Part shown: positions 1 through 64,000 of the stretch, in pieces | How the letters are laid out: each line of letters starts with the position of its first letter | Numbering within the stretch: position 1 is the stretch's first letter | Assembly: GCA_963796275.1 (NCBI GenBank) | Contig: CAWCKY010000004.1 | Location: forward strand, 32,001-96,000 | Reading direction: 5' to 3' | DNA from: an uncultured Acidobacteriota bacterium | GTDB lineage: Bacteria; Acidobacteriota; Blastocatellia; RBC074 | Length of the DNA: 64,000 bases | Notes under the pieces: model-generated | Databases searched by the model: none | What the model was told of the DNA's origin: nothing | What the model saw: the letters and a program-made list of their open reading frames with translations, nothing else | Translations under genes and position numbers: made by a program

Positions 1-1983
1 CGGCGTCTTTTGCAGCACTCGATCATCTGCTTCCAGAGGATATTCTTTTTGCATCCACTCCATGTGGTTCCAGATCGCCCCCTGCGTGATCATCACTCCC
101 TTCGGCTGCCCCGTCGATCCCGAGGTATAGATCACATACGCCAGGTTCTCCTCCGTTACTTCGATTCCCAGGTTCTCTCCATTTTCCTCCTCCAGCCGCA
201 CCCAATCCCGATCTACACAGATCACCTCTTCAACCCATTCCGGGACAGAACCCAATAACTTCTCCTGCGTTAGCACCACCCCCACTCCCGCATCCTGCAC
301 CATGTATCTCAACCGCTCGCTCGGATAGCTCGCATCTAGCGGTAAGTAGGCCCCTCCAGCTTTGAGCACGGCCAGCAGCGCCACCACCAGCTCACACGAT
401 CTCTCCATCTGAACTCCCACTAGCATCTCCGGCCCCACTCCCAATCGCCGCAGCTGTCGCGCCAGACGGTTCGCTCGCTCGTTCAGCTCTCGATAGGTCA
501 GACTCCCAGAACCATCCTCGATCGCCCTCTTTTCCCCGCTTCGCTCGACTTGCTCTTCAAACCATTCGTGCAGCACACGGAACCTTCCCCATTCGACTGC
601 CGTTCGATTCCAATTGATCAGCAATTCTTCGCGTATCCCCGATCCGACCAGTTCCAGCTCTCTCCACTCTTTTTCGGCACTGTTCACTGCGCTCCCGACC
701 ACGCTCAGATATTGTTCGGCGACTCGCTCGATCACGGCTTTCTCGTATCTCGCCCCTTCATACTGCAGCTCAGCGCGGAGCTCTTTCCCTTGCCTTTCAC
801 ACCACAGCTTGATTTTGAAATTCCCTTCTTTCATTCGTCTCCCGCATACTCTCCAGACCAAGCCACGGCTTCGTTCCTCATCTTCAGCTCTAACGTACTC
901 GAATCCGTACTCCAATCCTCTTCGCCACTCCGATTCCTCTCGAATGCTCGCCGCCACTCCTCGGAAGCAGTCTTGCCACGTCCGGTGCTCTTCCAGCCTC
1001 TCGCTCGTTTCATGCACTAGATGGCTCAGACTCGCATTGCTCGCTCCCTCAAATCTCATCGGCAGCCAGCGTTCGAATAATCCAAAAGCTCCTTCCAACT
1101 CGACGTCCGTTCTCCCATCGAACCGCACAACCACTGACTTCAGTCTTCCTCCCGTCAACTTCCACAACAGCACTTGCCAGCAAGCCAGCAGCACTGGTTC
1201 CTCACTCGTTCCCAGGATATCGGAGAGTCTCGCCACACCCGCCGCAAGTTCCTTCCCCAGATTTACTCTCACCGGACTCGATTCCCGCTCACGCTCCCAA
1301 CCTTCTACCTCAAGCGCCAGTCGACCGTTGGCTTCCGCTTCCGTCGATTGGCCTCGCCAATAGGCTCGGCCTTCGGACGCTTCCTCGCTCTCCTCCAGTT
1401 CGCGCTGCCACGCCGCATACGCCGCATATTGCACCACATCTGCTTCAGCCTCTTCCATCTCCTTACATCCTTCACGCAGCCTCTCATACCTCCAGGCCAA
1501 CTCACTCATCAGATTGACCCAGCTCTTGCGATCCACGCTCAATCTTGGCAGGCTGAGCAGCAATCTGGTCTCCTGCCTATCTTGACGCTGCAGACAGGCT
1601 TGTAAGGCTGGTTCGCTGCCGTCCACCGCTCCTTCCTCCATCGTCTCGACCACGCGATCGCCCCACGTCGTATCACCAGTCTCACACGCCTCCCGTTCTT
1701 CTCTCCATCCCAAGGCGCAGGATTCGCTCACCACCTGCCACGGCTGACTCATGCCGGCTGAGAGCCGATACCCGGTCCGCAGAATCTGATGCCTGGCCAC
1801 CGTCTCTTCCAACGCTCTTCGCAGTGCTTCGCTCTCGACCTCACCGGTCAGCACGATCTCGCACAATTCGCGCGGTGTCGGCCCAGCCAGCGCCGACAGT
1901 TCCCTCCACGCTTCCAACTGTTGCTGTGAGATCTGGTAGCCGGTTACCGCCTGCTGTTCTATCAATGTACTTTCATCTCCCAT
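1..1983 (-). CDS. NRPS, 5' part: N-terminal non-catalytic interface/C-like domain + adenylation domain, continues beyond left edge
   Basis: Manual translation from ATG 1983: MGDESTLIEQQAVTGYQISQQQLEAW...ETVARHQILRT; the HHxxxDG position reads LLSLPRLSVDRKSW; A3 motif LAYVIYTSGSTGQPKGV near the edge, in the same frame. Absent from the ORF track because there is no stop in the window. Confidence 0.9.
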   Translation of the reverse strand, partial: MGDESTLIEQQAVTGYQISQQQLEAWRELSALAGPTPRELCEIVLTGEVESEALRRALEETVARHQILRTGYRLSAGMSQPWQVVSESCALGWREEREACETGDTTWGDRVVETMEEGAVDGSEPALQACLQRQDRQETRLLLSLPRLSVDRKSWVNLMSELAWRYERLREGCKEMEEAEADVVQYAAYAAWQRELEESEEASEGRAYWRGQSTEAEANGRLALEVEGWERERESSPVRVNLGKELAAGVARLSDILGTSEEPVLLACWQVLLWKLTGGRLKSVVVRFDGRTDVELEGAFGLFERWLPMRFEGASNASLSHLVHETSERLEEHRTWQDCFRGVAASIREESEWRRGLEYGFEYVRAEDEERSRGLVWRVCGRRMKEGNFKIKLWCERQGKELRAELQYEGARYEKAVIERVAEQYLSVVGSAVNSAEKEWRELELVGSGIREELLINWNRTAVEWGRFRVLHEWFEEQVERSGEKRAIEDGSGSLTYRELNERANRLARQLRRLGVGPEMLVGVQMERSCELVVALLAVLKAGGAYLPLDASYPSERLRYMVQDAGVGVVLTQEKLLGSVPEWVEEVICVDRDWVRLEEENGENLGIEVTEENLAYVIYTSGSTGQPKGVMITQGAIWNHMEWMQKEYPLEADDRVLQKTP

Positions 1984-1984
1984 A

Positions 1985-3049
1985 TCAAATGTCCGTCCTT
2001 TCATATGGTTCGGCCATACCGAAAATGATCTTTCTCTCGCCCCTGAATGACCAGCGTCCGTGCGCGGTCAGCATATTGTCGAGAATGATGACGTCGCCGC
2101 GCTCCCACTCGAAGGCCTTGCTGTTTTCCAGATATGCAGCCCTCAACTCGTCCATGACCGGCGCTTCGATCTCGGATCCGTCCCCGTAGTAGGTATTGTT
2201 GGGCAGATCTTCTACTTTGAACTCCGCGAGCAGAGCATTACGGATCGCAGGTAAGAGCGTCGAAATATGAAAGAATGCCACGTGGTTGAACCAAACCTTT
2301 TCGCCGGTTCGTGGATGCTCAACCACGGCCGGTCGTACCTGGCGAGTGCGCAGACGGTCGCCGTCTCTCCATTCACAATCGATGCCGGCTTGGCGGCAAT
2401 ATCTTTCGACTTCGTCTTTTTCAGTGGTTTGAAAAACCGTCTGCCAGGGCAAGCCAAAGCCATTTCCGAAGTTGCGAACATACATCCATTTCTTTTCGAG
2501 AAAGCGTTCTCTGATCTCCGGAGATATACTCCGGAAAATTTTGCGCGTATCGGCAATCGGCGTCCCCCCTCCCTGCTCGGCCGGAATCAAACAACCGAAG
2601 TAAAGCTTCATCGGCAGAGTTTTGGCATAGGAGTGTTCGTTGTGGGGGAAGATATCTTGCTCCGCGGGATAATCGGTCGAGGTATAGACATTACCGATCA
2701 CGCTGCTGCGAGGAGATGAGCGTTCGCGGTACTCCATCACCTCTCCTGAAATCGCTCGGATCAATTGCTCAAACTCATCCGCCGAATTCATCTGAAAATT
2801 CCGGAGGAGAACGGCGCCACTCCGTCGGCACCAGGTTTCGATGAAGTCCCGGTGGTGCGCGGCCCAGTCAATCAGGCGGACCCCTTCGACGGCAGGCTTA
2901 ACGACCAGCGGGAGTGTGCCGTCGGCATCGAGGTATTCCGTATAAATCAGGCACTCCTCCAGCATGTTGACAGCTTTGGGCTGCGCCATTTTTCCCCGCG
3001 AAGCCCATAAGCTCTGTTTCTCCGGATCCTTCCTTTGTTCAGCACTCAT
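1985..3049 (-). CDS. TauD/TfdA-family Fe(II)/2-oxoglutarate dioxygenase, SyrP-like beta-hydroxylase
   Basis: HNEHSY (HxE) and DNMLTAHGR motifs; HPRTGEKVWFNHV; GGGAGG RBS before ATG 3049; stop abuts the next NRPS start. Confidence 0.9.
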   Translation of the reverse strand: MSAEQRKDPEKQSLWASRGKMAQPKAVNMLEECLIYTEYLDADGTLPLVVKPAVEGVRLIDWAAHHRDFIETWCRRSGAVLLRNFQMNSADEFEQLIRAISGEVMEYRERSSPRSSVIGNVYTSTDYPAEQDIFPHNEHSYAKTLPMKLYFGCLIPAEQGGGTPIADTRKIFRSISPEIRERFLEKKWMYVRNFGNGFGLPWQTVFQTTEKDEVERYCRQAGIDCEWRDGDRLRTRQVRPAVVEHPRTGEKVWFNHVAFFHISTLLPAIRNALLAEFKVEDLPNNTYYGDGSEIEAPVMDELRAAYLENSKAFEWERGDVIILDNMLTAHGRWSFRGERKIIFGMAEPYERTDI

Positions 3050-3172
3050 TGCCATCCCTCCCGTCAAAAAGAGTTCATGATCTGGCTCTCAAGTAGATAC
3101 TCTCCTCGAAATACGTCTCAGCACCACCTAGACGTCAGCCGCTCCCGTCACCCTCAAGTTGGGACGATGGGC

Positions 3173-6100
3173 TTATTTATTTTGTTTCGGGACGTCCGCA
3201 ACTCCTTTGAGCATTTTTCGGCGCGCCGCTGCAAATTTACTTCGATTCTGAAGGCGCTCCTGTCGATCATCCTCTTCGAGGGCAACAAAAAGCTCGTCGA
3301 CCATCACGGCTGAGCGCGCAGCGATTATGTGGAGCAGCGTTTTCAACCTGAGCCCGATCCGCTTAATCGTGGATGCGTCGAAAAGCTCCGTGTTGTAACG
3401 GAACTTGCCGATCATTCCGGCTTCAGCCTCTATCATATAAAGGCTCAGATCGAAGACGGACGTACTGTTATCAAATTCCGCAAGTTGCAGTTTCAAATCC
3501 CCGGCTTCCAGGAACTGCGTTTGCGCATTGCGCAAGCCGAACATCACCTGGAAGAGCGGATTACGGCCCAGATCGCGTTCGGGCCGTAACACTTCCACCA
3601 GTTTGTCAAATGGCAAATCCTGGTGGGCATAAGCGCCGAGAGTTGTCTCTTTGACTTGCCTCAACAGGTCGTCAAAATTCTGCCCCTTCCTGATCCGGAC
3701 ACGTAAGACCAGTTGGTTGACGAACAGTCCGATCAAGGCCTCGCTCTCTAGCCGATTCCGGTTTGCGACGTCCGTGCCGATGAGCAGGTCTTCCTCACTT
3801 GACCAATAACTGAGCAGCACCGCAAAAGACGCCAGCAAAGTCATAAACATTGTGGTTTCTTCCCGGCTGCTCAATGTCTTGATCGCTTCCGTCAGACTAT
3901 GGGAAATATCTAGATAGTAGGCTGCCCCCTTGAAAGACTGCACCAGCGGACGTTGCCGATCGGACGGCAATTCCAGTACGAGCGGCGCATCTGCGAGTTG
4001 CTCCTTCCAGTAAGAGAGCTGCCGGTCGAATACAATGCCGTTCATTTGCTCCCTTTCCCACGCCGCGTAATCGGCAAACTGAATTGAAAGTTCAGGGAGG
4101 GGAGAAGGTCGTTCATGCACGAAAGCTTCATAGAGAGTCGCCAGCTCGCGCACGAAGACTCCAATGGACCACCCATCGGAGATGATGTGAGGCAAGGTTA
4201 CCAGCAACATATGCCGTTCGCCCTCTAAGCGCAGCAATCTGAAACGCGCCAACGGCCCTAGTCTCAGATCAACCGGTTTTCTTGCCTCGGCGATTGCTAG
4301 TTGCTCTGCCATCGCTTCTCGTTCGCTCTCAGGCAACCCGCTCAAATCCTCGATCTGTAAAGTAATGTCCAGAGCCTCATTGATAATCTGGACCGGTCTC
4401 CCATCCTTAAAATCAATGGTCGTACGCAAGGCCTCGTGCCGCCGAATGATTTCGCCGAGACTTTGTTCCAATGGACTAAGATCGAGTTGTCCGATCAGAT
4501 GAATGACACCGGACGAGTTGTATGCCGTACTTCCAGGCGCCAGTTGATCCAAAAACCAGAGACGCTGTTGGGCAAAAGAGAGAGACAAATCCTGATTGCG
4601 GTCGATCGGCGGTATGGGCGAGGTAGCATTCCACGCCATTGCGCCAGCAACCTCAATCTCCTTGGCCAATTCGGCCACGACTGGTTTCTCGAAGAAAGTG
4701 GAGAGGGAGACTTCGATTCGGAATCTTTCGCGCAACCGCGAAACTACTTGCGCTGCTAATAGCGAATGCCCGCCCAATTGGAAGAAGTTGTCGTAGACAC
4801 CGACTCGAGACCCCCCGAGGACTTCTGTGAGAATTTCAACCAGCGCCTTCTCCACTGGAGTCCTCGGGGCGACATAATGATCGTCCGATTCAGAGAATGT
4901 TCGCGTCGCAAGAGGCAGCGCGCGCCGGTCTACTTTCCCACTTGGCGTCATCGGCAATTCGTCAAGTCTGACGAAGGTCGAAGGGATCATGTAATCCGGC
5001 AACCTCTGTTTCAGCGCATCCCGCAATTCATCTATAAGTTCTCCTCCCCAAGCCGATTGTCGCGGCACAACATAAGCAACCAGACGCTTATCGCCGCCGG
5101 ATTCCTCGCGAGCAGCAACCACTGCTGCTTTGATTGCCGGGGAGCTGCACAACGCGGTCTCAATCTCGGCAAGTTCGATACGGAACCCCCTGATCTTGAC
5201 TTGATGATCCATGCGCCCGAGAAATTCGATCTGCTCATCCTCTTGAAAACGGGCAATATCACCGGTCCGATAGAAACGCGCACCCGGCTCTAGGCTGAAG
5301 GGATCCGGCACAAACTTCTCCGCTGTCTGCTCGGTATCGTTAAGATATCCCCGCGCTAGCAGCGGCCCCCCAATGCACAGCTCTCCCCGAGTCCCAAGCG
5401 GCTTCAAATTTCCTTGCCGATCTAAAATATAGATGGCCCGCCCGGCAAGTGGGCGTCCTATCGGGACGCGAGTCACGGAGTCCTGTTCGCCATAATGTGG
5501 AGGTACGTCGAAGAGTGTGGAGGTGATCGTCGTCTCCGTCGGCCCATACGCATTTAATAATCTCGACGACCCCATTGCGCTCTGTAGCCACTGTCGCACA
5601 GTGGCTATGGGCATGGCATCTCCGCCAACAATGATCAGCCTGAGCTGCGTTTCCAATCCGTGCGTCTCAGTAAATTCCCGTGTGAGTACAGTCCAATAAG
5701 CCGGTGGCACATTGGCCACAGTGATACCATATCGTTCCACCTGATGATAAAAATCTGTCGTCTCCCACCGCTGCTCGTCGCGCAGCACCAGCGTCGCCCC
5801 GCTGAAGAGCGTTGCCAGTATCTGCTCGATTGAGACATCGAAACTCAGAGAAGCGAACTGGAGCATGCGATCATTCGACTGTAGTGCAAATGACTCTCCG
5901 ATCCGAGCCAGATGGTTGACCGCTGCTTCGTGAGAGATGCATACGCCTTTAGGGCTGCCGGTCGAACCCGATGTGTAAATAACGTATGCCAGATTCATCC
6001 CGGTAATACACGATTCAAGATTAACCGTGGATTCCTGCGCAATCCCTCCCCAATCTGAATCGAGACAAATGATTTCGGAGGCGACAGCAGAGGCTGGGAG

Positions 6101-7813
6101 ATTGAAGATAAGATGCTGTTCGATTAAGAGCACGGATGGGCCAGTGTCTGTAAGCATATAAGACAATCGCTCTTGCGGAGACTTCGGATCGAGCGGCACA
6201 TATACGCCGCCTGCTTTCAGTATTCCAAGTAGTGAGACCACTGTTGCGATAGAACGATTGGCGCAAACACCGACTGTGACTTCGGGTCCGACCCCCAACC
6301 CACGTAAACGATGTGCGAGTTGATTGGCTCGCTCGTTCAAATCACAATAGCTGATCACTTCATCTCCCAACACTATGGCTATCCTCTCAGGAGCGCGATC
6401 GACTTGGGCTTCGAACATCTCAGACAAGGTACATCTCAAAGGCACGGCGGAGCTGATGGCATCACCGACAGCCAGCAATTGACGTTGCTCCTCCTCGGTC
6501 AACAGCGACAGATTGGAAAGGCGCTGTTCAGATCCAGTAATGACGGTCTCGATCAGGGTCTTCAAATATCCGAGCGTCCGGCCCATAGCTTCCCGCTGAA
6601 AAGTAGAGCCGTCATGAGCAAGGCGTAAGACAAATTGGGGTGACTCCGAAACTTCGAGGACGGTGGGGTAGTCATTTTTTATGTCTACGTGATGGCGGCG
6701 AATTGTTATATCTCTGACAAACCATGGCAAAGGTAGAGTGTGCTCATAGTCATTGAAAGCCAGCGCGCTCTCGAACAAACTTTGATCAGGTTCAACATCG
6801 CTCCAGTCTCGGATTTTTGCCAGCGGGATATGCTCAAATCGGTTGGTCTCAATATATTGATCTTGCAGCCGGTTGAGCCATGAAATCACGGTGGCGCCGG
6901 CTGTGATCTCGACTCGAACCGGTACGAAGTTGCTGAACGCACCAACGGCAAGTTCTCCTCCAGGCCACGAAGATGGACGGTCCGACAAGCATATTCCGAA
7001 GACAATCTCCGTTGAATCAATGTAACGACCGAGGAGTAATGCCCATATACCTGAGAGTATAGTCCTTATGCTCAATTGATGGCGTTGCGCGAAAGCTCTG
7101 AGCGCGGCGCAGGTATTTGTAGAAAGCTCAATCTCTTCTTCTTGGTCTCGGCTGTGGTTGCCTGGTAACGGATGTATGCTCAGCGAGTCCGGTGCACGGA
7201 GCGCTGGCAGCGCATCCGTCCAAAACTCTTTAGCATCAGTTAGTTCTTGCCGTTTCAGCCAGGCAAAATAATCTTTGTATATATAAGTGTGCTTCGATTT
7301 GAATTCCCGCGCATCACATATCGCGTCATAGCATGCAAATAGATCCATCAAGATGATCTGTTGCGACCTTCGATCCAGTAACAATCCGTGATAACTCCAG
7401 ACAAAGTAATGTGTCTTTACAGTCATACGAATGAGATGAACGCGGAGCGGCGGCGATCTTCTCAGATCGAACCTGACCTCGCGCTCCGCTGTCAAAAACT
7501 GCTCCATCCGATGTTCCTGTTCACTTGCAGGCAACGTGCTCCAATCGTACCATTCCAGTGGTATCACCACTTCTCGCAGCACGACTTGTAGCGGTTCATT
7601 TAAATTCTCCCAGGAAAACAGGACGCGCAAAGCCTGATGCTGCCGTAGTATTCGCTGCCAGATCTGCTCGAAAGCGGTAACGTTCAAATCACCATCCAGG
7701 AGATAACTGCAGAGCCGCACGGGTAACGAACCAGGAGATTTCAGTTCGCGGCGCAGAATCTCCTGTTGAATAGGCGTAAGCCTATAGATATCTTCGATAT
7801 TCTCTACTTTCAT
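3173..7813 (-). CDS. NRPS: degenerate C - A - T - C
   Basis: N-terminal DCL-like domain with WSYHGLLLDRRS; A motifs YTSGSTGSPKG, NAYGPTE, YRTGD, SGKVDR; T motif FFQLGGHSL; C-terminal C domain PHIISDGWS. Confidence 0.95.
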   Translation of the reverse strand: MKVENIEDIYRLTPIQQEILRRELKSPGSLPVRLCSYLLDGDLNVTAFEQIWQRILRQHQALRVLFSWENLNEPLQVVLREVVIPLEWYDWSTLPASEQEHRMEQFLTAEREVRFDLRRSPPLRVHLIRMTVKTHYFVWSYHGLLLDRRSQQIILMDLFACYDAICDAREFKSKHTYIYKDYFAWLKRQELTDAKEFWTDALPALRAPDSLSIHPLPGNHSRDQEEEIELSTNTCAALRAFAQRHQLSIRTILSGIWALLLGRYIDSTEIVFGICLSDRPSSWPGGELAVGAFSNFVPVRVEITAGATVISWLNRLQDQYIETNRFEHIPLAKIRDWSDVEPDQSLFESALAFNDYEHTLPLPWFVRDITIRRHHVDIKNDYPTVLEVSESPQFVLRLAHDGSTFQREAMGRTLGYLKTLIETVITGSEQRLSNLSLLTEEEQRQLLAVGDAISSAVPLRCTLSEMFEAQVDRAPERIAIVLGDEVISYCDLNERANQLAHRLRGLGVGPEVTVGVCANRSIATVVSLLGILKAGGVYVPLDPKSPQERLSYMLTDTGPSVLLIEQHLIFNLPASAVASEIICLDSDWGGIAQESTVNLESCITGMNLAYVIYTSGSTGSPKGVCISHEAAVNHLARIGESFALQSNDRMLQFASLSFDVSIEQILATLFSGATLVLRDEQRWETTDFYHQVERYGITVANVPPAYWTVLTREFTETHGLETQLRLIIVGGDAMPIATVRQWLQSAMGSSRLLNAYGPTETTITSTLFDVPPHYGEQDSVTRVPIGRPLAGRAIYILDRQGNLKPLGTRGELCIGGPLLARGYLNDTEQTAEKFVPDPFSLEPGARFYRTGDIARFQEDEQIEFLGRMDHQVKIRGFRIELAEIETALCSSPAIKAAVVAAREESGGDKRLVAYVVPRQSAWGGELIDELRDALKQRLPDYMIPSTFVRLDELPMTPSGKVDRRALPLATRTFSESDDHYVAPRTPVEKALVEILTEVLGGSRVGVYDNFFQLGGHSLLAAQVVSRLRERFRIEVSLSTFFEKPVVAELAKEIEVAGAMAWNATSPIPPIDRNQDLSLSFAQQRLWFLDQLAPGSTAYNSSGVIHLIGQLDLSPLEQSLGEIIRRHEALRTTIDFKDGRPVQIINEALDITLQIEDLSGLPESEREAMAEQLAIAEARKPVDLRLGPLARFRLLRLEGERHMLLVTLPHIISDGWSIGVFVRELATLYEAFVHERPSPLPELSIQFADYAAWEREQMNGIVFDRQLSYWKEQLADAPLVLELPSDRQRPLVQSFKGAAYYLDISHSLTEAIKTLSSREETTMFMTLLASFAVLLSYWSSEEDLLIGTDVANRNRLESEALIGLFVNQLVLRVRIRKGQNFDDLLRQVKETTLGAYAHQDLPFDKLVEVLRPERDLGRNPLFQVMFGLRNAQTQFLEAGDLKLQLAEFDNSTSVFDLSLYMIEAEAGMIGKFRYNTELFDASTIKRIGLRLKTLLHIIAARSAVMVDELFVALEEDDRQERLQNRSKFAAARRKMLKGVADVPKQNK

Positions 7814-7875
7814 CTATTATGTTCCTTACCAAGCTATTCAAAGGTGTTTGCTGGAATGGTCGAGGATATACGAAC

Positions 7876-9492
7876 CTATCTTCCGGAAGCATCGGCTTCG
7901 AGGTAAGTGTCGAATCGCCCAAATAGGCGTTGAGCATCTAGGAATCCTGCTTCACGAGCCTTTTGAATCAGTTTATTGGCCTCTTTAATTTGAATAGATT
8001 CTTCTGACAACCCTAATCCCATGCCGTACTGGAACCACGGCTCACTTCCCATGGCATATATATATACCCGCTTTCCGCCGACCGCCTCGAGCAGCGCCCA
8101 TGCAGCTTTTGCGTTGCTGCCTTTCGTCCGTCTACTAATGTCATGATCGTGTTGAATCCTGGATGGGAGTAATGCCCCATAAAGCCATGAAAGCGGCGCG
8201 CCCACACATTCCATCCCCAAAAAAACAGTTTCAATATCGCCGATCGATCGACGAAGATGTTCGTATAGTCGCCGGTCGAGACAATTAGAGTCAGCCGCGA
8301 ATAAAATGCTCTCCTTTCCAATGCGAATGGCATATGCGCTCTTGCCGTGAGGGAGATCGGCATGCTCTCCTAAAAACGGGACGGCGATGATTTCACCATT
8401 TGGCAGCTCAATCGACTCCAGAGAATCCAACTCGATCACATTTTTAAATCCTATCTGATAGGCCAGCAGTTTCAGCGAAGGATCCGTGTAGAACAGGCTG
8501 AAGTTCTTTGGTACAACCAGGCAGTCGATGCGATGCCGCAAGCGAAGCAGCGTTTCAGGAACAAAGTGATCATGATGGGCGTGTGTAATGAGCGCGAAGT
8601 CAATCTTCTTTGGCAACTCTCGATAGGTGATACGCTCTAATCCGCCGTCTCGAGGCATAACCCCAACCCAGGGATCGGTCATGATAGAGATTCCATTCCA
8701 TTCGACCAAGACACAGGCATGTCCCAGATACCTGATGCGGAGCTTCGGTTCTCGCCACGGTTCAAGTGGCATATTGTGCTCTGACGATAAAAACGGCAGA
8801 AGCGCCTCTTCCTGCCGCTGACCGAGCTCCAGCACTTCGCGAATATGACCCAGAGGTCGCGGCGAGAGCTCAATCCTGAAGAGTTCATCTATCTCCGGGC
8901 TTTCGAATGATACTCGCCAGTCGATTTCATCTTCGTTGAGTAAATGCGGCGTGCTCAGGAAAAAGGGCCGCGAATTATCTCGCTGAACCATAAAAAAACG
9001 CAGTGACTGGAGTATTCTGTTATAGTAAGGGCTTGCGTAAAGCAACCCTTCCATCAGACGTAGAATCGGGTGATTGTAGTAATCGTAGACTAACTCTGTG
9101 TAACCGCGAAGACACTCAGATAATCTCTCATAAAAAGGCTCGAGGCTTTGCCCCTTCGCTTCGTGCGCCAGGCACTCATAAGCTTCGGTGATAGCCTTTG
9201 CCAATTCGAGGTTAGAATACTGGCGTTGCATTGAGCCGAGTAATGCCCGAACCTCATCTGCGCGCTCCAATGGCGCGTCAACAAAAGGTCCACCAACTAG
9301 CCTCGGGTTTTGGCAGGCCTTGATGTGGATCTCTGGATTTTCCATGTAAGACGAGAGAGTCTTGATCTGATAATGCCTCAGATGCATGCTGTAGGGAGCC
9401 GGGGCAATCAAATCCGACCACACGGCCCATTGATTAATTAACGGCTCGACCACAGTTGAATCCGCAAGACGATATGTTGTTTGGGATGACAC
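7876..9492 (-). CDS. MBL-fold non-heme diiron monooxygenase (CmlA/FrsH-type beta-hydroxylase), copy 2
   Basis: About 540 aa; THAHHDH, FLGEHADL, AADS, LGMECVGAP; N-terminal EPLINQWAVW; likely GTG start at 9492 after GAGGAGGAG. Confidence 0.88.
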   Translation of the reverse strand: MSSQTTYRLADSTVVEPLINQWAVWSDLIAPAPYSMHLRHYQIKTLSSYMENPEIHIKACQNPRLVGGPFVDAPLERADEVRALLGSMQRQYSNLELAKAITEAYECLAHEAKGQSLEPFYERLSECLRGYTELVYDYYNHPILRLMEGLLYASPYYNRILQSLRFFMVQRDNSRPFFLSTPHLLNEDEIDWRVSFESPEIDELFRIELSPRPLGHIREVLELGQRQEEALLPFLSSEHNMPLEPWREPKLRIRYLGHACVLVEWNGISIMTDPWVGVMPRDGGLERITYRELPKKIDFALITHAHHDHFVPETLLRLRHRIDCLVVPKNFSLFYTDPSLKLLAYQIGFKNVIELDSLESIELPNGEIIAVPFLGEHADLPHGKSAYAIRIGKESILFAADSNCLDRRLYEHLRRSIGDIETVFLGMECVGAPLSWLYGALLPSRIQHDHDISRRTKGSNAKAAWALLEAVGGKRVYIYAMGSEPWFQYGMGLGLSEESIQIKEANKLIQKAREAGFLDAQRLFGRFDTYLEADASGR

Positions 9493-9623
9493 TTCTCCTC
9501 CTCTACCGCATTTCTTTGCTGTTAACAACTAGATGTATTAACGCCTCGATAATGGTTTCTCTAATAGGCTTCGCAATAGGCTCTTGCGCAGAGAGAAGGC
9601 GGACCAAGAGATGGGGTTGGCGA

Positions 9624-11216
9624 TCAATGCGCATAAAGAATTTCCTTCTGCCCGAAGAGTCTCTCAGCTTTAATCCCCTTGCTGGCACAGCTTTTCAACA
9701 ACATGTTCGAGGAAACTATTTGCTTAGATTGCTCCGTGTATTTGAGGCTCATTATGTATGTCAACCATGGTTCCTGCCCCATAGCATAGACATATACCTC
9801 CTCACAGCCTAGTTGATTTACTATTCCCATAGCCTGGTCGTAGTCTGAGCCGGATAGCTTTCTGGAGTGGTCCATCTTCCTGTCTACGGGCCTGGTTATC
9901 AGCGGTCCATACAACCATGTTAAAGGCGCGCCATCGCATTCCATGCCTAGGAAGAGCACATCGACTCTTCCCATCAGTGAAAATATGTGCGCGTACAGTT
10001 TGGGCTCGATATTTGCTGAATCCGCGGCAAACATAAATGATTTGCCATTGAGATTGATCAGGTGTGCGATCTTACTGTTGATGCTCAAATCTGCATGCTC
10101 GCCTAAAAAGGGTATACCGGTTATCGTTCCTCCAGTAATATCAATAACCTCCAGCGGTTCGATCTCCCTAACATCCTTGAATCCGACATTTTGAAAGACC
10201 AGCTTGAGGGAGGGGTCCTGGAGAGAGCCACCTCCACTTCTGGGCAATATGACCGTCTTAACCTTATGCTTCAACTGCAACAATGATTCCAACATAATGT
10301 GGTCTTGATGCCCGTGCGTGATTAGTACGTAGTCTACAACCTCCGGCAGGTCGCGGAACGTAAAGCGTGGGATACCATTGTCGTAGGCGTAGCTGAGCAA
10401 TGGATCGATAAGTATGAAGACGTTCTTAGTCTCTACAGAGATACAAGCATGGCCGTAATACCGCAGTCTGACGCCATCGTTAGTGTAGCGCGAGCGTTCC
10501 GGCGGAGCTTCTTCGGTTAAGAACGTTTGAAACAGAGTCATATCTTCTGGTTGTAGTTTCAGTAGCTCGTTAATGTAGCCGATCGGTTGGGGATAGCTTC
10601 TCATCTTAAATAATTCATCAATAGCACGGTGAGCGAAAGGTATTTGCAATAGCAATGACCCGGGATTCGGCAGTCTTGGCGTGCTCAGCGCGAAGCCGCG
10701 GTAATCATCGTTGATAAGCGATAAGGATAGACTCTGCGACGAGGGATTATAATACTTACTCTTGTAGAGCAGCCCTTCTATGAATTTGATGGACGGGTTG
10801 TCATTCAGGTCGTATACCAACTCGACGTATCCCTTCAGGCATTCGGGGACCTGCAGATACAAAGGTTCAATGCAATAGCCATTCGCCTGAGACCTCAAAA
10901 GGGAGTCAACGGCCCGGGTCGAATCGGCAAAATCGATCATGTGGCTATGTTCTTTGAGCGTCTTATTCAGCAGGGCTTCTATCTCATTGACTCGTTCGCC
11001 TTGGTAGTCAATGAACGGGCCGCCAAGCAATGCCGGGCTCTTGACCGCTTTGGCATGAACTTGAGGTGCGGAAATGTAGGACTTCATTATTTTGATATGC
11101 TGATTGGCGATATTCATCGCCGCCGCCGCGGGGGCGATTAAATGGGACCATGCATACCACTGGTTGAATAATGGTTCCATCAGAACATTTTGCTTTAGGT
11201 AATGCCTTGTTGCCAT
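9624..11216 (-). CDS. MBL-fold non-heme diiron monooxygenase (CmlA/FrsH-type beta-hydroxylase), copy 1
   Basis: 530 aa; THGHQDH, FLGEHADL, AADS, LGMECDGAP, YAMGQEPW; paralog of the adjacent gene. Confidence 0.9.
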   Translation of the reverse strand: MATRHYLKQNVLMEPLFNQWYAWSHLIAPAAAAMNIANQHIKIMKSYISAPQVHAKAVKSPALLGGPFIDYQGERVNEIEALLNKTLKEHSHMIDFADSTRAVDSLLRSQANGYCIEPLYLQVPECLKGYVELVYDLNDNPSIKFIEGLLYKSKYYNPSSQSLSLSLINDDYRGFALSTPRLPNPGSLLLQIPFAHRAIDELFKMRSYPQPIGYINELLKLQPEDMTLFQTFLTEEAPPERSRYTNDGVRLRYYGHACISVETKNVFILIDPLLSYAYDNGIPRFTFRDLPEVVDYVLITHGHQDHIMLESLLQLKHKVKTVILPRSGGGSLQDPSLKLVFQNVGFKDVREIEPLEVIDITGGTITGIPFLGEHADLSINSKIAHLINLNGKSFMFAADSANIEPKLYAHIFSLMGRVDVLFLGMECDGAPLTWLYGPLITRPVDRKMDHSRKLSGSDYDQAMGIVNQLGCEEVYVYAMGQEPWLTYIMSLKYTEQSKQIVSSNMLLKSCASKGIKAERLFGQKEILYAH

Positions 11217-11412
11217 TGATATCTCCTAAGGTCTCATCCGGCCATAGGCAAGGAGTTCCCAGCCACCGAACCGTTCGGCGCGAATACCAGTGCCGCAGTT
11301 TTGTATAACTGAAGGTTGTGAGAATGAGAGAAAAAAAGACAGATCGATCGCGGTACGATCCCAGGTAGAATCACAATTCAAACGCCAGCCCAAACCCAAG
11401 CATTGGGTTGCT

Positions 11413-14400
11413 TCACTGTCGCCCAAGACCGGACAAATTACTGATGAGATTTTCAAAATCCCTTTGGCTTAATTCCGCCTCGGGGAAATCGCTAACGGCG
11501 AGGCCTCCGCTTTCAGTTCCAGTCAAGAGTTGGAGGGCTGATAAAAGTTGATCAGGATTGTTGACTATGCTCTCCAACAATCGCTGGTATTTCCCGGTCA
11601 TCCCAGCAATCGTCTCTCGCTCAAAGAGATTGACGTTATACTTGAACGAACAACTCAATCCTTCTTCGATCTCTTCCATGGTCAGGATTAGTTCGAATTC
11701 TGCCGTTTCGTTGTCTATCGGAAGCAAGCTGACCTCAAGTTCTCCAAGCTTCAATGATGGTATCGGCGCGTTTTGTAACACGCACAAAATCTGGATAAAC
11801 GGCGTCTGAGTCAATCCCCGCTCGGGATGCAAAGCTTCGACAACCTTTCCAAATGGGACATGCTGATGAGCAATTGCGTCAATCGTGATCTCCCTAACAC
11901 GTCCAAGCAATTCACGGAAGCTCGGGTCGCCTGATAAATCAATACGCAACGGTAACAAATTGACGAAAAAGCCGATCAGGCCTTCTGTCTCAGAAAGATT
12001 GCGGTTTGCGACGTCGGTGCCGACGATAAGGTCTTCTTGTCCGGTATAACGATAGAGGAGTGTTTGGAATGCCGCGAGCAACGTCATAAACAATGTCGCC
12101 CCTTCTCGCTGACTCAAATCCTTGAGACCCTCAGTTATAGCAATCGGCAATACAAACCGTTCGCACGCTCCCTGGATGCCCATTTTGCCGTGATGCGCTC
12201 GGTCGAACGGAAGTTTCGTTACCAAAGGAGCCCCGGCCAACTGGCGCTGCCAGTAAGCAAGTTGCGATTCCAACACCTCCCCCTGGAGCCAATCGCGCTG
12301 CCAGACGGAATAGTCGCCATACTGGATCGCCAATTCCGGCAATGGCGAAGGCATCTTAGATGAGAAGGCTTCATATAACGTCGCCAATTCATGGACCAAC
12401 ACGCCCATCGACCACCCGTCGCAAGCAATATGGTGAATCGTTATAACCAACACATGCTCTTCTTCATCGAGCCGTAATAACCGCGCCCTCATCAGTGGAC
12501 CATTGGATAAATCGAAAGGTTGTCTGACCTCTATCGTCGTTTGTTGTAAAGCAACCGACATGCGGTTGGTTTCCAGTTCTATATTCAGGTTGATTATATG
12601 TAGGTTCACCGGCGTTGCTTTCCCGACCACCTGAACCGGTCGTCCGGCCAATGATGTATATGTGGTTCGCAAAGATTCGTGACGCCTCACGATCTCATTG
12701 AGCGTCAGCTGCAACGCATCCATGTTCAGCCTTCCCCTAATGAGAAGTGCTCCAGGCAGGTTATAGGCGATATTGCCCGGCTCCAGTTGTTCAATGAACC
12801 AGAGGCGTTCCTGAGCGAATGAAAGCGGCAGATCTGGACCACGCTCCGCCGGCTTTATCGGAGGAACCTGCGTTTGCCTCGTGCTCTTTACTCGATCAAT
12901 ACACTCTGACAGGCTGGCGATGGTCGGATGCTCAAACAGTTGGCGGAACATCAGGTCTATCCCAAGAATGTCGCGCAGATGCGAGATCAGCCTCGAGGCG
13001 AGTAACGAATCCCCGCCGAGGGAAAAAAAGTTATCATGCCTACCGATACTCTCCACACCCAGTACTTTAGTCCATAACACTGTCAGCGATCTCTCGGAAG
13101 GGCTGATCGCCAGGCCACGGTTAGTGATCCGGGATCGAGTCCGCTCACCTCTGCTTATGCTACTTGACAATATTTCCAAGAGATCTACTTTTCGAATAAC
13201 ATCCAGACTACCATTCAGAAACCTCTCCATTGTTGCGCGCCGTTGTATCTTCCCGCTGGATGTCTTGCTAATCGAGCCCGGTTTAATCAGGACAACCTGG
13301 TGCACTTGTATCTCGTGCTCTTCCGCGATTGCCTCATATATTCTCCACACAATCTCATCATCATCCAGATTCCGGATTGCAGATCGCTCCAGCTCCTGTA
13401 CGATTACTAGTTGCTCCTCTCCATCCACTTCAATTGTGAACGCAGTTCCGCATCCCGCTCTGAGCGCCGGATCACTTCGTTCCGCCGTCAACTCAATATC
13501 CTGCGGATGATGATTTCGCCCTCGAATGATGATCAAATCCTTCAAACGGCCAATAATGTAAAGGTTCTCCTCCAAGGTGAATCCCAGATCACCCGTTCGA
13601 AGGAATCGCGTCTTGTCCCATCCAGTCAGTCGTGCGTTGAACGTTCGTTCTGTCTCCTCAGGGCGATCCCAATATCCATGGGCAACGCTCGGACCTGACA
13701 GCCAGATTTCGCCGACTTGTCCCTCCTGGCATTCGATTAAAGATTGGGGGTCTGCAATGACGAGTCTCTGTCCGCCATAGACCTTTCCGCAACTAACTAG
13801 GGTCCTGGTTCCTATGTCGTTTTGTGAGGCGAGAACAACTCGATTGTCTTCAAGGGCTGACTTCTGAACCTGACAAATGACGGGGCCGGAACTCGGTCGT
13901 GATGCGGTCACCGCCAGCGTTGCTTCGGCAAGTCCATACCCTGAAAACAATCCCTCGCGACGGAATCCGCACTCTTCGAAAGCTTTTGCAAACCGCTCTA
14001 ACGTATCATAACGAATTGGTTCGGAACCGTTGAAGGCCACTTTCCAACTACTCAGGTCCAGCTTCGCTCGTTCTTTCCGAGTGATCCTGTGAACACAAAG
14101 ATCATAAGCGAAATTCGGGCCGCCGCTAATCGTGGCCTGGTAGCGATTGATGGCCTGCAGCCAACGGACGGGGCGCTGGAGAAAGGCCGCCGGTGACATA
14201 AAGACGCAAGAAGCACCGCTATAAACCGCCTGCAGCGCGTTACCAATGAGTCCCATATCGTGATAAAGCGGCAGCCAACAGACGATCACACTCTGCTCCG
14301 AGACTTCATATGCCTCTTGTAACACTCCCTCATTGTGAAGCAGGTTTCCGTGACTCACCATGACACCCTTTGGCACAGAGGTCGACCCGGATGTGTACTG

Positions 14401-14940
14401 AAGGAAAGCCAGATCACCGCTCGTAAGTTGTGGGCGCGTCCACCGCTCGGTCCATTTAGATCGAGGATCATTAATGATGGTATCTGTGGCCAGCCATAGG
14501 GGTGGCTTCAAGCCCGGAGAGCGTTCGAAGTGTCGCTCGAAACCCGACAAGACTTGAGCTGTGGTCAATGTAGCCATTGCCTCAGTATCTGTGATAATTG
14601 CTTGCAGTCGCGTCAAGTTTCGATTGTGCCGAGGTGGGTACGCCGGAACGGCCACTGCTCCCGCATACAAACAACCGAAGAATGTACTCAGATAATCCAA
14701 TCCTGGAGGATAGAATAGAAGGATGCGCTGTCCGGAAGCTCCCATAGACTGTAGCCAGGCGCCAAGCGCCCGCGCTTGTTGATCCAGTTCCCGGTAAGTC
14801 AGGCACCCGTTTTCTTCTTCTCCTTCAATCAGGAACCTATAGGCAATTCTCTCCGGTTGATGCTCCGCCCTGCGCTGCAGAAGCTCCACCAGTGTCGCCG
14901 CGTTGAATGGCGAGCAATTAACGTCGGTCGAATATTTCAT
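11413..14940 (-). CDS. Lipo-initiation NRPS: fatty acyl-AMP ligase - carrier protein - condensation domain
   Basis: FAAL motifs LAFLQYTSGSTSVPKG, WLPLYHDMGLIG, GYGLAEATL, KTSSGKIQR; carrier FFSLGGDSL; C domain HHIACDGWS. Confidence 0.95.
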   Translation of the reverse strand: MKYSTDVNCSPFNAATLVELLQRRAEHQPERIAYRFLIEGEEENGCLTYRELDQQARALGAWLQSMGASGQRILLFYPPGLDYLSTFFGCLYAGAVAVPAYPPRHNRNLTRLQAIITDTEAMATLTTAQVLSGFERHFERSPGLKPPLWLATDTIINDPRSKWTERWTRPQLTSGDLAFLQYTSGSTSVPKGVMVSHGNLLHNEGVLQEAYEVSEQSVIVCWLPLYHDMGLIGNALQAVYSGASCVFMSPAAFLQRPVRWLQAINRYQATISGGPNFAYDLCVHRITRKERAKLDLSSWKVAFNGSEPIRYDTLERFAKAFEECGFRREGLFSGYGLAEATLAVTASRPSSGPVICQVQKSALEDNRVVLASQNDIGTRTLVSCGKVYGGQRLVIADPQSLIECQEGQVGEIWLSGPSVAHGYWDRPEETERTFNARLTGWDKTRFLRTGDLGFTLEENLYIIGRLKDLIIIRGRNHHPQDIELTAERSDPALRAGCGTAFTIEVDGEEQLVIVQELERSAIRNLDDDEIVWRIYEAIAEEHEIQVHQVVLIKPGSISKTSSGKIQRRATMERFLNGSLDVIRKVDLLEILSSSISRGERTRSRITNRGLAISPSERSLTVLWTKVLGVESIGRHDNFFSLGGDSLLASRLISHLRDILGIDLMFRQLFEHPTIASLSECIDRVKSTRQTQVPPIKPAERGPDLPLSFAQERLWFIEQLEPGNIAYNLPGALLIRGRLNMDALQLTLNEIVRRHESLRTTYTSLAGRPVQVVGKATPVNLHIINLNIELETNRMSVALQQTTIEVRQPFDLSNGPLMRARLLRLDEEEHVLVITIHHIACDGWSMGVLVHELATLYEAFSSKMPSPLPELAIQYGDYSVWQRDWLQGEVLESQLAYWQRQLAGAPLVTKLPFDRAHHGKMGIQGACERFVLPIAITEGLKDLSQREGATLFMTLLAAFQTLLYRYTGQEDLIVGTDVANRNLSETEGLIGFFVNLLPLRIDLSGDPSFRELLGRVREITIDAIAHQHVPFGKVVEALHPERGLTQTPFIQILCVLQNAPIPSLKLGELEVSLLPIDNETAEFELILTMEEIEEGLSCSFKYNVNLFERETIAGMTGKYQRLLESIVNNPDQLLSALQLLTGTESGGLAVSDFPEAELSQRDFENLISNLSGLGRQ

Positions 14941-14950
14941 TCTGCTAGTT

Positions 14951-15739
14951 TTAGACCTGCGCTTCCCGTAGGTTGATGAGGTTTAAGGTTAAACTCATGC
15001 ACGTCAGTCCGGCCTCAGCTTTCTCAAATTCTGAAATGTCGAGTATAGCTACTTGGAAGCCACGTTGTTCCACCAACGCGCGCGTTTGCGGATAACCGGA
15101 GGGAAGCAGCACGATTTTTCCTACAGACAGGGTATTAGCCGCCCATGGCTCCGTGGCAGGCACCTCTATGATCTCTGCCCATTCAAACGGACGAGCATCA
15201 ATCCACGAGCGGTTAAGAAGCACTGTGTTACGGCCCAGGTATGAACACCCTGTTGATAAATGTAAGCACCCATTTACTCTGACAGATCGTACATCGTAAC
15301 CATAGGGCGCCAAGATCATTCGCAACTGTGCAATCCCTTCTGTATTAGTACGACTTGATTCGCCGAGATAGAGGGTGCGGCCGATCCGTATCACATCGCC
15401 GCCTTCCAATGTCGCTGGCGGCTCGAGATATTTCAGAGGGCGGTGCCTCGCCAATACAGGAACTAAGCTATTGATTTCATCTCGCCTCCGCGAAGCCCCC
15501 ATTCGGGCAATGACAGCAAGTTCATCGACCACAACTGCGGTGTCTTCAATGAAAACGGCGTCTGGCAATGCTGGCTCTGGTGGGAGAGAAATTACCTTAA
15601 CTCCATTCTGTTTCAAGAACAGTTCATACGATTGATGTTGTCGAATGGCCTTGGAAATGTCTATCTGGACGCGGTTCAAATAGGTCAATTCACAGTTCCC
15701 GATACTGTGACTGACTTGGCGCGTAAACGCGGTCGGCAT
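14951..15739 (-). CDS. Dimethylargininase (DDAH)/amidinotransferase-superfamily guanidino-modifying enzyme
   Basis: 262 aa; PDAVFIEDTAV, LEGGD, LHLST and C-terminal GLTCMS with the catalytic Cys. Confidence 0.88.
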   Translation of the reverse strand: MPTAFTRQVSHSIGNCELTYLNRVQIDISKAIRQHQSYELFLKQNGVKVISLPPEPALPDAVFIEDTAVVVDELAVIARMGASRRRDEINSLVPVLARHRPLKYLEPPATLEGGDVIRIGRTLYLGESSRTNTEGIAQLRMILAPYGYDVRSVRVNGCLHLSTGCSYLGRNTVLLNRSWIDARPFEWAEIIEVPATEPWAANTLSVGKIVLLPSGYPQTRALVEQRGFQVAILDISEFEKAEAGLTCMSLTLNLINLREAQV

Positions 15740-15847
15740 TTTTCTCCTTCTTCTGTTACTCTCTCTTCGGCTACTTCGGATGACGCAAAACTAACGCTAT
15801 AGTTTAACTTCCCTTCGTTTAAACAATGTTCATACCATATTCAATTG

Positions 15848-17560
15848 TCAGGCTGGGGACAAAATCGGCGGGTTACTATACGTTGCAGATATTTTCTTTT
15901 CTGCTTTCTCTTCCTCTGTAATGAGACGATCTGAGATCAATTGGCCATCCTCAAGCTTAATGAGACGATCAGCTATGTAATAGTAGCGATCATCGTGGCT
16001 GACCACCAACACGGTTTTACCTTTGGATTTCAGCTCTGGCAAAAGTTGTAGATAAAAGACATCCTTGAACTGAGGATCCTGATCTGCAGCCCATTCGTCG
16101 AATATATATATAGGCCGGTCTTCGAGATATGCAGTCAGTAGTGCCAGGCGTTTGCGTTGGCCCTGCGACAACTCAGTGGTCGAAAGCAATCCATTTTTTA
16201 TCTGAACCTTATGGTCAAGTTGAAGCTGGGCTATATATTCGCGAGCCTGTGCATCGAGTCCCGGACGATCAAGCCCATATAGGCCATCAAACAGATAGAA
16301 GTCAGAAAACACGGCAGAGAAATGCTGGCGATAATAATCCCGATTCTGATTGCTTACCGGCTGCCCATCGAAGATTATCTCTCCACTTTCAGGCGCATAA
16401 AGAGCGGAAATCAGTTTAATGAGTGTTGTTTTACCGCTCCCATTACCTCCAGTAATAAAGACTATTTCTCCAGGATTCAATTTCAAATCTATCGGTCCGA
16501 GAGTAAAGTTGCTGTTTTCGCGTTCGCGATGATAAGTGTGAGTGACATTGATAAGGTCTACTTTCTTCCAGGGAAGAGTCGAATTTGCAAGTGGAGGCGC
16601 ATCATTCTCACTTATCTTGGCTGTGAGCAAATTCTCCAATTCACCGAGCTGATCTATTGCGATCTCGGCTTGACTGATTACTGGGTACGTATTAAGCACA
16701 AATTGAAGAGGGTGAATCATATAAAGAATGACGATAACGTATCCAGTGAGCACCTCAGTGGTTGCTCCTTGAAAGTTTGGGAGATTGAAAATTAGCAACC
16801 CAATCACTACAAAAACCAACAACTCTCCCCAATTTTCAGCAATAGCATAATTAGTCGTTGCGGCGATTCGGTCACGGGCAACGGCGGCAGCGGTAGCCTG
16901 TACATTCTGAGAGAAAAATGTTTCCCGGCGCTGGCGATGAAGTTTGAGCTCCTTGCTACCATCGACCAGGGCGTGAAAATGTTTGAGCAATAAAGTCCAA
17001 GAATCACGAGCGAGCATGTAATATTTATCGGCTCTTTGTGCAAGCACAGAGTAACCAAGGCCGCCCAGGGTAAAGATTCCAACTACTGTGAGGAGTAAAA
17101 TCCACGAGAGCCAACCCATATAAACCAGACAACCCAGTACAATCGCTGTGTTTATGCAAAGATTTGGCAGATTAAACAAGGCAGCCACAATTTTCGGAAT
17201 GTCATCGGTCAACGAGGCCATCAACCGGCTGGAGCCAATAGCCTCAAGGTCCCGTAAAGGAGAGGCGAGAATCCCGCGACTTAATTGTATTCGTAAACTG
17301 TACGCTGTCCCTTTGGCGAAGCGCCTGAGAGTAATCTGAAACACTGCCTTGCTGACAGCGAATAATGCACAGGCGGCGAAGAAACTCCACACTGGGGTTG
17401 CGCCAGGGGAGTTGCTTTGTTTCAATGCGCGGCTGGCCAAAGCCAACACAATCGTGTTACTTATCCCGCCCACAATGCCTACCAACATCATAATAACGAT
17501 GAAGCTTTTCGATCGGCTGGTGCTTGTGGAGTGTCGGAGAAAGAATGAAAATAGCTTCAT
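15848..17560 (-). CDS. Cyclic peptide export ABC transporter (SyrD/PvdE/YojI family)
   Basis: N-terminal TM helices; GGNGSGKT, LSQGQRKRLAL, FDEWAADQDP family signature. Confidence 0.95.
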   Translation of the reverse strand: MKLFSFFLRHSTSTSRSKSFIVIMMLVGIVGGISNTIVLALASRALKQSNSPGATPVWSFFAACALFAVSKAVFQITLRRFAKGTAYSLRIQLSRGILASPLRDLEAIGSSRLMASLTDDIPKIVAALFNLPNLCINTAIVLGCLVYMGWLSWILLLTVVGIFTLGGLGYSVLAQRADKYYMLARDSWTLLLKHFHALVDGSKELKLHRQRRETFFSQNVQATAAAVARDRIAATTNYAIAENWGELLVFVVIGLLIFNLPNFQGATTEVLTGYVIVILYMIHPLQFVLNTYPVISQAEIAIDQLGELENLLTAKISENDAPPLANSTLPWKKVDLINVTHTYHRERENSNFTLGPIDLKLNPGEIVFITGGNGSGKTTLIKLISALYAPESGEIIFDGQPVSNQNRDYYRQHFSAVFSDFYLFDGLYGLDRPGLDAQAREYIAQLQLDHKVQIKNGLLSTTELSQGQRKRLALLTAYLEDRPIYIFDEWAADQDPQFKDVFYLQLLPELKSKGKTVLVVSHDDRYYYIADRLIKLEDGQLISDRLITEEEKAEKKISATYSNPPILSPA

Positions 17561-17749
17561 CGATAATAACTCTTGTCAAGTAAAATGAAGAATTTGTATA
17601 AAGCCCGGAAACATGTGGCTCGCAGTCGGGATTACTGCGGTTTCGCAATCATCGCAGTGCATCCGCTGCGAAAGTCCGCACGCGCTCCGTGCGCCGGTTC
17701 TAGGGCTAAACCCTGCTTCGATCGAGGGTTTGATCGTGCCTCTTTTAAT

Positions 17750-17993
17750 GAGGACTGTGCAAATTAAAGTTGATTGTTATTAGTAGTTTCTGGTTGGCTC
17801 CGGGGGAGCCCGATGTTTATAGCTTAGATGATAATGTTCATCGCAAGCTCCAGAGGAGCGACATCTGAACGCCTATATACCGCTCCTCCGGAGCTTGTGA
17901 GGTTTGGATGATCGAGTACTATAAATATTCCGCGCCGCTGGCGCTCGGTACCAAAAACATTGATTCCAATGATCTTTTATTTGCACAGTCCTC
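17750..17993. mobile_element. 244-bp MITE with terminal inverted repeats and 9-bp target duplication, containing REP-like hairpins
   Basis: Ends GAGGACTGTGCAAA / TTTGCACAGTCCTC; TCTTTTAAT at 17741-17749 and 17994-18002; internal GCTCC..GGAGC stems. Confidence 0.85.
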
Positions 17994-18062
17994 TCTTTTA
18001 ATAGGTCATCCGTTGTTTGTTATTCGGATTTTGGTGAGAAAAACGTGTAATTTAACATTACG

Positions 18063-20417
18063 TTAGAATGAATAGGTCTTACTGACATAAGTTGTATCAC
18101 TATAAGGAAACCAGCTAGAAATTAACTCACCAGGCCTTGGGTTGGAGACTAGCTCGTCCAAGGCAGGCAAATCGTAAGAAAGGTCTGTCACCTTTAATTT
18201 GATCGGCAATGACGCTTTGGTAACTAAGACCAAATCCAATCCTGCCTCTGGAAGAGGTAGATATCGTAAGCCCCATTGACCAGCTCCTCCTCCGTTCGCG
18301 GTTTTGCCATTGATTGTGGCGCTTATAACTTCTGCACCATGGTCCAAAAGGATGAAGATTATCGGGGCCTTTCTTGGGGATTTAATATTGAAATGCGAGG
18401 TTTTCACTGTCCCGCTAATGCTCTGACTCACTAAAGATATCTCGGGCACCGCGAGCTCTTTTATTGGAGCTTGAGCGCTTAGAAATGCGGGATAGGTCGA
18501 GGGAATGAAATTATCGAGCGGCCCAAGTTTTACGTGATCAGTTAGGAATCGATTGGTCCAGGCATTTAGTCTATGATCCATAGTTGCCCATATGGCCTTA
18601 CCTGAATCTGCGTTCATGGCATAGAATAGACTGCTCGGTCGCGGATGCTCTCGATCAATACGCGCTGTGAAGATGGCGGCACTAATAAACGCCACGCTCA
18701 AAATCAATGAAATCCATGGCAATAACCAGCGATCCGACATCCTGGTCCGATTCAATGCCTGATCCAAATGCGGAATGAATAACCCCGTAACTAACACCAC
18801 CAATAAAATAATGACCGGAGCCAGTGAGATGCCGAATGCCAATGATATTAGATAAATCATCGGACTCCACAATATGACCCCTGGTAGCGCGCCTGCCAAT
18901 GGAAGAAGCCTATTCTTAAAGAATGCCCCGAATGTATCGCCGATAAACATTCGGCCCCCCAAGGCGACCAAGCTAAACAATAAGGGCCAAACGAACAAAT
19001 AGCTGCCACCCGGTATAAAGATGCTTGTGGCTATCAATGGAAATAACCACCAGAATATTGCCCCCATGGCGAGGTCTAACGTGGATATCTTCTTTTGCCA
19101 GTGGCCATAAAACATGGAGAGAACAGTGAGAACCAAAGCTGCATAACCAATCAAATAATATCCGCTGTTATAAGTATCTCCTTGTGGAAACGCCTTATAG
19201 TCAGGATAGAGCATACCGATTAGCAGCGAAGCAAACGCGACAATAATTGGCGAAATCATCAGCGTCATAAGGAAAATGCCGATTCCTCGCATCAAACCTG
19301 GCCCAGACAGCATCCTTCGCCGAATACCCAGAATCGATAATCCAATATAGAGGGCAGAGACCAGAGCTGCTAAAGGTTTGGCCCAACCGTCAGAGTAATG
19401 GACCAGGCCCCACCCCGGTAGATCGAAATACACCTTGTTGTTATTTGTCGCGGTTTTCGACAGATCCATTGCGCCTAGACGTTTGGAAAGCGCAAGGGCA
19501 TACGCCCCCTGGTGTTGCAAACTGCGTTCGTCAATGTTTTCGAGGCTGTCCAGCATGGTATGGTAATGCGTGTGGCCCGAGATATAGGCGAAATTCAACC
19601 CCGCCCAGCCTGCCCTTTTAAAAACCGAGAAATCTGTGTCGTTTGGTAAAAGCCTATAGATTTCTTGAGAGAGTGAATTAGCAACTGGGTGAGGTGCGGC
19701 CTGCGCCAGTTCATCGATTAGCCAGCCATTTCCATCACTCGTCTCAAACATTATCGCAGGCCCGGAATTGCCGCGTGCCTCAAAGTTTAAAACCACTCCG
19801 ACATTGAAGGCTAACGGATGTTCGGCGACAAAAGCTCTCGCACCAAGCAATCCCGCTTCCTCTCCATCTGTAAACAAAAAGATCACATCATTTTTTAGCG
19901 GCGGACTGTTTCGTAAAGCTCTCAAGGTTTCCAGCATTGCTGCAACCCCGGCTCCATCATCGCTTGCTCCAGGGCTGGACGGAACAGAGTCATAATGGCT
20001 GACCAACACGATCGATTCGCTGTTACCAGTTCCACCTAACATAGCGACGATATTTTCTATCGTAGCAGCCTTAATTAGCCCGCTGCGATCATTACTGGTC
20101 ACCGTGGAATTTTGAATCTGAGGTGATAGCCCAAGACTGGAGAGCTGTTGATATATGTAGTCTCGCACGGCACGATGCTCGGCTGAACCCTGTGGATGAG
20201 GGCGCTTGGCGATCACTCGTAAATGCGCCATTGCCCTTGCCGAGGAAAACTCCCCAATCGGTGCATTGTCTGGCACTGCGTGCGGCGGATCGAGATGTCC
20301 AATTGCTAATCTCCCAATTAGCAAGATCACTGAAATTGATAGGAGAATAGCATAAGAGCTTGTAGCACTCAGTGCGACAACTTGCTCCGACTCTTTCGAT
20401 GTAAATGTATCTGCCAC
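18063..20417 (-). CDS. Membrane-anchored M28-family metallopeptidase with multi-TM region
   Basis: SHYDS, GASDDGAG, TDGEEAGLLG, NFEARG, DTDFSVF, YHT motifs followed by several TM helices. Confidence 0.92.
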   Translation of the reverse strand: MADTFTSKESEQVVALSATSSYAILLSISVILLIGRLAIGHLDPPHAVPDNAPIGEFSSARAMAHLRVIAKRPHPQGSAEHRAVRDYIYQQLSSLGLSPQIQNSTVTSNDRSGLIKAATIENIVAMLGGTGNSESIVLVSHYDSVPSSPGASDDGAGVAAMLETLRALRNSPPLKNDVIFLFTDGEEAGLLGARAFVAEHPLAFNVGVVLNFEARGNSGPAIMFETSDGNGWLIDELAQAAPHPVANSLSQEIYRLLPNDTDFSVFKRAGWAGLNFAYISGHTHYHTMLDSLENIDERSLQHQGAYALALSKRLGAMDLSKTATNNNKVYFDLPGWGLVHYSDGWAKPLAALVSALYIGLSILGIRRRMLSGPGLMRGIGIFLMTLMISPIIVAFASLLIGMLYPDYKAFPQGDTYNSGYYLIGYAALVLTVLSMFYGHWQKKISTLDLAMGAIFWWLFPLIATSIFIPGGSYLFVWPLLFSLVALGGRMFIGDTFGAFFKNRLLPLAGALPGVILWSPMIYLISLAFGISLAPVIILLVVLVTGLFIPHLDQALNRTRMSDRWLLPWISLILSVAFISAAIFTARIDREHPRPSSLFYAMNADSGKAIWATMDHRLNAWTNRFLTDHVKLGPLDNFIPSTYPAFLSAQAPIKELAVPEISLVSQSISGTVKTSHFNIKSPRKAPIIFILLDHGAEVISATINGKTANGGGAGQWGLRYLPLPEAGLDLVLVTKASLPIKLKVTDLSYDLPALDELVSNPRPGELISSWFPYSDTTYVSKTYSF

Positions 20418-20596
20418 TGCAACACTCTTACGAAAGTTATCTCTTCAAGCTGAACTCACAGACCTGAGGTATATCACCTGGATTCTTGAATGGCGATTTG
20501 TTGAAGGAACAGGTTTATGTTTGTGTAGTCGCTACATATCGTTTTTGATTTTACGCCACAAATTTGGTATCAGTTCTCAAGGCAGATACGTCAGAT

Positions 20597-21169
20597 TCAT
20601 GTCCCTCTTAAGAGCCTAGATGTGATATCCAATTTGTCGCTAAGCTTGGTTTCATTTCCATTTGGGTCAGGAACTATTGTTACTACGGTGCCTTCATCAA
20701 GCTGAATTGCTACTGACCTCTGCAGTAAAGTTACGGAGATGACCAACCGCTTCTTATTGTCGTTTTGACATATAGCCCCCTGAACACCGGCTAGAGGACC
20801 TGTCTCTACAAGAACTACCGTTCCATCAGGGAGATAGTTCCATGGCTCTCGTAAGAAATGGCTCCGTGCTAAAAGCTGTAAGGCATCGATCTCTTCTACA
20901 GCTATTTCCGCAGGCTTCCCGCCAAACCCAACTATTCTGGTGACTCCCTTAGTTGCAATTACTTTGCCCATGGCCGAAGGACTGAGGTAGCAGAAAACAT
21001 AGGTAGAGAAAAGTGGCAACTCTATCTCTACTGTACGGTCTGACCATTTTCGCTTCTGCCGGTATGTCGGTGTAAAACACTCATAGCCTTTTTGTCCGAG
21101 CAGATAACTTATTTTCTTTTCATTCCTTGGCATAGTCTGTATAGCAAACCATGACTGCACAGTATTCAT
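20597..21169 (-). CDS. Specialised NusG paralog (UpxY/RfaH/LoaP-like transcription antiterminator)
   Basis: NGN domain WFAIQTMPRNEKK, RKWSDR...PLFSTYVF; KOW motif ETGPLAGVQG; first gene of a long operon. Confidence 0.92.
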   Translation of the reverse strand: MNTVQSWFAIQTMPRNEKKISYLLGQKGYECFTPTYRQKRKWSDRTVEIELPLFSTYVFCYLSPSAMGKVIATKGVTRIVGFGGKPAEIAVEEIDALQLLARSHFLREPWNYLPDGTVVLVETGPLAGVQGAICQNDNKKRLVISVTLLQRSVAIQLDEGTVVTIVPDPNGNETKLSDKLDITSRLLRGT

Positions 21170-21236
21170 ATCAAGCTATCCCCTGAACTGGCACCACGCA
21201 TTTTTACGTCGAGCTGAATACCAGTGGATTTTATGA

Positions 21237-21275
21237 CAGGCTACTGCCATCCTGAGTCACATCGTAGAACTCAGG
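21237..21275 (-). promoter_or_regulatory. JUMPstart/ops-like element: hairpin followed by GGCAGTAGCCTG
   Basis: Minus strand CCTGAGT-tctacgatgtg-ACTCAGG AT GGCAGTAGCCTG; one mismatch from the ops consensus GGCGGTAGnnTG; lies between the promoter and the nusG paralog. Confidence 0.65.
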
Positions 21276-21349
21276 CAAATAAAAGCGAACACAGATATTG
21301 CCCTTGACTCGTTATTTCCGTGAAGCACTACTTGCCGCAAGTATTTATG

Positions 21350-21365
21350 GCAATCGAGGTGCCAA
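21350..21365 (-). promoter_or_regulatory. Sigma54 (RpoN) -24/-12 promoter
   Basis: Minus strand TTGGCAC-CTCGA-TTGC is an exact match to TGGCAC-N5-TTGC, oriented into the NRPS operon. Confidence 0.8.
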
Positions 21366-21486
21366 AGCTCACCTCCGCATGGCGAGAGCTCGAGCGAAGA
21401 GCGAAATTGCTTGACCCGGTTGAAGATGATGGTGATGAAGGATGGCGATAGAAGAATATCCCGTGGCATCCGGCCGAGCCGCGCAA

Positions 21487-21595
21487 TATCACCAATGATA
21501 ACGCCTGGCGGAAAATTCAACCGGGCGTAAGGTGCTAAGGTCTTGGTTGTTCAACGGCTTCGGCACGCTGCCGGACTGCTGTATCAATGCTGATA
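21487..21595. promoter_or_regulatory. Candidate enhancer (UAS): two TATCA-N4-TGATA palindromes
   Basis: TATCAccaaTGATA 21487-21500 and TATCAatgcTGATA 21582-21595, about 120 and 215 bp upstream of the -24 element. Confidence 0.6.
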
Positions 21596-21650
21596 TAATT
21601 ACTTGAGCGATGATCATCATCTGAGCTTGCTGGAGTGGTAGGTGGCGTGC

Positions 21651-23606
21651 TCACTTATTGAGCGCCGCTTTTGGTTTCAGCTTGCGGACCAGATGCTCGA
21701 CTTCGGCCCTTAGCTCCAGTTCGTTGATCAGACGATGGAGGTTGGGCGGTTTGATGCCGAGCAAGCCAGCAGCCTCGCTCAGGTTGCCCGTAGCCTGGTT
21801 GATAGCTTCACGGATCACACGTTTTTTAGCCTCTTCGGCCGCTTGTCTGGCAACTAGATTGATGTCGAGGCCGGGCGCGCCTGTGAGTGGAGCCAGGGCA
21901 CGAATCTCTTCGGGCAGATCTGCCGGCGCGATGAATTCAGTCGTCTCTGTTGATCCTGCATCGTGGTGTAGCACCGCATAGTAGATGGCGCTCTCTAACT
22001 CGCGCACATTGCCCGGCCAATGGTAGTTTTTCAAACAGGCTAAGGTTTCGGGGGCAATCAGCGTCACGGGCGGGTGGCGTTTCGCGCCATACTTCCTGGC
22101 GAAGTGCCGGGCAAGCAGTTCAATATCCTCACGATGATCCCGCAGCGGGGGCAAAGGGATAGGAAAGACCTTGAGCCTGTAATAAAGGTCTTCGCGGAAG
22201 GTACCAGCCTTGACGGCGGCCTCGAGATCACGATTGGTCGCGATGAGCATCCTGACGTCCACCCGGATCGAGCGCGTGCCGCCAAGTCGCTCGAATTCAG
22301 GTTTGACCTCAGAGTCCACAGGCAGCACCCGAAGCAGCTTGGCCTGCAGCGACAAGGGCATCTCGCCGATCTCATCGAGGAAGACAGTGCCGCCGTTCGC
22401 CGCTTCCAGCTTCCCTTTCTTTACTTGTATGGCCGCCCCGGTAAAGGCGCCCGGTTCGTGGCCGAAGAGTTCGTTCTCCAGCAAGGTCTCCGGGATCGCC
22501 GCGCAGTTGATCGCCATAAACGGCTGACCGGCGCGCCGGCTGCGGTCATGGACGGCGCGGGCCACCAACTCCTTACCCGTGCCACTCTCGCCAAGGATCA
22601 AGACGGTGGCGTCAGAAGAGGCCGCCCTGGCAATCTTCTCATGCACCTCAGTAATCTTCTGACTCTCACCGATGATACGGTGCTGGGACTGCAGTTCGGC
22701 GCCGAGCCGCCGGGTCTCCTGCTCTAGCCACTCAGCGCGCCAGGCTTTTTCTAACGCATTGGCGGACAGGTCGGCGATGGCCGTCACCAGGTCTATCTGA
22801 TGATCGTCGAAGCGACCGTGTTGATCATCGACGGTCAGATAAATGACGCCAAGCACCTGTCCATCAGTGATCAGCGGGACGACGAGCAACGACTGCGGCG
22901 GATCGCCATCGGTGAAGAGCATCGAACGACGTTCATACCGCGCCCGTTGAACGGGAAGGCGTTGAACTTGAATAGTGGAGTCCATCGCCGGCGGCCGAGC
23001 CTTGACCGCTTCTTCGGTCAACTCTTCAGCTTCGTCTACGAAACGGAGAAGAACTCCTCGGTCGGCGGGAACGATCTCAAAGATAGAGTCGAGCAATTGC
23101 CGCGCGAGCGCACGGGGCTTGCGGATGGCATTGATCGCCCGGCTGATCTTCAGCAACTCGTTCAGATCGCGGGCAAGTGAAGCAGCCGGCGGCAACGCGG
23201 CTGCTACTTTCGCCGGATCCAGGTAGAGCACGTCTTCCAGGCGGCGCAGGATGGTTGCGCCGATGGCAGTCGTGTCGTCACTGAACTGCACGAAGCCCGC
23301 AGGTTGTGGAACTTCGCCCTCGCCGAGCAAAAAGATGAAGACGGAATCAGCAACGGTGAGTAGATCGAAATGCGCTAACGTACGCTTCTTCACCGGCTCG
23401 TTATTGATAAACGTGCCGTTGGTGCTCAAGTCTTCGATCTCGAATTGATTCCCGACTCTGCGGATCACACAATGCTGCCGTGACACCAGATCACCGCCGA
23501 GGCATAGTTGATTGGACGGCGCGCGCCCGACAAAACATTCGTTACTATCGAGAATCACGGCCCTGCCCTTCAACAAACCGGCCACCTCTATCAGCTTAGG
23601 AGACAT
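21651..23606 (-). CDS. FHA-GAF-sigma54 enhancer-binding transcriptional activator
   Basis: FHA (VGR..VSRQH..STNGT), [34 protein letters not shown]-terminal Fis-type HTH; ATG 23606 with GGAGG RBS. Confidence 0.95.
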
Positions 23607-23750
23607 CTTTTCCTCCAAAAACAAAACTGGTCTCTGACTGTGAAATTCCGTAAGCCCTGTGGGCCCTGGCACGATCGAGCCTGTCGATTGGCACATAGCG
23701 CATGACGGGCTGCGCTGAAAAACCGGGCTCGTCTGAATTCGATTTCCAAT

Positions 23751-24554
23751 CTACTTATGAATTAAATCAACGTTCATCATGAGGATCCCGGCCCAGAGGG
23801 AGACGTTCATCTTGACTTTGGCCGGACTGGGTGCTCCCGGTGGCAGCCCCACGTCACGCCGGATATGATCGCGCTCGGTCGGAGTTTGGGCCTGACCAAA
23901 TTTTCGGCTCTGACTCTCGCGAGCGGCGGTGTCCGCCCAAGCCAAAAGCTGTTTCCATTGCGCGGCGGATGGACGCCATGGACAGGCCTCCTGGTTATCA
24001 CGACAAAATGCGGTCAGCTGCTCCCCGGTCAGGATATCCGGCAACCGCTCGCGCGTAACAAATAGATAGAAACGTTCGATCGCCACGGCCTGGTTGAAGT
24101 GAAACCAACGAAACTCCGGATCCTCCTCGCGGCTCGAAGGAACTTCTCTGGGCACATGCGCCTTAACGAAATTATGGCCGCCCTGCAAGCGGGCGTCTGG
24201 GAAGAGCATCTTCGCCGGGCCGTCATTCTCGACATGAAAGACATAGAGATAACCGGTGATATTCGACTCGATCATAAAACGCACGGCGTCTCCCTCACGA
24301 AACGCGCGCCTGGCATTGACGCGCACTGCCGCTTCGCGCGGCCCTCGCTTTAAGAGCGTAAATCCGAGACCAATGGGCCCTGCGGGTCGAGATTGAGCTT
24401 GAGTCTTGGACTTTGAGAGATGGGTCACCACCTTGTCTCGCGTGCTCACGAAGTTGCGTACAACCTCGTCATCGTTCTCTCTTTGCGCCAGCGCTGCCGG
24501 CGCCAAACAGGTCAGAAGTATGATGGCCGCAACGCCGAAATAGCTTGATTTCAT
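23751..24554 (-). CDS. Secreted DUF4384-like protein
   Basis: Signal peptide ending ALA; FREGDAVRFMIESNITGYLYVF...MLFP pattern; start overlaps the kinase stop. Confidence 0.75.
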   Translation of the reverse strand: MKSSYFGVAAIILLTCLAPAALAQRENDDEVVRNFVSTRDKVVTHLSKSKTQAQSRPAGPIGLGFTLLKRGPREAAVRVNARRAFREGDAVRFMIESNITGYLYVFHVENDGPAKMLFPDARLQGGHNFVKAHVPREVPSSREEDPEFRWFHFNQAVAIERFYLFVTRERLPDILTGEQLTAFCRDNQEACPWRPSAAQWKQLLAWADTAARESQSRKFGQAQTPTERDHIRRDVGLPPGAPSPAKVKMNVSLWAGILMMNVDLIHK

Positions 24555-26338
24555 CTTTGATCTCTTCTTTCTCTACCCCCAAGACCGAGATTGACCTCAA
24601 ATAGAAACGGCGCGCCGCTCGCGCGTTCCCCCGAGATGGCGACGATAGATTGAGAGCCTTGCGTATCAATGCGCACGTGCTGTCCAAACCTTCTCCGTAA
24701 CTCGGCCAATTCGGCCTCCTCCTCCGCTGTCAAGGCATGATCAGCGGCCTCGGCCAGAAAACGTGGCTGGGCTAATGGCTCGGGCGTGAAGATGATGGTA
24801 TAGGTTCGGAAGCTTGCGCCACGTGCGACTTCGATCCACTTATCCACTCGTGACGGGAAGCCATAGTCTGTTCCGGCAGCGAGCAGGTTGCCCTTCACTC
24901 CCCATGCTGAATTCGGTTGTGCGGTCAAAAACGTGGTGCGCGCCGCTCGCTCGCCCGGCGCGACGATATAGAGATAGCCGCGCCAACTCGGCACAAAATG
25001 AAACTTCAGCCATCGGCCTCTGACAACCGGATTGGCGCCCGCGACGCGCTCCGCTCTACCAGTCTCCGGCTCCACCTCCAAGTAGTATCGCATGGCCTCA
25101 ACTAATGGCCCGGATCCCGGCGTCGAACTGTCGGGGCGCGTGATGATGGTCTCTCCAGCCGGCGGATTAGCCACGCTCGAACCTGGCAGACGACTTAAGC
25201 GCCAATACGCCAGTGCGGCAATCACCGGAAGCAAAAGACACAAAGCAATACACGCTGTCCGGGCGCCGCCCAAACGAGACCAGGCGGCAACGGCAACCTG
25301 CTCATCAACGCCGGGCGCTGCGGATGGCAGAGCAATCCGCCCGGCATTAGTGGCTTCCAAGCCCGATGATTTCGTTGCATCGCGAGCGGCGGTCGCTGGC
25401 TCTTCGCGCAGGGAAACGCTCTCCATCCACGAACCGTCAATAGATGTTGCGGTGTCGTGATAATCCGGAGCGTGCGGCTGGGCTGCCGCGCGCAATGCCC
25501 GGCGCATTTCGGTCGCGGTCGCCGGACGCTCATCGGGAAGATGAGCCAGGGCGCGCATCAGCACAACGGCGACGGCTTCAGGTACTTGCCCATTCAGTTC
25601 ATTGGCTGGTCGCAATGGATCTGGCCGCCGCTCTAGCGCTGCCGTTGTGCGCGTCAGCGCATCCGCTGGGAGACGCCCCGTGATCAATCGATAGACGGTC
25701 GCGGCCAGCGAATAAAGATCACTACGCGGATCGGTTCCAGTGCCACGAATCTGCTCCAGCGGCGCATAATTGCGCGTATAACCAGGCAGGCTCTCGTCGA
25801 TCTCCTCGTCCATCTGGGACACCTCGGTCGCCGTCCCTTTAGCCAGCCCGAAGTCGAGCAAAATGACATCTCCTTGCTCGGTCAATTTTAAGTTCTGCGG
25901 CTTGATATCTCGATGGACAACCGGCGGCTGATGACCGTGCAAGTATTCGAGCGCATCGAGCAGTTGATCAGCCCAGCGCAGAACCTGGTTCACGGCGAAG
26001 GCTTCACCGGTCTCCTGTATCTTTTCAGCCAGCAGTTCTTCCAGGTCTTTTCCCAGAAACAACTGCATGACAAGATACTGCGCTTCCCCTTCTGTGAAAT
26101 GATCCGTAACGTGCGGAAATACACGGTGGCGGAGCCGATGCAGCAACCTTGCTTCGCGTGTAAAAGCCTGGCGGAACTTCGCCTGAGTGAAGTAAGCCTC
26201 TTTCACCGCAACCCGGCTGCGAAACAGCCGGTCCTCGGCAAGATAAACGCTCCCCATCCCGCCCTGTTTGAGCAGAGACAAGATGCGATAGCGATTCTGC
26301 AGCACAGTGTCAGCTGCTAGTTTGCCAGATCCCATCAT
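24551..26338 (-). CDS. Membrane Hanks-type Ser/Thr kinase with extracytoplasmic DUF4384-like domain
   Basis: GGMGSVY, VAVKE, HRDIKPQN, DFG, YAPLEQ, DLYSL; one TM helix; C-terminal FHFVPSWRGYLYIV. Confidence 0.93.
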   Translation of the reverse strand: MMGSGKLAADTVLQNRYRILSLLKQGGMGSVYLAEDRLFRSRVAVKEAYFTQAKFRQAFTREARLLHRLRHRVFPHVTDHFTEGEAQYLVMQLFLGKDLEELLAEKIQETGEAFAVNQVLRWADQLLDALEYLHGHQPPVVHRDIKPQNLKLTEQGDVILLDFGLAKGTATEVSQMDEEIDESLPGYTRNYAPLEQIRGTGTDPRSDLYSLAATVYRLITGRLPADALTRTTAALERRPDPLRPANELNGQVPEAVAVVLMRALAHLPDERPATATEMRRALRAAAQPHAPDYHDTATSIDGSWMESVSLREEPATAARDATKSSGLEATNAGRIALPSAAPGVDEQVAVAAWSRLGGARTACIALCLLLPVIAALAYWRLSRLPGSSVANPPAGETIITRPDSSTPGSGPLVEAMRYYLEVEPETGRAERVAGANPVVRGRWLKFHFVPSWRGYLYIVAPGERAARTTFLTAQPNSAWGVKGNLLAAGTDYGFPSRVDKWIEVARGASFRTYTIIFTPEPLAQPRFLAEAADHALTAEEEAELAELRRRFGQHVRIDTQGSQSIVAISGERASGAPFLFEVNLGLGGRERRDQR

Positions 26339-26381
26339 TATGCTGGCGCGCGTGGCCAGATCGCCACGCCGTCCTCAGTCC

Positions 26382-29300
26382 TTATCGTTTGCCTTCCAGG
26401 TTCGCCCACTCCCCCGCCTGGATAAAGCTCGCCCAGTAAAATGGATGCTGGCGAGCTTTGCGTTTCAGCATCTCGAGTTGCACGCGCCGCAGCCCATCGC
26501 TTCGCCCCTCGCCGTGTTGCAATGCCTTGTAGTACTCGATCATCAATTCCCGCGTACCCAGATCAGAGACCGACCACAGACTCATCACCTGCGTCTCCGA
26601 TCCGGCCAGCGCCAGCGCACGCCGTAGTCCAAAGACCCCTTCGCCATTCTTCACCTCGCCCACGCCCGTGTCGCAAGCCGAGAGCACGACCAACTTCGTC
26701 CCCCATAAATCCAGCCCCGCAGTTTCTAGCGCCATCAGGACGCCATCGTCTCCGTGATCGGCGCTGCCCCGGCGTCGATTGACACCAGCTAGCGCCAGTC
26801 CTGAACGCAGCAGTGGGTTCTCAACCGGCTGATCAGAGGACGACACAGACCGGACCGTCACCGCGCCCATATCGCGCGCGCCAACCAGCTCAAGCTTTTG
26901 ATCCCGGAGGAAAAATCCATGCGTCGCCACGTGGAGAATGCTCGGACCGTGGAGTTCCTTGAGCGCCGCCTCGGTAGCCTGCTCTCTCGTCAACACTGTT
27001 GCCTGGGGCAGAATCGCTTTGAGCGTCTGCGCCTCGCCCGCCGTCCCGACCAATGGCGGGAAAAAGACGCCAGACAGGTTGAGTGCGCCGGCGGATTGCG
27101 GAGACCCGGGCGGTAGCCCGATATCTCGGCCACTTGACGCGGCCGCTCTCTCACCGTAAGCGGGATTGGCCACAATCACTACCCTCTGCTCGCCCGGCCG
27201 GTCAACAGACGTCCGCAGCAGTTCACGACCGCTCGTCAGATAGCTGATCGAATAGCGTTCGACCAGGTAGTGACCTTGCCGGTCAACGAGGGCGGCGAAT
27301 GGAACAAGATTGAGCAAACCGTCAGGCGCGATCAGCAGACGCCGGATATCCCCCAACCCTGACTGCGCTAATCCCAACACGGGCCGCATCACCTGCTCAT
27401 CCACCACGCGCGCCAGTCGCTTGACGTCCCTCCGGCGCGGATTGCGCAGCGCCCGGCGCCAGGCAGTCATCGCCCGATCAATCGGCGCGGCCTCGCCCAG
27501 GTCGATCCACCTCGCCTCGCCTCGCGCAGCCAGCCAATAGGCGAGGTAGCGCGGCGGCATCTTGTTCTTATTGTTCCGCAGGTCCCTCGGCGTGTAGACG
27601 GCAAATTCGACCAGGGCGCTGTCAGAGGGGAGAGCTTCCTGGACGGCAGCCAGCGTGACCGGTTGAACTTGCGTGCGAAACTCCGGGCGGCGGGCACTCA
27701 AGGCCGATTCCAATTCCTCAACTTTGTCTTCGCGCAGTTTGAGTCGCGCCCGGTAGGTCTCAGGCTTATCCGTTCCCAACTCTCCGAGGGTGAGCGCAGC
27801 CAACTGTGAGCGCGCCTCGGCGAGTTGATCAAAGAGCGTCTGGTCTTCAGGTGCCGCGCGACGTCGCGCTGCGGCGATCGTGTCGGCCATCACATCGAGT
27901 CCACGCCCTTTCCGGCGGAGCAGAGTCGTGAAAGCCAGTTCGAGCGCCTGAGGATATTGCGGGAGGGCTTGACTATGAAGCGAGAGAGTGAAATTGGTTT
28001 GTTCCGAGAAGAGGGCGAGGTAAGCGAGTATCTGGCGTTCAGAGCCGGTGGCGAGATTGAGCGTGAGGTTGCGTTCACCGAGGGAGTTGGCGCGAGACAG
28101 AACTTTGACGGCTTGAGCGAAATCGCCTTTTGCCGTATAAAGCGCGGCCAGATTGTCAAGAAACCCCACGACATCGGGATGTTCTGGCCCCATCGCATTC
28201 TCCAGGATGGCCAGCGCCCGTTGGAACAACGCCTCAGCTTTCGCATACTCACCCTTCTCTCGATAGAGAACTGCAAGTCTATCCATAGAATGAGCGACAT
28301 CGGGGTGCTCAGGCCCTAGCGCTTTCATCTGTATGGACATCGCTCGTTGAAATAGTGTCTCCGCCTTCACATAGTCCCCCCGGTCGCGATAGAGGATGGC
28401 AAGGTTGCTGAGGGGATTCGCAACCCTTGGATCGTCTGGCCCCAAGGCTTTCTCCCGAATGTCTACTGTCCGTCGAAGTAGTCGCTCTGCCTGCTCAAAG
28501 TCGCCGCTGTCGAAGTAGAATTGCGCCATATTGTTGAGGGTAGAGGCAATATCGAGGTGATCCGGCCCCAGCGTTTTCTCACTGATCGCCAGTGCGCGCT
28601 GATAGAGTTCTTCAGCCTTCACGTAGTCTCCCTTGCTGCTGTAGAGATAGGCGATGCTGTGGAGAATTAGAGCGACCCTGGGGTGTTCTGGTCCCAGAGC
28701 CTTCTCCGAAATGGCCAGCGCGCGTAGGCCCAGCTGTTCCGCTTTCGTGTAGGCGCCTCTCCCGCGGTACAAGAGGGTGAGGTTCATGAGAGATTGCGCG
28801 ACATCGGGATGACCCGGACCTAGGACCTTCTCCCGAATGGCGAGCGCTCGTTGATAGAGAGACTCGGCCTCCGCATATTCGCCCATACGGGCATAGACAT
28901 TGGCAAGATTGTTGAGAGAGTTCGCGACATTGGAATGTTGCGGCCCCAGCGCTTTCTCAAGGATGGCCAGCGGGCGTTGAAACAGTTGTTTTGCTTTTAG
29001 GTATTCACCTCTATGGAGAGAGATGACCGCAAGGTTGTTGAGAGTTTTAGCGACATCGGGATGTTCCGGCCCCAAGACCTTCTCCCGGATGGCGAGCGCT
29101 CGCTCGTAGAGTGGCTCGGCCTTCGCATATTCGCCCTTATTCCAGTAGAGGTTGCCGAGGACGTTGAGAACCTCAGCCGCATCGCGATGTTCCAGCCCTA
29201 ATAGCCTCTCACGAATCCCCCGCGAACGTTCAATTAACGGAAGCGCTTCTCCATGCCTGCCTGCGCCTATCAGTTTGAGCCCCTCTTGAAGCAGCTTGCG

Positions 29301-29858
29301 CGCCTCGTGCAAAGCGCGGTCATTCTCATCCGCGGCGCGCAGCTCCTCGATCCAAATCTCATAGTCTCCTGCCGGCGCCTGCTTCTGCCCTGGCCGTACT
29401 GTCAGCCCATAGGCACCTGACGATTCGGCTACATGCGACAACAATTCCTGTCCCTGGCTCCTGCCTTCCATGTCGAACTCCGCGATCTGCTCGCCGCCTG
29501 GTCCTGACAGTCGCGCCACAACGTCAATGCCTTGCTGCTCGATGATCACCTTCAGATATTGACCGGCGCTCAGCCTGATCTGATAAGTTTGGCTATGATC
29601 ACCCGCCAATTCGCGTTTAATGGGTTGGCCAGGCTCAAGCAGAAGCGCCTCTTTCTCATTATCGGCTTTGCTGCTGGCATCACGCGGCGCTTGAGTTGGC
29701 TGTTGGCCAGGTCTCGCGAGTATGTACCCCAAAGTGTTCACCGAGAGAGCTATGGCCAATGAGCAGAAGAACAGGCAAAGGGATTTAGCCAAGCTTTGAG
29801 ATGTGAACTGCTGGTTAGGTCCGTTTAAAGCTGAGTCGGGTCGGCTTCGATCAGTCAT
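26382..29858 (-). CDS. TPR-repeat CHAT (caspase-like) protease
   Basis: About ten 42-aa TPR repeats (LGPEHPDVA); CHAT motifs APDGLLNLVPF, ATHGF (His), VLSACDTG (Cys), HPFYWASF; N-terminal hydrophobic segment. Start uncertain: ORF is open to 29963. Confidence 0.93.
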   Translation of the reverse strand: MTDRSRPDSALNGPNQQFTSQSLAKSLCLFFCSLAIALSVNTLGYILARPGQQPTQAPRDASSKADNEKEALLLEPGQPIKRELAGDHSQTYQIRLSAGQYLKVIIEQQGIDVVARLSGPGGEQIAEFDMEGRSQGQELLSHVAESSGAYGLTVRPGQKQAPAGDYEIWIEELRAADENDRALHEARKLLQEGLKLIGAGRHGEALPLIERSRGIRERLLGLEHRDAAEVLNVLGNLYWNKGEYAKAEPLYERALAIREKVLGPEHPDVAKTLNNLAVISLHRGEYLKAKQLFQRPLAILEKALGPQHSNVANSLNNLANVYARMGEYAEAESLYQRALAIREKVLGPGHPDVAQSLMNLTLLYRGRGAYTKAEQLGLRALAISEKALGPEHPRVALILHSIAYLYSSKGDYVKAEELYQRALAISEKTLGPDHLDIASTLNNMAQFYFDSGDFEQAERLLRRTVDIREKALGPDDPRVANPLSNLAILYRDRGDYVKAETLFQRAMSIQMKALGPEHPDVAHSMDRLAVLYREKGEYAKAEALFQRALAILENAMGPEHPDVVGFLDNLAALYTAKGDFAQAVKVLSRANSLGERNLTLNLATGSERQILAYLALFSEQTNFTLSLHSQALPQYPQALELAFTTLLRRKGRGLDVMADTIAAARRRAAPEDQTLFDQLAEARSQLAALTLGELGTDKPETYRARLKLREDKVEELESALSARRPEFRTQVQPVTLAAVQEALPSDSALVEFAVYTPRDLRNNKNKMPPRYLAYWLAARGEARWIDLGEAAPIDRAMTAWRRALRNPRRRDVKRLARVVDEQVMRPVLGLAQSGLGDIRRLLIAPDGLLNLVPFAALVDRQGHYLVERYSISYLTSGRELLRTSVDRPGEQRVVIVANPAYGERAAASSGRDIGLPPGSPQSAGALNLSGVFFPPLVGTAGEAQTLKAILPQATVLTREQATEAALKELHGPSILHVATHGFFLRDQKLELVGARDMGAVTVRSVSSSDQPVENPLLRSGLALAGVNRRRGSADHGDDGVLMALETAGLDLWGTKLVVLSACDTGVGEVKNGEGVFGLRRALALAGSETQVMSLWSVSDLGTRELMIEYYKALQHGEGRSDGLRRVQLEMLKRKARQHPFYWASFIQAGEWANLEGKR

Positions 29859-30247
29859 AATTTCACTACTGCACTCGGCGCCGCGAGGGCAATGGTCAAA
29901 CGCACAGGGAAGCGGTTTGTTGAGCAGGGTCTGGAGTCTCAATGAGCGGCCTCGCCCAAGCAAGCAGCCCGAGTTTTATGTCAAAACGAAAGCCCACTTG
30001 GTTTGCGGTTGCAGCGACGCTCTAGAAGGCCAGACTCGCTGACGATGCGGCTGATTACCGACCGGCCGGCCGAGTAGCCAATCTTTTGTGAGACAGTCCA
30101 GCAGACGCTCAAAAAACGAGTTCAAACTTCGATTGAGGGGGGAGTGCTATGGTTGAGGGGGAGTGGCCCATTCCGACGGTTAGTAGCAAGTTCGCCTTGG
30201 CCATGGAAGAGGCACTTCGTTTATCTATCACGCCAAACGCCCGAAAG

Positions 30248-30367
30248 TCAACTTCGATAAGTCGAACGGCAAAACGACTCCGGGCGCAGCGACGTTCGCT
30301 CCACGACATCAGTGCGAGCGGACAATTGCCGGCGGATGCGTTCGGCCAGTCTCTCGTTATATGCCAT
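30248..30367 (-). pseudogene. TfoX/Sxy N-terminal fragment
   Basis: MAYNERLAERIRRQLSARTDVVER resembles a TfoX N-terminus; similarity stops before the expected KMFGG. Confidence 0.55.
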
Positions 30368-30597
30368 AAAATCCCTCCAGACCTTGGAATGGGTTGAGAT
30401 CAAAATGCAGCGAGAGGATAGCACAAGCATAGATTGAGTCTCATAGTACTTTCGCCGTTCCAGAACTCGTCACGAAAGACATATACTTCAGATGCGTGGG
30501 AACTGCCCCGATCCAATTAACAGCCGCGCTCCAATATGAATATGCGGTTACTGAAACGGCCGGTTTTTTTCAACGGCCAAACATCGAAGGAAGGGTC

Positions 30598-31299
30598 ATG
30601 AATTTAAATAATGCATCGATACTCGTAACAGGCGGCGCGTCGGGGATTGGACTGGAGACCGCCCGGTTGTTGCTCTCTCAGGGAGCGAAGGTCGCCATCT
30701 GCGGGCGTAACTCAGAAAGACTGGAGAAGGCGGCGGCAAGCGTGGGAGCGCTCCCGATCTGCGCTGATGTAAGCGTGGAAGCGGACGTCAAGCGGATGGT
30801 ACAGACTGTCATCGCGGAATTTGGCGATTACAATGTGCTCGTCAACAACGCAGGGTATGGTTACTTCGCCCCTCTCATCGAACAGGATATGGATCAGTTC
30901 AGCCGCCTGTTTCTGACTAATGTGACTGGCGCGATGCTCGTCGCCCGCGAGTCTGCCCGCTACTTCATCAGCCGCCTACGCGGGAACATCATCAACATTT
31001 CTTCGACCGCGGGGTCGAAAGGATTTCCGGGAGGTACGGCCTATGCGGCCAGTAAGTTTGCGTTGACCGGAATGACCGAATGTTGGCGCGCGGAACTGCG
31101 CAGATACAACATCCGAGTCATGCAGATCAATCCGAGTGAAGTCTTGACCGATTTCTTCCAGGCCGCCGGCATGGAGCAAAAAGCGAGCGAAAGAAAACTC
31201 CGCCCACAGGAGATTGCGCACGCCATCGCCAGCGCGCTTCAGATAGATGATCGAGGGTTCGTTACTGATTTGACAGTCTGGGCAACCAACCCCGATTGA
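30598..31299 (+). CDS. Short-chain dehydrogenase/reductase
   Basis: TGGASGIG, NNAG, YAASK; ATG 30598 with GAAGG upstream. Confidence 0.93.
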   Translation: MNLNNASILVTGGASGIGLETARLLLSQGAKVAICGRNSERLEKAAASVGALPICADVSVEADVKRMVQTVIAEFGDYNVLVNNAGYGYFAPLIEQDMDQFSRLFLTNVTGAMLVARESARYFISRLRGNIINISSTAGSKGFPGGTAYAASKFALTGMTECWRAELRRYNIRVMQINPSEVLTDFFQAAGMEQKASERKLRPQEIAHAIASALQIDDRGFVTDLTVWATNPD

Positions 31300-31483
31300 A
31301 GCAGCATGCGCGTAAGGATACGGCTGACCGATAAGACGGCTCCGAAGTACGGCCTGAACCGGCCCTCATAGCAATGATGACAAGCTCGATGGCAGAGACA
31401 AGTCGCGACGGCATACACGGCCCACCGCCTCACGATCTTCCAGGCCTGAGTTGGAATTTGCCGGTGGAAAAACCGGTATTCAT

Positions 31484-31545
31484 TGGAATTGCCCCGATTT
31501 AGTGGACAGTTTTGGTCTTGGGTAGTTTATGCCACCCCCTGATAT
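31484..31545 (-). mobile_element. Possible IS3-family end remnant
   Basis: TGGAATTGCCCCGATTTAGTGGACA resembles IS3 terminal inverted repeats; no partner end identified. Confidence 0.35.
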
Positions 31546-31559
31546 CTCCGTCAGGCGGT

Positions 31560-33971
31560 TCAGTTTTCATTCAACGCGCGCATCGGGTCTTGTTGCGCGG
31601 CGCGGCGCGCGGGCCACAGGATCGCCAACAGGCCGATGACCGCCATCACGCCGCAGGCTGCCGCGAGCGTTACGAGATCGAACGGCGGCACGCCGTGCAA
31701 TTGGCTCGCCAATGTTTGGGCAACAACGGTGGCGGCGAACAAACCGCCGATAATGCCAAGCCCCAAGACCGATCCGCTCTGCCGCAAAAACAGCCGCAGA
31801 ATCGCGCCAGGCGTAGCGCCGAGCGCGATACGAATGGCGACTTCGCGTTCGCGCTGTTGCACGGCATACGCGGTGACGCTATAGATGCCGAGCAAGGCCA
31901 GCAGCGCGGCGAACATGGCAAAGCCTGTCAGCAGTGACATCAGAAAGCGAGGCGCGGCCAAAAGCTTTTCGGCTTCGCGGTCAAGCGTATTTTCGTGACT
32001 GACCAACACCTCCCGATCCAGTTCCGCGACCGTCGTGCGCACGGCGCTCAACCACACCGACGTGGGGCGATCCGTGCGGAAATAGAGCGGCGCATAACGG
32101 CTGGGCGCTTGCATAAACGGCAGATAAATGTCGTTCAGATCGATGTCCATGTGCGTTTGCCGTACGTCACGCGCGACACCGACAATCGTGCGCCAGACGC
32201 TGCGCACATTGCGATCCGCCTGTTCCGCCGGGCGAATGCGCTGGCCAATGGCGTTGTCTTGCGGCCATAAGCGACGCGCCAACGTTTCGCTGATGATGGC
32301 GACGGGTTCCGCACCTTCGCGGTCAGCGTTGGTGAAACTTCGCCCCTGTTGAATGCGAATGCCGAACAAATCAAAATAGCCGTCGCTCACCGCCATCACG
32401 CTCGCATTGCGTCGCTCGTTGGTGGCGGCATCCACTTCGAGTGTTTGTGCCGGGTATTCGTAAAAGGGGATGAAATTGGTGAAGGCAAACGGCGCATTTG
32501 TCGTCGCCGCCAAACGTTCTCTGAGCCGTTCATAAAATTGCAGAAAGGCTTGCGGATCGGGATACGTGCGATTGGGCAACGCGATGCGTGTGCGCACGAC
32601 GTGTTCGGTTTGAAAGCCGAGATCGGTACGCGCCAGATGTACGACACTGCGAATCATCAGGCCACAGCCCATCAGCAACGCGACGGACAACGCCACTTCC
32701 AGCGCGATCAGGCTGGAGCGCAACCGTCGCATCGTCGGGCCATCGGTTCCGCTGCGCCCTTCGCGTCGCAAGGTGTCGGCCAGTCGTTTTTCCCACGGCG
32801 TTACCATCGGGATGAGCGAGAGCGAAAGCGCAATCAATATGCCTGCGCCTCCGACTAGCAACAACACCGATGGATCTAGCGCAATCGCCGCAGTACCGCC
32901 CGGGGCGCCGCGTCCTAATCGTTCTTCCACAACCGGCGCAAGCAAGCGCAATCCCCCTCGCGTCAGCGCCAATCCGATCACGAACGCCGCGCCGCATAGC
33001 AAACCAATCTCTGTAATCAGCATTCGTAGGATGTGATTGCGCCCTGCGCCGAGCGATACGCGCACTGCTATTTCCTTCTGCCGCCGCAACGCCCGCAACA
33101 ACAACAGCACCGCCACATTCACACATACAATCATCAGCGCCAATCCCGCCGCAATCGTGACCGGCAGCAGCAGCGGGCGCAGTTCTTTGACATAGCGTTC
33201 GTGCGTGGATTCGAGTTTTACACCTTGCCAATTGGGCGGAAAGTTCGATCCGATAGCGCGAATCGCCTCGGTAATGCGCTGTTCTGCCACCGCAACGAGA
33301 ACGCCCGCGCGCAGTCGCACCAGGTATGCCTGTCGCGGCGCCGTCAGCGGCACGGCAAATTCCATTACGCCCCGCGCATACTCACGCGCGTAGTGAAAAT
33401 CCGGCGGCAGCACGCCTACGATACGAAATGTTTCCATTGGCTCGGCCAGGTTAGAACGGCTCGCCCGAAACGAACGCCCGACGATATTCGGGTCAGCGTC
33501 GAATCGCTCCTGCCACAGCGCGTACCCAATCAACGCAACCTTTTCTGCTTCGGCGCGAAACTCTTCCGCCAAAAAGGGACGCCCCACCACTGTGCGCAGG
33601 CCCAGCATTTCGCCTGCGCCGGGTGCGACAGACAGCCCTAACGCCTCTCTCTTCTCCGCGCCTTCGCCGATGTAAAACCGCGCCAAGTGCGAAGCATCGG
33701 CTACCTCGACGACTTCGCTCAGGTTTTTCCAGTCCATCGTTGCCACTTCGCGCGGTTCCGGTACGCCCTGCACAGTGTAGATGACGTGATACAACCGATC
33801 CGCTGCCGGGAACGGCATCGAGCGAATCAGATAGGCATTCATCACTGCCAACGCAGTCGCCACCAGCGCAAAGCCCAAAGCCAGGGAAATCACGCCGGCG
33901 AAGGTAAAGCCCGTGTTTTTACCAAGCGAGCGTACGCTGTAGTTCAAGTCACGCCAGAAATCTGCCAGCAT
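31560..33971 (-). CDS. ADOP-type duplicated ABC permease (MacB-PCD/FtsX x2)
   Basis: DFWRDLNYSVRSL start; RQKEIAVRVSLGA and REREVAIRIALGA repeats; PARRAAQQDPM end. Confidence 0.93.
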   Translation of the reverse strand: MLADFWRDLNYSVRSLGKNTGFTFAGVISLALGFALVATALAVMNAYLIRSMPFPAADRLYHVIYTVQGVPEPREVATMDWKNLSEVVEVADASHLARFYIGEGAEKREALGLSVAPGAGEMLGLRTVVGRPFLAEEFRAEAEKVALIGYALWQERFDADPNIVGRSFRASRSNLAEPMETFRIVGVLPPDFHYAREYARGVMEFAVPLTAPRQAYLVRLRAGVLVAVAEQRITEAIRAIGSNFPPNWQGVKLESTHERYVKELRPLLLPVTIAAGLALMIVCVNVAVLLLLRALRRQKEIAVRVSLGAGRNHILRMLITEIGLLCGAAFVIGLALTRGGLRLLAPVVEERLGRGAPGGTAAIALDPSVLLLVGGAGILIALSLSLIPMVTPWEKRLADTLRREGRSGTDGPTMRRLRSSLIALEVALSVALLMGCGLMIRSVVHLARTDLGFQTEHVVRTRIALPNRTYPDPQAFLQFYERLRERLAATTNAPFAFTNFIPFYEYPAQTLEVDAATNERRNASVMAVSDGYFDLFGIRIQQGRSFTNADREGAEPVAIISETLARRLWPQDNAIGQRIRPAEQADRNVRSVWRTIVGVARDVRQTHMDIDLNDIYLPFMQAPSRYAPLYFRTDRPTSVWLSAVRTTVAELDREVLVSHENTLDREAEKLLAAPRFLMSLLTGFAMFAALLALLGIYSVTAYAVQQREREVAIRIALGATPGAILRLFLRQSGSVLGLGIIGGLFAATVVAQTLASQLHGVPPFDLVTLAAACGVMAVIGLLAILWPARRAAQQDPMRALNEN

Positions 33972-34109
33972 AGTTGTTCTCCTTCAGTCAGCATGATGCG
34001 TTCCCAGAGAATTGGGAACCCCGCTCAAGCTTAGACGCCGCAGACAACTGTTTTCTTCCGAGTGCGCCGAATAAAATTTCGTCGTCATTCAGATCGCCAA
34101 GCAATGGGC

Positions 34110-34335
34110 CTCAAAGCTCAGCGGAGAACTCGCTCGACTTCCTTGAGTTTGTCGTCGAAGAGTTGCCATTCCCAATCCAGCGAGTCCAGACCGACCGTGG
34201 CTGGAGTTCTTCGTGTACGAATTTCAGCAATGGTTGATAATGCGATCAAGTTTCGCCCGATCAAGCCGAGGTTGCCTCATCTTAATGGGAAAGTGGAAAG
34301 GAACCAGAAGATCGGCTGGGAGGAGTTTTACCAAT
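34110..34335 (+). pseudogene. IS481-family transposase fragment
   Basis: Across a frameshift: LDFLEFVVEELPFPIQRVQTDRG ... IKFRPIKPRLPHLNGKVER..EEFY. Confidence 0.75.
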
Positions 34336-34760
34336 CCTCCTCGAACATATCGAGGAGGAACTTGACCACTATCGGGTCGAGCGTGATGAGTTGAGCCTCG
34401 CTTGCGCATCCAATTCGACTTTCCTCAAACTCTATCTCCCCGAAGAGAGCCTGGCGCCCGTCCCGGATGATTGCCTGCGAGTTGGACGGCCTGGATTCCG
34501 GAATCTCGCTTGCTGAAATGTCCAATCACTCCGACCTCGGCGCCGGCGTTGGCGCGGGTCTGCGAGAGTCGAACTATCTGCGGGTCAGTGAGTTTTTTGC
34601 TAGATGCGCGATTGCGTCCGCTCTCCCTTAATGAACGCAGAGAGCGATGAATATCCGGCAAAGTCTGGAAATATTCGACCGTTTCCGGTAAAAACAAGGT
34701 AATAGCGGGCGGTGCAATCGCGCCCTTCACTTTTAAGACCCTTTTTCGAGGACAAAACTC

Positions 34761-36059
<1,299 letters not shown>

Positions 36060-36414
36060 TTCAATAGAAGTTCATGTTCGGTGAGAAAGAGAGATCGCGC
36101 ATAAGAGATCAGAACACGAAAGTGGGCGCGTCAGCAGGCTCGATGTATTTGATCAGCGGCAGATAAGCGCCGTCCGCTTCGGCTGCAGCGTATACTTCAT
36201 CGTGTCTGGGCAATGGGCAATCAAACATTCTCCAACGAGAGCGACCCATTTCCGCCGTGTTCTTTTCTATCTGTACCTCGTCATATAATTCACCGGTGCC
36301 GCGCGAGCAAGCCTTGAATTTCGGATTCACGTTGCGCGCGGCTTGACGGCCGAACGTTGAGCCGTTAGACAGCCCTTGAAGTCGAGTGTTACAGCCCGGG
36401 AGGACTAGTTCGCA

Positions 36415-37644
36415 ATGATTTCATCTTTTAGATGTTTGGGCGTGGTTCGGGTCCCGCAGAATCTCTCGGCGCTCGCTATTGCCATCTTGCTGTTTTGGTC
36501 TGCACCAGGCGTTAAACCCGTGCCCGCCGTCGTCTCGGCGCAAGAGCCAAACCTGCGTGCCGCTCCGAACGAGAGCGCCGGTTCGCTCGACGCATGGATC
36601 GATTCGGTTCGTAAGCAGCACAACATCCCGGCGCTGGCCGCCATTGTTCTGCGAGCCGATACTGTTCTTGCGCGCGGCATCGCGGGGGTTCGGCACGCGG
36701 GCATTGCCGGGGCAGTAACCATCAAAGATCGATTCCAGCTCGGGTCAAACACTAAGGCAATCACAGCCACGCTTGTCGCGACCCTTGTCGAGGCGGGCAC
36801 GCTGCGGTGGACGACGACGCCCGCCCAGATCTTTCCAGAAATGCGTGACTCAATGTCCCCTGCGTTTCGGGGAGTGACACTCGAACAACTGCTCTCTCAC
36901 CACGCTGGTGTCTCGGCGTTCACGGATACCGAGGATGAAGACTTCAAGAAAATCCCTCACCTCATCGGCACTCCCATGGAGCGCCGCCGGGCGTTCACCG
37001 CCTGGGTTCTTCGGGGCAAACCAGTCGAGCCGCCGGGTACGAAAGCCATCTACTCGAATGGTGGCTACACGATTGCGGCCGCAATGGTGGAACGTGTAAC
37101 CGGGCATAGCTGGGAATCACTTATTCGCGAGCGTGTATTCAGGCCCCTGGGTATCAATGGCACGTTTGCGTGGTCAGATTCTGCGGATGTTGAACAGCCG
37201 TGGGGACACTATGAAACGCCGTCGGGAGTGAAGGCTGTGGATCCGCGCGATCCTGGAGAACGAGTGCCTCCGATCATGTGGCCGGCTGGTTCAGTGGAGC
37301 TCTCTCTCGACGACTATGCGCGCTTCCTCCAGCTCAATCTCCGCGGGCTCGAGGGTCACGATACATCTCTCCTTAGAGCCGCAACCATCAAGCGGTTGCA
37401 TACTTCGCCGGTCGCTCCGGGCGATGACTTCGCACTAGGCTGGGGGATTCAGGAGTTCGACAATGCGCCAGCACGCGTGCATGTGGGGAGTGCCGGAGCG
37501 TTCTTTGCTGTCACCATGCTGCAGCCGACGCGAGACCTCGCCGTGGCGGTATTCGCGAACGCAGGCGGTGAAAGGGCGGATACGGCTGCAAAGGAAGTGC
37601 TCATAACACTCGTCCGACGCTATGCGACTCCGGCCGCCAAGTAG
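36415..37644 (+). CDS. Secreted serine hydrolase, beta-lactamase/AmpC-like family
   Basis: Signal peptide; SNTK (SxxK), LLSHHAG, YSN, HVG. Confidence 0.9.
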   Translation: MISSFRCLGVVRVPQNLSALAIAILLFWSAPGVKPVPAVVSAQEPNLRAAPNESAGSLDAWIDSVRKQHNIPALAAIVLRADTVLARGIAGVRHAGIAGAVTIKDRFQLGSNTKAITATLVATLVEAGTLRWTTTPAQIFPEMRDSMSPAFRGVTLEQLLSHHAGVSAFTDTEDEDFKKIPHLIGTPMERRRAFTAWVLRGKPVEPPGTKAIYSNGGYTIAAAMVERVTGHSWESLIRERVFRPLGINGTFAWSDSADVEQPWGHYETPSGVKAVDPRDPGERVPPIMWPAGSVELSLDDYARFLQLNLRGLEGHDTSLLRAATIKRLHTSPVAPGDDFALGWGIQEFDNAPARVHVGSAGAFFAVTMLQPTRDLAVAVFANAGGERADTAAKEVLITLVRRYATPAAK

Positions 37645-37849
37645 GAAACTCGGCGGTTGTCTAACGTATCGTTAGGCGGACAGCGCTACTGTCCAGGCAA
37701 CAACAGAGACCATCACGGGAACAGCTCTCTTGGAAGTGCACACAGGAGCACGCCCGGACGTGGTCCTGAGGAGAAACGATGACGACGCGAATTGCACTGT
37801 TGAGTGGTTTGTTGCTGCTATGGTTCTCTGCGACAACTCCATGTATCTG

Positions 37850-38130
37850 ACCAGCTCATCGTACTGGTTCGAGACGGCGAAGATTGAGGCCAACACGCCC
37901 TGCAGTAGTATCGCCGCAGTCGGAGCCTGAAAGCGCGGGCTGAGCCTGCCCAGCGATTTGAAGAAGACGCCATCTACGCCCATGGCGTAATAGACTCGCG
38001 GGGCCGAGAGCAGAGCCAAGTTCATAAAACCGAAAGTCGAGACGACGATCAGAAAGCTGATCGCTTTGGCTCCGAATGGCCCGGCCAGTTTCGCCGCCAC
38101 GTCGGCTGCCGGAGTTTCGGTCGCCGCCAG
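37850..38130 (-). pseudogene. APC-family amino acid permease internal fragment
   Basis: VSTFGFMNLALLSAPRVYYAMGVDGVFF..LSPRFQAPTAAI; both termini missing. Confidence 0.75.
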
Positions 38131-38168
38131 CGACGATCCGCAGCATGGCTGCATGGTCGAACAGGCAG

Positions 38169-38363
38169 TCAGGCCGCGGTGGCCGACTCGTCTTGCTGGC
38201 GATAATACATTAATTCAAACTCCGCCGACGGAATGTTGCCAATCGGTTCTAGCAGCCGGCGGTTATTGAACCAATCGACCAATTCGAGGGTGGCGTACTC
38301 GATCTGTTCGAGATTACGCCAAGGACCACGGTGGTGAATGACCTCGGACTTGAACAATCCGAT
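38169..38363 (-). pseudogene. IS3-family transposase C-terminal fragment
   Basis: FKSEVIHHRGPWRNLEQIEYATLELVDWFNNRRLLEPIGNIPSAEFE. Confidence 0.85.
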
Positions 38364-38622
38364 TTTGAAATTTAATGGAAAGAGAACGCATTAAAAGTCC
38401 TTCTTGGCTTGATGTTCATGTCGAGATTAAACAGAATATCTTCCTTTACCGCACTCCACAGCAAGCAGTTCAGCTACAAATAAATCGTCAGGGATTTGCT
38501 TAGAGTAACAAAAAGCAACAATTCTCCCGGAGACGCTTTTACAGTCTTTTCGCTTGGCTGGTCGTCAGTCCAGTCAAGATGAGGTCGAGGGTGTTCCACA
38601 AACTTCAATAAAGGAGACTCTT

Positions 38623-40144
38623 ATGCGTATTCCATCATTGAGATACTAAACTGCTGGTACTCTGTCTACTACTAATCTCTTCAGTAATTGGGGGCAGCTA
38701 CGTCGCGCTTATCAACTGGGCACCTGGCGTTGCCGCGGGCCGGGCATCGCTGAACTCGGTCGGCTCGGCGGCGGCCCAGGATGTCTGCAGCGACGGGATC
38801 AATGTACCCAACCGCTATAACCTGCCCTTCTGCGTAAGAGCTGACGAGCTCTTCATCTTCGCGGTCAACTACAGGCCGTTCGAGTACGGGGGGGAGACCC
38901 CGATGCGGACGGCCGACAGGTTCTTCGAGACCGTCATTGGCGCCCGGCTCAGGGAGGCCTTCCCGAACCTGAAGATCAAGTACGCAACGTGGGACTACCC
39001 AGTCAGATACGAGGATCTGGCAAATGCCGGCGTAGTGCCGGACATCATCATCGAAAATCCGCATAATCGCATCGATCGGGACCTCGAACCGCGAGGATTG
39101 GTCGCAGACATGACACCGATGATCATAGGGAGCGGGATCAACCTCAACCAGCTCAACCGGGGCGCCGTCGAGATGGTGAGGTCGCGTTCGGACGGCGGAA
39201 TATACGGCGTGCCGCTCTTCATCGATGAATACATGTTGTTCTACAACAAGAAGATCTTCGATAAATTCCATGTGAACTACCCGACGGTCGGTATGACGTA
39301 CGACGAAGCTTACAGGCTGGCCACGAGGCTGACCCGCCAGTCTGGGCTCAACGCCTACAAGGGATACCTGCAACACCCCGACAGCTATCTGGTCTTCAAC
39401 CAGCTCGGTCTCTATCCGTTCCAACCGACCACGAGCGAGCAGCCTGCGCCTGAGGATATCAGAGTGGATATCACCAGCCCGGGTTGGAGGGAACTCGCCG
39501 AGAACATCGATCGGTTCCTCAACATTCCACGCAATACGTTCACAACCGTCGACGACTACTTGAAAGGAGACATGAGTCGGCCGGGTCATGTCGCGATGAC
39601 GGTGAATACGTTGAGCAAGCTGCCAATGTACGCGGGCAACGAGCTGTACATGGACCCCGCAGCTAGGGACGAAATCATGGGGTGGCTGCCGAGCGTCGAG
39701 ATCGGTATCACGTCCGTTCCGGTGCTCCGTCAGGGCTCGAAAACGATCTATCAGCCCAACATGCTTGCCGCCTTTATCCCGCCTCACTCAAACAAGAAGG
39801 GTCAGGCGATCGCGGTCGTGAAGTGGTTGGTCTCGGAGGAGGCACAGGTCGAGCTGTCCAGGCACGCCATCAAGGGGGTCCTGCAGACTCCGGCCGTCAT
39901 CGGCAGCTTCGGTGCCGCCATTCCGGAGTTGGCCGGAATCGACACCTCCGCCGTCTACTGGGGTAGGAATGCCGTCGTGAGAAACTACCAGAACACCGAG
40001 TATTGGGACATCCCGCTCTTTATGGTGTTTCGGCAGCACGTGCTCAGAGACGGCATGTCGACAGAATCGTCGTTGACCGTCACCGAGCAGGAAGACATCC
40101 CCGCATATATCAAGAGCAGGGCGGCGGCGGGACAGACCTGGTAG
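38623..40144 (+). CDS. Extracellular solute-binding protein (sugar ABC type), with a frameshift near the start
   Basis: DGGIYGVP..MLFYNKKIFDKFHVNYP motif; frame open from 38642 with a hydrophobic leader; RBS AAGGAG + ATG 38623 is out of frame by one base. Confidence 0.7.
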
Positions 40145-40404
40145 TTAGGACTGCGGTGCAGAATGTGAAAGTCTAAATCTAACCACCGGGAGCACGGAGA
40201 AGAACAAAATGCGCCATCGCGCACATGATAATTTCGCGTGATCGCGGCCTCGCGATCAAGTTTCAGAAATCCGGAAAACACAACCGATTGTATGTCGCCC
40301 GCTCATTTCAAATTATCCAGTGGGGGCTACGATGTGCGCGATGGGCGCAGGCACCTGGAGCGGGTTGAATTTGACAAAACCTCAAACCCTGCAGGAGGCA
40401 GCTT

Positions 40405-43041
40405 ATGAAAACCCGATCCAGGTTCGTCAACATCGTCGGCTCAATAATTCTTCTGGGCGCTCTTCTCGCGCGTGTTCCTCAAGGAATGGGAGCAGCGACA
40501 GCACAAACCCAGCAGCTTGGGACTTCGGGTGCTCTTACACCCGCTGCGGAACTTAAGGTGGACATCAACAACAGCGGCCGCCCCGTCTTGGAAGGGAACG
40601 AGCCCACCTATACACCGTGGTCCACCAATCAAATCTGGTTCTCCGGCGGCGACACCGCTTCGGCCGGCTTTTCGGACGTCACGGTGACGTTTACCCGGAA
40701 AGGGTCGGTGGGGAACGGGCTTCAGTCAGGTTATTGGAAGCTCGGTGTCGAGAACAGCGCCTACAATGTCAAGCTGACCAGTGATGGCATCAAAGTGAGC
40801 AATGGCGACTCGGGAGCACAGATCGAAATGCGCATTTCCGGGCTCCCGGCGGGCGGTCATAGCCTCCTGGTTTATCACAACGATTGGGACAATCATGCCG
40901 CTGGCGCGGTCGCGCCACTGACGGTATCGGTCAACGGCAACACGGTCATTTCAAGCCTGCCCATGTCGGTGCGGGCCACCAATGCAACCCAGGCCGCGTC
41001 GTCCTATGTGACCTTCACCGTTGTGTCCGGGCAGGACGTCGTGATCTTGTTCCAGTCGAGGAACACGGCTACCTACAACAACGTTTACATCAACGGATTC
41101 GAGATTGACACCCCCTATGCGAACCTGCGGGCGACCAATCCGGTTCCAAACAACGCGGATGAACACGCAAACGCGGACGGTGGATTGCTCAAACTGAGCT
41201 GGGGCGCGGCGCCCTCGGGCGCGGCTTCGCACGATGTGTATTTCGGCACCGACAGCAACGCCGTCGCGACAGCCACGCGCTATTCTCCGGAGTTCAAGGG
41301 CAACATGACTTCGATTGGCTACCCTGTCAGCGGCCTCAACAGCATGCTCACTTATTACTGGCGTGTGGATGAGATCAGTTCCTCCGGCGAGATAACGAAG
41401 GGCCTCGTCTGGTATTTCCGTCCGCGGCATCTGGCTTTTCCCGGAGCGGAAGGGTATGGCCGCTTTGCGCGCGGCGGACGCGGCGGCGTGGTCGTGAAAG
41501 TGACGAATCTCAACGACAGCGGTCCCGGAAGCCTGCGCGATGCGATTTTGGGCAACTACGGTCCGCGCACCGTCATCTTCGATGTATCGGGCCTCATCAC
41601 GTTGTCGAGCGACATTGTCATCGACGGGAACGCACCTCCGATCACCGTCGCGGGGCAGACAGCGCCCGGCAAGGGCATTTGCGTGAAGCGGCATCAGTTT
41701 GCGATGAGCGGCGCGCGCGACGCCATCGTGCGTTTCATGCGCGTGCGGGTAGGAAAGGAAAGCGACGAGACGCAAAACGCCACCGGCATGGCGGGCGTGA
41801 ATCACAGCATCATGGACCACTGCTCGATCAGTTGGGGCATTGATGAGGAGTTGAGCTCGCGCGGCGCGAAGAATATGACCTTCCAGAGGTGTCTCATTTC
41901 CGAGGCGCTGAACATCGCGGGGCACGACAACTACCCGCCGGGCACGGAGCACGGTTATGCCGCGAGCATCGGTGGGGGCATCGGCAGTTTTCATCACAAC
42001 CTGCTCGCGCATTGCGCAGGCCGAAACTGGAGCCTCGCTGGAGCTCTGGACGGCGCGGGCATCGCCGCAGGCCGGCTCGATATCTTCAACAACGTGGTTT
42101 ACAACTGGAGAAACCGCACCACCGACGGCGGCGCGCACGAGGTCAATTTCGTAAACAACTATTACAAGCCCGGGGCGGCTTCAACCCAGTTTGTCGCGCT
42201 CAACGCGCAATACGAGGGTGCCCCCGGAACCCAACAATATTACTTCGACGGAAATGTGATGCCCGGGTATTTCGACTTGAGCAATCAGACCGACGGACGG
42301 GTGGCCTCCGGCGACGTGCCGACGACATACAGCCCATGGGTGGATGCCCCGTTCTTCCCGTCAGACGCAACAATTGATACAGCCACAACCGCCTATAAGA
42401 AAGTATTGTCGGACGTAGGCTGTAACCAGCCGATGATAGACGACCACGATGTTCGGGTGATTGGCGAGACCCTGAACGGCACCTATACTTACAGGGGCAG
42501 TGTCAGCGGGCTTCCGGGTTTGCCGGACACAACCGATGATGTGGGCGGCTGGGAAGATTACGGAAATGGAGTGCGCCCGCCCAATTGGGACACGGACAAT
42601 GACGGCATGCCCAACTGGTGGGAAGTGATCAAGGGTTTCAACACGAACTCGCCGGCCGGCGACTTCTCCGAGAGCAACAGTGATCCGGACGGCGACGGTT
42701 ACACGAACTTGGAGGATTACTTGAACTGGATGGCCCAGCCGCACGCGGACTGCAAAGCGGGATCGCATGTGTACATTGATCTAAACGCCTTGAGCCGCGG
42801 TTACACCAACAGCAGCCCGAGTTACTCGTTCTCCGGCCAGGTCAACGGAACGGTGGCGTTGGTGAGCGGCCGGTATGCGCGGTTCACGCCGAGCACGAGC
42901 GCCAATGCGCTGGGAAGTTTCAATTACACGGTGACCAATGGTAAAGGCGACGACATGACCCGCACCATCGGGATTCTGATCATCGGTTCGAGGGTTGCGA
43001 CTTCACCTAAATACCCGGTGGGCTTCGGGCTGCAGAAATAA
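40405..43041 (+). CDS. Secreted pectate lyase-like (PL1-type) multidomain protein
   Basis: AFPGAEGYG, GGRGG, VTNLNDSGPGSLR, AGQTAPG, DHCSISWGIDE; Ca-binding DxDxDG repeats; C-terminal Ig-like region. Confidence 0.9.
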   Translation: MKTRSRFVNIVGSIILLGALLARVPQGMGAATAQTQQLGTSGALTPAAELKVDINNSGRPVLEGNEPTYTPWSTNQIWFSGGDTASAGFSDVTVTFTRKGSVGNGLQSGYWKLGVENSAYNVKLTSDGIKVSNGDSGAQIEMRISGLPAGGHSLLVYHNDWDNHAAGAVAPLTVSVNGNTVISSLPMSVRATNATQAASSYVTFTVVSGQDVVILFQSRNTATYNNVYINGFEIDTPYANLRATNPVPNNADEHANADGGLLKLSWGAAPSGAASHDVYFGTDSNAVATATRYSPEFKGNMTSIGYPVSGLNSMLTYYWRVDEISSSGEITKGLVWYFRPRHLAFPGAEGYGRFARGGRGGVVVKVTNLNDSGPGSLRDAILGNYGPRTVIFDVSGLITLSSDIVIDGNAPPITVAGQTAPGKGICVKRHQFAMSGARDAIVRFMRVRVGKESDETQNATGMAGVNHSIMDHCSISWGIDEELSSRGAKNMTFQRCLISEALNIAGHDNYPPGTEHGYAASIGGGIGSFHHNLLAHCAGRNWSLAGALDGAGIAAGRLDIFNNVVYNWRNRTTDGGAHEVNFVNNYYKPGAASTQFVALNAQYEGAPGTQQYYFDGNVMPGYFDLSNQTDGRVASGDVPTTYSPWVDAPFFPSDATIDTATTAYKKVLSDVGCNQPMIDDHDVRVIGETLNGTYTYRGSVSGLPGLPDTTDDVGGWEDYGNGVRPPNWDTDNDGMPNWWEVIKGFNTNSPAGDFSESNSDPDGDGYTNLEDYLNWMAQPHADCKAGSHVYIDLNALSRGYTNSSPSYSFSGQVNGTVALVSGRYARFTPSTSANALGSFNYTVTNGKGDDMTRTIGILIIGSRVATSPKYPVGFGLQK

Positions 43042-43102
43042 CGATTACCGAAACAATGTGATCTACAACTGGGAAAGCTGCTATGGAGGTGAAAAGCAAT
43101 CA

Positions 43103-43908
43103 CCCGACGGGAGTCACAGCGTTGCCGTCTCTTCAATTGCTTCTCCCGTCTGAGCAGAGGGCGCGGATTCTCAAGTCTCTGTCCGTCACTGGTCCTGGCC
43201 AGGGTCTTAATCCCTACGTCAATCCCCACCTCGGCTTTCACCTTCTTCAGAGGCTTGAGGTCGGTTTCGACCAGGACGCTGACAAAGTATCGCTCACTCT
43301 TATCCTTGCTGACTGTCAGATTGACCAGCTTTGCATCATCAGGAAGCGGGCGACTCCAGCAGATATCCAAAGGCTCGGATTGCTTGGCGAGCGTGAACTG
43401 GCTGTCTCTGTATGTGAAAGCGTTGGTGGCGTAACGGACAGACTGTGATCCGTGTTTCGATTTGAACTTGGGATAGTCCGCTCGCTTCGCGAAGAAGTTT
43501 GTGAACGCCGCATCGAGATTACGCAGCGACTGTTGGAGGACTACGGAACTAACTTCGGAGAGAAAGGTTTTCTCAGGCTGCTTTTTCCACTCTGTCAGTT
43601 TCGCGGCAGTTAGGTGATAGCCGACAGACTGTTTCTCCTGCTGCCAAGCTGTAGTTCGAAACTCCAATGCCTGATTGTAAATGTAGCGAGCGCAACCGAA
43701 GGTCTTAGCGAGTTGGGCCGCCTGCTGGTCAGTGGGAAAGAATCTGTATTTGAATGCTTTCTGCACTATCACAAAAATATTTTATCTTACATAGATAGCT
43801 GTTGTAAGACCCGTTAATCGTGGGCGAAGCGCCCACGATGCGAAATTCATCTCCATCCAAGCTCGCCAAGATGCTCGCTATGGATGGAGTATTCTTTCGC
43901 CGATTTTG
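43103..43908 (-). mobile_element. tnpB: Truncated IS200/IS605 element: left-end hairpin + 3'-truncated tnpB (43103-43772)
   Basis: KAFKYRFFPT..KTFGCARYIYN, YPKFKSK, RuvC-I VGIDVGI; RuvC-II/III and Zn finger absent; hairpin 43840-43900 follows TTTAT on the minus strand. Confidence 0.88.
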
Positions 43909-44076
43909 ATAAACGCGCAAGCCTTCGCCGGACACGCAAACAATCTGGATTTCGCAGATGCGGCGGATGTCGCGGGTAATCCGTGTTGTTCCGTTGCATC
44001 TGTGAAAATCCGCAGCGAACTCACTGTCCCAATGTCGCGTGTTCTGATACAAAACCTGTCAAGCGTAATGGCTTCC

Positions 44077-45846
44077 TCACAGACCGAAGCAAAGGATGTT
44101 CGGGCCAGCAGCTACGACAATGTATTGCTTGCCGCCAGACGCGAAGGTCATGGGAGAAGCTTTCATTCGTACGTTGGTTGAGAAGCGCCACAGAGTTTTG
44201 CCCGTGCGTTGATCCGCGGCTGTGAAACCGCCGTTGGGTTGGCCGTAGAAAAGCAGCCCGCCCGCCGTGGCTAGAACCCCCGTCCAGGTTTTGGCGCGTG
44301 CTGGCCCGGGTTGCGGGACTTCCCAGACGATATCGCCCGTCTCGATGTTGAGGGCGCGCAGGAAGCGCTGCCCAGTCTGATCGGGATAGCCAGTCGGCTT
44401 GCCAACGCATTCTTCCAGCGCCATGACATAGTACAACCCCGTTTCAGGAGAATACGCGGTGGCATCCCAATTGGCGGCGTCGCTGGGACAGCCGTGGGCA
44501 TCGGTGACGATCGGGCGTCCATCGGGGCCGATGCCTGACGCCCAGTCGACCCGGCGCAGGAATGGTTTGGCTAGCAGCAGGTTTCCATTGGTGCGGTCGA
44601 GCACATAGAAGAAGCCGTTGCGGTCGGCGTGCAACAATAGCTTAGAGGGCTTGCCTTTGTACGTGACATCGACCAGGACGTTGGGCTCGGTGGCATCACG
44701 ATCCTTCACATCGTGCGGCGTGAATTGATAGTGCCATTTGAGATCCCCGGTCTTCGCGTCGAGTGCCAGTACACAGTTGGTGTACAGGTTATCCCCGGGT
44801 CGGTCGCGATCATCTGAATCGGGCCACGGATTGCCCGTGGCCCAGTATAGCGTATCGGTGGACGGGTCGTACGAGCCGGTCAGCCAGGTCGAGCCGCCTC
44901 CGGTGATGGGCTCCTTGCCTTGCCAGGTTTCGATGCCCGGCTCGCCTCGGCGGGGCACCGTCCATCGTCGCCAGACGAGCGCGCCAGACTCAGGCTTGAA
45001 CGCTGCGATAAATCCGCGAATCCCATGATCCGCGCCGGCGACGCCGACGATTACGGTATCGTTGACGACGAGGGGAGCCATGGTGCCACCGTAATAGTGC
45101 CGCTCGTTCGAGGCGGGTGCCATCGGGACTTCCCAGAGCAGGTTTCCGCTGGCGCGATCTAGCGCCAGCAAGTGCGCGTTGTCGGTCACGAAAAAGATAT
45201 TGTCCCGCAGAAGGGCGACGCCCCGGTTTGTGCCTAGCCTTGCATCACCCACCATCCCTGGACTGGGCGGACGCGAGTAGTGCCACAGCGGCGCGCCGGT
45301 GAGCGCATCCAACGCGTAGACCTGGTTTGGGCCCGTGACGTAGACCACGCCATCCGCGGCCAGCGGCGTCACTTCCAGGCCGAAATAAGAGATCGGGAAC
45401 AACCACTTCAACTTCAGCGAAGCCACGTTCCCCCGGCTGATCTGCTTGAGCAGGCTGTAGCGATTTGCCGAGTCGTTGCCGTTATACGTACGCCAGTCGC
45501 CCGGTTGCGGCGGGCCCCAGACAGGTTTCCGATGGGAATCCGCTACGATCGGGGGGCCCAAGATCGTGTCGGCATTGATACGGCGGATGTATCGCACAAG
45601 CAGTGCCAGTTCGTCGGCGGAGAGATCAGCGAAGGAAGGCATACCCGCGCCGACATTGCCCCGCTCCAGATACGCACGCAGCTGCTCGGCAGACTGCCGG
45701 GCGACGCGCGGATTGCCTGCCAGGCCGGGCCCCTTGGCCGTCCCGCGCGCCTCTTCGCCATGACAGGCCGCGCAGTGCTTGACGAACGCCTGCGGGGGAG
45801 ACAATTGCGGTGGGGAAAACAAAAGAAAAAGAGTCAGGATAATCAT
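44077..45846 (-). CDS. Cytochrome c - PQQ-dependent dehydrogenase fusion
   Basis: CAACH heme motif; beta-propeller motifs WRTYNG..NRYS, YWATGNP, WHYQFTPHD, RNGFFYVLDR. Confidence 0.92.
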   Translation of the reverse strand: MIILTLFLLFSPPQLSPPQAFVKHCAACHGEEARGTAKGPGLAGNPRVARQSAEQLRAYLERGNVGAGMPSFADLSADELALLVRYIRRINADTILGPPIVADSHRKPVWGPPQPGDWRTYNGNDSANRYSLLKQISRGNVASLKLKWLFPISYFGLEVTPLAADGVVYVTGPNQVYALDALTGAPLWHYSRPPSPGMVGDARLGTNRGVALLRDNIFFVTDNAHLLALDRASGNLLWEVPMAPASNERHYYGGTMAPLVVNDTVIVGVAGADHGIRGFIAAFKPESGALVWRRWTVPRRGEPGIETWQGKEPITGGGSTWLTGSYDPSTDTLYWATGNPWPDSDDRDRPGDNLYTNCVLALDAKTGDLKWHYQFTPHDVKDRDATEPNVLVDVTYKGKPSKLLLHADRNGFFYVLDRTNGNLLLAKPFLRRVDWASGIGPDGRPIVTDAHGCPSDAANWDATAYSPETGLYYVMALEECVGKPTGYPDQTGQRFLRALNIETGDIVWEVPQPGPARAKTWTGVLATAGGLLFYGQPNGGFTAADQRTGKTLWRFSTNVRMKASPMTFASGGKQYIVVAAGPNILCFGL

Positions 45847-46291
45847 CGATTCGCTCCTACTGCGATTCGAGCGCGCCCATCGGCTAAGGCCGGTCGCACG
45901 CTGAAAAAGACGATTTTTTCATCTGATTGCTGTTTCACGATTCAGGTCCGGCACCGCCCACTAGCGGGACTTTACGAGTTATTCGAGTTCGACCCTTGCT
46001 AATCTCAGTTTGTTTCATTGTCACTCTTTTATTCTCATACCACAAAATTCGTTAGCATAAGGAAAGCCGCAATCCCCTTGTCCGCGATGACGACTAGGCG
46101 TACGATCTCGGCGGATTTGAAAACGATTCTGGGTGTGTTATGCAACTCTTAGCCATTGAACGCAAGCTCGATTTCCGAAAACTGGTGTAGCCGGCACACT
46201 CATTCTCAGCATATCTCAGTTCATCCTCGCGAGTCTTCCGTAAGTACGAAAGTCGTGGGAAATGACAGCTTCGGTAAAGGACCATCAAATT

Positions 46292-48046
46292 ATGCCTGAA
46301 ATGTATACTACCGACAGAATTCCGCTGGCCAATGATTGGAATCAACGCCGCAGCGACGGCTATGACGTGGTCGTGATCGGTTCCGGCTACGGGGCATCAG
46401 TGACCGCGGCACGATTGGCGACTGCCCAATGGCCCGCCAACGCAAAACCGACGATCTGCATCCTCGAAAGAGGAAAAGAGTGGCTGCCCGGCCAATTTCC
46501 TGACACTATCAATCGCGGGGTTCAAGAAACGCGCAGCCCGTTGAATCCTCTCGGCCTCTACGATAATACTTTCAGCCCCGACATCGGCGTGCTCGCGGGA
46601 TCAGGACTCGGCGGCACATCTCTGGTTAATGCCAACGTAGCCATCCGCCCCGATAACGAAGTCTTCGAGCGTGCGGAGTGGCCTCAAGCTATCCGCACGC
46701 TGAGCCAAAACCATCAACTCACGACATACTATGATCGCGCGCGGGCGACGCTCTTCGCCTCACAGCATCCGAACGCCATGCAGCTCAACAAAGTCAAGGC
46801 TCTCAAGAAAGGCGCCGAGGGAGTATCCGGAGCTGTTTTTGAAATCCACGATATCGCAGTCAATTTCAGCTTCGAGGGAGTCAACCAATGGGGAGTTCAG
46901 CAACGCAAGTGCATCAACTGCGGCGACTGCACCACCGGCTGCAATGTGGGGGCCAAGAACACACTCGACACCAACTACCTGGCAATTGCCAAGCATGGCG
47001 GCACCGAGATATTCACACAGGTTGAATGCAAGCATCTGACCAGGGATCCGGCGGGAGGCTATTTGATCCATTACCTGAGGCGGGAGAGTCCACTCGGAGC
47101 TGCTGAACAGGGAACGCTCAAAGCAAAACGACTGGTGATCGTCGGGGCCGGGGCGCTCGGTTCCACCGCCCTCATGCTGCGCTCGCGCCGAGCCGGACTC
47201 AGCCTGCCCGATGGCGTGGGCACACACTTCGGCGGCAATGGCGACTTCTTCGGAGTGGCCTACAATACAGACCAGCGAACCGACGATCTTGGATGGGGAG
47301 CTTACCCGGACAGTAACCGCGCGAAGCGTATACAACCCGGTCCCGGACAGTTGCTTCATCCCGGACCGACCATCGTCTCCCGGGTCAGATACAATACAAA
47401 TCAGACTTTACTGAACAGGTTCAAAGCTGAAGACCTTTCGATCCCGTTGATGTACGTGGACACCGTTCGCCTGGCGCTCGCCTTCGTCGCCGGACAAGAC
47501 ACCGACCCCAACGATTTCTTCGATAAACTGCGTGAGGCGGAGCGCCGGTCGAACGATTTTTTCCGCGATCCTCAATTGCAGAAAGGCGCGCTCAATCACA
47601 CGCTCGCCTATCTGGTCAATGGACATGATAATCAGGGCGGAGTGATCGAGCTGGATCCTATTACCAACGAAGCGAGAGTGAGATGGCCCGGCGCAGGTCA
47701 GCAGGCAATCTTTCAACAAATGAACCAGCGGCTTCTACAGCACACCACGGTGTTGGGCGGGACTTACATAGAGAACCCGCTGTGGGGCTTTATCCCCTTC
47801 CAGACACTGGTGACGGCGCATCCACTAGGCGGTTGCGTGGCGAGCGATAGCCATGCGACAGGAACAGTCAACCACTTCGGACAGGTTTACGACGAACAGG
47901 GCAACCTGCACGATGGCCTCTATATCACCGACGCAGCGACCCTTCCGACCTCACTCGGAGTCAATCCGTTTCTGACGATTTCGGCGCTCGCCGAATGGCG
48001 GGCGGAGCATCTGATCACAGGTCTGGGAGGGGTGCCGAGGAATTAG
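46292..48046 (+). CDS. GMC-family flavoprotein oxidoreductase (cholesterol oxidase-like)
   Basis: VIGSGYG, GLGGTSLVNAN, CINCGDCTTGC, TAHPLGG, GVNPFLTISALAE; start uncertain (46262/46292/46301). Confidence 0.9.
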   Translation: MPEMYTTDRIPLANDWNQRRSDGYDVVVIGSGYGASVTAARLATAQWPANAKPTICILERGKEWLPGQFPDTINRGVQETRSPLNPLGLYDNTFSPDIGVLAGSGLGGTSLVNANVAIRPDNEVFERAEWPQAIRTLSQNHQLTTYYDRARATLFASQHPNAMQLNKVKALKKGAEGVSGAVFEIHDIAVNFSFEGVNQWGVQQRKCINCGDCTTGCNVGAKNTLDTNYLAIAKHGGTEIFTQVECKHLTRDPAGGYLIHYLRRESPLGAAEQGTLKAKRLVIVGAGALGSTALMLRSRRAGLSLPDGVGTHFGGNGDFFGVAYNTDQRTDDLGWGAYPDSNRAKRIQPGPGQLLHPGPTIVSRVRYNTNQTLLNRFKAEDLSIPLMYVDTVRLALAFVAGQDTDPNDFFDKLREAERRSNDFFRDPQLQKGALNHTLAYLVNGHDNQGGVIELDPITNEARVRWPGAGQQAIFQQMNQRLLQHTTVLGGTYIENPLWGFIPFQTLVTAHPLGGCVASDSHATGTVNHFGQVYDEQGNLHDGLYITDAATLPTSLGVNPFLTISALAEWRAEHLITGLGGVPRN

Positions 48047-48059
48047 ATCGCATCATCTA

Positions 48060-48317
48060 CAATGAGATTTGGAGGGAGGGCTGGCATCACATAGGGGCCT
48101 TTGGTCACTGGCACATCGCCTCGACCGATATCCACGAGGCAAGCTTTCCTCTTCTCAACTCGGTCATCTCTCGGGGGTTCTTCAGTCATGCCGTCGCCTT
48201 TCACGGGTTCGAAGACGACGATATACAGTATGACATTCTCGTCGGCGGTCTCGCATGCGAGGCCTTGAAGGAGAAGATCAAGGCAGCCATTGAAGGCGTA
48301 CTCGGCTCAGATTTCAT
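48060..48317 (+). pseudogene. Poly-gamma-glutamate hydrolase-like (DUF867) fragment, cut by an IS605 insertion
   Basis: WHIASTDIHEASFPLL..AVAFHGF..ILVGG; ends exactly at the IS left end. Confidence 0.55.
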
Positions 48318-48680
48318 CTAAACCTCAAAAGAATACTCCATCCATAGCGAGCGTCTGGGCGAGCTTGGATGGGGAGGAATCTTGAGACCGCGCGAAATTA
48401 GCACGTTAATCTCATCAAGTATAGAAAGAAGTGTGGGTATCATTCGTTCCGTGAAATTGACGATAGGATTGAAACTGAATCCGACGAAAGAGCAAGCTGC
48501 CGCATTGAAAGAGACGCTTGAGCGAGCCAATGCAGCAGCTAGTGAGTGCTCGCGCATAGCGTGGGAGCATAAGACCCGGCCAATTTCACATCCATAAACT
48601 CGCTTACGCTGCTCTGCGTGAACAATTCGATATTTCCGCTCAGGTTGCCGTTCGAGTAATCGCTAAAGTGGCGTGCGCCC
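48318..48680 (+). mobile_element. tnpB: Second IS200/IS605 relic: left end + frameshifted tnpB 5' fragment (from GTG 48451)
   Basis: MKLTIGLKLNPTKEQAAALKETLERANAA.. then HKLAYAALREQFDISAQVAVRVIAKVA; hairpin nearly identical to 43840-43900. Confidence 0.8.
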
Positions 48681-49245
48681 ATTTTACGAGACAGCCACTG
48701 TTGAAGAGTGGGTGCGAGAATATACGAAGTGGGAGGAGAGCCACGGCCCCAAGACGCCAGGGCTTACAAGAGAGGATGTAAGCAGAGAGAGGATGTACGA
48801 AGACTAAACCGTAATGCTCGTCCTCCTTGATGCTAACATCCTGCTTTATAGCGCCGATCCTGCATCCCCATTCTATCCAGATAGCCTGAGAGCAACGAAC
48901 GAATTACGGCAGAGAGGCGACACGCCTTGTATCGTTCCGCAAAGCCTCTACGAGTTTTGGGTTGTCGCCACGCGCCCGCCGGCGAACAGAGGGTTAGGTC
49001 TGACGCCAGCTCAAGCGCTCGCTGAACTCACCTCTATCAAACGCTTCTTTCCCTTCCTCCCCGACACGCCGGTGATTTATCCGGAATGGGAGAGACTCAT
49101 TGTTCAGCATTCAGTCTTAGGAAAGAATGACGATGCGCGGTATGTGGCGGCAATGAACACATGGCATCACTCACCTTTTGATCGATAATAAAGACGACTT
49201 CAAACGGTTCACGTACATCACCACCCTTTCTACCCCCGATGTGTA
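48681..49245 (+). pseudogene. Decayed type II TA pair: antitoxin C-terminal fragment (to about 48807) + frameshifted PIN/VapC toxin (from 48814)
   Basis: VLLDANILL, QSLYEFWVVATRP..NRGLG, DARYVAAM; upstream PFYETATVEEW..SRERMYED*. Confidence 0.75.
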
Positions 49246-49289
49246 ATCTTCGACAATTCCCTGCCATGCTCCAGGCCCGCCACATCAGG

Positions 49290-49570
49290 GGTTCATCACT
49301 TAAACCAGCCATGACAGCCATCAAACGACAGACACAGAAGTTCAGAGAACTCGCCAGGAGACACCAGCACCAGGATCAAGCAACTTTGATCAGGGTTCTG
49401 AACCCAGTGATTACTGGCTGGTCGCGGTACTTCTCAACTGTTATCAGCAAAAACATCTTTAGCCGGATGGATTACCTTCTCTGGACCCGACTCATGGTCT
49501 GGGCTAAAGCCGTCATCCGCATAAGCCGGTCGACTGGATCGTTCACAAATACTGGAGATTTGACTCCGGG
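49290..49570 (+). pseudogene. Group II intron maturase (domain X) fragment
   Basis: LIRVLNPVITGWSRYFSTVISKNIFSRMD..WAK, then RHPHKPVDWIVHKYW in a shifted frame; no RT core. Confidence 0.8.
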
Positions 49571-50533
49571 AGCCGCTGGCAGTTTCAGACTTCTGAAGCC
49601 GAGCGGGGGAGCGATCCCCTCGCTTAGGTAACAATACGCACTATACTGCCGCATAAGTATCATCTCGCCCCATGATATAGCTTGTAACCATTCCAAAAGT
49701 TATCCATTACATAACATACATACATAAGGCTTGTTATCGGACGCGGACAAGGTGCTTTCCTTCCTCTCAATTCAATGGATCGGCTGCCCCTATTACTCTG
49801 ATCTCGCACTGTGGGTTATCAATCTTGCGCTCGGGCGCTGTGCCGTATTTTGCTAGTAGAATCAGGAAGGTACAGGTTAGCAGCTCTCAACACAGCTACA
49901 AATTTTCCGCCAGGCTTTTGAAAATTTATATTGACGCCTAGGCCAGTATTGTGGTACCTGATCCTTGCTCAGTGAATACTCACTTAAACACACTTTGAGC
50001 AATACGATCTGTCGTCGAGCCGGATATTCTAGATTGAACGCTATATCCACTGCTGGGTATACCATAAATTGCAAGATGTTCAACTAATACAATTCTAGAT
50101 CGCCCCGACTCACCTTTTGTCTTCACATTAAATTTGTTAGTTAAACGATAACTTTCTCACAACAGGAGCCTCCTCATGATCCGTTTACTCCCCCAAACGG
50201 CGTCTACCCTGGTGCGCCGGATTTGCTTTGTCCTCTATTTTAGCCTACTCCTTTTTCACTATTCAGGTCGTTTTCGGAGCTGTTAAATGCCTTTGTAAGC
50301 GTCTGTTATGATGGTTTAGCAACAAGCTACGGTATTGCTCAAAGCAACCCAAGGGTCACTGCCACACGATGATCCAGCTAGAAAGCATAGCGCGGACTGC
50401 TTACGCCCCCATGACTTACCTTTCTTGCCAATTGTTTTTATCGGCCAGTATAGCCGGTGTGCCATTTGGCAATATTTACAGGGCTTGGATCCAATTCGAG
50501 TTGAAACAGAAGAAATCCTCGTGTAACGATCAT

Positions 50534-51350
50534 ATGAATAAACATAAAACTATCTTGCAACAATTTTCCTATAAGGGGGCTTACCTCGTTCTCACCACTT
50601 ATTTACTTATACAGATCATAACAGCTATTGGGTTTTCTCAGGATGGCGCATCGAAGAGTGGGTTGACGTATAGATCCAATATTCCTGAGCTAGACACCAG
50701 AGCTAATATCGAAATCGATCCCACTACGCTAGGATTAAATATTATCATTCCACTAGTCAACTTGCCCGGAAGGGGCATCAATATGCCCATCAATATGCGC
50801 TACTCCTCGAAGGTCTGGAAAATCCGTCATAGTTTCCACTGGCCAGATCCACAGGATCCAAATCAAATCCTGCTTCATGCCGATTATGCGGGTGGATCCA
50901 CCGCTGGTTGGATTACCACCATCCGCACACCTAAATTTAGTCAAGGAGGCGGCGACTCTGAGCCATATATTGTCAGGTTTGAACATACCCCCCCCAATCC
51001 ACCAACATATCGAGACACTGGTTTTCCAGATGATGGCAAGCCCTGGGATAATAGTTTACCACCTCACTCTTCTGAGACCACATTGCCACTTCAATATGTA
51101 AAAAACAATATGCTAATTCAGATGCCGGATCAATCTGTGCACGAACTGCGTGTTAGCGATCAATTGCACAATCAACTTTCGAATACTTACCGTGGCCCTG
51201 CCTACGCAGTGGATAGCTCCAGAATGAAATTTGACATTGATACACAAATTCTCTATCTGGCAGATGGGTCCCGCTATGATGTGTTTGTCCCCCCCGACGC
51301 AACAGTCAGATATATTGATCGCAATGGCAATACACTTACATATTCAAATT
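50534..51350 (+). pseudogene. RHS protein N-terminal fragment
   Basis: IDPTTLGLNIIIPLVNLPGRGINMPINMRYSSKVW; DRNGNTLTY; joined out of frame to a distal RHS core segment. Confidence 0.75.
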
Positions 51351-53249
51351 CATTCCATGGCACGACGCAAGAACAATGGCAACTTGCTGCGGCAGATACA
51401 TTCCGTGCCGCTGGCAGGAGGTGGTGGGGTTTCCCATGTAAATGATTATTCTTATGACCCGCTCAATCGAGTGACATCAGTGTTTGAGCAACAACAATCG
51501 CAGAACAATCCATTGCTCCCGGTCTTCAGGCAAACCTACATTTATGATCGATGGGGCAATCGGAGGATTGAGCAAGCGGGCACCAGCGAGGTCATGTTGC
51601 AATGGAATGAGAATGGAAGCTGGGAGCATCGAGCATACTGGGGAGCGAACACCATTACGATATGGGGAGTGGATGGGACGGCGAGTCGGAAGAATATAGG
51701 GCCGTTGCCTCCAACAGGACAGTGGGTGCGATTGGAGGTCCCTGCGAGCGCAGTGGGATTGGAGGGGAAGACGGTCAGTGGGATGGCCTTCACGCTCTAC
51801 GGAGGAAGAGCGAATTGGGATAAGGCCGGGAAGGCAAGATTGGTGAATAACGGAGCGATCAACGGGAGGGCATATACGGTCGATCCGGTGAACAATCGGC
51901 TGACAGCTGTAGATGGAGTGATGATGAGTTACGATGCAGCCGGGAATCAGACCAATGACGGCAGCGGATTACGTAAATACGATGGCGAGAACCGTATGGT
52001 GGAAGCGTATAATGCGGATGTGCTGGTGAGCCAGTATGTCTATGATGCGGATGGAAAGCGAGTGAGGCGGATCATCGGTGGGCAGGAGACGTGTCAGGTC
52101 TATGGGATGGGAGGAGAGTTGCTGGCTGAGTACGCTGCTGGTGCTGCGCCGAGTGTGGCTCAGAAGGAATACGGATATCGGAACGGGCAGTTGCTGGTGG
52201 TGTGGGATGGGAGCGAGATGGTAAACCAGCAGTTGAAATGGCTGGTGCAAGACCATCTTGGATCGACCAGGATGGTTGTTGATCGATCAGGAAGCCTAGG
52301 AGGAGTAAGACGAAACGATTTTTTACCCTTCGGCGAAGAGCTTGGAAGTGGGATTGGGCTCAGAAGCGCGAGCATCGGTTATGGCGACGATTCGGTTCGT
52401 CAGAAGTTCACTGGTGAGGAGAGGGATGATGAGACCGGGTTGGATTTCTTCGGAGCGAGATACTACGCAAGCGTGCAAGGGAGATTTACCAGCCCTGATG
52501 AATTTAACCCTATCCTAGGGAAACAAGGAGCAGACGATAAGGAAAAAGCAGAGAAAGAGTTTAGACAATGGCTGTCGCAACCAGCGCGCTGGAATCGATA
52601 TGCCTACTGTCTGAATAATCCCGTAAGTTGTATTGACCCTGATGGGATGGACCCAATCACAGTCAATCTCAATATCATTTATGATCAGGGCTCAAACTAT
52701 ACAGAGGAAGAGAAGAAGCGCATCCGTCAGACTTATATCGAGCAGGCTCAGAAAAGGTTTGGCACAGTAGATATTAAGTTCAACGTTACTGAAACTGTCG
52801 GTAGTGCTATCAATCTAGGAAGTGAGACTAGGCAATCTATTGCGAGTGGAGCCGTTGAAGGGGCTGTAAACGTGTTTTTCACAAAGAGTTACATCGGTTC
52901 CTCAAGTGAGGTATCACGTTATCACAGGGGAGATATATTCATTAACACTGTAAGAGGCCCTGATCCATCTGATTTGACACATGGACTTATCCATGTTTTT
53001 GGCATCGCTAGCGGTGTAAACGGATATTGGGCTACTCCGAGAAATCTTATTGGCGCATCTTTCACTGGTATCGTGCCAGGATTCGCTGAGTATCGCACCC
53101 AAAGTGTTGAATATTTATTAAAGCGTAAAGAAAGTAACTATTATGGAAACTATTATTATGCTAAAACAGGGCTGGAACCGATTGATGGTTATCAACAAAG
53201 GGCGCTGAGAGTTATACGTCAAGGCGCCCAAAGGTATTTGCACAAATAG
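51231..53249 (+). CDS. Orphan/deleted RHS core with C-terminal toxin domain
   Basis: YD repeats, DHLGSTR, QKFTGEERDDETGLDFFGARYY..GRFTSPD, NRYAYCLNNP..DPDG, then about 200 aa of variable tip. Confidence 0.85.
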   Translation: MTLIHKFSIWQMGPAMMCLSPPTQQSDILIAMAIHLHIQIHSMARRKNNGNLLRQIHSVPLAGGGGVSHVNDYSYDPLNRVTSVFEQQQSQNNPLLPVFRQTYIYDRWGNRRIEQAGTSEVMLQWNENGSWEHRAYWGANTITIWGVDGTASRKNIGPLPPTGQWVRLEVPASAVGLEGKTVSGMAFTLYGGRANWDKAGKARLVNNGAINGRAYTVDPVNNRLTAVDGVMMSYDAAGNQTNDGSGLRKYDGENRMVEAYNADVLVSQYVYDADGKRVRRIIGGQETCQVYGMGGELLAEYAAGAAPSVAQKEYGYRNGQLLVVWDGSEMVNQQLKWLVQDHLGSTRMVVDRSGSLGGVRRNDFLPFGEELGSGIGLRSASIGYGDDSVRQKFTGEERDDETGLDFFGARYYASVQGRFTSPDEFNPILGKQGADDKEKAEKEFRQWLSQPARWNRYAYCLNNPVSCIDPDGMDPITVNLNIIYDQGSNYTEEEKKRIRQTYIEQAQKRFGTVDIKFNVTETVGSAINLGSETRQSIASGAVEGAVNVFFTKSYIGSSSEVSRYHRGDIFINTVRGPDPSDLTHGLIHVFGIASGVNGYWATPRNLIGASFTGIVPGFAEYRTQSVEYLLKRKESNYYGNYYYAKTGLEPIDGYQQRALRVIRQGAQRYLHK

Positions 53250-53283
53250 CATTTCCTCACTTGAGTACAGGGAGGATAATAAC

Positions 53284-53586
53284 ATGGTAATCAATAAAGC
53301 CATTTTGAAACGTGAATTAGCAATCTTAGCACAGTATTTCATCATCTCGCTCATAGCAGCGTTGTGGGCCTATAATGCGATTATGACTGACATATTCCCA
53401 CTTGAGGGAACAGTAGATATTAACCCGCGGAGTGTTCTACGAGTAATGTGGCAGATATACTTGTTCCCCTTTGTAAGCGCCTTTTTTACTTTAAGCGTTT
53501 TGAGAGTTCTATATCTACTCTTATTTGATAAGAAGAGTAGGAAGAATGAAACAGCTGATTCAAATACCATAATAGCGGGTGAGTAG
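53284..53586 (+). CDS. Small two-TM protein, putative RHS immunity
   Basis: GGAGG RBS; AT-rich; immediately after the toxin tip. Confidence 0.6.
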   Translation: MVINKAILKRELAILAQYFIISLIAALWAYNAIMTDIFPLEGTVDINPRSVLRVMWQIYLFPFVSAFFTLSVLRVLYLLLFDKKSRKNETADSNTIIAGE

Positions 53587-54263
53587 GCAGGTAGACGAAG
53601 GCGCGCGATTTTTCTTAATGTACGTACCACACAGGCCAATGGGAAAAGGAAAGGTCATCTGATAATGGTTTTATGTTCGCGGGTCAATGGGCGAGGTGGA
53701 AGCGGTTGGTCGGCGCGAACATAAAACGCCATTATCAGGACGCCCGGCTTCCATTGATCCACCCCCCTTGCGCATCGGCTCCGGTCGCGGCTCGCGCACT
53801 CGCACGCTCCCTCCGCCGAACGCCCCCCTCATATGGGGGCTTGCGCCAGAAAGGGCACCGAGGTTCGTCTTCCCTTCCGATCGGTCCTGCCACGAAAGAA
53901 AACAGCAGCTAAAGAAAAAGCAGCAAGGCGCGAGGTTCTTTTCATTGATCGAGTGGCCGCAAGGATCATTGCGCAAGCCCTCAGTTACTTTCGATTCCGC
54001 TCCGGTGCGCGGGGAGCCTCCGCAGTAATGAGGGCTGCTCCGGCTCCCCGCGCACCTACGCTCCCTCCTGATGAAAGCGCAGAGCTACAACTATAGTAGT
54101 TCTCACAAGAGGCCTGCCTTTACGACCTCTCCGCTTTCCCCAACACCGATCTTCTGCAATTGCGTTCTCTGACCTACAAATGGATACTAACGCATACGTA
54201 AGCATCTTGTCAAGTAAATACTTACGCTTGCGTAACTATTCATCCGGCTGTAAGATTCGCCTC

Positions 54264-54449
54264 ATGGACACATACACAACAGTGGAAGCCGCTAAAATGT
54301 TGGGCATCACGTCGGCGCGTGTGCGTCAAATGGTTCTCGCTGGCGATATTAAAGCGGAAAAGAAAGGGCGGGACTTGCTCATTCCGAAAAGCGAGATCGA
54401 GAAAGCCAAACGCCGCAAGACGACGCCTGGCCCGGAACCTCAGAAGTAA
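54264..54449 (+). CDS. Excisionase-type HTH DNA-binding protein
   Basis: YTTVEAAKMLGITSARVRQMVLAGDIKAEKKGRDLLIP. Confidence 0.8.
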   Translation: MDTYTTVEAAKMLGITSARVRQMVLAGDIKAEKKGRDLLIPKSEIEKAKRRKTTPGPEPQK

Positions 54450-55053
54450 GTGGACTAGTTGAGTGCTCGCTACTTGCACTTGGCAATGCTGCCGGCGGAT
54501 TGTGTTCTCGTATCGCTATCGTAGTTCGAAGCGGCGCGCTTTTTAAGAGGCGCGGCGTTGAATCTGCCTCCGGCGCTGTTTGCGTAGTAAAAGATGTAGG
54601 TAGGCAGCCTTTTCATTCAATTCAATTCATCTCATGCCTCCTTTTATTTGGAATTGCGACAGTAAAGGGGCACATCTTTAGATGGACATGGGGGTCAAGT
54701 CTTTAGATGTGCTCCTTCCCGATGTAACCCCTCGTTGAATTTTGCGACTCGTCATTTCGGGATTTTCCATTTCTCTTAGTGGCGCTCTTTTTGTGTTTTC
54801 GTTTGCAGGTGTGTCAAAGCTCGAAAGTTCCGTGACAAAGAAAAAATTGCGGCCTCTCACTCCTGAGCGTTCTCGCCTCTCGCCTGAAATTTTTACTTTG
54901 GCGCGGAACTTTCGAGCTTTGACCCCGAAAACGAAAACCTACAATTGCCACTGGAAATGGAACATTGAGCGCATCGGCTATGCCCAGAGGTGTGGTGAGA
55001 AATTGATCGAGGATTGCCGCGCTGGCCGAGAATCAGGCGGCCAAAGGTTACAG

Positions 55054-55260
55054 TCAGACTTTGACTTTTGTGTGACGACGCAATTGCCGAGTTGCGTCGT
55101 CACACTTTCTATTTAATGGAGAACAGCCTGAGCAAATGCCCTCAGAACCTGGGCGAGTTGAGATATGAATTTCTTTTCGCTGTCCGGCTCTATCTTTGAG
55201 TGTCAGTTTGAGCAGCTTCAATGCTCGTTTCATCGTCGAATGCGAGACCATGGGACCACC
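55054..55260 (-). pseudogene. 3' half of tandem winged-HTH gene split by the IS21 transposon
   Basis: GGPMVSHSTMKRALKLLKL completes the third repeat of the 59859-60330 fragment. Confidence 0.8.
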
Positions 55261-55570
55261 TGTAGACGGACATCAGAATGTGTAGAAAAATGACCGATTG
55301 AACCGAGGCCGACCAAGAGCGTCATCTAATGAGTGAAATCTGACGGAAGAGATCTTCCACCTATCATCATCCTCATTATCCTGATTGTGGTTTTCTGGAA
55401 TCCCTGAGTTCTGATAGTGTGCGTTGCGAGACGGAGCAGATGAACCCCAGTTGTTAGCGCAACTGGGGTTCTACTTTAGTCGCCTCGAGGCCGAGGCAAC
55501 ACACCTAAAAAGCAAGGCTATGTTGCCATCATTGGGCGCCTGAAGTCCACTGCCCCCCGCTCAGTTCGGG

Positions 55571-55999
55571 ATGGTAGCACCTCACGACCTCACCTTTCAC
55601 CAGAAGTTCTGCGTGGCGCCCGACTGCCGCGCCATGTTCTTCATCTGTTCCCGCTGTGACCGGGGGCATCGCTATTGCAGCCATCCCTGCCGCCGCAGGA
55701 CTCGTGTCGCACAACGGCGCGAGGCTTGCCGCCGTCATCAACGCAGCCTTGAAGGCCGGCTCGACCATCGAGATCGTCAACGTGCCTACCGGCTGCGCCA
55801 AGCAGCAGCCAGGCGAGCCGCTCAGGAACTTTCCGTGACGGATCATACTCCCCAGCCCTCTCCAACTTCGGTACGGTTCCTCTCGCCCCATCGCTGCTAC
55901 AGGTCGATACCGGCCGTCCCAGCTTCCGGCCGGGCCGTGTGTCGTGTCTGCGGGCGGGAAGGAACCTTCATCGCCCCTTTTCATCACATTCTGAGGTGA
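55571..55999 (+). CDS. Cys/Arg-rich putative zinc-finger accessory protein
   Basis: [22 protein letters not shown], Arg-rich helix, C-terminal CRVCG; stop 4 bp before istA. Confidence 0.7.
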
Positions 56000-56003
56000 A
56001 GAG

Positions 56004-57486
56004 ATGATCTCAAAAGAACAAATCGCCACCATTCGCCGCCTCTATTATGCAGAGCATTGGAAGGTCGGCACGATCGCCGCTGAAATGCGGCTCCATCCGG
56101 AGACCGTCAAGCGCGCTCTCCTCAATTCCTCTCTCGATCTACGGACCTGCCGGAGAGAGGAGATCAATCCCTGGCTCGGTTTCATCAGGCAAACACTCGA
56201 TCAACATCCGCATCTGCGGGCCACACGGCTCTATGAGATGATGCGCGGCCGCGGCTACCAGGGGAGCCTTCGCCAGGTTCGGCGGATGGCCGAGAAGGTG
56301 CGCCCCCTCAAGCGCGAAGCCTTTCTCCGTCTCTCGGTTCTGCCAGGTGAGCAGGGACAGGCCGATTGGGCGTCTTTCGGCGAGGTCCGCATCGGCAGCA
56401 GTTTCAGGAAGCTCTCCTGCTTCGTCATCACCCTCTCCTATAGCCGGGCTCTTTATCTGGAATTTTTTCTGGACCAGACACTGGAAAGCCTGCTCCGTGG
56501 ACACGTCAATGCTTTTGCCGATTGGGTGTCGGTCCCAAGAGCCGTCTTATACGATAATATGCGCCAGGTCGTGCTGGAGCGCTTTGGCAACTCAATCCGA
56601 TTTCATCCCAGGCTCCTCGACTTGTGCGGCCACTATCATTTCGCCGCTCTCCCCTTGCCGGCCCGGTCGCGGCAATGAGAAGGGACGGGTCGAACGCGCC
56701 ATCCGCTATATTCGCGATTCCTTCTTCGCCGCTCGCCGCTTCACCTCTCTCGAGGACTTCAACCGGCAGGCGCTGGAATGGCGCGATCGCGTCGCGCACC
56801 AGCGCCCCTGGCCCGATGATGATTCCCGCACTGTCGGCGAGGTCTTCGCCGAAGAGAAAACCCGCCTGCTCCCGCTCCCGGCTCACCCTTTTGAGACCGA
56901 TCTGGTCACAAGCGTACACTCCGATAAGACGATCTATATCAGGCACGACGGAAATGACTATTCCATCCCACATACCCTGGTCGGCAAGCGGCTGACGCTG
57001 GTCGCCTCGCAATCCACGGTTCGGATTCTCGACGGCATCGTGGAGGTCGCTCGCCACCGGCGCAGCTACGACCGTCACCAGCGGATCGACGATCCGGTCC
57101 ATCTCGCCAACCTCGTCGCATTCAAACGCAAAGCCCTGGGTGCGACCGCCGTCGACCGCCTCGAACATGCCGTCCCGCAGATCGAGAGCTTTCTCACCGC
57201 CGCTTTCGAACGCGGCGAATCGATCGCACGCCAGACGGCCCAGTTGCTGACTCTGCTCGATGACTACGGCGCCGACCAGTTGCGCGTCGCCATCGCCGAA
57301 GCTCTCGATCACAATACTCCGCGGGCCTCATCGGTGGCCTTCATCTTGACCCGCCGCTTGCGCTCCCATCGTCGCCCGCTACCAGTCGATCTGAGCAGAC
57401 GCCCGGAACTCGATTCCATCTCAGTGCCCACCCATCAACTGGAGCTCTATGACGATCTCTTAAGGGAGAATTCTGATGAACAATGA
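56004..57486 (+). pseudogene. istA: IS21 transposase IstA with a frameshift near 56650
   Basis: [17 protein letters not shown] in one frame; [23 protein letters not shown] in another. Confidence 0.9.
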
Positions 57487-58261
57487 TCTCGCCGCGAACT
57501 TGACCAGAATCGGCCTCCGGGCCACGGCCGAACACCTGGATGACTTCATCGCCCGCGCCACCACCAGGCGCCTGGCACCACGTGCCATTCTCGAGCAGAT
57601 CGCCGAGGCTGAGATGGCCGACCGCGTGACTCGCAATCATCAGCGGCTCCTGAAACAGGCTCGGATCGGCCGCTTCAGGCCGATCTCCGATTTCGACTGG
57701 GACTGGCCCAAAAAGATCGACCGCGAGTTAATTGAGCGCGCCTTGACCCTCGACTTCATCTCCGAGCCTCGCAACATCATTCTCCTCGGCGCGAATGGAC
57801 TCGGGAAAACAATGATCGCTAAAAATATCGTTGCGGCAGCCGTCAATGCCGGTCACAGCGCCATGTTCCGCACGGCCTCCGATCTCCTGGCTGACTTGCA
57901 ATGCGACTCTCCTCAAGCGCGCCGCCGCAAATTCAGCTACTACGCCCGTCCACGAGTTCTCTGCATTGACGAGGTCGGATACCTCTCCTATGACTCCAAT
58001 GCTGCGGATCTGCTCTACGAAATCGTTAACCGCCGCTATGAGCGGTCGGCGCTTTTGATAACTACTAACAGAGGCTTCAAGGACTGGAATCAGGTCTTTC
58101 CCAACGCCACCTGTATCGCCACGCTGCTGGACCGACTCACGCATCACGCCGACATCGCCATCATCGAAGGCAAAAGTTATAGGGTTCGCGAGAGCGAGTT
58201 GGAGTCGACGGCCCGCCGCAAAACTTCGTCGCCAGATTCAAAGAACGCCAGCGAATCCTAG
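57476..58261 (+). CDS. istB: IS21 helper AAA+ ATPase IstB
   Basis: [35 protein letters not shown]. Confidence 0.95.
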
Positions 58262-58284
58262 TTACCGCAGCATCGGAGATCGCC

Positions 58285-58625
58285 GTGCAGACCGACCAAT
58301 CCAATTATCTCGAGGCTCTTCTCAAGCTCTACCTCGGCTTGCCTGAAACACCCTCTCAGGCAAGCCCCTCCGACATGCGCCTGGCTTGTGGCCTATACCA
58401 ACAGCGGATCACGCTTGAAACCGTGGAAGCGGCGCTGCTACTGGCTTCCGTGCGCCGTTTGTTCCGCGACCCGTCTCTTCCTCCATTGCCGCCGATCCGC
58501 TCGCTCAATTACTTCCTCCCGGTCATCAGCGAAATCTCAGCCAACCTCCGCTCCCCCACAACTATCTTCACTACCTTCGTTACAAACTTGAATCCTATGC
58601 CGCCCGGAATCCGGCCTCGAACTGA
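58285..58625 (+). CDS. Hypothetical accessory protein after istB, probable frameshift near 58550
   Basis: YLEALLKLYLGLPETP..VEAALLLASVRR..PIRSLNYFLPVISE; plausible tail NYLHYLRYKL in a shifted frame. Confidence 0.55.
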
Positions 58626-58819
58626 ACTGACTGTAACTTTCCAGGATAGCATTTCTCACCAGAGCGATATTGGGCATAATACTTTCGACTCGCCATCGGT
58701 TTTACCGCCAATGCAGGTGGTTGCCACTGAAACAGTGGGCCCTCTAGCGAGCTGTTTCAGTTCGGACAGTTTTCGTGAATCTGGTGGCCTCGACAAATCC
58801 GGCAAGGAGGAGACGCAAA

Positions 58820-59704
58820 GTGAGAGACCTAAAGGAACATCCAGTATGCGGTGACGAGTCACCGCGTGACCTGACACGGCGCGATTTCGTTGCGTTGTCC
58901 CTGGCAGCTAGCCTCGTTGCGGCTGGGCACTCGGCACCGGCTGCAGAACTGCCGGTCACCGAGACCAATGTTAAGGTCAAGACCTCGGACGGCACGTGCG
59001 ATGCGGTCTTTTTTCATCCGACGACCGGTACCTATCCGGGGGTGCTGCTTTGGCCGGATTCAAATGGCCTGCGTCCTGCGCTCCGCGAACTCGGTCGGCG
59101 CCTTGCGGCTGAGGGATATTCGGTGCTCATACCAAATCACCTCTACCGATTGGCCACGGCCCCCGTGTTCGACGAGTCGTTCAATCCTGTTAAGAATCCA
59201 GCCGACAAAGAGAAATATAACCGGATTGCGGCGCCGTTCTTCGCGCCTGGTGCAGTAGAGCGAGATGCTGTCGCCTATGTCGCTTTCCTGGATGCGCAAC
59301 GGCAAGTGGATAAGAAGAAGAAGATCGGAACCCACGGCTACTGTCTGGGTGGGTGGTCCATGGTGAAGACCGTGGCGACATTGCCCCAGCGCGTAGGTGC
59401 GGGAGCTTCTTTCCACGGCGGCCGTCTGGTTACCGACCAACCCGACAGCGTGCATCTGCTTGCACCGAAGATCAAGGCACGCCTCTATTTTGCGGTCGCA
59501 TCAGATGACGACAAGCGACAGCCCGAGGTGAAAGAAAAGCTCAAAGAAGCATTGGCGGCAGCGAAGGTGAATGCTGAGATAGAGATATATCCGAACGCCT
59601 TGCATGGATGGTGCGTGCCCGACAATAAGCCGGCCTCTGAAAACAAGATTGACGCGGAGCGTGCCTGGGGTAAGCTCATAGCCCTGTACAAAGCAGCATT
59701 GTGA
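58820..59704 (+). CDS. Tat-exported dienelactone hydrolase-family protein (transposon cargo)
   Basis: AAGGAGG RBS + GTG 58820; TRRDF Tat motif; GYCLGG, SFHGG, HGW. Confidence 0.92.
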   Translation: MRDLKEHPVCGDESPRDLTRRDFVALSLAASLVAAGHSAPAAELPVTETNVKVKTSDGTCDAVFFHPTTGTYPGVLLWPDSNGLRPALRELGRRLAAEGYSVLIPNHLYRLATAPVFDESFNPVKNPADKEKYNRIAAPFFAPGAVERDAVAYVAFLDAQRQVDKKKKIGTHGYCLGGWSMVKTVATLPQRVGAGASFHGGRLVTDQPDSVHLLAPKIKARLYFAVASDDDKRQPEVKEKLKEALAAAKVNAEIEIYPNALHGWCVPDNKPASENKIDAERAWGKLIALYKAAL

Positions 59705-59858
59705 CTCCCATCACTAATTTGCAGTCTGCGACGAGTATTGAAATATTCCACACCTAATAATTCGGGGAAAATACCGCCATTAAATTTGGGAAGTTACATC
59801 TCCCTGTCCCACTCGGCCCAATCGGTCATTTTCTTTCACATTTACATGGCCGGTAACA

Positions 59859-60330
59859 CCACCAGCCCCTTTGATAACCTCACATAGCTTGTTGATTGTT
59901 ACCTTGGTGTCCGCAGCCACCGCTGCGCGAATCATTTCGTCATAATCCTTCAGCATTCTGTCTCTGCCCGGTCCGTCCTTCGGCGATCGCATTTTCAGCC
60001 CTAGCCGCTTCAATGCTTTGCTCATGGTGTTAGGTGAAACGATGGGACCACCGGTGACTGCAAGCGCCGCGCACAACTCGGCGCGCGTTGCCTTAGGGTG
60101 TTCTTCCATTATTGCACGAATCTTTACTTCATCGTCTGGTTGTAAGATTCTTGTTCCCACTCGTGGACCTGTACTTGTGAGAGACAAATTGAGCCGCTTC
60201 AATTCCCGGCCCATGGTGTAACGCCGGACGCTAGGACCGCCGGCAGTTTTTACCAGCTCGCACAACTCAGCCAGCGTTACGTGCGGGTGCACGGCCACCG
60301 CTGCGCGAATCTTTTCCTCGTGATCAGATA
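59859..60330 (-). pseudogene. 5' half of tandem winged-HTH (IS630-like HTH) gene
   Basis: Three repeats of IRA..HP..T.AELC.....GGP.V...TM...LKRL.L; the third is cut at GAGG. Confidence 0.78.
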
Positions 60331-60813
60331 GCCGCTATTCTCGGAACCAAGGTCAAGATTATCTACAGACGCAAACAAACGCTTGTTCTCAAACTCGCAA
60401 AGCTTGTGCGGAATGGCCAGATATAGCGAAGAAAAATAATTTCGCTGGCGAAGGTGAATTTGCCCGCGAACTGTCTCTATATACATGACAGTCAACAAAC
60501 GATCAAAATCATTTGAGTAAGCGATGTTGCATTGAGTCAGCTTTCTTAGTCTGTAATTGTGCCCACGTATGGGATATGGACGTTAGTAATAAGTAGTAAT
60601 ATTCTCGATGATGGTCTCTCACAACAACTTATCCTTACACTGATCGAGGGTAACTGGATTAATTCCGTTCGTTCAGCGGTCACGCTTCATTTAAGATCTG
60701 GCTCCAAGCAGTCGGACATCACCACATTTATAAGTATTCCACTAGTGGACACAGATTGAGCCACTAGATGAAGTAAACCTAGGAATCATTTCACCGCTTA
60801 GGAGGTTCCAGCT

Positions 60814-63800
60814 ATGTCTCCCCTACTTCAAGCCTGTTTCCTATTTTTCGTTTGCCTGACATATTCTTCGTTTTTTGCCATTAGAACAGCCTGTGCCGCA
60901 GTCCAAGCTTGTCTGTCTCACTGGTTGTATGCGTTCTTGCCTCGTGTTAGCCTGACAGGCTCGCGCTTTGGTCCCTCGGTTCTGCAACGTTTTCTATGCG
61001 TGATGTTGATTGTGGTGATGTCCGGTCAGAGTGTCCTGGCCTCGCCTCAAATTGCATTCTCCGTATTCAACACCGTCTCGCCAGCGGCGATCAATTCTGG
61101 GCAGAATGTGTACTTCTGGTGGCATTCAAGCGGATGGGCGGCGTGGTCTGAGCGATACGTACGAAAACATTTTCCTTTCCTCCATTCCAGTAAGCAACAT
61201 GAGCGGAACTGGGATGGGACAGGCGCCCCGGCTCAGTCGATGCCGGAACCTATGCCGCAAGAAACCCAGGATGAGCGAAACGCTCGGGTGGTTCGTCTTG
61301 AAATTCATCCGAAAGAGATATCTGTCAGACCTGATGAGCCGGTAATCTTCAGCGCCATAGGTTTTGACGGCAACAATTCGCCAGTTGGAGGCCTTCGATT
61401 TAATTGGAGTAGCGAGGAGGAGATGAGCGGAGAACGAGTAAAGGTGATGGAGATGGGGAAGTTCGCCGCATCGAAGAAAGGAAGTTATAAGATCAGGGCA
61501 AGCATGAACGGGCGTGCAGTCGAGACGAAGGTGACGGTGAAGGGCGACAGATTCGCGCCGTGGGAGCAACCGATCGGAACAAGAACAGTCTCGTCGCGTG
61601 ATCTGCCGCCAGCACCGCGATCGAGTTCACCGCTTCCGAAGACGAAAGAGCGTATCGCGAAGAATGCTCTTGACAGATTGGCGACCAGGTTCGCGTCGGC
61701 CGGAACAAAAGTGATGCCCGCGATTCTACAGGCGGGAGACATATATGGCTGGAATAGCAGCAACTATATGACGGCGGATGACCCTGGAAAGCAACGCGGA
61801 GAGCCGGCCGGTCACACACCTGATGGTGGTGCAGGCAACGCCAATTTCGAGTTCGCCACACCAGTACTGGCTCTCGATGGGCGTGGCCTCGATATCAACC
61901 TCGGGCTGTCTTACAACTCACGCATCTGGCATAAAGCCAACTCTGAAATCACCTTCGACATTGACCGTGACTGGCCTGCACCAGGCTGGTCGCTAGGCTT
62001 TGGTAAGATCGTCTCAATGGGCTTAGGGAACGGGTTTATGATGATCGAAGCTGACGGAACGCGCCATCCCTATACTGGCACGATTTCCTATAGTCAATTC
62101 TTTCACGGCTGCACCTGCAAGACCTCTGATGGCTCTTTTATTGATTACACAGTGGCAGATAACACCCCTGGCGGCAGTACGCATGCCTATGCTTATGCTC
62201 ACTTTCCCAATGGTACGCAGATACTTTATGAAGCGCCGGGAGCAAATGCTATCTATCCAACGTGGATCGGTGATTCCAACGGTAACAAGATTCTCATCTC
62301 CTATCGTAATAACCAAGGGCCACAGATAAACACAATTACCGACACACTGGGCCGAGTCATTCGATTCTATTACGATTCAAATAACCTGCTTGTGGCGATC
62401 ACCGGGCCAGGCTTCAACGGCACGACACGCACACTCGTGCGGCTAATCTACGAGTGGAAAAATCTAGTCAATTTGGGAAGCAATTATGGCTTTGCGGGCT
62501 TGACTCCTCGAGTGCGCAACAATGTAATCCCTGTCATCAAAGGCATATATTACCCAGGCACCAATACCGGTTACTGGTTCGGCGAATCGGATTCATATTC
62601 AGCATATGGCATGCTTGCCAAAGTCATCGAGCAGCGCGGGATGTCTTTTTCAGCCGCTCCCCTCCCTGCAGATCCTCAACAACCTGCCGACCCTGGAACA
62701 ATCACGCCAGGAACGATGACGCGCCAGATGGTCTATGACTACCCGATGGTGGCCAGCAGTTTGAGCAGTGAGCCAACATACCAGAATATGACCGAAACGT
62801 GGGCTAATATGGACGTGGCTCCCGCAGTAACTCATTATTTGGTGCAGGAGAACGCCTCTCCGCGCCGGATAGAGATCACCCGTCCGGATGGCGTTAAGAC
62901 TGTGACGCTCTCTCATAACGCTCCGGGTCAGTTCAAGGATGGGCTGATCTATCAGGACGAGACTTACAGCCCTCAGGCGACGCTGCTCGGCCGGTCTTTC
63001 GTGAATTGGGAACAGGGCAGCTGTCCACCCTCTGGGCAGTCGCCCGGACTATACGAATACTGTGCACCTCGCCCGAGCCGTATTGAAATCACTGATGAGC
63101 GAGGTCAGAAGACCGGCAAAGAGTTTAGCTATGGTTCGCACTTCAACCAGGTGACCGAAACTCGCGAATACGGCTATGGATATTCTTTTGGCGGCACCAA
63201 CACGCTATTGAGAAAGACTAGAAAAGAATACCTGAATGATGCTAATTATATCGACTTTGCCCCATCGGCTCTTGAAGGAATTCACATCTTCAACCTGGTC
63301 ACAGTCAGTGAAGTTTTTGCAGGAGATGGCGTCACTCGCCTCGCACGCACCGAATATAGCTATGATCAATTCAGGGGGGCAGCCGGACTGAAAGCTACTC
63401 CAGGGATTACTACTTCAGGTTATGACGCTAGATATAATCCTCATGGCAACCCTTTCTATGTTTTTTTTAAATTTGACAATCGCGGTAACGTGACAACCAT
63501 CAAGCGTTATGGCAACGCTGTCACTTTGGACGAGGATACTGCGGTCATCGAAGTCAGGCATTACGACATCACTGGCAACGTCGTGAAGATCGACAATTCC
63601 TGCTGCGAGCAAACGACCATCAATTACACTCTGAACACCCAATATGCCTGGCCTGAATCGCAGACTCGCGGCTCGGAAACTGACTCGTCAAAACAGAATA
63701 CGACCTCTGCGACCTATGATTTCAATACAGGCCTGGTGAAGACTGGGACCGATGCCAATGGCCGGGTCTCACAAAATACATATTATCCTGACTCACTCAG

Positions 63801-64000
63801 ACCGGAAAAGGAAATTTCACCAACCGGTGCATACAAATATCACGTCTATGACGATTCCCAATTGTCCGTTGTTGATCAGACATACGAAGCGGGCGAGGAC
63901 GGCTCCAACTGGTCCTCGCGCAACGACAAATTCCTCGATGGGCGCGGGCGGGTGCGCATCCAGGACGCCTACGGCAAGGATGATGTGCAGGATCGGGTGG
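60814..64000 (+). CDS. Large RHS/YD-repeat protein, 5' part, continues beyond right edge
   Basis: AGGAGG + ATG 60814; frame 1 reads open; NFEFATPVLALDGRGLDINLGLSYNSRIW, WPAPGWSLGFG, DSNGNKI, DTLGRVIRFYYD, YDITGNV, DANGR. Confidence 0.9.
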   Translation, partial: MSPLLQACFLFFVCLTYSSFFAIRTACAAVQACLSHWLYAFLPRVSLTGSRFGPSVLQRFLCVMLIVVMSGQSVLASPQIAFSVFNTVSPAAINSGQNVYFWWHSSGWAAWSERYVRKHFPFLHSSKQHERNWDGTGAPAQSMPEPMPQETQDERNARVVRLEIHPKEISVRPDEPVIFSAIGFDGNNSPVGGLRFNWSSEEEMSGERVKVMEMGKFAASKKGSYKIRASMNGRAVETKVTVKGDRFAPWEQPIGTRTVSSRDLPPAPRSSSPLPKTKERIAKNALDRLATRFASAGTKVMPAILQAGDIYGWNSSNYMTADDPGKQRGEPAGHTPDGGAGNANFEFATPVLALDGRGLDINLGLSYNSRIWHKANSEITFDIDRDWPAPGWSLGFGKIVSMGLGNGFMMIEADGTRHPYTGTISYSQFFHGCTCKTSDGSFIDYTVADNTPGGSTHAYAYAHFPNGTQILYEAPGANAIYPTWIGDSNGNKILISYRNNQGPQINTITDTLGRVIRFYYDSNNLLVAITGPGFNGTTRTLVRLIYEWKNLVNLGSNYGFAGLTPRVRNNVIPVIKGIYYPGTNTGYWFGESDSYSAYGMLAKVIEQRGMSFSAAPLPADPQQPADPGTITPGTMTRQMVYDYPMVASSLSSEPTYQNMTETWANMDVAPAVTHYLVQENASPRRIEITRPDGVKTVTLSHNAPGQFKDGLIYQDETYSPQATLLGRSFVNWEQGSCPPSGQSPGLYEYCAPRPSRIEITDERGQKTGKEFSYGSHFNQVTETREYGYGYSFGGTNTLLRKTRKEYLNDANYIDFAPSALEGIHIFNLVTVSEVFAGDGVTRLARTEYSYDQFRGAAGLKATPGITTSGYDARYNPHGNPFYVFFKFDNRGNVTTIKRYGNAVTLDEDTAVIEVRHYDITGNVVKIDNSCCEQTTINYTLNTQYAWPESQTRGSETDSSKQNTTSATYDFNTGLVKTGTDANGRVSQNTYYPDSLRPEKEISPTGAYKYHVYDDSQLSVVDQTYEAGEDGSNWSSRNDKFLDGRGRVRIQDAYGKDDVQDRV

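Follow-up and report, generated by a model that had tools for sequence, protein, structure and literature searches.

Positions 1–21,169 of the window (the whole 64-kb stretch of DNA analysed) probably hold the 5′ end of an NRPS lipopeptide operon that is intact, uncharacterised and likely to come from an Acidobacteriota genome; its product would be assembled by the route proposed below. The β-hydroxylase genes are each flanked by a competent condensation (C) domain and a dead C-like domain, an arrangement already known for hydroxylases of the TauD class and here seen for a second class, the CmlA-type diiron enzymes. No published description of CmlA-type diiron hydroxylases between live and dead C domains was found in our literature search. 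The order of genes and domains, the state of the catalytic His in the C domains, the metal motifs of the hydroxylases and the recurrence of the layout in related loci can be read directly from the sequence.

Gene and domain order of the operon

The cluster was read from the 64-kb window and from full-length nrps3 in the protein database (P0241, 1867 aa), which is encoded on the same 1.64-Mb contig and has the order I-A-T-C-TauD (I, interface domain). The first-pass annotation had described a single-strand operon, and every gene that it listed was found within 1–21,169 on the minus strand, without internal stops. A NusG-like gene, unnamed in that annotation, also lies within this span. The genes, each followed by its domains where assigned, are as follows.

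20597–21169, minus strand: NusG-like gene, the first gene of the operon
18063–20417, minus strand: M28 peptidase gene (784 aa)
15848–17560, minus strand: ABC exporter gene
14951–15739, minus strand: DDAH-like gene (262 aa)
11413–14940, minus strand: nrps1, FAAL-T-C
13195–14880, minus strand: nrps1 FAAL-like adenylation domain, aa 21–582 (Pfam AMP-binding, 240.8 bits, plus AMP-dom_DIP2-like)
12898–13086, minus strand: nrps1 T domain, aa 619–681 (Pfam PP-binding, 58.5 bits; GGDSL present)
11512–12831, minus strand: nrps1 C1, competent condensation domain (Pfam Condensation, 363 bits)
9624–11216, minus strand: CmlA-type gene 1 (530 aa)
7876–9528, minus strand: CmlA-type gene 2 (550 aa)
3173–7813, minus strand: nrps2, C*-A-T-C
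6473–7795, minus strand: nrps2 N-terminal C*, aa 7–447 (Pfam Condensation, 220.7 bits; full-length, without the catalytic His)
4934–6415, minus strand: nrps2 A domain (Pfam AMP-binding and AMP-binding_C; code DVENIGAITK)
4658–4846, minus strand: nrps2 T domain (Pfam PP-binding, 49.8 bits; GGHSL)
3263–4594, minus strand: nrps2 C2, catalytic His present (best Condensation stretch, aa 1074–1517)
1985–3067, minus strand: stand-alone TauD gene
1–2004, minus strand: nrps3, I-A, cut by the window edge
622–1851, minus strand: nrps3 interface-type dead C-like domain (Pfam Condensation, 126.5 bits; PRLSVDR)
1–561, minus strand: nrps3 A domain, first part only, as the gene leaves the window

The HHxxxDG motifs of the condensation domains were read from an alignment to C1. 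The catalytic second His is present in C1 (HHIACDG, intact) and C2 (PHIISDG), whereas it is replaced by Gly in the N-terminal C* of nrps2 (HGLLLDR) and by Arg in the N-terminal I of nrps3 (PRLSVDR); thus each hydroxylase gene lies between a competent and a dead C domain, as had been claimed from the first reading. The earlier domain calls, including the "dead" N-terminal C domains and the "interface" domain, were correct. As a control, we used related loci (the best 80 of 563 genomic relatives, mostly Acidobacteriota), in which the second His was present in all C domains of ordinary T-C-A context (25/25) and in none of the C-like domains of TauD-C-A context (0/4). C1 clusters with ordinary T-C-A domains in the C-domain tree and is 47% identical to C2. 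For the nrps1 FAAL domain, the top NCBIfam single-domain models were fatty-acid--AMP ligases (450 bits, under the cut-off). The domain reading supports the product class predicted earlier, i.e., an N-acylated, multiply β-hydroxylated non-ribosomal peptide.

The NusG-like protein (Pfam NusG, 60.9 bits) matches the NCBIfam UpxY-family antiterminator model (103 bits, cut-off 100) and falls under the cut-off of the LoaP model (51.6 bits, cut-off 125); we class it as a NusG paralog, a UpxY/LoaP-like antiterminator. The 784-aa protein has a Peptidase_M28 domain (Pfam, 168.7 bits; aa 122–309) followed by a long hydrophobic region, and among the best 80 of 563 relatives L033, L066 and L073 also have an M28-like gene close to a CmlA1-type gene. 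The exporter combines permease and ATPase in one protein and passes TIGR01194, the NCBIfam model for cyclic peptide export ABC transporters (501.3 bits, cut-off 286.2). The DDAH-like gene lies 10 bp upstream of nrps1, and its protein matches Pfam ADI (43.3 bits) and DDAH_eukar (40.2 bits). A true dimethylargininase was rejected, with NCBIfam equivalog scores below both cut-offs (200.3 vs 340 and 189.1 vs 450), and the protein is assigned to the DDAH/arginine-deiminase superfamily only. No homologue of it was found in the 80 related loci (best 80 of 563).

Diiron hydroxylases and the dead domain of the first module

The two CmlA-type genes are 40% identical to each other. Gene 1 matches Pfam CmlA_N (PF18456; 314.1 bits) and the metallo-beta-lactamase fold, and gene 2 matches CmlA_N (PF18456) with 262.2 bits, PDB 8a90 with an E value of 2.6e-106 and CmlA 4jo0 with 2.5e-89. 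HxHxDH is found in both, its columns being invariant in 50 relatives of gene 2, as are residues H316, H318, D320, H321, E388, H389 and D413 of gene 2 across the 50 sequences. Some of these conserved His, Asp and Glu residues are presumably iron ligands. By analogy with the CmlA-type enzymes FrsH and HynC, which act on tethered residues according to the available parts of their descriptions (PMC7794379 and PMC8252469, respectively), both gene products are predicted to act on carrier-tethered amino acids.

Gene 2 belongs to a clade of 21 rows (support 100) together with NRPS-embedded relatives, and there to a subclade of five rows (support 98) that includes L068 and L069. Because the A domain after the CmlA2-type gene in these two loci has the identical code DVENIGAITK, gene 2 is tied to module 1, and is the best candidate for β-hydroxylating the tethered module-1 residue. 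Gene 1, with relatives 60–79% identical (the named ones being Pyrinomonadaceae/Acidobacteria MAGs), is placed in a clade of 23 rows (support 97) whose members usually lie apart from C domains or next to a free A-T. The first-pass annotation had placed three hydroxylases on the first two modules; this was not borne out. Synteny and phylogeny link gene 2 to module 1. Gene 1 may serve a later module, comparable to hypeptin, in which one diiron enzyme acts for two modules (PMC8252469, available part).

The closest relative of C*, P0126, likewise lacks the catalytic His (HGLLMDE). C* lies in a 20-row C clade (support 100) whose other members mostly carry HHxxxDGWS, apart from the clade of TauD-type interface domains. 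It shares with interface domains that it is C-like, has lost the second His, is N-terminal to an A domain and adjoins a hydroxylase gene; its partner genes, however, encode CmlA-type diiron enzymes rather than a TauD-type partner, and its position in a separate 20-row clade places it outside the interface-clade grouping. The code of the following A domain, DVENIGAITK, differs from codes of relatives that we take to be Asp-like and His-like, and the literature search returned no published code matching it. Glu at position 239 of this domain is a hint that the substrate has a long side chain, basic or polar.

The layout recurs among the best 80 of 563 relatives, in 11 of which a dead or half C-like piece stands between a CmlA gene and A-T. 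In seven of these the piece is a half C comprising the C-terminal lobe only (confirmed by Pfam, model positions 190–456 of 456), and in four it is a full C-like domain without the second His. In L018, additionally, CmlA is fused to a live C and a half-C-A gene comes next. A C domain is found upstream of the CmlA gene in six of the seven half-C loci and two of the four dead-C loci. A live downstream C is seen in four of the five loci in which the protein upstream has a terminal T. Overall, the C is live in 12 of the 23 loci having a C-like piece directly after CmlA, and in 43 of the 80 loci no same-strand NRPS domain occurs in the next 900 bp downstream. L068 and L069 share the code of nrps2 yet have a live C after CmlA and no dead C; thus a dead C is not required for this hydroxylase-substrate pair. 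Among the closest 50%-cluster representatives of gene 2, 13 of 14 have C-terminal extensions; a Pfam Condensation domain was detected in 8 of 21 long representatives scanned, and all full C-like tails checked (5/5) lack the second His.

It is possible, if rather doubtful, that the dead and half C-like pieces are docking scaffolds which do no more than reconnect the two parts of a module divided between C and A, the hydroxylase recognising the carrier or A domain directly. Consistent with this, the half C also occurs after a C domain with no tailoring gene between (L007 at 15823, L049 at 20686), and it follows a B12-radical SAM gene in L012 and a fused TauD in L001. In the available parts of the respective reports, coupled hydroxylation and acylation proceed in vitro without the MxgB interface domain (PMC13638107), and FrsH and HynC are active with CAT or AT constructs without an additional C-like domain (PMC7794379, PMC8252469). 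Against it, glidomide hydroxylation needs its interface domain, as reported in PMC13638107, and the fusion of CmlA-type enzymes to dead C-like tails is hardly explained by module re-joining alone.

The TauD oxygenase, the second module and the siderophore question

The stand-alone TauD (Pfam TauD, 156.8 bits, cut-off 27) matches PDB 1y0z with an E value of 4.5e-34 and is classed as a TauD/TfdA-family Fe(II)/2-oxoglutarate oxygenase. An alignment matches its HNE and C-terminal His, which we take to be metal ligands, to the PDB relative and to the fused TauD domain that terminates P0241; this fused domain, 45% identical to the stand-alone enzyme, is the fourth hydroxylase of the cluster.

The interface-type domain of nrps3 lies in a 15-row clade (SH-aLRT 100) with all four context-labelled TauD-C-A domains; membership of the interface clade is thereby defined by context-labelled relatives, as the tree held no curated reference sequence. 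In a second C-domain tree the clade comprised 19 rows (support 100). The domain also has the features given for interface domains in the available part of PMC13638107: it is C-like, has lost the second His, is N-terminal to an A domain and has a TauD-type partner. By their clades, the two dead domains, C* and the nrps3 I domain, are of different origin. The nrps3 A code in P0241, DAWQYGLIDK, is one letter off the published Gln code DAWQFGLIDK (PMC8313283), by which the module-2 A domain is read as Gln-like, not Asp.

An acylated β-hydroxy-amino-acid siderophore of the cupriachelin, cyanochelin or pyoverdine-precursor kind, which a PvdE-like pump would export for deacylation outside the cytoplasm, is an unlikely product, although several parts of the cluster would suit it. 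A FAAL opens the cluster, the exporter is of the TIGR01194 type, and antiSMASH treats TauD plus an interface domain as siderophore-associated (PMC12230676, PMC12971057). Cyanochelin C, in the available part of its description, combines a FAAL start and a C-TauD | next-module layout with a maturation acylase (bioRxiv 10.64898/2026.07.24.740629). However, neither hydroxylated module has an Asp- or His-specific A domain (nrps3 DAWQYGLIDK, nrps2 DVENIGAITK), and since Asp-coded I-A modules do occur in the same-phylum relatives L007, L017 and L059, the Gln-like code behind TauD and I is a real difference. The first-pass annotation had noticed neither a TonB receptor nor a Fur box and cautioned against a siderophore role. 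A Pfam scan of 43 window ORFs (six rescanned at E ≤ 0.1) returned no TonB-receptor domain, and no other uptake gene or chelator gene was seen among them; the Fur-box search gave 0 matches at ≤3 mismatches in 64 kb with the E. coli consensus, which may not fit this phylum. Both observations are thus confirmed, and the Gln-like code reinforces the caution, so that a classical β-hydroxy-Asp siderophore is not supported.

Proposed assembly and comparison with known systems

In the mechanism we propose, the FAAL domain would adenylate a fatty acid and load it onto the first carrier domain, while the nrps2 A domain (DVENIGAITK) would load residue 1 onto the nrps2 carrier domain. A CmlA-type diiron enzyme, with gene 2 favoured, would β-hydroxylate the tethered residue 1, which C1 would then N-acylate. 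C* would do no chemistry and would act as an adaptor keeping the split module together; it may also position the hydroxylase. Residue 2 (Gln-like) would be loaded by nrps3, β-hydroxylated by the stand-alone TauD beside the interface-type domain and coupled to the chain by C2. As nrps3 ends in C-TauD, residue 3 very probably receives its hydroxyl group in the same way. The TIGR01194-type pump would export the product, which the membrane M28 peptidase may process beyond the cytoplasm; the DDAH-like enzyme may be the source or the modifier of a guanidino or ureido residue, and the NusG paralog would keep RNA polymerase going along the long operon.

It is highly improbable that a residue on a free A-T is instead hydroxylated by CmlA gene 1 and acylated by C1, with C* joining it to the nrps2 residue and each diiron enzyme having a separate substrate: only one A-T lies between the two diiron genes and the next C, and in 8 of the 80 related loci a CmlA1-type gene lies immediately ahead of a free A(-T) gene, but the catalytic His is missing in both C* and P0126, and the window has no free A-T gene.

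Siderophore β-hydroxylase/interface-domain systems were reportedly treated by Reitz et al. in 2019. Like them, nrps3 follows directly on a TauD gene, opens with a dead C-like domain and closes with a C-TauD fusion, the latter presumably for the next module; unlike them, it has a Gln-like A code instead of one for Asp or His, and iron-uptake genes are absent from the window.

In the available account of myxoglucamide initiation in Cystobacterineae (PMC13638107), MxgA is FAAL-ACP-C-Ox and MxgB is I-A-PCP, an LCL-type C performs fatty-acyl extension, and condensation and β-hydroxylation of the tethered residue are coupled. The operon described here resembles it in the fatty-acyl start, the competent C ending the first protein, the β-hydroxylase between this C and a dead C-like domain heading an A-T protein, and the hydroxylation of the tethered first residue, which is here predicted. 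In myxoglucamide, however, the first protein itself carries the hydroxylase as a fused TauD-type domain, and the dead domain is of the interface clade, whereas module 1 here has two separate CmlA-type genes and a C* from another C clade. Module 2 is nearer to the Mxg layout, but its TauD is stand-alone. The diiron enzymes share CmlA_N, the metallo-beta-lactamase fold and HxHxDH with CmlA, FrsH and HynC (4jo0, 8a90; PMC7794379, PMC8252469), and, as in hypeptin, diiron and TauD hydroxylases are combined in one cluster (PMC8252469). The available parts of these two papers describe no extra dead C-like domain in the partner modules of the characterised enzymes, in contrast to the dead or half C-like start of the partner module here and in the 11 related loci.

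Tentatively, non-catalytic C-like pieces may be a general, repeatedly evolved adaptor that wires trans-acting tailoring enzymes of at least three unrelated families (TauD-type, CmlA-type diiron and B12-radical SAM) into split NRPS modules. The window would then hold two independent versions in consecutive modules, that of module 1 coming from a DCL/starter-like C clade and serving diiron hydroxylases; the two diiron enzymes may hydroxylate the same tethered residue twice. If so, the adaptor would exist in three forms, i.e., a full-length domain without the catalytic His, a C-terminal lobe alone and an enzyme-fused tail.

Gene order and integrity of the cluster

The biosynthetic genes form a single co-directional string on the minus strand, with gaps of 10–502 bp between genes, except for TauD and nrps3, which overlap by 20 bp. 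No broken reading frames were found in the cluster genes. The cluster is real and intact, and the first-pass annotation had read its genes and their order correctly.

Genes of the cluster, starting from the first gene of the operon
20597–21169, minus strand: NusG paralog (NCBIfam UpxY-family antiterminator, 103 bits against a cut-off of 100)
18063–20417, minus strand: M28 peptidase of 784 aa with a long hydrophobic C-terminal part
15848–17560, minus strand: ABC exporter (TIGR01194 'cyclic peptide export', 501 bits against 286)
14951–15739, minus strand: DDAH-superfamily enzyme of 262 aa, under the equivalog cut-offs
11413–14940, minus strand: nrps1, FAAL-T-C (C domain, C1)
9624–11216, minus strand: CmlA-type diiron hydroxylase 1 (CmlA1; Pfam CmlA_N, 314 bits)
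7876–9528, minus strand: CmlA-type diiron hydroxylase 2 (CmlA2; Pfam CmlA_N, 262 bits), 40% identical to CmlA1
3173–7813, minus strand: nrps2, C*-A-T-C (N-terminal C-like domain, C*; C-terminal C domain, C2; its A-T is module 1)
1985–3067, minus strand: TauD oxygenase
1–2004, minus strand: nrps3, I-A... (interface-type N-terminal domain, I), cut by the window edge

When longer proteins were searched with the N-terminus of nrps3, its complete form was recovered on the same 1.64-Mb contig (P0241, 1867 aa, I-A-T-C-TauD). This fused TauD shares 45% identity with the stand-alone enzyme, and since nrps3 ends in this domain, the cluster encodes at least four hydroxylases; the next module presumably has the same kind of split.

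The G+C content of the cluster is 0.47–0.52, versus 0.55–0.61 in its flanks, which would fit either horizontal acquisition or the codon bias of NRPS genes. Window positions 6001–22000 lie 4–12 points under their surroundings. The position of a NusG paralog of the UpxY/LoaP type at the operon head suggests processive antitermination of the long biosynthetic transcript; NusG-like matches also occur near CmlA-type genes in three of the best 80 related loci (L064, L070 and L075). A scan of 2500–22000 returned fewer promoter-like (12 vs 20.5) and terminator-like (15 vs 17.9) sites than shuffled sequence, and is therefore uninformative. Directly upstream of the operon (21651–29963, minus strand) are genes for an FHA-GAF-sigma-54 activator, a DUF4384 protein, a Ser/Thr kinase and a 1193-aa TPR-CHAT protein, which could be candidate regulators of the cluster. 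The flanks also hold a MacB-like permease, IS elements and RHS-like proteins, and these flank genes have no bearing on the product.

Mobile elements and RHS-like frames in the flanks
42924–43772, minus strand: IS605 OrfB-type gene
56347–58261, plus strand: IS21-type pair (Mu-transposase-like and IstB)
59780–60298, minus strand: Tc3-like transposase fragment
50369–53249 and 60814–63999, plus strand: large ORFs with weak RHS-repeat matches

Catalytic state and descent of the C-like domains

Each C-like domain was mapped onto the HHxxxDG motif of C1, with a family alignment also used, to read the state of the catalytic second His. C1 has the motif HHIACDG, and C2 (PHIISDG) retains the second His. 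At the N terminus of nrps2, C* reads HGLLLDR, with Gly in this position, and the interface-type domain of nrps3 reads PRLSVDR, with Arg. As a control in related loci, the second His was retained in all 25 C domains of ordinary T-C-A context, versus none of four in TauD-C-A context. The central observation of the first-pass annotation, that every hydroxylase gene is placed between one competent and one dead C domain, is borne out by these motif states and the control.

The interface-type domain (592–2004, minus strand) is rich in Glu (16%) and Arg (11%), as are its three closest homologues (P0242–P0244), and Glu makes up about 9–11% of other members of its clade; the DNA at window positions 1–2000 has a G+C skew of −0.36. 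A complex prediction of C* (aa 1–455) with CmlA2 (aa 14–545), run without controls, scored 0.00 and 0.00 and weighs neither way.

Two trees of C-like domains were built, one with FastTree (156 rows) and one by IQ-TREE quick search under a mixture model (63 rows picked from those), and both resolved three groups. One clade, taken as interface-type (15 rows, SH-aLRT 100), includes the nrps3 domain and all domains behind TauD in the relatives. A second clade (20 rows, support 100), which by its look we take to be DCL/starter-like, contains mostly HHxxxDGWS domains starting with YPLSPxQQGMLFH, and C* belongs here. Within it, C* pairs with the database protein P0126 (support 95) and is also grouped with domains from loci L073, L077 and L078, with a support of 98 by FastTree and only 80 by IQ-TREE. 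Four of these five domains lack the second His, and those of the window, L077 and L078 are directly behind a CmlA gene. The third, LCL-like group holds C1, C2, the C-like tails fused to hydroxylases and a dead C domain from Archangium. The trees thus indicate that the 'adaptor' position has been filled from different C lineages.

The closest published system found was that of myxoglucamide, in which FAAL-ACP-C-Ox is combined with I-A-PCP; an LCL-type C domain performs the fatty-acyl extension there and the interface domain is without the second His (PMC13638107). Published accounts of what interface domains do differ: that of myxoglucamide is dispensable in vitro, whereas glidomide is reported to require one (PMC13638107). 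The TauD/interface part of the cluster is a further example of an already-known layout. For the diiron part, CmlA, the teicoplanin enzyme, FrsH and HynC are described as acting on tethered residues, and the available portions of these papers do not mention an extra C-like domain in the partner modules of characterised CmlA-family enzymes (PMC7794379; PMC8252469). Full-text search, with most subscription literature outside its scope, returned no paper with both an interface, dead or truncated C domain and a CmlA/diiron enzyme, and the pairing may be in print elsewhere. Cyanochelin was considered as a lead and rejected, as the CyanoBH enzymes belong to the Fe/2-oxoglutarate type rather than the diiron type.

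Diiron hydroxylases and split modules in related loci

Of 8000 database sequences scored against CmlA gene 1, 7621 are relatives at E ≤ 1e-30; the top matches share 60–79% identity with it, and the named ones are Pyrinomonadaceae/Acidobacteria MAG proteins. For gene 2, 1365 relatives were found at E ≤ 0.001 among 50%-identity representatives (308 at E ≤ 1e-30), and the solved structures 8a90 (E = 2.6e-106) and CmlA 4jo0 (E = 2.5e-89) matched it. The HxHxDH motif and further candidate metal ligands are invariant across 50 aligned relatives. A C-terminal extension is present in 13 of the 14 closest representatives of gene 2. Scanning 21 long representatives revealed a Pfam-significant Condensation domain behind the hydroxylase in eight, and in others A-T (n = 1), a docking domain with a reductase (n = 3) or a weak GNAT match (n = 1). 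None of the five full-length C-like tails examined has the second His. Nearly all extended CmlA-type representatives among P0361–P0377 share a similar short acidic-aromatic C-terminal tail, with two aromatic residues near the C terminus after Asp/Glu/Gln, which may be a docking tag.

To profile the genomic context, genomes (one per species) were scanned with the hydroxylase alignment, giving at least 604 pattern matches, at least 563 of which encode a relative. The best 80 loci, mostly from Acidobacteriota with a few from other phyla, were kept; the best match is 61% identical among the matches listed, which do not include the source genome. Using the window's own domains as tblastn queries and then calling ORFs, we mapped the domains of these loci and recorded the piece immediately downstream on the same strand.

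Piece immediately downstream of the hydroxylase gene in the best 80 loci
C-terminal-lobe-only half C, then A: 7 loci (L001, which has a 288-aa ORF in between; L003, L007, L012, L015, L017 and L057)
Complete C-like domain lacking the second His, followed by A: 4 loci (L011, L021, L062 and L078)
Full C with the His retained: 12 loci (including L018)
Free A(-T): 8 loci
ABC gene: 1 locus
No mapped domain within 900 bp: 43 loci
Contig end: 5 loci

The half C was confirmed by Pfam (model positions 190–456 of 456, ~105 bits). A C domain lies upstream of the hydroxylase in six of the seven half-C cases and two of the four dead-C cases. Among the best 80 loci, the downstream C is live in four of five cases with an upstream protein terminating in T. 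Given the half-C and dead-C counts, the arrangement of C, diiron hydroxylase and non-catalytic C piece-A-T is a recurrent module type, not peculiar to the window. The non-catalytic piece is not obligatory, since a live C follows the hydroxylase about as often.

A CmlA-type hydroxylase in L018 (276–3419, plus strand) is welded to a live C domain (HHIICDG retained) rather than a dead one, and the next gene begins with half C-A(Tyr-like). The split-module layout recurs with a third type of tailoring enzyme in L012, and among the best 80 loci was seen only there: the gene for a B12-binding radical SAM enzyme (4066–5448, plus strand) separates a protein whose last domain is a live C (1–4029) from one starting with half C-A(Asn-like)-T (5809–9864). 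On both sides of the CmlA-type gene in the Archangium MAG locus L011 (8658–12993, plus strand), the C-like domain lacks the second His (HQLVTDA upstream, HPIAADA downstream).

A FastTree of the hydroxylases included the window's two and 79 usable locus proteins (L008 was dropped for a stop in its tblastn span). The tree puts gene 2 in a clade of 21 rows (support 100); among the 20 locus members there, 17 are immediate neighbours of an NRPS C or T domain. Within this clade, gene 2 shares a subclade of five rows (support 98) with, among others, L068 and L069, two Ca. Angelobacter loci in which a code identical to that of the nrps2 A domain follows a CmlA2-type gene. From the clade, the NRPS adjacency and the shared code, we infer that gene 2 would serve module 1. 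The clade of gene 1 (23 rows, support 97) is mixed in context, with L033 and L048 nearest to gene 1 among the best 80 loci. Gene 1 may act on the same residue as gene 2 or on a later module, by analogy with HynC, which serves two modules (PMC8252469). In eight loci (L025, L028, L033, L045, L049, L066, L067 and L073), CmlA1-type genes have as neighbours a TIGR01194-like ABC exporter, a homologue of the window's membrane M28 peptidase, or both, suggesting that Acidobacteriota clusters share a conserved cassette of hydroxylase, exporter and peptidase.

Predicted substrates and the nature of the product

Ten-residue codes were extracted from an alignment of all A domains, at positions chosen from the GrsA numbering. 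The Gln code DAWQFGLIDK and the Ser code DVWHFSLVDK, both quoted in PMC8313283, occur verbatim among the relatives' A domains, which validates the register. The nrps3 code, DAWQYGLIDK, is one letter off that for Gln. That of nrps2, DVENIGAITK, had no match in the literature searched. Its Glu at position 239 suggests a basic or polar long side chain, judging from known codes; the other residue names attached to codes (Asp, Asn, Tyr, His, Val, Thr, Gly, Pro and Leu) are likewise assumed assignments.

A siderophore is an unlikely product, even with a FAAL start, a PvdE-family exporter and the TauD/interface layout, a combination of hydroxylase and domain that antiSMASH 8 and a metallophore-mining paper associate with siderophores (PMC12230676; PMC12971057). 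Against it, the code behind TauD and I is Gln-like, not Asp/His, and no TonB receptor or other uptake domain was found in 43 window ORFs scanned. No Fur-box match was found in the window either, although this is weak evidence for the phylum; the lack of both features, remarked on in the first-pass annotation, therefore held up. We regard the cluster as a candidate for a new, heavily hydroxylated lipopeptide, and a limited literature listing turned up no characterised non-ribosomal lipopeptide from Acidobacteriota.

The diiron-hydroxylase/dead-C part appears to be a variant undescribed in the literature searched, backed by its recurrence and by the hydroxylase-dead-C fusions, and we propose that the dead C could function as an adaptor. 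NRPS engineering would profit from an answer to how a trans-acting hydroxylase locates its module, an interaction that the FR900359 authors call still under investigation (PMC7794379). If dead or half C-like pieces are an address label for CmlA-type enzymes as for TauD-type ones, the hydroxylated residue would be predictable from sequence, the hydroxylation step would be portable between assembly lines, and a large set of Acidobacteriota clusters (at least 563 genomic relatives, the best 80 mostly from this phylum) would become easier to read.

Follow-up and report, generated by a model that had tools for sequence, protein, structure and literature searches.

A condensation domain that has lost its catalytic histidine, encoded directly behind two CmlA-type diiron hydroxylase genes in an acidobacterial lipopeptide cluster, as a possible recruitment platform

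The window, that is, the whole stretch of 64,000 nucleotides that was analysed, carries an NRPS cluster in which, by the ORF calls, all genes lie on the minus strand (as do all features given below), in the order FAAL-T-C, CmlA1, CmlA2 and NRPS 2. The loading protein FAAL-T-C (1175 aa, 11413..14940; Pfam AMP-binding, DIP2-like AMP domain, PP-binding and Condensation) has its FAAL at about 13195-14880, its T at about 12898-13086 and its C domain at about 11506-12843. The first-pass annotation had assigned the active C domain of the step to this protein; the domain is present (residues 700-1145) with the motif HHIACDG intact in the motif read-out, and its activity is predicted from that motif. 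It is followed by CmlA1 (530 aa, 9624..11216; PF18456 and MBL) and CmlA2 (550 aa from a TTG start, 7876..9528; PF18456). The database form of CmlA2 has 538 aa. NRPS 2 (1546 aa, 3173..7813) opens with a His-less C-derived domain, hereafter pseudo-C (residues 1-448, 6470..7813; assigned by Pfam Condensation, AF2 model and clade). The rest of the protein (3173..6469) consists, according to Pfam, of A (about 4919-6448), T (about 4658-4846) and C (about 3248-4603) domains, the latter with the motif PHIISDG in which the second His is retained. The A-domain code, read by hand, is DVENIGAITK. The two diiron hydroxylase genes are therefore wedged between an intact and a His-less C domain.

Downstream of NRPS 2 lie a stand-alone TauD-family 2OG oxygenase (360 aa, 1985..3067; PF02668, 1.3e-45) and the start of NRPS 3 (1..2004), which extends beyond the window and shows an interface-like degenerate C domain (about 610-1944; SLPRLSVDR; Pfam Condensation, 5e-36) and then an A domain. 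The full NRPS 3 gene is I-A-T-C-TauD (G000:C4 28380-34004). On the other side of the loading gene, a DDAH / arginine-deiminase-fold enzyme (262 aa, 14951..15739; Pfam ADI and DDAH) gives 4e-59 with the NCBIfam dimethylargininase models, under their cut-offs, and likely belongs to the cluster; the ABC transporter next to it (570 aa, 15848..17560; Pfam ABC_tran and ABC_membrane) is likely the cluster exporter. From their codes, the other modules of the line would be Gln-like, Asn, Ala and Gly, and the first two of these have a TauD each. An in-frame TAA breaks a C domain further along the cluster, and the pathway may thus be broken in this strain.

Both hydroxylases contain CmlA_N (PF18456; 6e-94 for CmlA1 and 4.4e-78 for CmlA2) together with metallo-beta-lactamase domains (Pfam Lactamase_B_2/3). 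The solved diiron monooxygenase 8a90 is matched over the full length (7e-140 and 2.6e-106, respectively), and both match the CmlA structures 4jo0/5kik, 4jo0 likewise over its full length (CmlA1 against CmlA, 1.3e-117). The motifs HGHQDH / HAHHDH, LGEHADL, AADS and GMEC line up with those of CmlA and 8a90, and H304, H306, D308, H309, E376, D401 and E428 (CmlA2 numbering) are invariant in an alignment of 62 sequences. The diiron ligands are HxHxDH together with Glu of GEH, Asp of AD and Glu of ME, and the full ligand set which had been read in both paralogs at first sight is upheld. The role of the GEH Glu is backed by HynC E375D and the analogy to CmlA in the hypeptin paper (PMC8252469). By their domains and ligand set, CmlA1 and CmlA2 are CmlA-type non-heme diiron beta-hydroxylases.

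The two enzymes share 40% identity and fall in separate CmlA lineages of the tree, and a recent tandem duplication was rejected on these grounds. The heterodimer suggested in the first-pass annotation finds no support. The lineages differ and tandem pairs are otherwise absent: none occurs in 73 CmlA loci of the same class, and a dedicated heterodimer as a general feature was rejected. Among 80 loci from other genomes, only L062 carries two CmlA genes, which lie on opposite strands with about 5 kb between them.

The nearest relatives of CmlA2 precede modules with an intact LCL or DCL domain (L184, L189 and L076) or with an interface-like domain (L196), and the modules of L184 and L189 share the code DVENIGAITK with NRPS 2; the CmlA2 lineage does not, therefore, require a dead C domain. 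CmlA1 of the window falls outside the CmlA subclade whose members accompany pseudo-C domains. An ortholog of CmlA2 (P0124, 76%) and one of NRPS 2 (P0007) are on contigs of equal length (24884) and with the same sources, and their probable co-location is deduced from these two equalities. The phylum-wide samples, in which CmlA_N is present in 4 of 401 genomes, gave no ortholog above 38% identity.

We infer that both hydroxylases act on module 1. According to an alternative that we consider unlikely, one of them acts on the T-bound fatty acyl group or on another module, and pseudo-C has no bearing on at least one of the two. This would agree with the position of CmlA1 directly after the FAAL protein in the window, with the CmlA1-like genes that directly precede NRPS genes opening with a FAAL in L148 and L181 and lie near such genes in L144 and L183, and with contig C2 of G717, where 18 kb separate a CmlA1-like from a CmlA2-like gene and each is close to a module of its own. 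HynC, moreover, serves two modules (PMC8252469). Against this, the characterised members of the family hydroxylate aminoacyl-S-T substrates. The remaining modules of the line, as read from their codes, offer no obvious second target.

The N-terminus of NRPS 2 reads MKVENIEDIYRLTPIQQ, with EPLQVV at residues 73-78. Pfam Condensation spans residues 7-447 (4e-65), the best PDB sequence matches are McyB, PvdL, TycB and SrfA-C, and the AF2 model (pLDDT 88.9) is a complete C fold that resembles the TycB C domain with a TMq of 0.90. In the phylogeny, pseudo-C is nested in a DCL clade of 64 leaves (support 0.873), 13 of whose 19 internal members follow an E-type domain. Clade placement, the PDB sequence matches and the TycB-like fold bear out the initial reading that this NRPS opens with a DCL-like domain. 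Residues 139-150 are WSYHGLLLDRRS, in which YHGLLLDR stands where HHxxxDG is expected; the stretch pairs with NHHHIILDGWS of the McyB DCL domain in the alignment with 8hlk. In detail, HGLLLDR (residues 142-148, 7370..7390) retains the first His, has Gly in place of the second, catalytic His and Arg in place of the final Gly, and translation and alignment agree with the loss of the catalytic His noticed earlier. Pseudo-C is thus a DCL-derived domain whose catalytic His is lost.

Eight proteins form the clade of pseudo-C (support 0.936, or 0.993 in a smaller tree). In all of them the domain precedes an A domain and lacks the second His, which is replaced by G, S, P, R or D; in most the DG is also gone. 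The motif residues are YHG in the window and in P0007, YSS in P0077 (=L084), CDP and YHR in L091, YHR in L147, YSP in L152 and HPG in L159. It is very improbable that pseudo-C is still catalytic, through condensation by other residues or through other C-family chemistry. The fold is complete and the remaining C-domain core motifs are all recognisable, and certain C-family enzymes can do without the second His; on the other hand, the replacement in eight of eight members speaks against it, as does the competent C domain which the upstream protein supplies for the same step.

The xLPxLCAD interface-like domains, to which that of NRPS 3 belongs, group in a separate clade with 10 members (support 1.0). 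Pseudo-C is outside it and was rejected as an I-domain clade member; the C-domain phylogeny thereby corroborates the proposal that it evolved independently. From its position behind TauD, the xLPxLCAD clade would correspond to the published I domains. Two interface-like domains lie behind TauD genes in the same cluster; both here and in another cluster of this genome, such domains stand behind TauD genes or TauD fusions. They always come after a protein ending in a C domain, and pseudo-C holds the equivalent position. The direct upstream neighbours of pseudo-C are of the CmlA type, and the TauD gene is downstream, preceding NRPS 3.

The upstream DNA is readable for seven clade members or relatives, and in five of them a CmlA-type gene is the direct upstream neighbour (the window, the first ORF of L091, L147, L152 and L165), an association which is in part due to ascertainment, since L147, L152, L159 and L165 were reached via CmlA-anchored loci. 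In L159 the CmlA gene is 7 kb upstream and none is adjacent. In the second ORF of L091, pseudo-C comes after the C domain of an NRPS and has no adjacent hydroxylase gene, although CmlA is present in the cluster. A profile built from the clade alignment (A3) was searched against 1.84 billion representatives; the best 150 matches were giant NRPSs, which rank at the top by their summed C-domain scores. A separate profile search for longer proteins returned no new clade member. In genome scans the A3 profile cannot tell clade members from intact DCL domains, and its best 29 loci served as a control. These 29 best intact DCL-type matches of the class sample have HH in every case and 16 follow a domain with an E-type motif; in none of them is there a CmlA match within 1.5 kb upstream.

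The survey covered 73 CmlA loci from 36 genomes of the same class, with an NRPS considered adjacent when it starts within 300 bp downstream. A non-catalytic C-derived start was found in 19 of 28 NRPS genes directly downstream of CmlA (13 C-lobe-only, 3 pseudo-C and 3 interface-like) against 5 of 36 other NRPS genes, with a Fisher p of 1.7e-5 that is overstated, because related genomes were counted as independent. The arrangement recurs in related soil bacteria. The co-occurrence survey envisaged in the first-pass annotation accordingly gave a strong association of the pseudo-C clade and other non-catalytic C pieces with CmlA-type genes. In other classes, the 13 NRPS genes adjacent downstream of CmlA start with an intact C domain (nine cases), a C-lobe only (one) or an A domain (three). 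CmlA2-like enzymes are also covalently fused to C-derived pieces: to a C-lobe in P0234, P0238, P0239 and L193, to a dead LCL-like C domain with SHRLACDS in L200, and to a full intact C domain in L195, for which the AF2 model (1047 aa) has a pTM of 0.56, with residues 538-590 forming a disordered linker.

A real possibility, to which we give somewhat less than an even chance, is that pseudo-C is a structural relic. Recombination would have set a loading protein ending in C before an NRPS that opened with a working DCL domain; the latter, now redundant, would have lost its His and been retained only for the C-A platform and for docking the upstream protein. The hydroxylases would recognise A-T and never touch pseudo-C, and the gene order would reflect co-regulation only. 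Such a history fits with the control, in which a preceding E domain is the norm for intact DCL-type N-terminal domains, while pseudo-C is not preceded by one, the upstream NRPS protein being FAAL-T-C. L076, with the order E / TauD / CmlA2-like / intact DCL-A-T, would be the presumed ancestral state. Compared with its P0007 ortholog, where it is entire and untruncated, pseudo-C has 45.5% identity against 62-64% for the remaining domains (A, T and C) of NRPS 2, a faster divergence as expected under relaxed constraint. Further points in its favour are the relatives of CmlA2 that adjoin intact C domains in modules of identical A-domain code, and the C / X-A junctions with no hydroxylase gene in between (the second ORF of L091, L194, and C6 160029 and 194217 of the genome to which the window belongs). 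CmlP is not known to have a C domain. HynC hydroxylates Leu on an A-T construct lacking any C domain, according to the hypeptin paper (PMC8252469).

Four observations weigh against a relic. The His-less state is common to the whole clade, which spans modules with four or more A-domain codes, and this indicates that the domain was retained long after the loss of catalysis. Non-catalytic C pieces are over-represented immediately downstream of CmlA genes, and CmlA is fused to C-derived pieces, one of them dead. Finally, L165 retains only the N-lobe, and in solved C-A structures it is not this lobe that touches the A domain.

The reading that we put forward, with about an even chance of being correct, is that pseudo-C is a non-catalytic interface domain which assembles the hydroxylase(s) and the upstream C domain at T1. 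Module 1 of the lipopentapeptide line would be split over two proteins. FAAL-T would activate and carry the fatty acid, and the only competent C domain for the first amide bond would be the C-terminus of the loading protein, with A1-T1 on NRPS 2 behind the complete His-less pseudo-C. The latter would maintain the C-A platform of the module and offer a landing surface on which CmlA-type hydroxylase(s) and the upstream C domain gather around T1, and the hydroxylases may bind to it physically. Being incapable of condensing in cis, pseudo-C would leave a period in which the hydroxylase(s) can act on the T1-bound residue ahead of its N-acylation. The T1 substrate is probably a cationic, Arg-like residue, and either residue 1 or the acyl chain may be hydroxylated twice. 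Hydroxylation before acylation is proposed by analogy to FR900359, for which FrsH is described to beta-hydroxylate Leu-S-T of FrsA ahead of condensation, before N-acylation by the C domain (PMC7794379). In sum, recruitment of diiron hydroxylases by pseudo-C is plausible but unproven.

In a wider and more doubtful version, which we offer tentatively, non-catalytic C pieces would constitute a third recruitment class beside X (P450) and I (2OG). It would comprise the DCL-derived pseudo-C clade, LCL-derived C-lobe-only 'half-C' domains and the dead or half C domains fused to CmlA, all gathering a trans C domain, a hydroxylase and X-A-T. The ternary complex would gate hydroxylation before condensation, and in the window two hydroxylases of different lineages would converge on one module and doubly oxidise the Arg-like residue 1.

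Interface (I) domains of siderophore NRPSs reportedly partner stand-alone 2OG/TauD-type beta-hydroxylases, as Reitz et al. (2019) are said to have described. The X domain of glycopeptide NRPSs sits after the last T and before the TE domain, and recruits P450 Oxy enzymes. Like I domains, which the antiSMASH 8 paper also treats, pseudo-C is C-derived, without HHxxxDG and N-terminal to an A domain, with a hydroxylase gene immediately upstream; unlike them, it falls in a DCL-derived clade, of which only eight members have so far been found, and its partner genes are diiron CmlA-type rather than 2OG. With the X domain (PDB 4tx2 and 4tx3), a platform for trans-acting oxygenases, it shares a non-catalytic C fold (TMq 0.79, identity only 19%), but it is N-terminal to the A domain and its platform role is putative. 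Canonical DCL domains (McyB C1 8hlk, TycB C1 9bfd and SrfA-C 2vsq) are its best sequence and fold matches and have the same N-terminal motifs, whereas pseudo-C is without the catalytic His and DG and follows a C rather than an E domain. The enzymes of CmlA/CmlP, FrsH/FrsA and HynC/HynAB are of the same family and ligand set as CmlA1 and CmlA2; these systems are not known to have a dedicated docking domain, for which pseudo-C is a candidate in the window.

How CmlA-type diiron hydroxylases locate their NRPS module is an open question. No docking domain for them was found in the literature searched, which covered the main texts of freely accessible papers. The authors of the FrsH work regard the interaction of hydroxylase and NRPS as still under study (PMC7794379), and a 2026 paper treats CmlA-type enzymes as rare stand-alone tailoring proteins. 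The split into C, hydroxylase and X-A-T, together with the natural fusions, makes the proposal testable with few recombinant proteins. If true, it would give engineers a portable handle to install beta-hydroxy residues and would explain many C domains that annotation tools flag merely as 'inactive' or 'truncated', and a recognisable partner domain would provide a genome-mining rule for which residue is beta-hydroxylated.

Residues 1-448 of the 1546-aa NRPS (3173-7813, minus strand, C-like-A-T-C), hereafter the pseudo-C, match the Pfam Condensation domain (4e-65) and include the N-terminal motifs quoted in the first-pass annotation. The loss of the catalytic His read there from HGLLLDR is confirmed: YHGLLLDR stands at the HHxxxDG site and, when aligned with the McyB DCL domain, has Gly for the catalytic second His and Arg for the Gly. 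The AlphaFold2 model is confident (pLDDT 88.9, pTM 0.86) and superposes on the TycB DCL domain with a TMq of 0.90, the X domain of teicoplanin following at rank 37 (TMq 0.79, 19% identity). The feature is real and no chance motif. The catalytic His is kept by the C domain of the loading protein, HHIACDG, and by the one at the C-terminus of the pseudo-C NRPS, PHIISDG. The same annotation had placed an active C domain on the upstream FAAL protein; a C domain with an intact motif is indeed found there, its activity being deduced from that motif.

The cluster lies on the minus strand. In transcription order, a DDAH-fold enzyme (14951-15739) is followed by the FAAL-T-C loading protein (11413-14940), by CmlA1 (9624-11216) and CmlA2 (7876-9528), both composed of CmlA_N and a metallo-beta-lactamase fold, by the pseudo-C NRPS, by a stand-alone TauD oxygenase (1985-3067) and by a further NRPS which starts at 2004 and extends beyond the window. 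To the left of the window, after the stand-alone TauD, the order is I-like(SLPRLSVDR)-A-T-C-TauD, I-like(IPTLCAD)-A-T-C, A-T and C-A-T-TE, where I-like means interface-like. In the fourth NRPS gene, an in-frame TAA (contig positions 24449-24454, some 7.5 kb beyond the left edge of the window) breaks the C domain just past its N-lobe (...LLHH-stop-PVPDQ...), with an apparent split into N-lobe and C-lobe-A-T; a nonsense mutation or a sequencing error may account for it, or the C domain may be genuinely split.

With specificity positions picked by hand, the A domain of module 1 reads DVENIGAITK, which we take to be a cationic, Arg-like code, in agreement with the neighboring DDAH-fold gene. The remaining modules are presumably Gln-like, Asn, Ala and Gly, and the predicted product would be a lipopentapeptide, acyl-X1-Gln-Asn-Ala-Gly. 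Just upstream of the cluster are a 784-aa membrane M28 peptidase (18063-20417, minus) and a NusG-family protein (20597-21169, minus). A regulatory block at 21651-29963 (minus) contains a sigma-54 activator with FHA and GAF domains, a DUF4384 protein, a Ser/Thr kinase and a 1193-aa TPR-CHAT protein.

Used as a query, residues 1-450 matched 120 proteins, nearly all of which keep HH in the best-aligned domain. The only close relative among them, database protein P0007, is 46% identical, has the same C-like-A-T-C build and reads YHGLLMDE; another, P0077, reads YSSLLIDD. In the tree of 391 C domains, a set biased towards relatives of the query, the pseudo-C falls inside a clade of 64 leaves (support 0.873), of which 61 retain the second His. 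This is a DCL clade, since an E-type motif domain precedes 13 of its 19 internal members. The interface-like xLPxLCAD domains, ten in number, group in a clade of their own (support 1.0), so that the phylogeny proposed in the first-pass annotation sets the pseudo-C apart from them.

When the tree was enlarged with metagenome-scan loci and with further ones from class genomes, a pseudo-C clade of nine leaves, representing eight proteins, was recovered with a support of 0.936 (0.993 in a smaller tree). Its members are the window protein, P0007, P0077 (identical to locus L084), two ORFs of L091, and L147, L152 and L159, all L numbers being loci fetched from other genomes. The second His is absent from all eight, and an A domain follows each of them. 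L165 (YHRLLLDE) is a ninth case, an N-lobe only and too short for the tree; its ORF (9512-15244) covers model positions 3-173 with the A domain directly after.

The identity to P0007 is 45.5% for the pseudo-C and 62-64% for the A, T and C domains, an indication that the pseudo-C is less constrained and yet remains full-length. At least four different A-domain codes occur in the modules behind the clade members, therefore the dead domain has outlived changes of substrate. L086 (10001-11419), L092 (9986-11395), L087 and L089 also encode DCL-like proteins of about 470 aa that stand alone, with Phe for the catalytic His in the first two (RHFIVMDG and YHFIIIDG). In all four, an EctB-like class III aminotransferase comes next and precedes a half-C-A-T-C-TauD gene (half-C, C-lobe only), with an additional cupin/JmjC-like ORF in between in L087 and L089.

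The co-occurrence of the pseudo-C with diiron enzymes, a survey of which had been suggested, stands in part. A CmlA-type gene lies directly upstream in five of seven readable contexts (the window, the first ORF of L091, L147, L152 and L165), a count which is partly by construction because four of the seven were reached via CmlA. The CmlA-type gene of L159 is 7 kb upstream, beyond a HEAT protein, an M28 peptidase and a MacB-type permease, and the second ORF of L091 is preceded by an NRPS ending in a C domain. The L159 peptidase (782 aa), encoded after the CmlA gene and before the pseudo-C NRPS, is homologous to that of the window. P0124 is 76% identical to CmlA2 and its contig record has the same size and sources as that of P0007, their co-location being putative. 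As a control, 400 class genomes were scanned with the clade profile; the 29 top matches are all intact DCL domains, 16 after an E-type domain and four more after a partial C-family domain, and none has a CmlA match within 1.5 kb upstream.

Both CmlA1 and CmlA2 give full-length matches to CmlA and to the solved diiron monooxygenase 8a90. The complete ligand set previously noticed in both paralogs (HxHxDH, GEH, AD and ME(C)) is present and invariant across a 62-sequence alignment. They share only 40% identity and belong to separate lineages, thus a recent duplication was rejected. No further tandem pair occurs in 73 class loci, and contig C2 of class genome G717 carries both lineages as single genes 18 kb apart, each close to its own module. 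The heterodimer imagined in the first-pass annotation consequently finds no support. Plausibly, a cassette of C, CmlA1-type enzyme and pseudo-C was joined by recombination to one of CmlA2-type enzyme and A(Arg-like)-T. Residue 1 may be oxidised by both enzymes, or the acyl chain may be the target of one of them. CmlA1-like genes precede FAAL-starting genes in L148 and L181, and the closest named relatives of CmlA1 are from MAGs labelled Pyrinomonadaceae.

Of 401 genomes sampled from the class, 37 contain CmlA_N, with 73 occurrences outside the source genome; in a phylum sample of 401, only four genomes have it. All 73 class occurrences were retrieved. NRPS genes starting at most 300 bp after a CmlA gene number 28 and begin with a half-C (13), a pseudo-C (3), an interface-like domain (3), an intact C (6) or an A or FAAL domain (3). 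A non-catalytic C-derived start is thus seen in 19/28 genes behind CmlA versus 5/36 other NRPS genes of the same loci, not following CmlA or TauD (Fisher p = 1.7e-5, an overstatement given the non-independence of relatives). The 19 genes behind CmlA are spread over 16 genomes and, by their labels, 14 genera. As a complete C domain ends the upstream protein for 11 of 16 CmlA2-like genes, the recurrent architecture is C / CmlA / X-A-T, X being a non-catalytic C-derived piece. Outside the class the pattern is weak: among the best 80 CmlA loci, 13 adjacent downstream NRPS genes start with an intact C (9), a half-C (1) or an A domain (3).

Half-C domains are 33-45% identical to each other (70% in one pair) versus 24-34% to full C domains, and their best matches are LCL C-lobes. 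The family comprises the first ~260 NRPS residues after CmlA2-like genes in L188, L191, L192, L194, L195, L197, L198, L200, L202 and L203; it is LCL-derived, begins at a YW..KL motif and is N-terminal to A domains, six members preceding the code DASTIAAVCK (Tyr-like). L165 retains the opposite lobe. Natural fusions join CmlA2-like enzymes to a C-lobe (P0234, P0238, P0239 and L193:1177-3264), to a full intact C (L195:276-3416) or to a dead LCL-like C reading SHRLACDS (L200:2274-5237). The C-lobe fusions terminate in a conserved acidic D-x-F-x-F tail. The module behind the L200 fusion (5281-9096) has the code DSALIAEVWK, presumably His-like; if so, it would be a candidate route to beta-hydroxy-His.

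The pseudo-C may alternatively be a redundant DCL domain kept as a structural scaffold, with no dedicated role in docking the hydroxylase. In the CmlA tree, CmlA2 of the window is joined first by P0124 and next by L196, L189, L199, L184 and L076, and the modules downstream of these relatives begin with an interface-like domain or intact LCL/DCL domains; DVENIGAITK is common to window module 1, L184 and L189. Moreover, the CmlA genes before the pseudo-C of L147, L152, L165 and L091 form one CmlA1-like subclade and CmlA1 of the window belongs to another. According to the covered part of PMC8252469, HynC hydroxylates Leu on an A-T construct, and it is soluble only when co-expressed with an NRPS module. 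In view of the CmlA2 relatives, the split of the CmlA1 subclades and HynC, the chances of the pseudo-C being a non-catalytic platform that binds CmlA appear about even, and those of a structural relic lower, as a serious minority possibility.

Interface domains are known for siderophore beta-hydroxylases (antiSMASH 8 paper, in the part covered, citing Reitz 2019), and PDB titles describe an X domain in complex with OxyB. FrsH hydroxylates Leu-S-T before N-acylation, and its authors state, in the sections covered, that the protein-protein interaction is under study (PMC7794379). No docking domain is mentioned in the covered part of a 2026 paper (PMC13676389), which describes CmlA-type enzymes as 'less common in secondary metabolism'. 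A C-derived domain tied to diiron hydroxylases was not found in the literature covered, mostly main texts outside subscription journals.

The second large NRPS region of the source genome (contig C6, 126000-230000) contains at least six xLPxLCAD interface-like domains, C-TauD fusions and stand-alone TauD genes. In this genome, xLPxLCAD domains are N-terminal to A and always come after a protein ending in a C domain, the C6 junctions mostly holding a TauD gene or a C-TauD fusion. The pseudo-C holds exactly their position, but behind CmlA genes. It would best be filed under the interface/X-domain theme, as a clade of DCL-derived, His-less domains. The pseudo-C clade is one of several non-catalytic C-derived pieces found repeatedly at C / hydroxylase / X-A-T junctions in this acidobacterial class.

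Follow-up and report, generated by a model that had tools for sequence, protein, structure and literature searches.

In the genome of an uncultured soil Acidobacteriota bacterium, four adjoining genes probably form one conserved signalling operon with an FHA-GAF sigma54 activator as output, and this operon would control a lipopeptide cluster through a portable enhancer-promoter cassette. The duplicated region of about 450 bp that brackets the cluster is new here. Comparisons of sequences from several genomes make the wiring from the activator via paired dyads and a sigma54 promoter to the cluster well supported and quite likely, and the whole path from the signalling operon to the cluster is probably the best explanation of the locus. 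Unless indicated otherwise, coordinates refer to the window, i.e., the whole stretch of 64,000 nt that was analysed.

The four genes of the signalling module

An earlier note on this DNA had described four co-oriented genes, an intact His/Cys pair in the CHAT domain and a GAFTGA loop in the activator, and Pfam searches and translations bear out this description. The TPR-CHAT protease (26382..29858, minus strand, like the other three) matches TPR_12 (8.8e-144) and CHAT (PF12770, 2.1e-78), and the His (VATHGFF) and Cys (LSACDTG) residues of the dyad can be read in the translation after the TPR array. The ATG at 29858 is the likely start within an open frame that extends to 29963. The protein contains a single N-terminal transmembrane helix (aa 22-48) with balanced flanking charge, and a PPC-like domain is weakly matched (E 0.014). 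Because the topology is not readable from the flanking charge, an extracytoplasmic CHAT domain is suggested purely by analogy.

The Hanks-type Ser/Thr kinase (24551..26338, minus strand; Pkinase, PF00069, 8.7e-33) shows the catalytic motifs HRD (HRDIKPQN) and DFG in its translation, and it has a transmembrane helix (aa 355-382) and a DUF4384-type ectodomain. The DUF4384-like domain that the earlier note placed outside scores 16 bits (E 0.013) in the window, below the 27 bits above which DUF4384 membership (Pfam PF14326) was accepted; yet DUF4384 is the sole family match in all five related kinase ectodomains, two of which pass the cut-off (25.5, 29.7, 24.0 and 29.3 bits for the ectodomains of the kinase relatives). 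An hhalign comparison of the ectodomain with the secreted DUF4384 protein gave a probability of 10% and an E-value of 0.003. The gene for that secreted protein (23751..24554, minus strand; DUF4384 4.6e-12, 46.3 bits; signal peptide) overlaps with its start the stop of the kinase gene by 4 nt.

The fourth gene (21651..23606, minus strand) encodes an FHA-GAF-AAA+-HTH_8 sigma54 activator, identified by Pfam (FHA, PF00498, 2.6e-16; GAF, 1.6e-11; Sigma54_activat, PF00158, 9.8e-68; HTH_8, 3.4e-5) and by its translation, in which the GAFTGA loop and the Walker A motif GESGTGKE are present. The hallmarks of the FHA fold are conserved Gly-Arg, Ser-x-x-His and Asn-Gly loops, and the translation contains VGRAPS, SRQH and TNGT. 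The likely start is M31 at 23606, which is preceded by GGAGG in a frame open to 23696, and homologues align from aa 25-33. With its Fis-type HTH (HTH_8) and the candidate upstream activating dyads described below, the protein has the features of a bEBP. One copy of rpoN (Sigma54_DBD 198 bits, 548-aa open frame) is present in the genome of 9.46 Mb.

The enhancer-promoter-leader cassette

Two perfect palindromes, an exact sigma54 promoter and an ops-like site had been noticed ahead of the cluster, and all of them were located in this region. The distal dyad TATCAGCATTGATA (21582..21595, unstranded) is centred at about -250 relative to the predicted start site, and the proximal dyad TATCATTGGTGATA (21487..21500, unstranded), 95 bp away, at about -155. 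Between the dyads and the promoter, the alignment of five cassette copies revealed a third conserved block, ATCATCTTCAACCGGGTCAAGCAATTTCGC (21401..21430, minus strand). The sigma54-type promoter TGGCACCTCGATTGC (TGGCAC-N5-TTGC; 21350..21364, minus strand) predicts a start site near 21338, and the leader motif GTGACTCAGGATGGCAGTAGCCTG (21237..21260, minus strand) contains the ops-like dodecamer GGCAGTAGCCTG (21237..21248). Dyads, third block and promoter span about 300 bp, with a distance of about 130 bp from dyad to promoter. The dyads lie further upstream than the 80-150 bp given in PMC7910581.

Only 0.01 perfect TATCA-N4-TGATA dyads are expected in the window from shuffles, compared to the two found. 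The whole genome contains 16 distinct exact dyads, of which two cassettes account for four. Among the 218 sites with at most one mismatch, just three pairs are clustered: in the cassette described above (cassette A), in a second cassette (cassette B) and in the promoter of an activator paralog.

The exact sigma54 word occurs once in the window (0.17 expected) and 27 times in the genome. As the latter number is close to the composition-based estimate of about 20, the word has to be weighed by its position and conservation and not by the match itself. A motif that is no commoner than estimated would also fit the alternative that it is not a working promoter, that the cluster is transcribed by read-through from the signalling operon or by a housekeeping promoter that escaped recognition, and that the dyads are repressor operators. 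Two further observations point in the same direction: the -12 element is TTGC in the window's genome only and degenerates to TTCC or TTTC in the relatives, which have TGGCGC at -24, and module and cluster are co-oriented in the window's genome, where no minus-strand terminator was found between them. However, the -24 GG and the -12 C are invariant in five of five cassette copies and occur at a fixed distance from the dyads, a 13-bp indel in cassette B still yields TGGCAC-N5-TTGC with exact spacing, and the search for a sigma70-like promoter in 20900-21800 retrieved none (shuffles 1.0). In addition, read-through is not general, because the cassette of one relative (G001) is divergent from the module and cassette B follows a TE gene. 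A non-functional motif is thus very improbable, and transcription from the sigma54 promoter is the preferred reading.

The lipopeptide cluster and cassette B

The cluster (1..20417 in the window, minus strand, annotated with Pfam) contains genes for an M28 peptidase, an ABC transporter, a dimethylargininase-like protein, a FAAL-T-C starter, two CmlA-type hydroxylases, NRPS modules and TauD, and it continues for about 14.4 kb past the window start, up to a TE-ending NRPS, cassette B and an MbtH-like gene. The FAAL-type starter with T and C domains, the NRPS modules, the terminal TE and MbtH, all seen with Pfam, characterise it as a lipopeptide NRPS cluster, and this natural-product pathway is probably silent.

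Cassette B, the second copy of the enhancer-promoter-leader region, lies 36 kb downstream and hence outside the window, and is 81-85% identical to cassette A across about 450 bp. It is located, together with the MbtH-like gene, at G000:C4:16362-17540 (L003:2362-3540; G000 is the window's genome). Because it follows the TE-ending NRPS, ahead of the MbtH-like gene, the two copies bracket the cluster.

The G+C content is 58-61% in the module, 47-54% in the cluster and 53-55% in the seven contigs, and the lower value of the cluster indicates that it is probably a later arrival. The G+C step coincides with the stop codon of the activator gene, as would be expected if a low-G+C cluster that carried its own cassettes had been inserted beside an unrelated signalling operon, the dyads being read by another activator, for example a paralog in the same genome (C4:250576).

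Recognition helix and distribution of the cassette

The recognition helix of the three activator orthologues is KPPNLHR, and one residue of this helix co-varies with the candidate dyads. Four of five paralogs with the helix HPNNLHR have two or three WATCA-N4-TGATW sites at most 165 bp upstream of their own gene, and none of the 15 paralogs in which this helix position is Y or H has such sites there. The paralog C4:250576 reads HPNNLHR, so that it shares the N-LHR helix with the window's activator. Its own gene is preceded by three dyads, and it may likewise recognise those of the cassette. Its properties, and the high number of sigma54 activators in the genome (28 scored matches), would be in accordance with an insertion.

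The third block was used as a search pattern across 401 genomes of the class and was retrieved from four of them (G000, G001, G264 and, with two mismatches, G393), and from one metagenome contig. The site in G393 has neither dyads nor module genes and was rejected as a cassette. The real cassettes, in three of the 401 genomes and the metagenome contig, each adjoin an orthologous module. In G001, dyads at -666 and -574 and TGGCACGCCGCTTCC at -439 are followed by a NusG paralog and an MbtH-like gene. This cassette is divergent from a TPR gene, the end of which overlaps the start of the contig with the CHAT, kinase, DUF4384 and activator genes (99.2% identity, 123/124, and 98.3%, 229/233), and the linkage of cassette and module in G001 depends on joining two contigs (C907 and C944) through a TPR repeat that contains a 126-nt indel. 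In L085, two tandem cassettes follow an activator with 82% identity, and in L165 a cassette follows CHAT, kinase, DUF4384 and activator genes with identities of 77.5%, 71.6%, 79.9% and 81.8%, respectively.

In two genomes the cargo comprises a NusG paralog together with NRPS or MbtH, and in the L085/L165 lineage it consists of secreted DUF4394 proteins. The module is thus not dedicated to the cluster, as the same module and cassette would drive DUF4394 cargo in that lineage. Wherever the cassette was found, it adjoins the orthologous activator, and this pairing spans three lineages, two genera, three arrangements and two kinds of cargo. Conversely, an orthologue of the activator is absent from 39 relatives without the cassette, the best match being 51% or less. 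Both results argue against an insertion of the cluster with cassettes for a different activator, which is therefore considered quite unlikely, and for co-travel of cassette and activator.

The NusG paralog and the leader motif

The gene following cassette A (20597..21169, minus strand; Pfam NusG 1.8e-16) encodes a specialised NusG paralog of the UpxY family (NCBIfam). It passes the cut-off for UpxY (NF033644, 103 bits, cut-off 100) and fails those for RfaH (TIGR01955, 74.6 bits, cut-off 144.5) and LoaP (NF033641, 51.6 bits, cut-off 125). Ops-like cores resembling CTCAGAATGGCGGCAGCCTGCC are common to eight leaders in three genomes with any promoter type, and the motif GGC(A/G)G(T/C)AGCCTG agrees with the ops dodecamer of E. 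coli at 10 of 12 positions. It also precedes mbtH, without a NusG-paralog gene after it. The leader motif is thus a candidate for an ops-type recruitment element of the NusG paralog. The combination of dyads and sigma54 motif was present at two of the 15 NusG-paralog loci examined, i.e., in G000 and at G001:C907 only.

The proposed input half

The path from CHAT via the kinase to FHA is a proposal, which draws on conservation of the operon in two genera, on TPR-CHAT/DUF4384 precedents and on a single complex prediction that passed. An operon of the kinase(DUF4384)-TPR-CHAT-FHA-activator type is also present in a second genus (L031). The predicted complex of the kinase ectodomain and the mature DUF4384 protein had a median score of 0.72 (runs 0.75, 0.72 and 0.00), and the best of three controls was 0.00; the runs share at least 9% of their contacts and the pLDDT of the partner is at least 68. 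In a reference set, 58 of 80 solved complexes but just 2 of 110 mismatched pairs attained this score, counts that are only rough because own alignments with three and two rows were used. With the caveat on the score that the two proteins share a fold, the prediction supports binding of the secreted DUF4384 protein by the kinase ectodomain.

It could be argued that activator and cassette operate as proposed and that the kinase senses alone, while the TPR-CHAT protease is not the signal input and acts on the cargo or on an unrelated target. Its roles could then include maturation, self-protection or turnover of secreted products. Indeed, TPR-CHAT genes adjoin all five NusG-paralog-plus-MbtH loci of the genus, with any regulator type, and a peptidase C25 occupies the place of TPR-CHAT in L042. 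However, CHAT paralogs usually adjoin a sigma switch (an ECF sigma factor with a zf-HC2 anti-sigma factor, or a kinase), also without a nearby cluster, the CHAT tree tracks switch type and not cargo, and the orthologous CHAT accompanies DUF4394 cargo in L165. Moreover, the known TPR-CHAT proteins DdvA and Csx29 gate sigma factors (PMC11506125; bioRxiv 10.1101/2022.08.17.504292). A function confined to the cargo or an unrelated target is thus unlikely, and a role of the protease in signal input is favoured.

Proposed mechanism

The secreted DUF4384 protein would dock on the DUF4384 ectodomain of the kinase. Upon an outside cue, the membrane-anchored TPR-CHAT protease would cut the secreted protein or the ectodomain, and autophosphorylation of the kinase would follow. 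The phosphothreonine would be read by the FHA domain, which, together with GAF, would release the AAA+ core, so that the activator, bound to the two dyads, could open the sigma54 promoter that follows after about 130 bp. Dyads, third block and promoter would constitute a portable cassette of about 300 bp, copy A serving the operon of NusG paralog, peptidase, transporter and NRPS, and copy B the MbtH-like gene. Produced from copy A, the NusG paralog would be recruited via the ops-like sites in both leaders and keep RNA polymerase moving along the long operon.

Sequence and comparison back the domain content, the motifs, the cassette duplication, the co-travel with the activator and rpoN. The downstream half of the cascade that had been envisaged (activator, dyads, sigma54, NusG antitermination, cluster) thus has strong comparative support, to which the helix co-variation also contributes. 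The wiring of the module to the cluster would not be exclusive, as the cargo elsewhere is DUF4394 and the G+C content of the cluster is lower.

A more general view is possible, though tentative: membrane TPR-CHAT proteases might be an interchangeable sensory input to three alternative-sigma switches (ECF sigma with zf-HC2; kinase with ECF sigma; kinase with DUF4384 and an FHA-sigma54 activator), with DUF4384 proteins as substrates. A periplasmic DUF4384 partner would be cut off the kinase ectodomain, whereupon the kinase fires, and these substrates would parallel the DUF4384 group of Csx30. The cassette of about 300 bp would be a movable unit that is duplicated and thereby adds further cargo to the regulon, up to entire lipopeptide clusters that depend on a NusG paralog.

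Comparison with known systems

A limited literature search for work on how Acidobacteria regulate their biosynthetic clusters yielded nothing relevant. Such clusters are hard to activate, and the locus offers a small but complete testable switch that comprises a single activator with two dyads, a -24/-12 promoter and a NusG paralog with its leader site. The comparisons also indicate how the wiring would have originated, i.e., by copying of a portable enhancer-promoter cassette ahead of new cargo.

FHA-domain enhancer-binding proteins of Myxococcus xanthus were reportedly described by Jelsbak, Givskov and Kaiser in 2005, and are said to have an FHA domain fused to a sigma54 activator, implying Ser/Thr-kinase input. 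In contrast to these, the kinase, its DUF4384 partner and TPR-CHAT share an operon with the activator here, and a likely target promoter adjoins it. Sigma54 and the AAA+ activator Nla28 also act at natural-product promoters of M. xanthus, where the activator binds tandem half-sites ahead of the -24/-12 promoters of NRPS/PKS loci, and HsfA and MXAN4899 are cited in the same context (PMC7910581). Most of those promoters lie within genes, and the activators, which regulate development globally, are unlinked, whereas the locus in Acidobacteriota has intergenic promoters, a cassette at both cluster ends and an adjoining activator with FHA and GAF. Because of this precedent, the statement that no described BGC is controlled in this way does not hold for sigma54 and activator control, and narrows to the input through CHAT, kinase and FHA and to a cassette adjacent to the cluster.

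The specialised NusG paralogs RfaH (with ops), UpxY, LoaP and TaA have recruitment sites in leaders and share with the present case that the paralog heads a very long biosynthetic operon and that a short conserved leader element comes first (PMC7819879). The present case differs in that the protein passes the UpxY cut-off alone and that the motif is also found before mbtH, with no paralog gene.

DdvA of the DdvA-DdvS system of M. xanthus is a transmembrane anti-sigma factor with a periplasmic TPR-CHAT, which resembles the present protease as a membrane-anchored TPR-CHAT with His-Cys dyad and in its proposed place as the sensor, possibly cleaving itself, that feeds an alternative sigma switch (PMC11506125). 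In DdvA, TPR-CHAT is fused to the anti-sigma factor and controls an ECF sigma factor and a defence island, whereas the present TPR-CHAT stands alone as a protein and would act through a kinase, an FHA activator and sigma54. CHAT paralogs in the window's genome adjoin separate pairs of ECF sigma and zf-HC2. In type III-E craspase, TPR-CHAT Csx29 cuts Csx30, which holds RpoE (an ECF sigma factor); one group of Csx30 has a C-terminal DUF4384, and cleavage alters the activity of the sigma factor (bioRxiv 10.1101/2022.08.17.504292). Craspase is cytoplasmic and RNA-triggered, whereas the present locus has no CRISPR genes, its DUF4384 proteins are predicted to be secreted or extracytoplasmic, and the output is sigma54. 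TPR-CHAT proteases have so far been studied in DdvA and craspase, and the present comparisons suggest that they are widespread companions of alternative-sigma switches.

The signalling module and its regulatory region

The FHA activator, the paired dyads and the sigma54 promoter probably constitute a real regulatory unit that is wired to the lipopeptide cluster at both of its ends. Pfam searches and translations confirmed the four minus-strand genes of the module: a TPR-CHAT protein with its His-Cys dyad (26382-29858), a Hanks-type kinase that has the HRD and DFG motifs and a single membrane helix, residues 355-382 (24551-26338), a DUF4384 protein that starts with a signal peptide (23751-24554) and whose start overlaps the kinase stop, and an FHA-GAF-AAA+-HTH_8 activator containing GAFTGA (open reading frame 21651-23696). 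Besides these domains, the TPR-CHAT protein has one N-terminal membrane helix and a stretch that weakly resembles PPC (E 0.014). The activator start was placed at 23606, since the alignment with homologues begins around residues 25-33 and M31 is preceded by GGAGG. The source genome (G000; 9.46 Mb in 7 contigs) has one rpoN.

The 481 bp that separate the activator from the NusG paralog hold the following elements: the distal dyad TATCAGCATTGATA (21582-21595), the proximal dyad TATCATTGGTGATA (21487-21500), the exact TGGCAC-N5-TTGC promoter TGGCACCTCGATTGC (21350-21364, minus strand) and the ops-like site GGCAGTAGCCTG (21237-21248). Two dyads are present in the window vs 0.01 in window shuffles, and one promoter word vs 0.17. 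Across the genome, the exact dyad occurs at 16 distinct places, and the 27 occurrences of the promoter word are near the composition-based estimate of about 20. No sigma70-type consensus was found in 20900-21800. Two further candidates were discarded: a third exact copy of the 14-mer TATCATTGGTGATA was taken as chance, as it falls within a distant CHAT-like open reading frame (G000:C4:439749) and has no partner site, and the conserved block at 21401-21430 fits the IHF consensus too poorly to be read as an IHF site.

A second copy of the cassette at the far end of the cluster

According to Pfam, the downstream genes encode the NusG paralog, an M28 peptidase, an ABC transporter, a dimethylargininase-like protein and a FAAL-T-C starter, along with two CmlA-type hydroxylases, TauD enzymes and NRPS modules. 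A genome-wide motif scan revealed a second copy of the cassette (two dyads, the conserved block and the promoter) outside the window, on the same strand and 36 kb downstream (copy B, G000:C4:17278-17508), positioned after a thioesterase-ending NRPS gene and before an MbtH-like gene. Its two dyads have a spacing of 95 bp, and about 122 bp further comes an exact promoter. The two copies are 81-85% identical across about 450 bp. This alignment begins shortly ahead of the distal dyad, takes in the ops-like leader and ends shortly ahead of the start codon, and the TGGCAC-N5-TTGC word is retained in copy B in spite of a 13-bp indel at the promoter. Clustered dyad pairs occur only three times among the 218 sites in the genome with at most one mismatch, namely in these two copies and in the promoter of one paralogous activator. 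The duplicated enhancer-promoter-leader region as a whole extends over G000:C4:17096-17540 (L003:3096-3540); the MbtH-like protein behind it has 196 residues with a long C-terminal extension, and beyond its gene the reading frames appear broken and lack Pfam matches.

The cluster has a G+C content of 47-54% vs 58-61% for the module. A sharp step is seen at the activator stop codon (window 21650-22000), from about 0.48 on the cluster side to 0.585-0.61 on the module side.

The cassette accompanies the activator in relatives

Among 41 relatives, an activator orthologue was found only in the same-genus genome G001 (74% identity; next best 51%), where the four module genes occur in the same order with identities of 62, 64, 69 and 74%. 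Nothing resembling the cassette lies downstream of that activator. A 3.4-kb contig of the same genome, C907, starts with a TPR gene pointing away, followed by the dyads TATCACCATTGATA and TATCACCAGAGATA, 92 bp apart, by TGGCACGCCGCTTCC 135 bp past them, by a leader with GGCGGCAGCCTG and, as cargo, by genes for a NusG paralog (67% identity) and an MbtH-like protein. Where the end of this TPR gene overlaps with the beginning of the module contig, the nucleotide identities are 99.2% (123/124) and 98.3% (229/233), one extra 126-nt TPR unit apart. Probably, these are two parts of one gene split by the assembler, in which case G001 would have the cassette and the module as divergent neighbours.

A scan of the genomes of 185,579 species yielded one further activator orthologue (L085, 82% identical), taken as belonging to a Blastocatellia MAG. 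There, two cassettes stand in tandem behind the activator; both have a dyad spacing of 95 bp and the word TGGCGC-N5-TTTC, and each precedes one secreted DUF4394-CBM protein that is read as driven by it. Downstream of these cargo genes (L085 10120-11808) lie a caspase-domain (Peptidase_C14) protein and an M48 peptidase. A metagenome scan found a sole contig with the conserved block, L165, on which the module (identities of 77.5% for CHAT, 71.6% for the kinase, 79.9% for DUF4384 and 81.8% for the activator) is followed by a cassette and a DUF4394 gene. When 401 genomes of the class were scanned with the block as pattern, it was found in G000, G001 and G264. G264 has two copies spaced as in L085, and therefore G264, L085 and L165 were counted as one lineage, in another genus. 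A match with two mismatches in G393 was set aside, as neither dyads nor module genes are present there. The synteny and motif search that had been proposed as a check places the putative cassette beside an orthologous activator in L085 and L165 and probably also in G001.

An alignment of five cassette copies shows four conserved islands: each of the two dyads, the block ATCATCTTCAACCGGGTCAAGCA(A/G)TTT and the promoter word TGGC..-N5-TT.C, which ends in an exact TTGC in G000 only. The module is apparently older than its present cargo, given the lower G+C content of the cluster and the presence of other genes under the module elsewhere. It should be noted that the unpublished genomes G004 and G205 are counted in the tallies over 41 relatives and over 301 and 401 genomes, and that no claim is based on either.

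The recognition helix of the activator orthologues reads KPPNLHR. HPNNLHR is found in 5 of 20 paralogous FHA-GAF activators of the family, and in four of these five the gene is preceded, at no more than 165 bp, by two or three WATCA-N4-TGATW sites, vs none of the 15 paralogs with Y or H before LHR. The dyad may thus be tied to the N-LHR type of helix, which is a lead and not a statistic, as the genomes are kin. One paralogous activator is preceded by three tandem sites with a spacing of about 20 bp, 68-107 bp upstream (L034, G000:C4:250470-250525), an array that looks like autoregulation.

Kinase ectodomain and secreted DUF4384 protein

The description of the kinase ectodomain as DUF4384-like stands in part: the window copy, at 16 bits, remains below the family cut-off, but DUF4384 is the sole family match in all five related ectodomains and exceeds the cut-off in two. 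A BLASTP comparison of the kinase with the DUF4384 protein gave nothing significant, and hhalign gave a weak match. The predicted complex of the ectodomain with the mature DUF4384 protein reached a median score of 0.72 (runs 0.75, 0.72 and 0.00; best of three controls 0.00), a mark that 58 of 80 solved complexes attain, as do 2 of 110 mismatched pairs; these counts apply roughly here, as our own shallow alignments were used. The runs share at least 9% of contacts with a partner pLDDT of at least 68, and in the model residues 37-59 of the secreted protein contact the ectodomain piece at its residues 105-111. The modelling supports a putative binding of the DUF4384 protein by the kinase ectodomain. 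An AlphaFold2 model of the DUF4384 protein itself (mean pLDDT 39.9, 3-row alignment) was too low for use. Its last 35 or so residues (RDVGLPPGAPSP..NVDLIHK, window 23754-23900), outside the Pfam domain, are almost unchanged in three orthologues and could be a docking or cleavage segment.

The proposed TPR-CHAT input half

The source genome encodes at least 12 further close TPR-CHAT paralogs. A Pfam-detectable ECF sigma factor or zf-HC2 anti-sigma factor adjoins CHAT in 4 of 12 regions examined (L072, L073, L079 and L082) and a kinase in two (L074 and L075). L075 (G000:C6:1722500-1742400) contains, in this order, four tandem TPR-CHAT genes, a gene for a 278-residue protein without Pfam match, and a kinase that is 40% identical to the window kinase over its full length, DUF4384-type ectodomain included. 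In G001, a TPR-CHAT gene adjoins four of the six NusG-paralog loci, all four being those with an MbtH-like gene, and the switch differs: CHAT, ECF sigma, zf-HC2 anti-sigma and NusG paralog on C820 (L067) and C649 (L068); ECF sigma, a kinase with PD40 repeats and CHAT, pointing away from the NusG paralog, on C180 (L065); and the sigma54 module on C907. At L067, L068 and L065, the CHAT-sigma set immediately precedes a cluster with NusG paralog, MbtH and FAAL-NRPS, and L067 has a second NusG paralog (13278-13835). No CHAT gene was found within the fetched stretches at the other two G001 loci or at the NusG-paralog loci of other genera.

In a tree of 16 CHAT sequences, grouping follows the type of switch and not the cargo. 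The CHATs of the sigma54 modules (window, L165 and L024) form one clade (100/100), and a single clade of cluster-linked CHATs was rejected, as the ECF-type CHATs of G001 group with L072 of the source genome (99/97). Another genus has an operon of kinase (DUF4384, 29.3 bits), TPR-CHAT and FHA activator (L031). At the related locus L042 (G020:C18), a gingipain-type peptidase C25 (5874-8462), of the same protease clan as CHAT, takes the place of TPR-CHAT between kinase and FHA activator; a penicillin amidase comes first in both loci.

The signal would pass from CHAT to the DUF4384 protein, from there to the kinase and finally to the FHA domain. This order is the most economical reading, and is offered tentatively, its likelihood being put at slightly less than even.

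NusG paralog, leader and known systems

The NusG paralog scores above the UpxY-family cut-off (103 vs 100 bits) and below those of RfaH and LoaP. A search of 301 genomes of the class gave relatives of it in 11, six of these relatives being copies in G001. A core like CTCAGAATGGCGGCAGCCTGCC is present in eight leaders of three genomes, irrespective of the kind of promoter, and it likewise precedes mbtH in copy B. At L058, L059, L061 and L049 (G001 and G136), it lies 60-390 bp upstream of NusG paralogs at several unrelated clusters, and G136 has two such cores 112 bp apart. Of the 12 positions of the E. coli ops dodecamer, the leader core matches 10. Terminator-like sites in 1300-21250 number 16 vs 18.2 in shuffles, a scan that gives no case for antitermination. 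FHA activators are reportedly known in M. xanthus.

Antibiotic operons with NusG paralogs, LoaP and TaA, are described in PMC7819879. For the input half, PMC11506125 presents a periplasmic TPR-CHAT as the sensing domain of the anti-sigma factor DdvA, and bioRxiv 10.1101/2022.08.17.504292 describes Csx30, a substrate of the TPR-CHAT protein Csx29 that controls an ECF sigma factor, one Csx30 group ending in DUF4384. A literature search turned up nothing relevant on the regulation of biosynthetic clusters in Blastocatellia. The earlier note's statement that no biosynthetic cluster is known to be controlled in this way has to be withdrawn in its general form: sigma54/activator control of NRPS/PKS genes in M. 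xanthus is in print (PMC7910581), and such control is therefore not new as such. What is new here is the input module, the portable and duplicated cassette, the combination with a NusG paralog, and the phylum.
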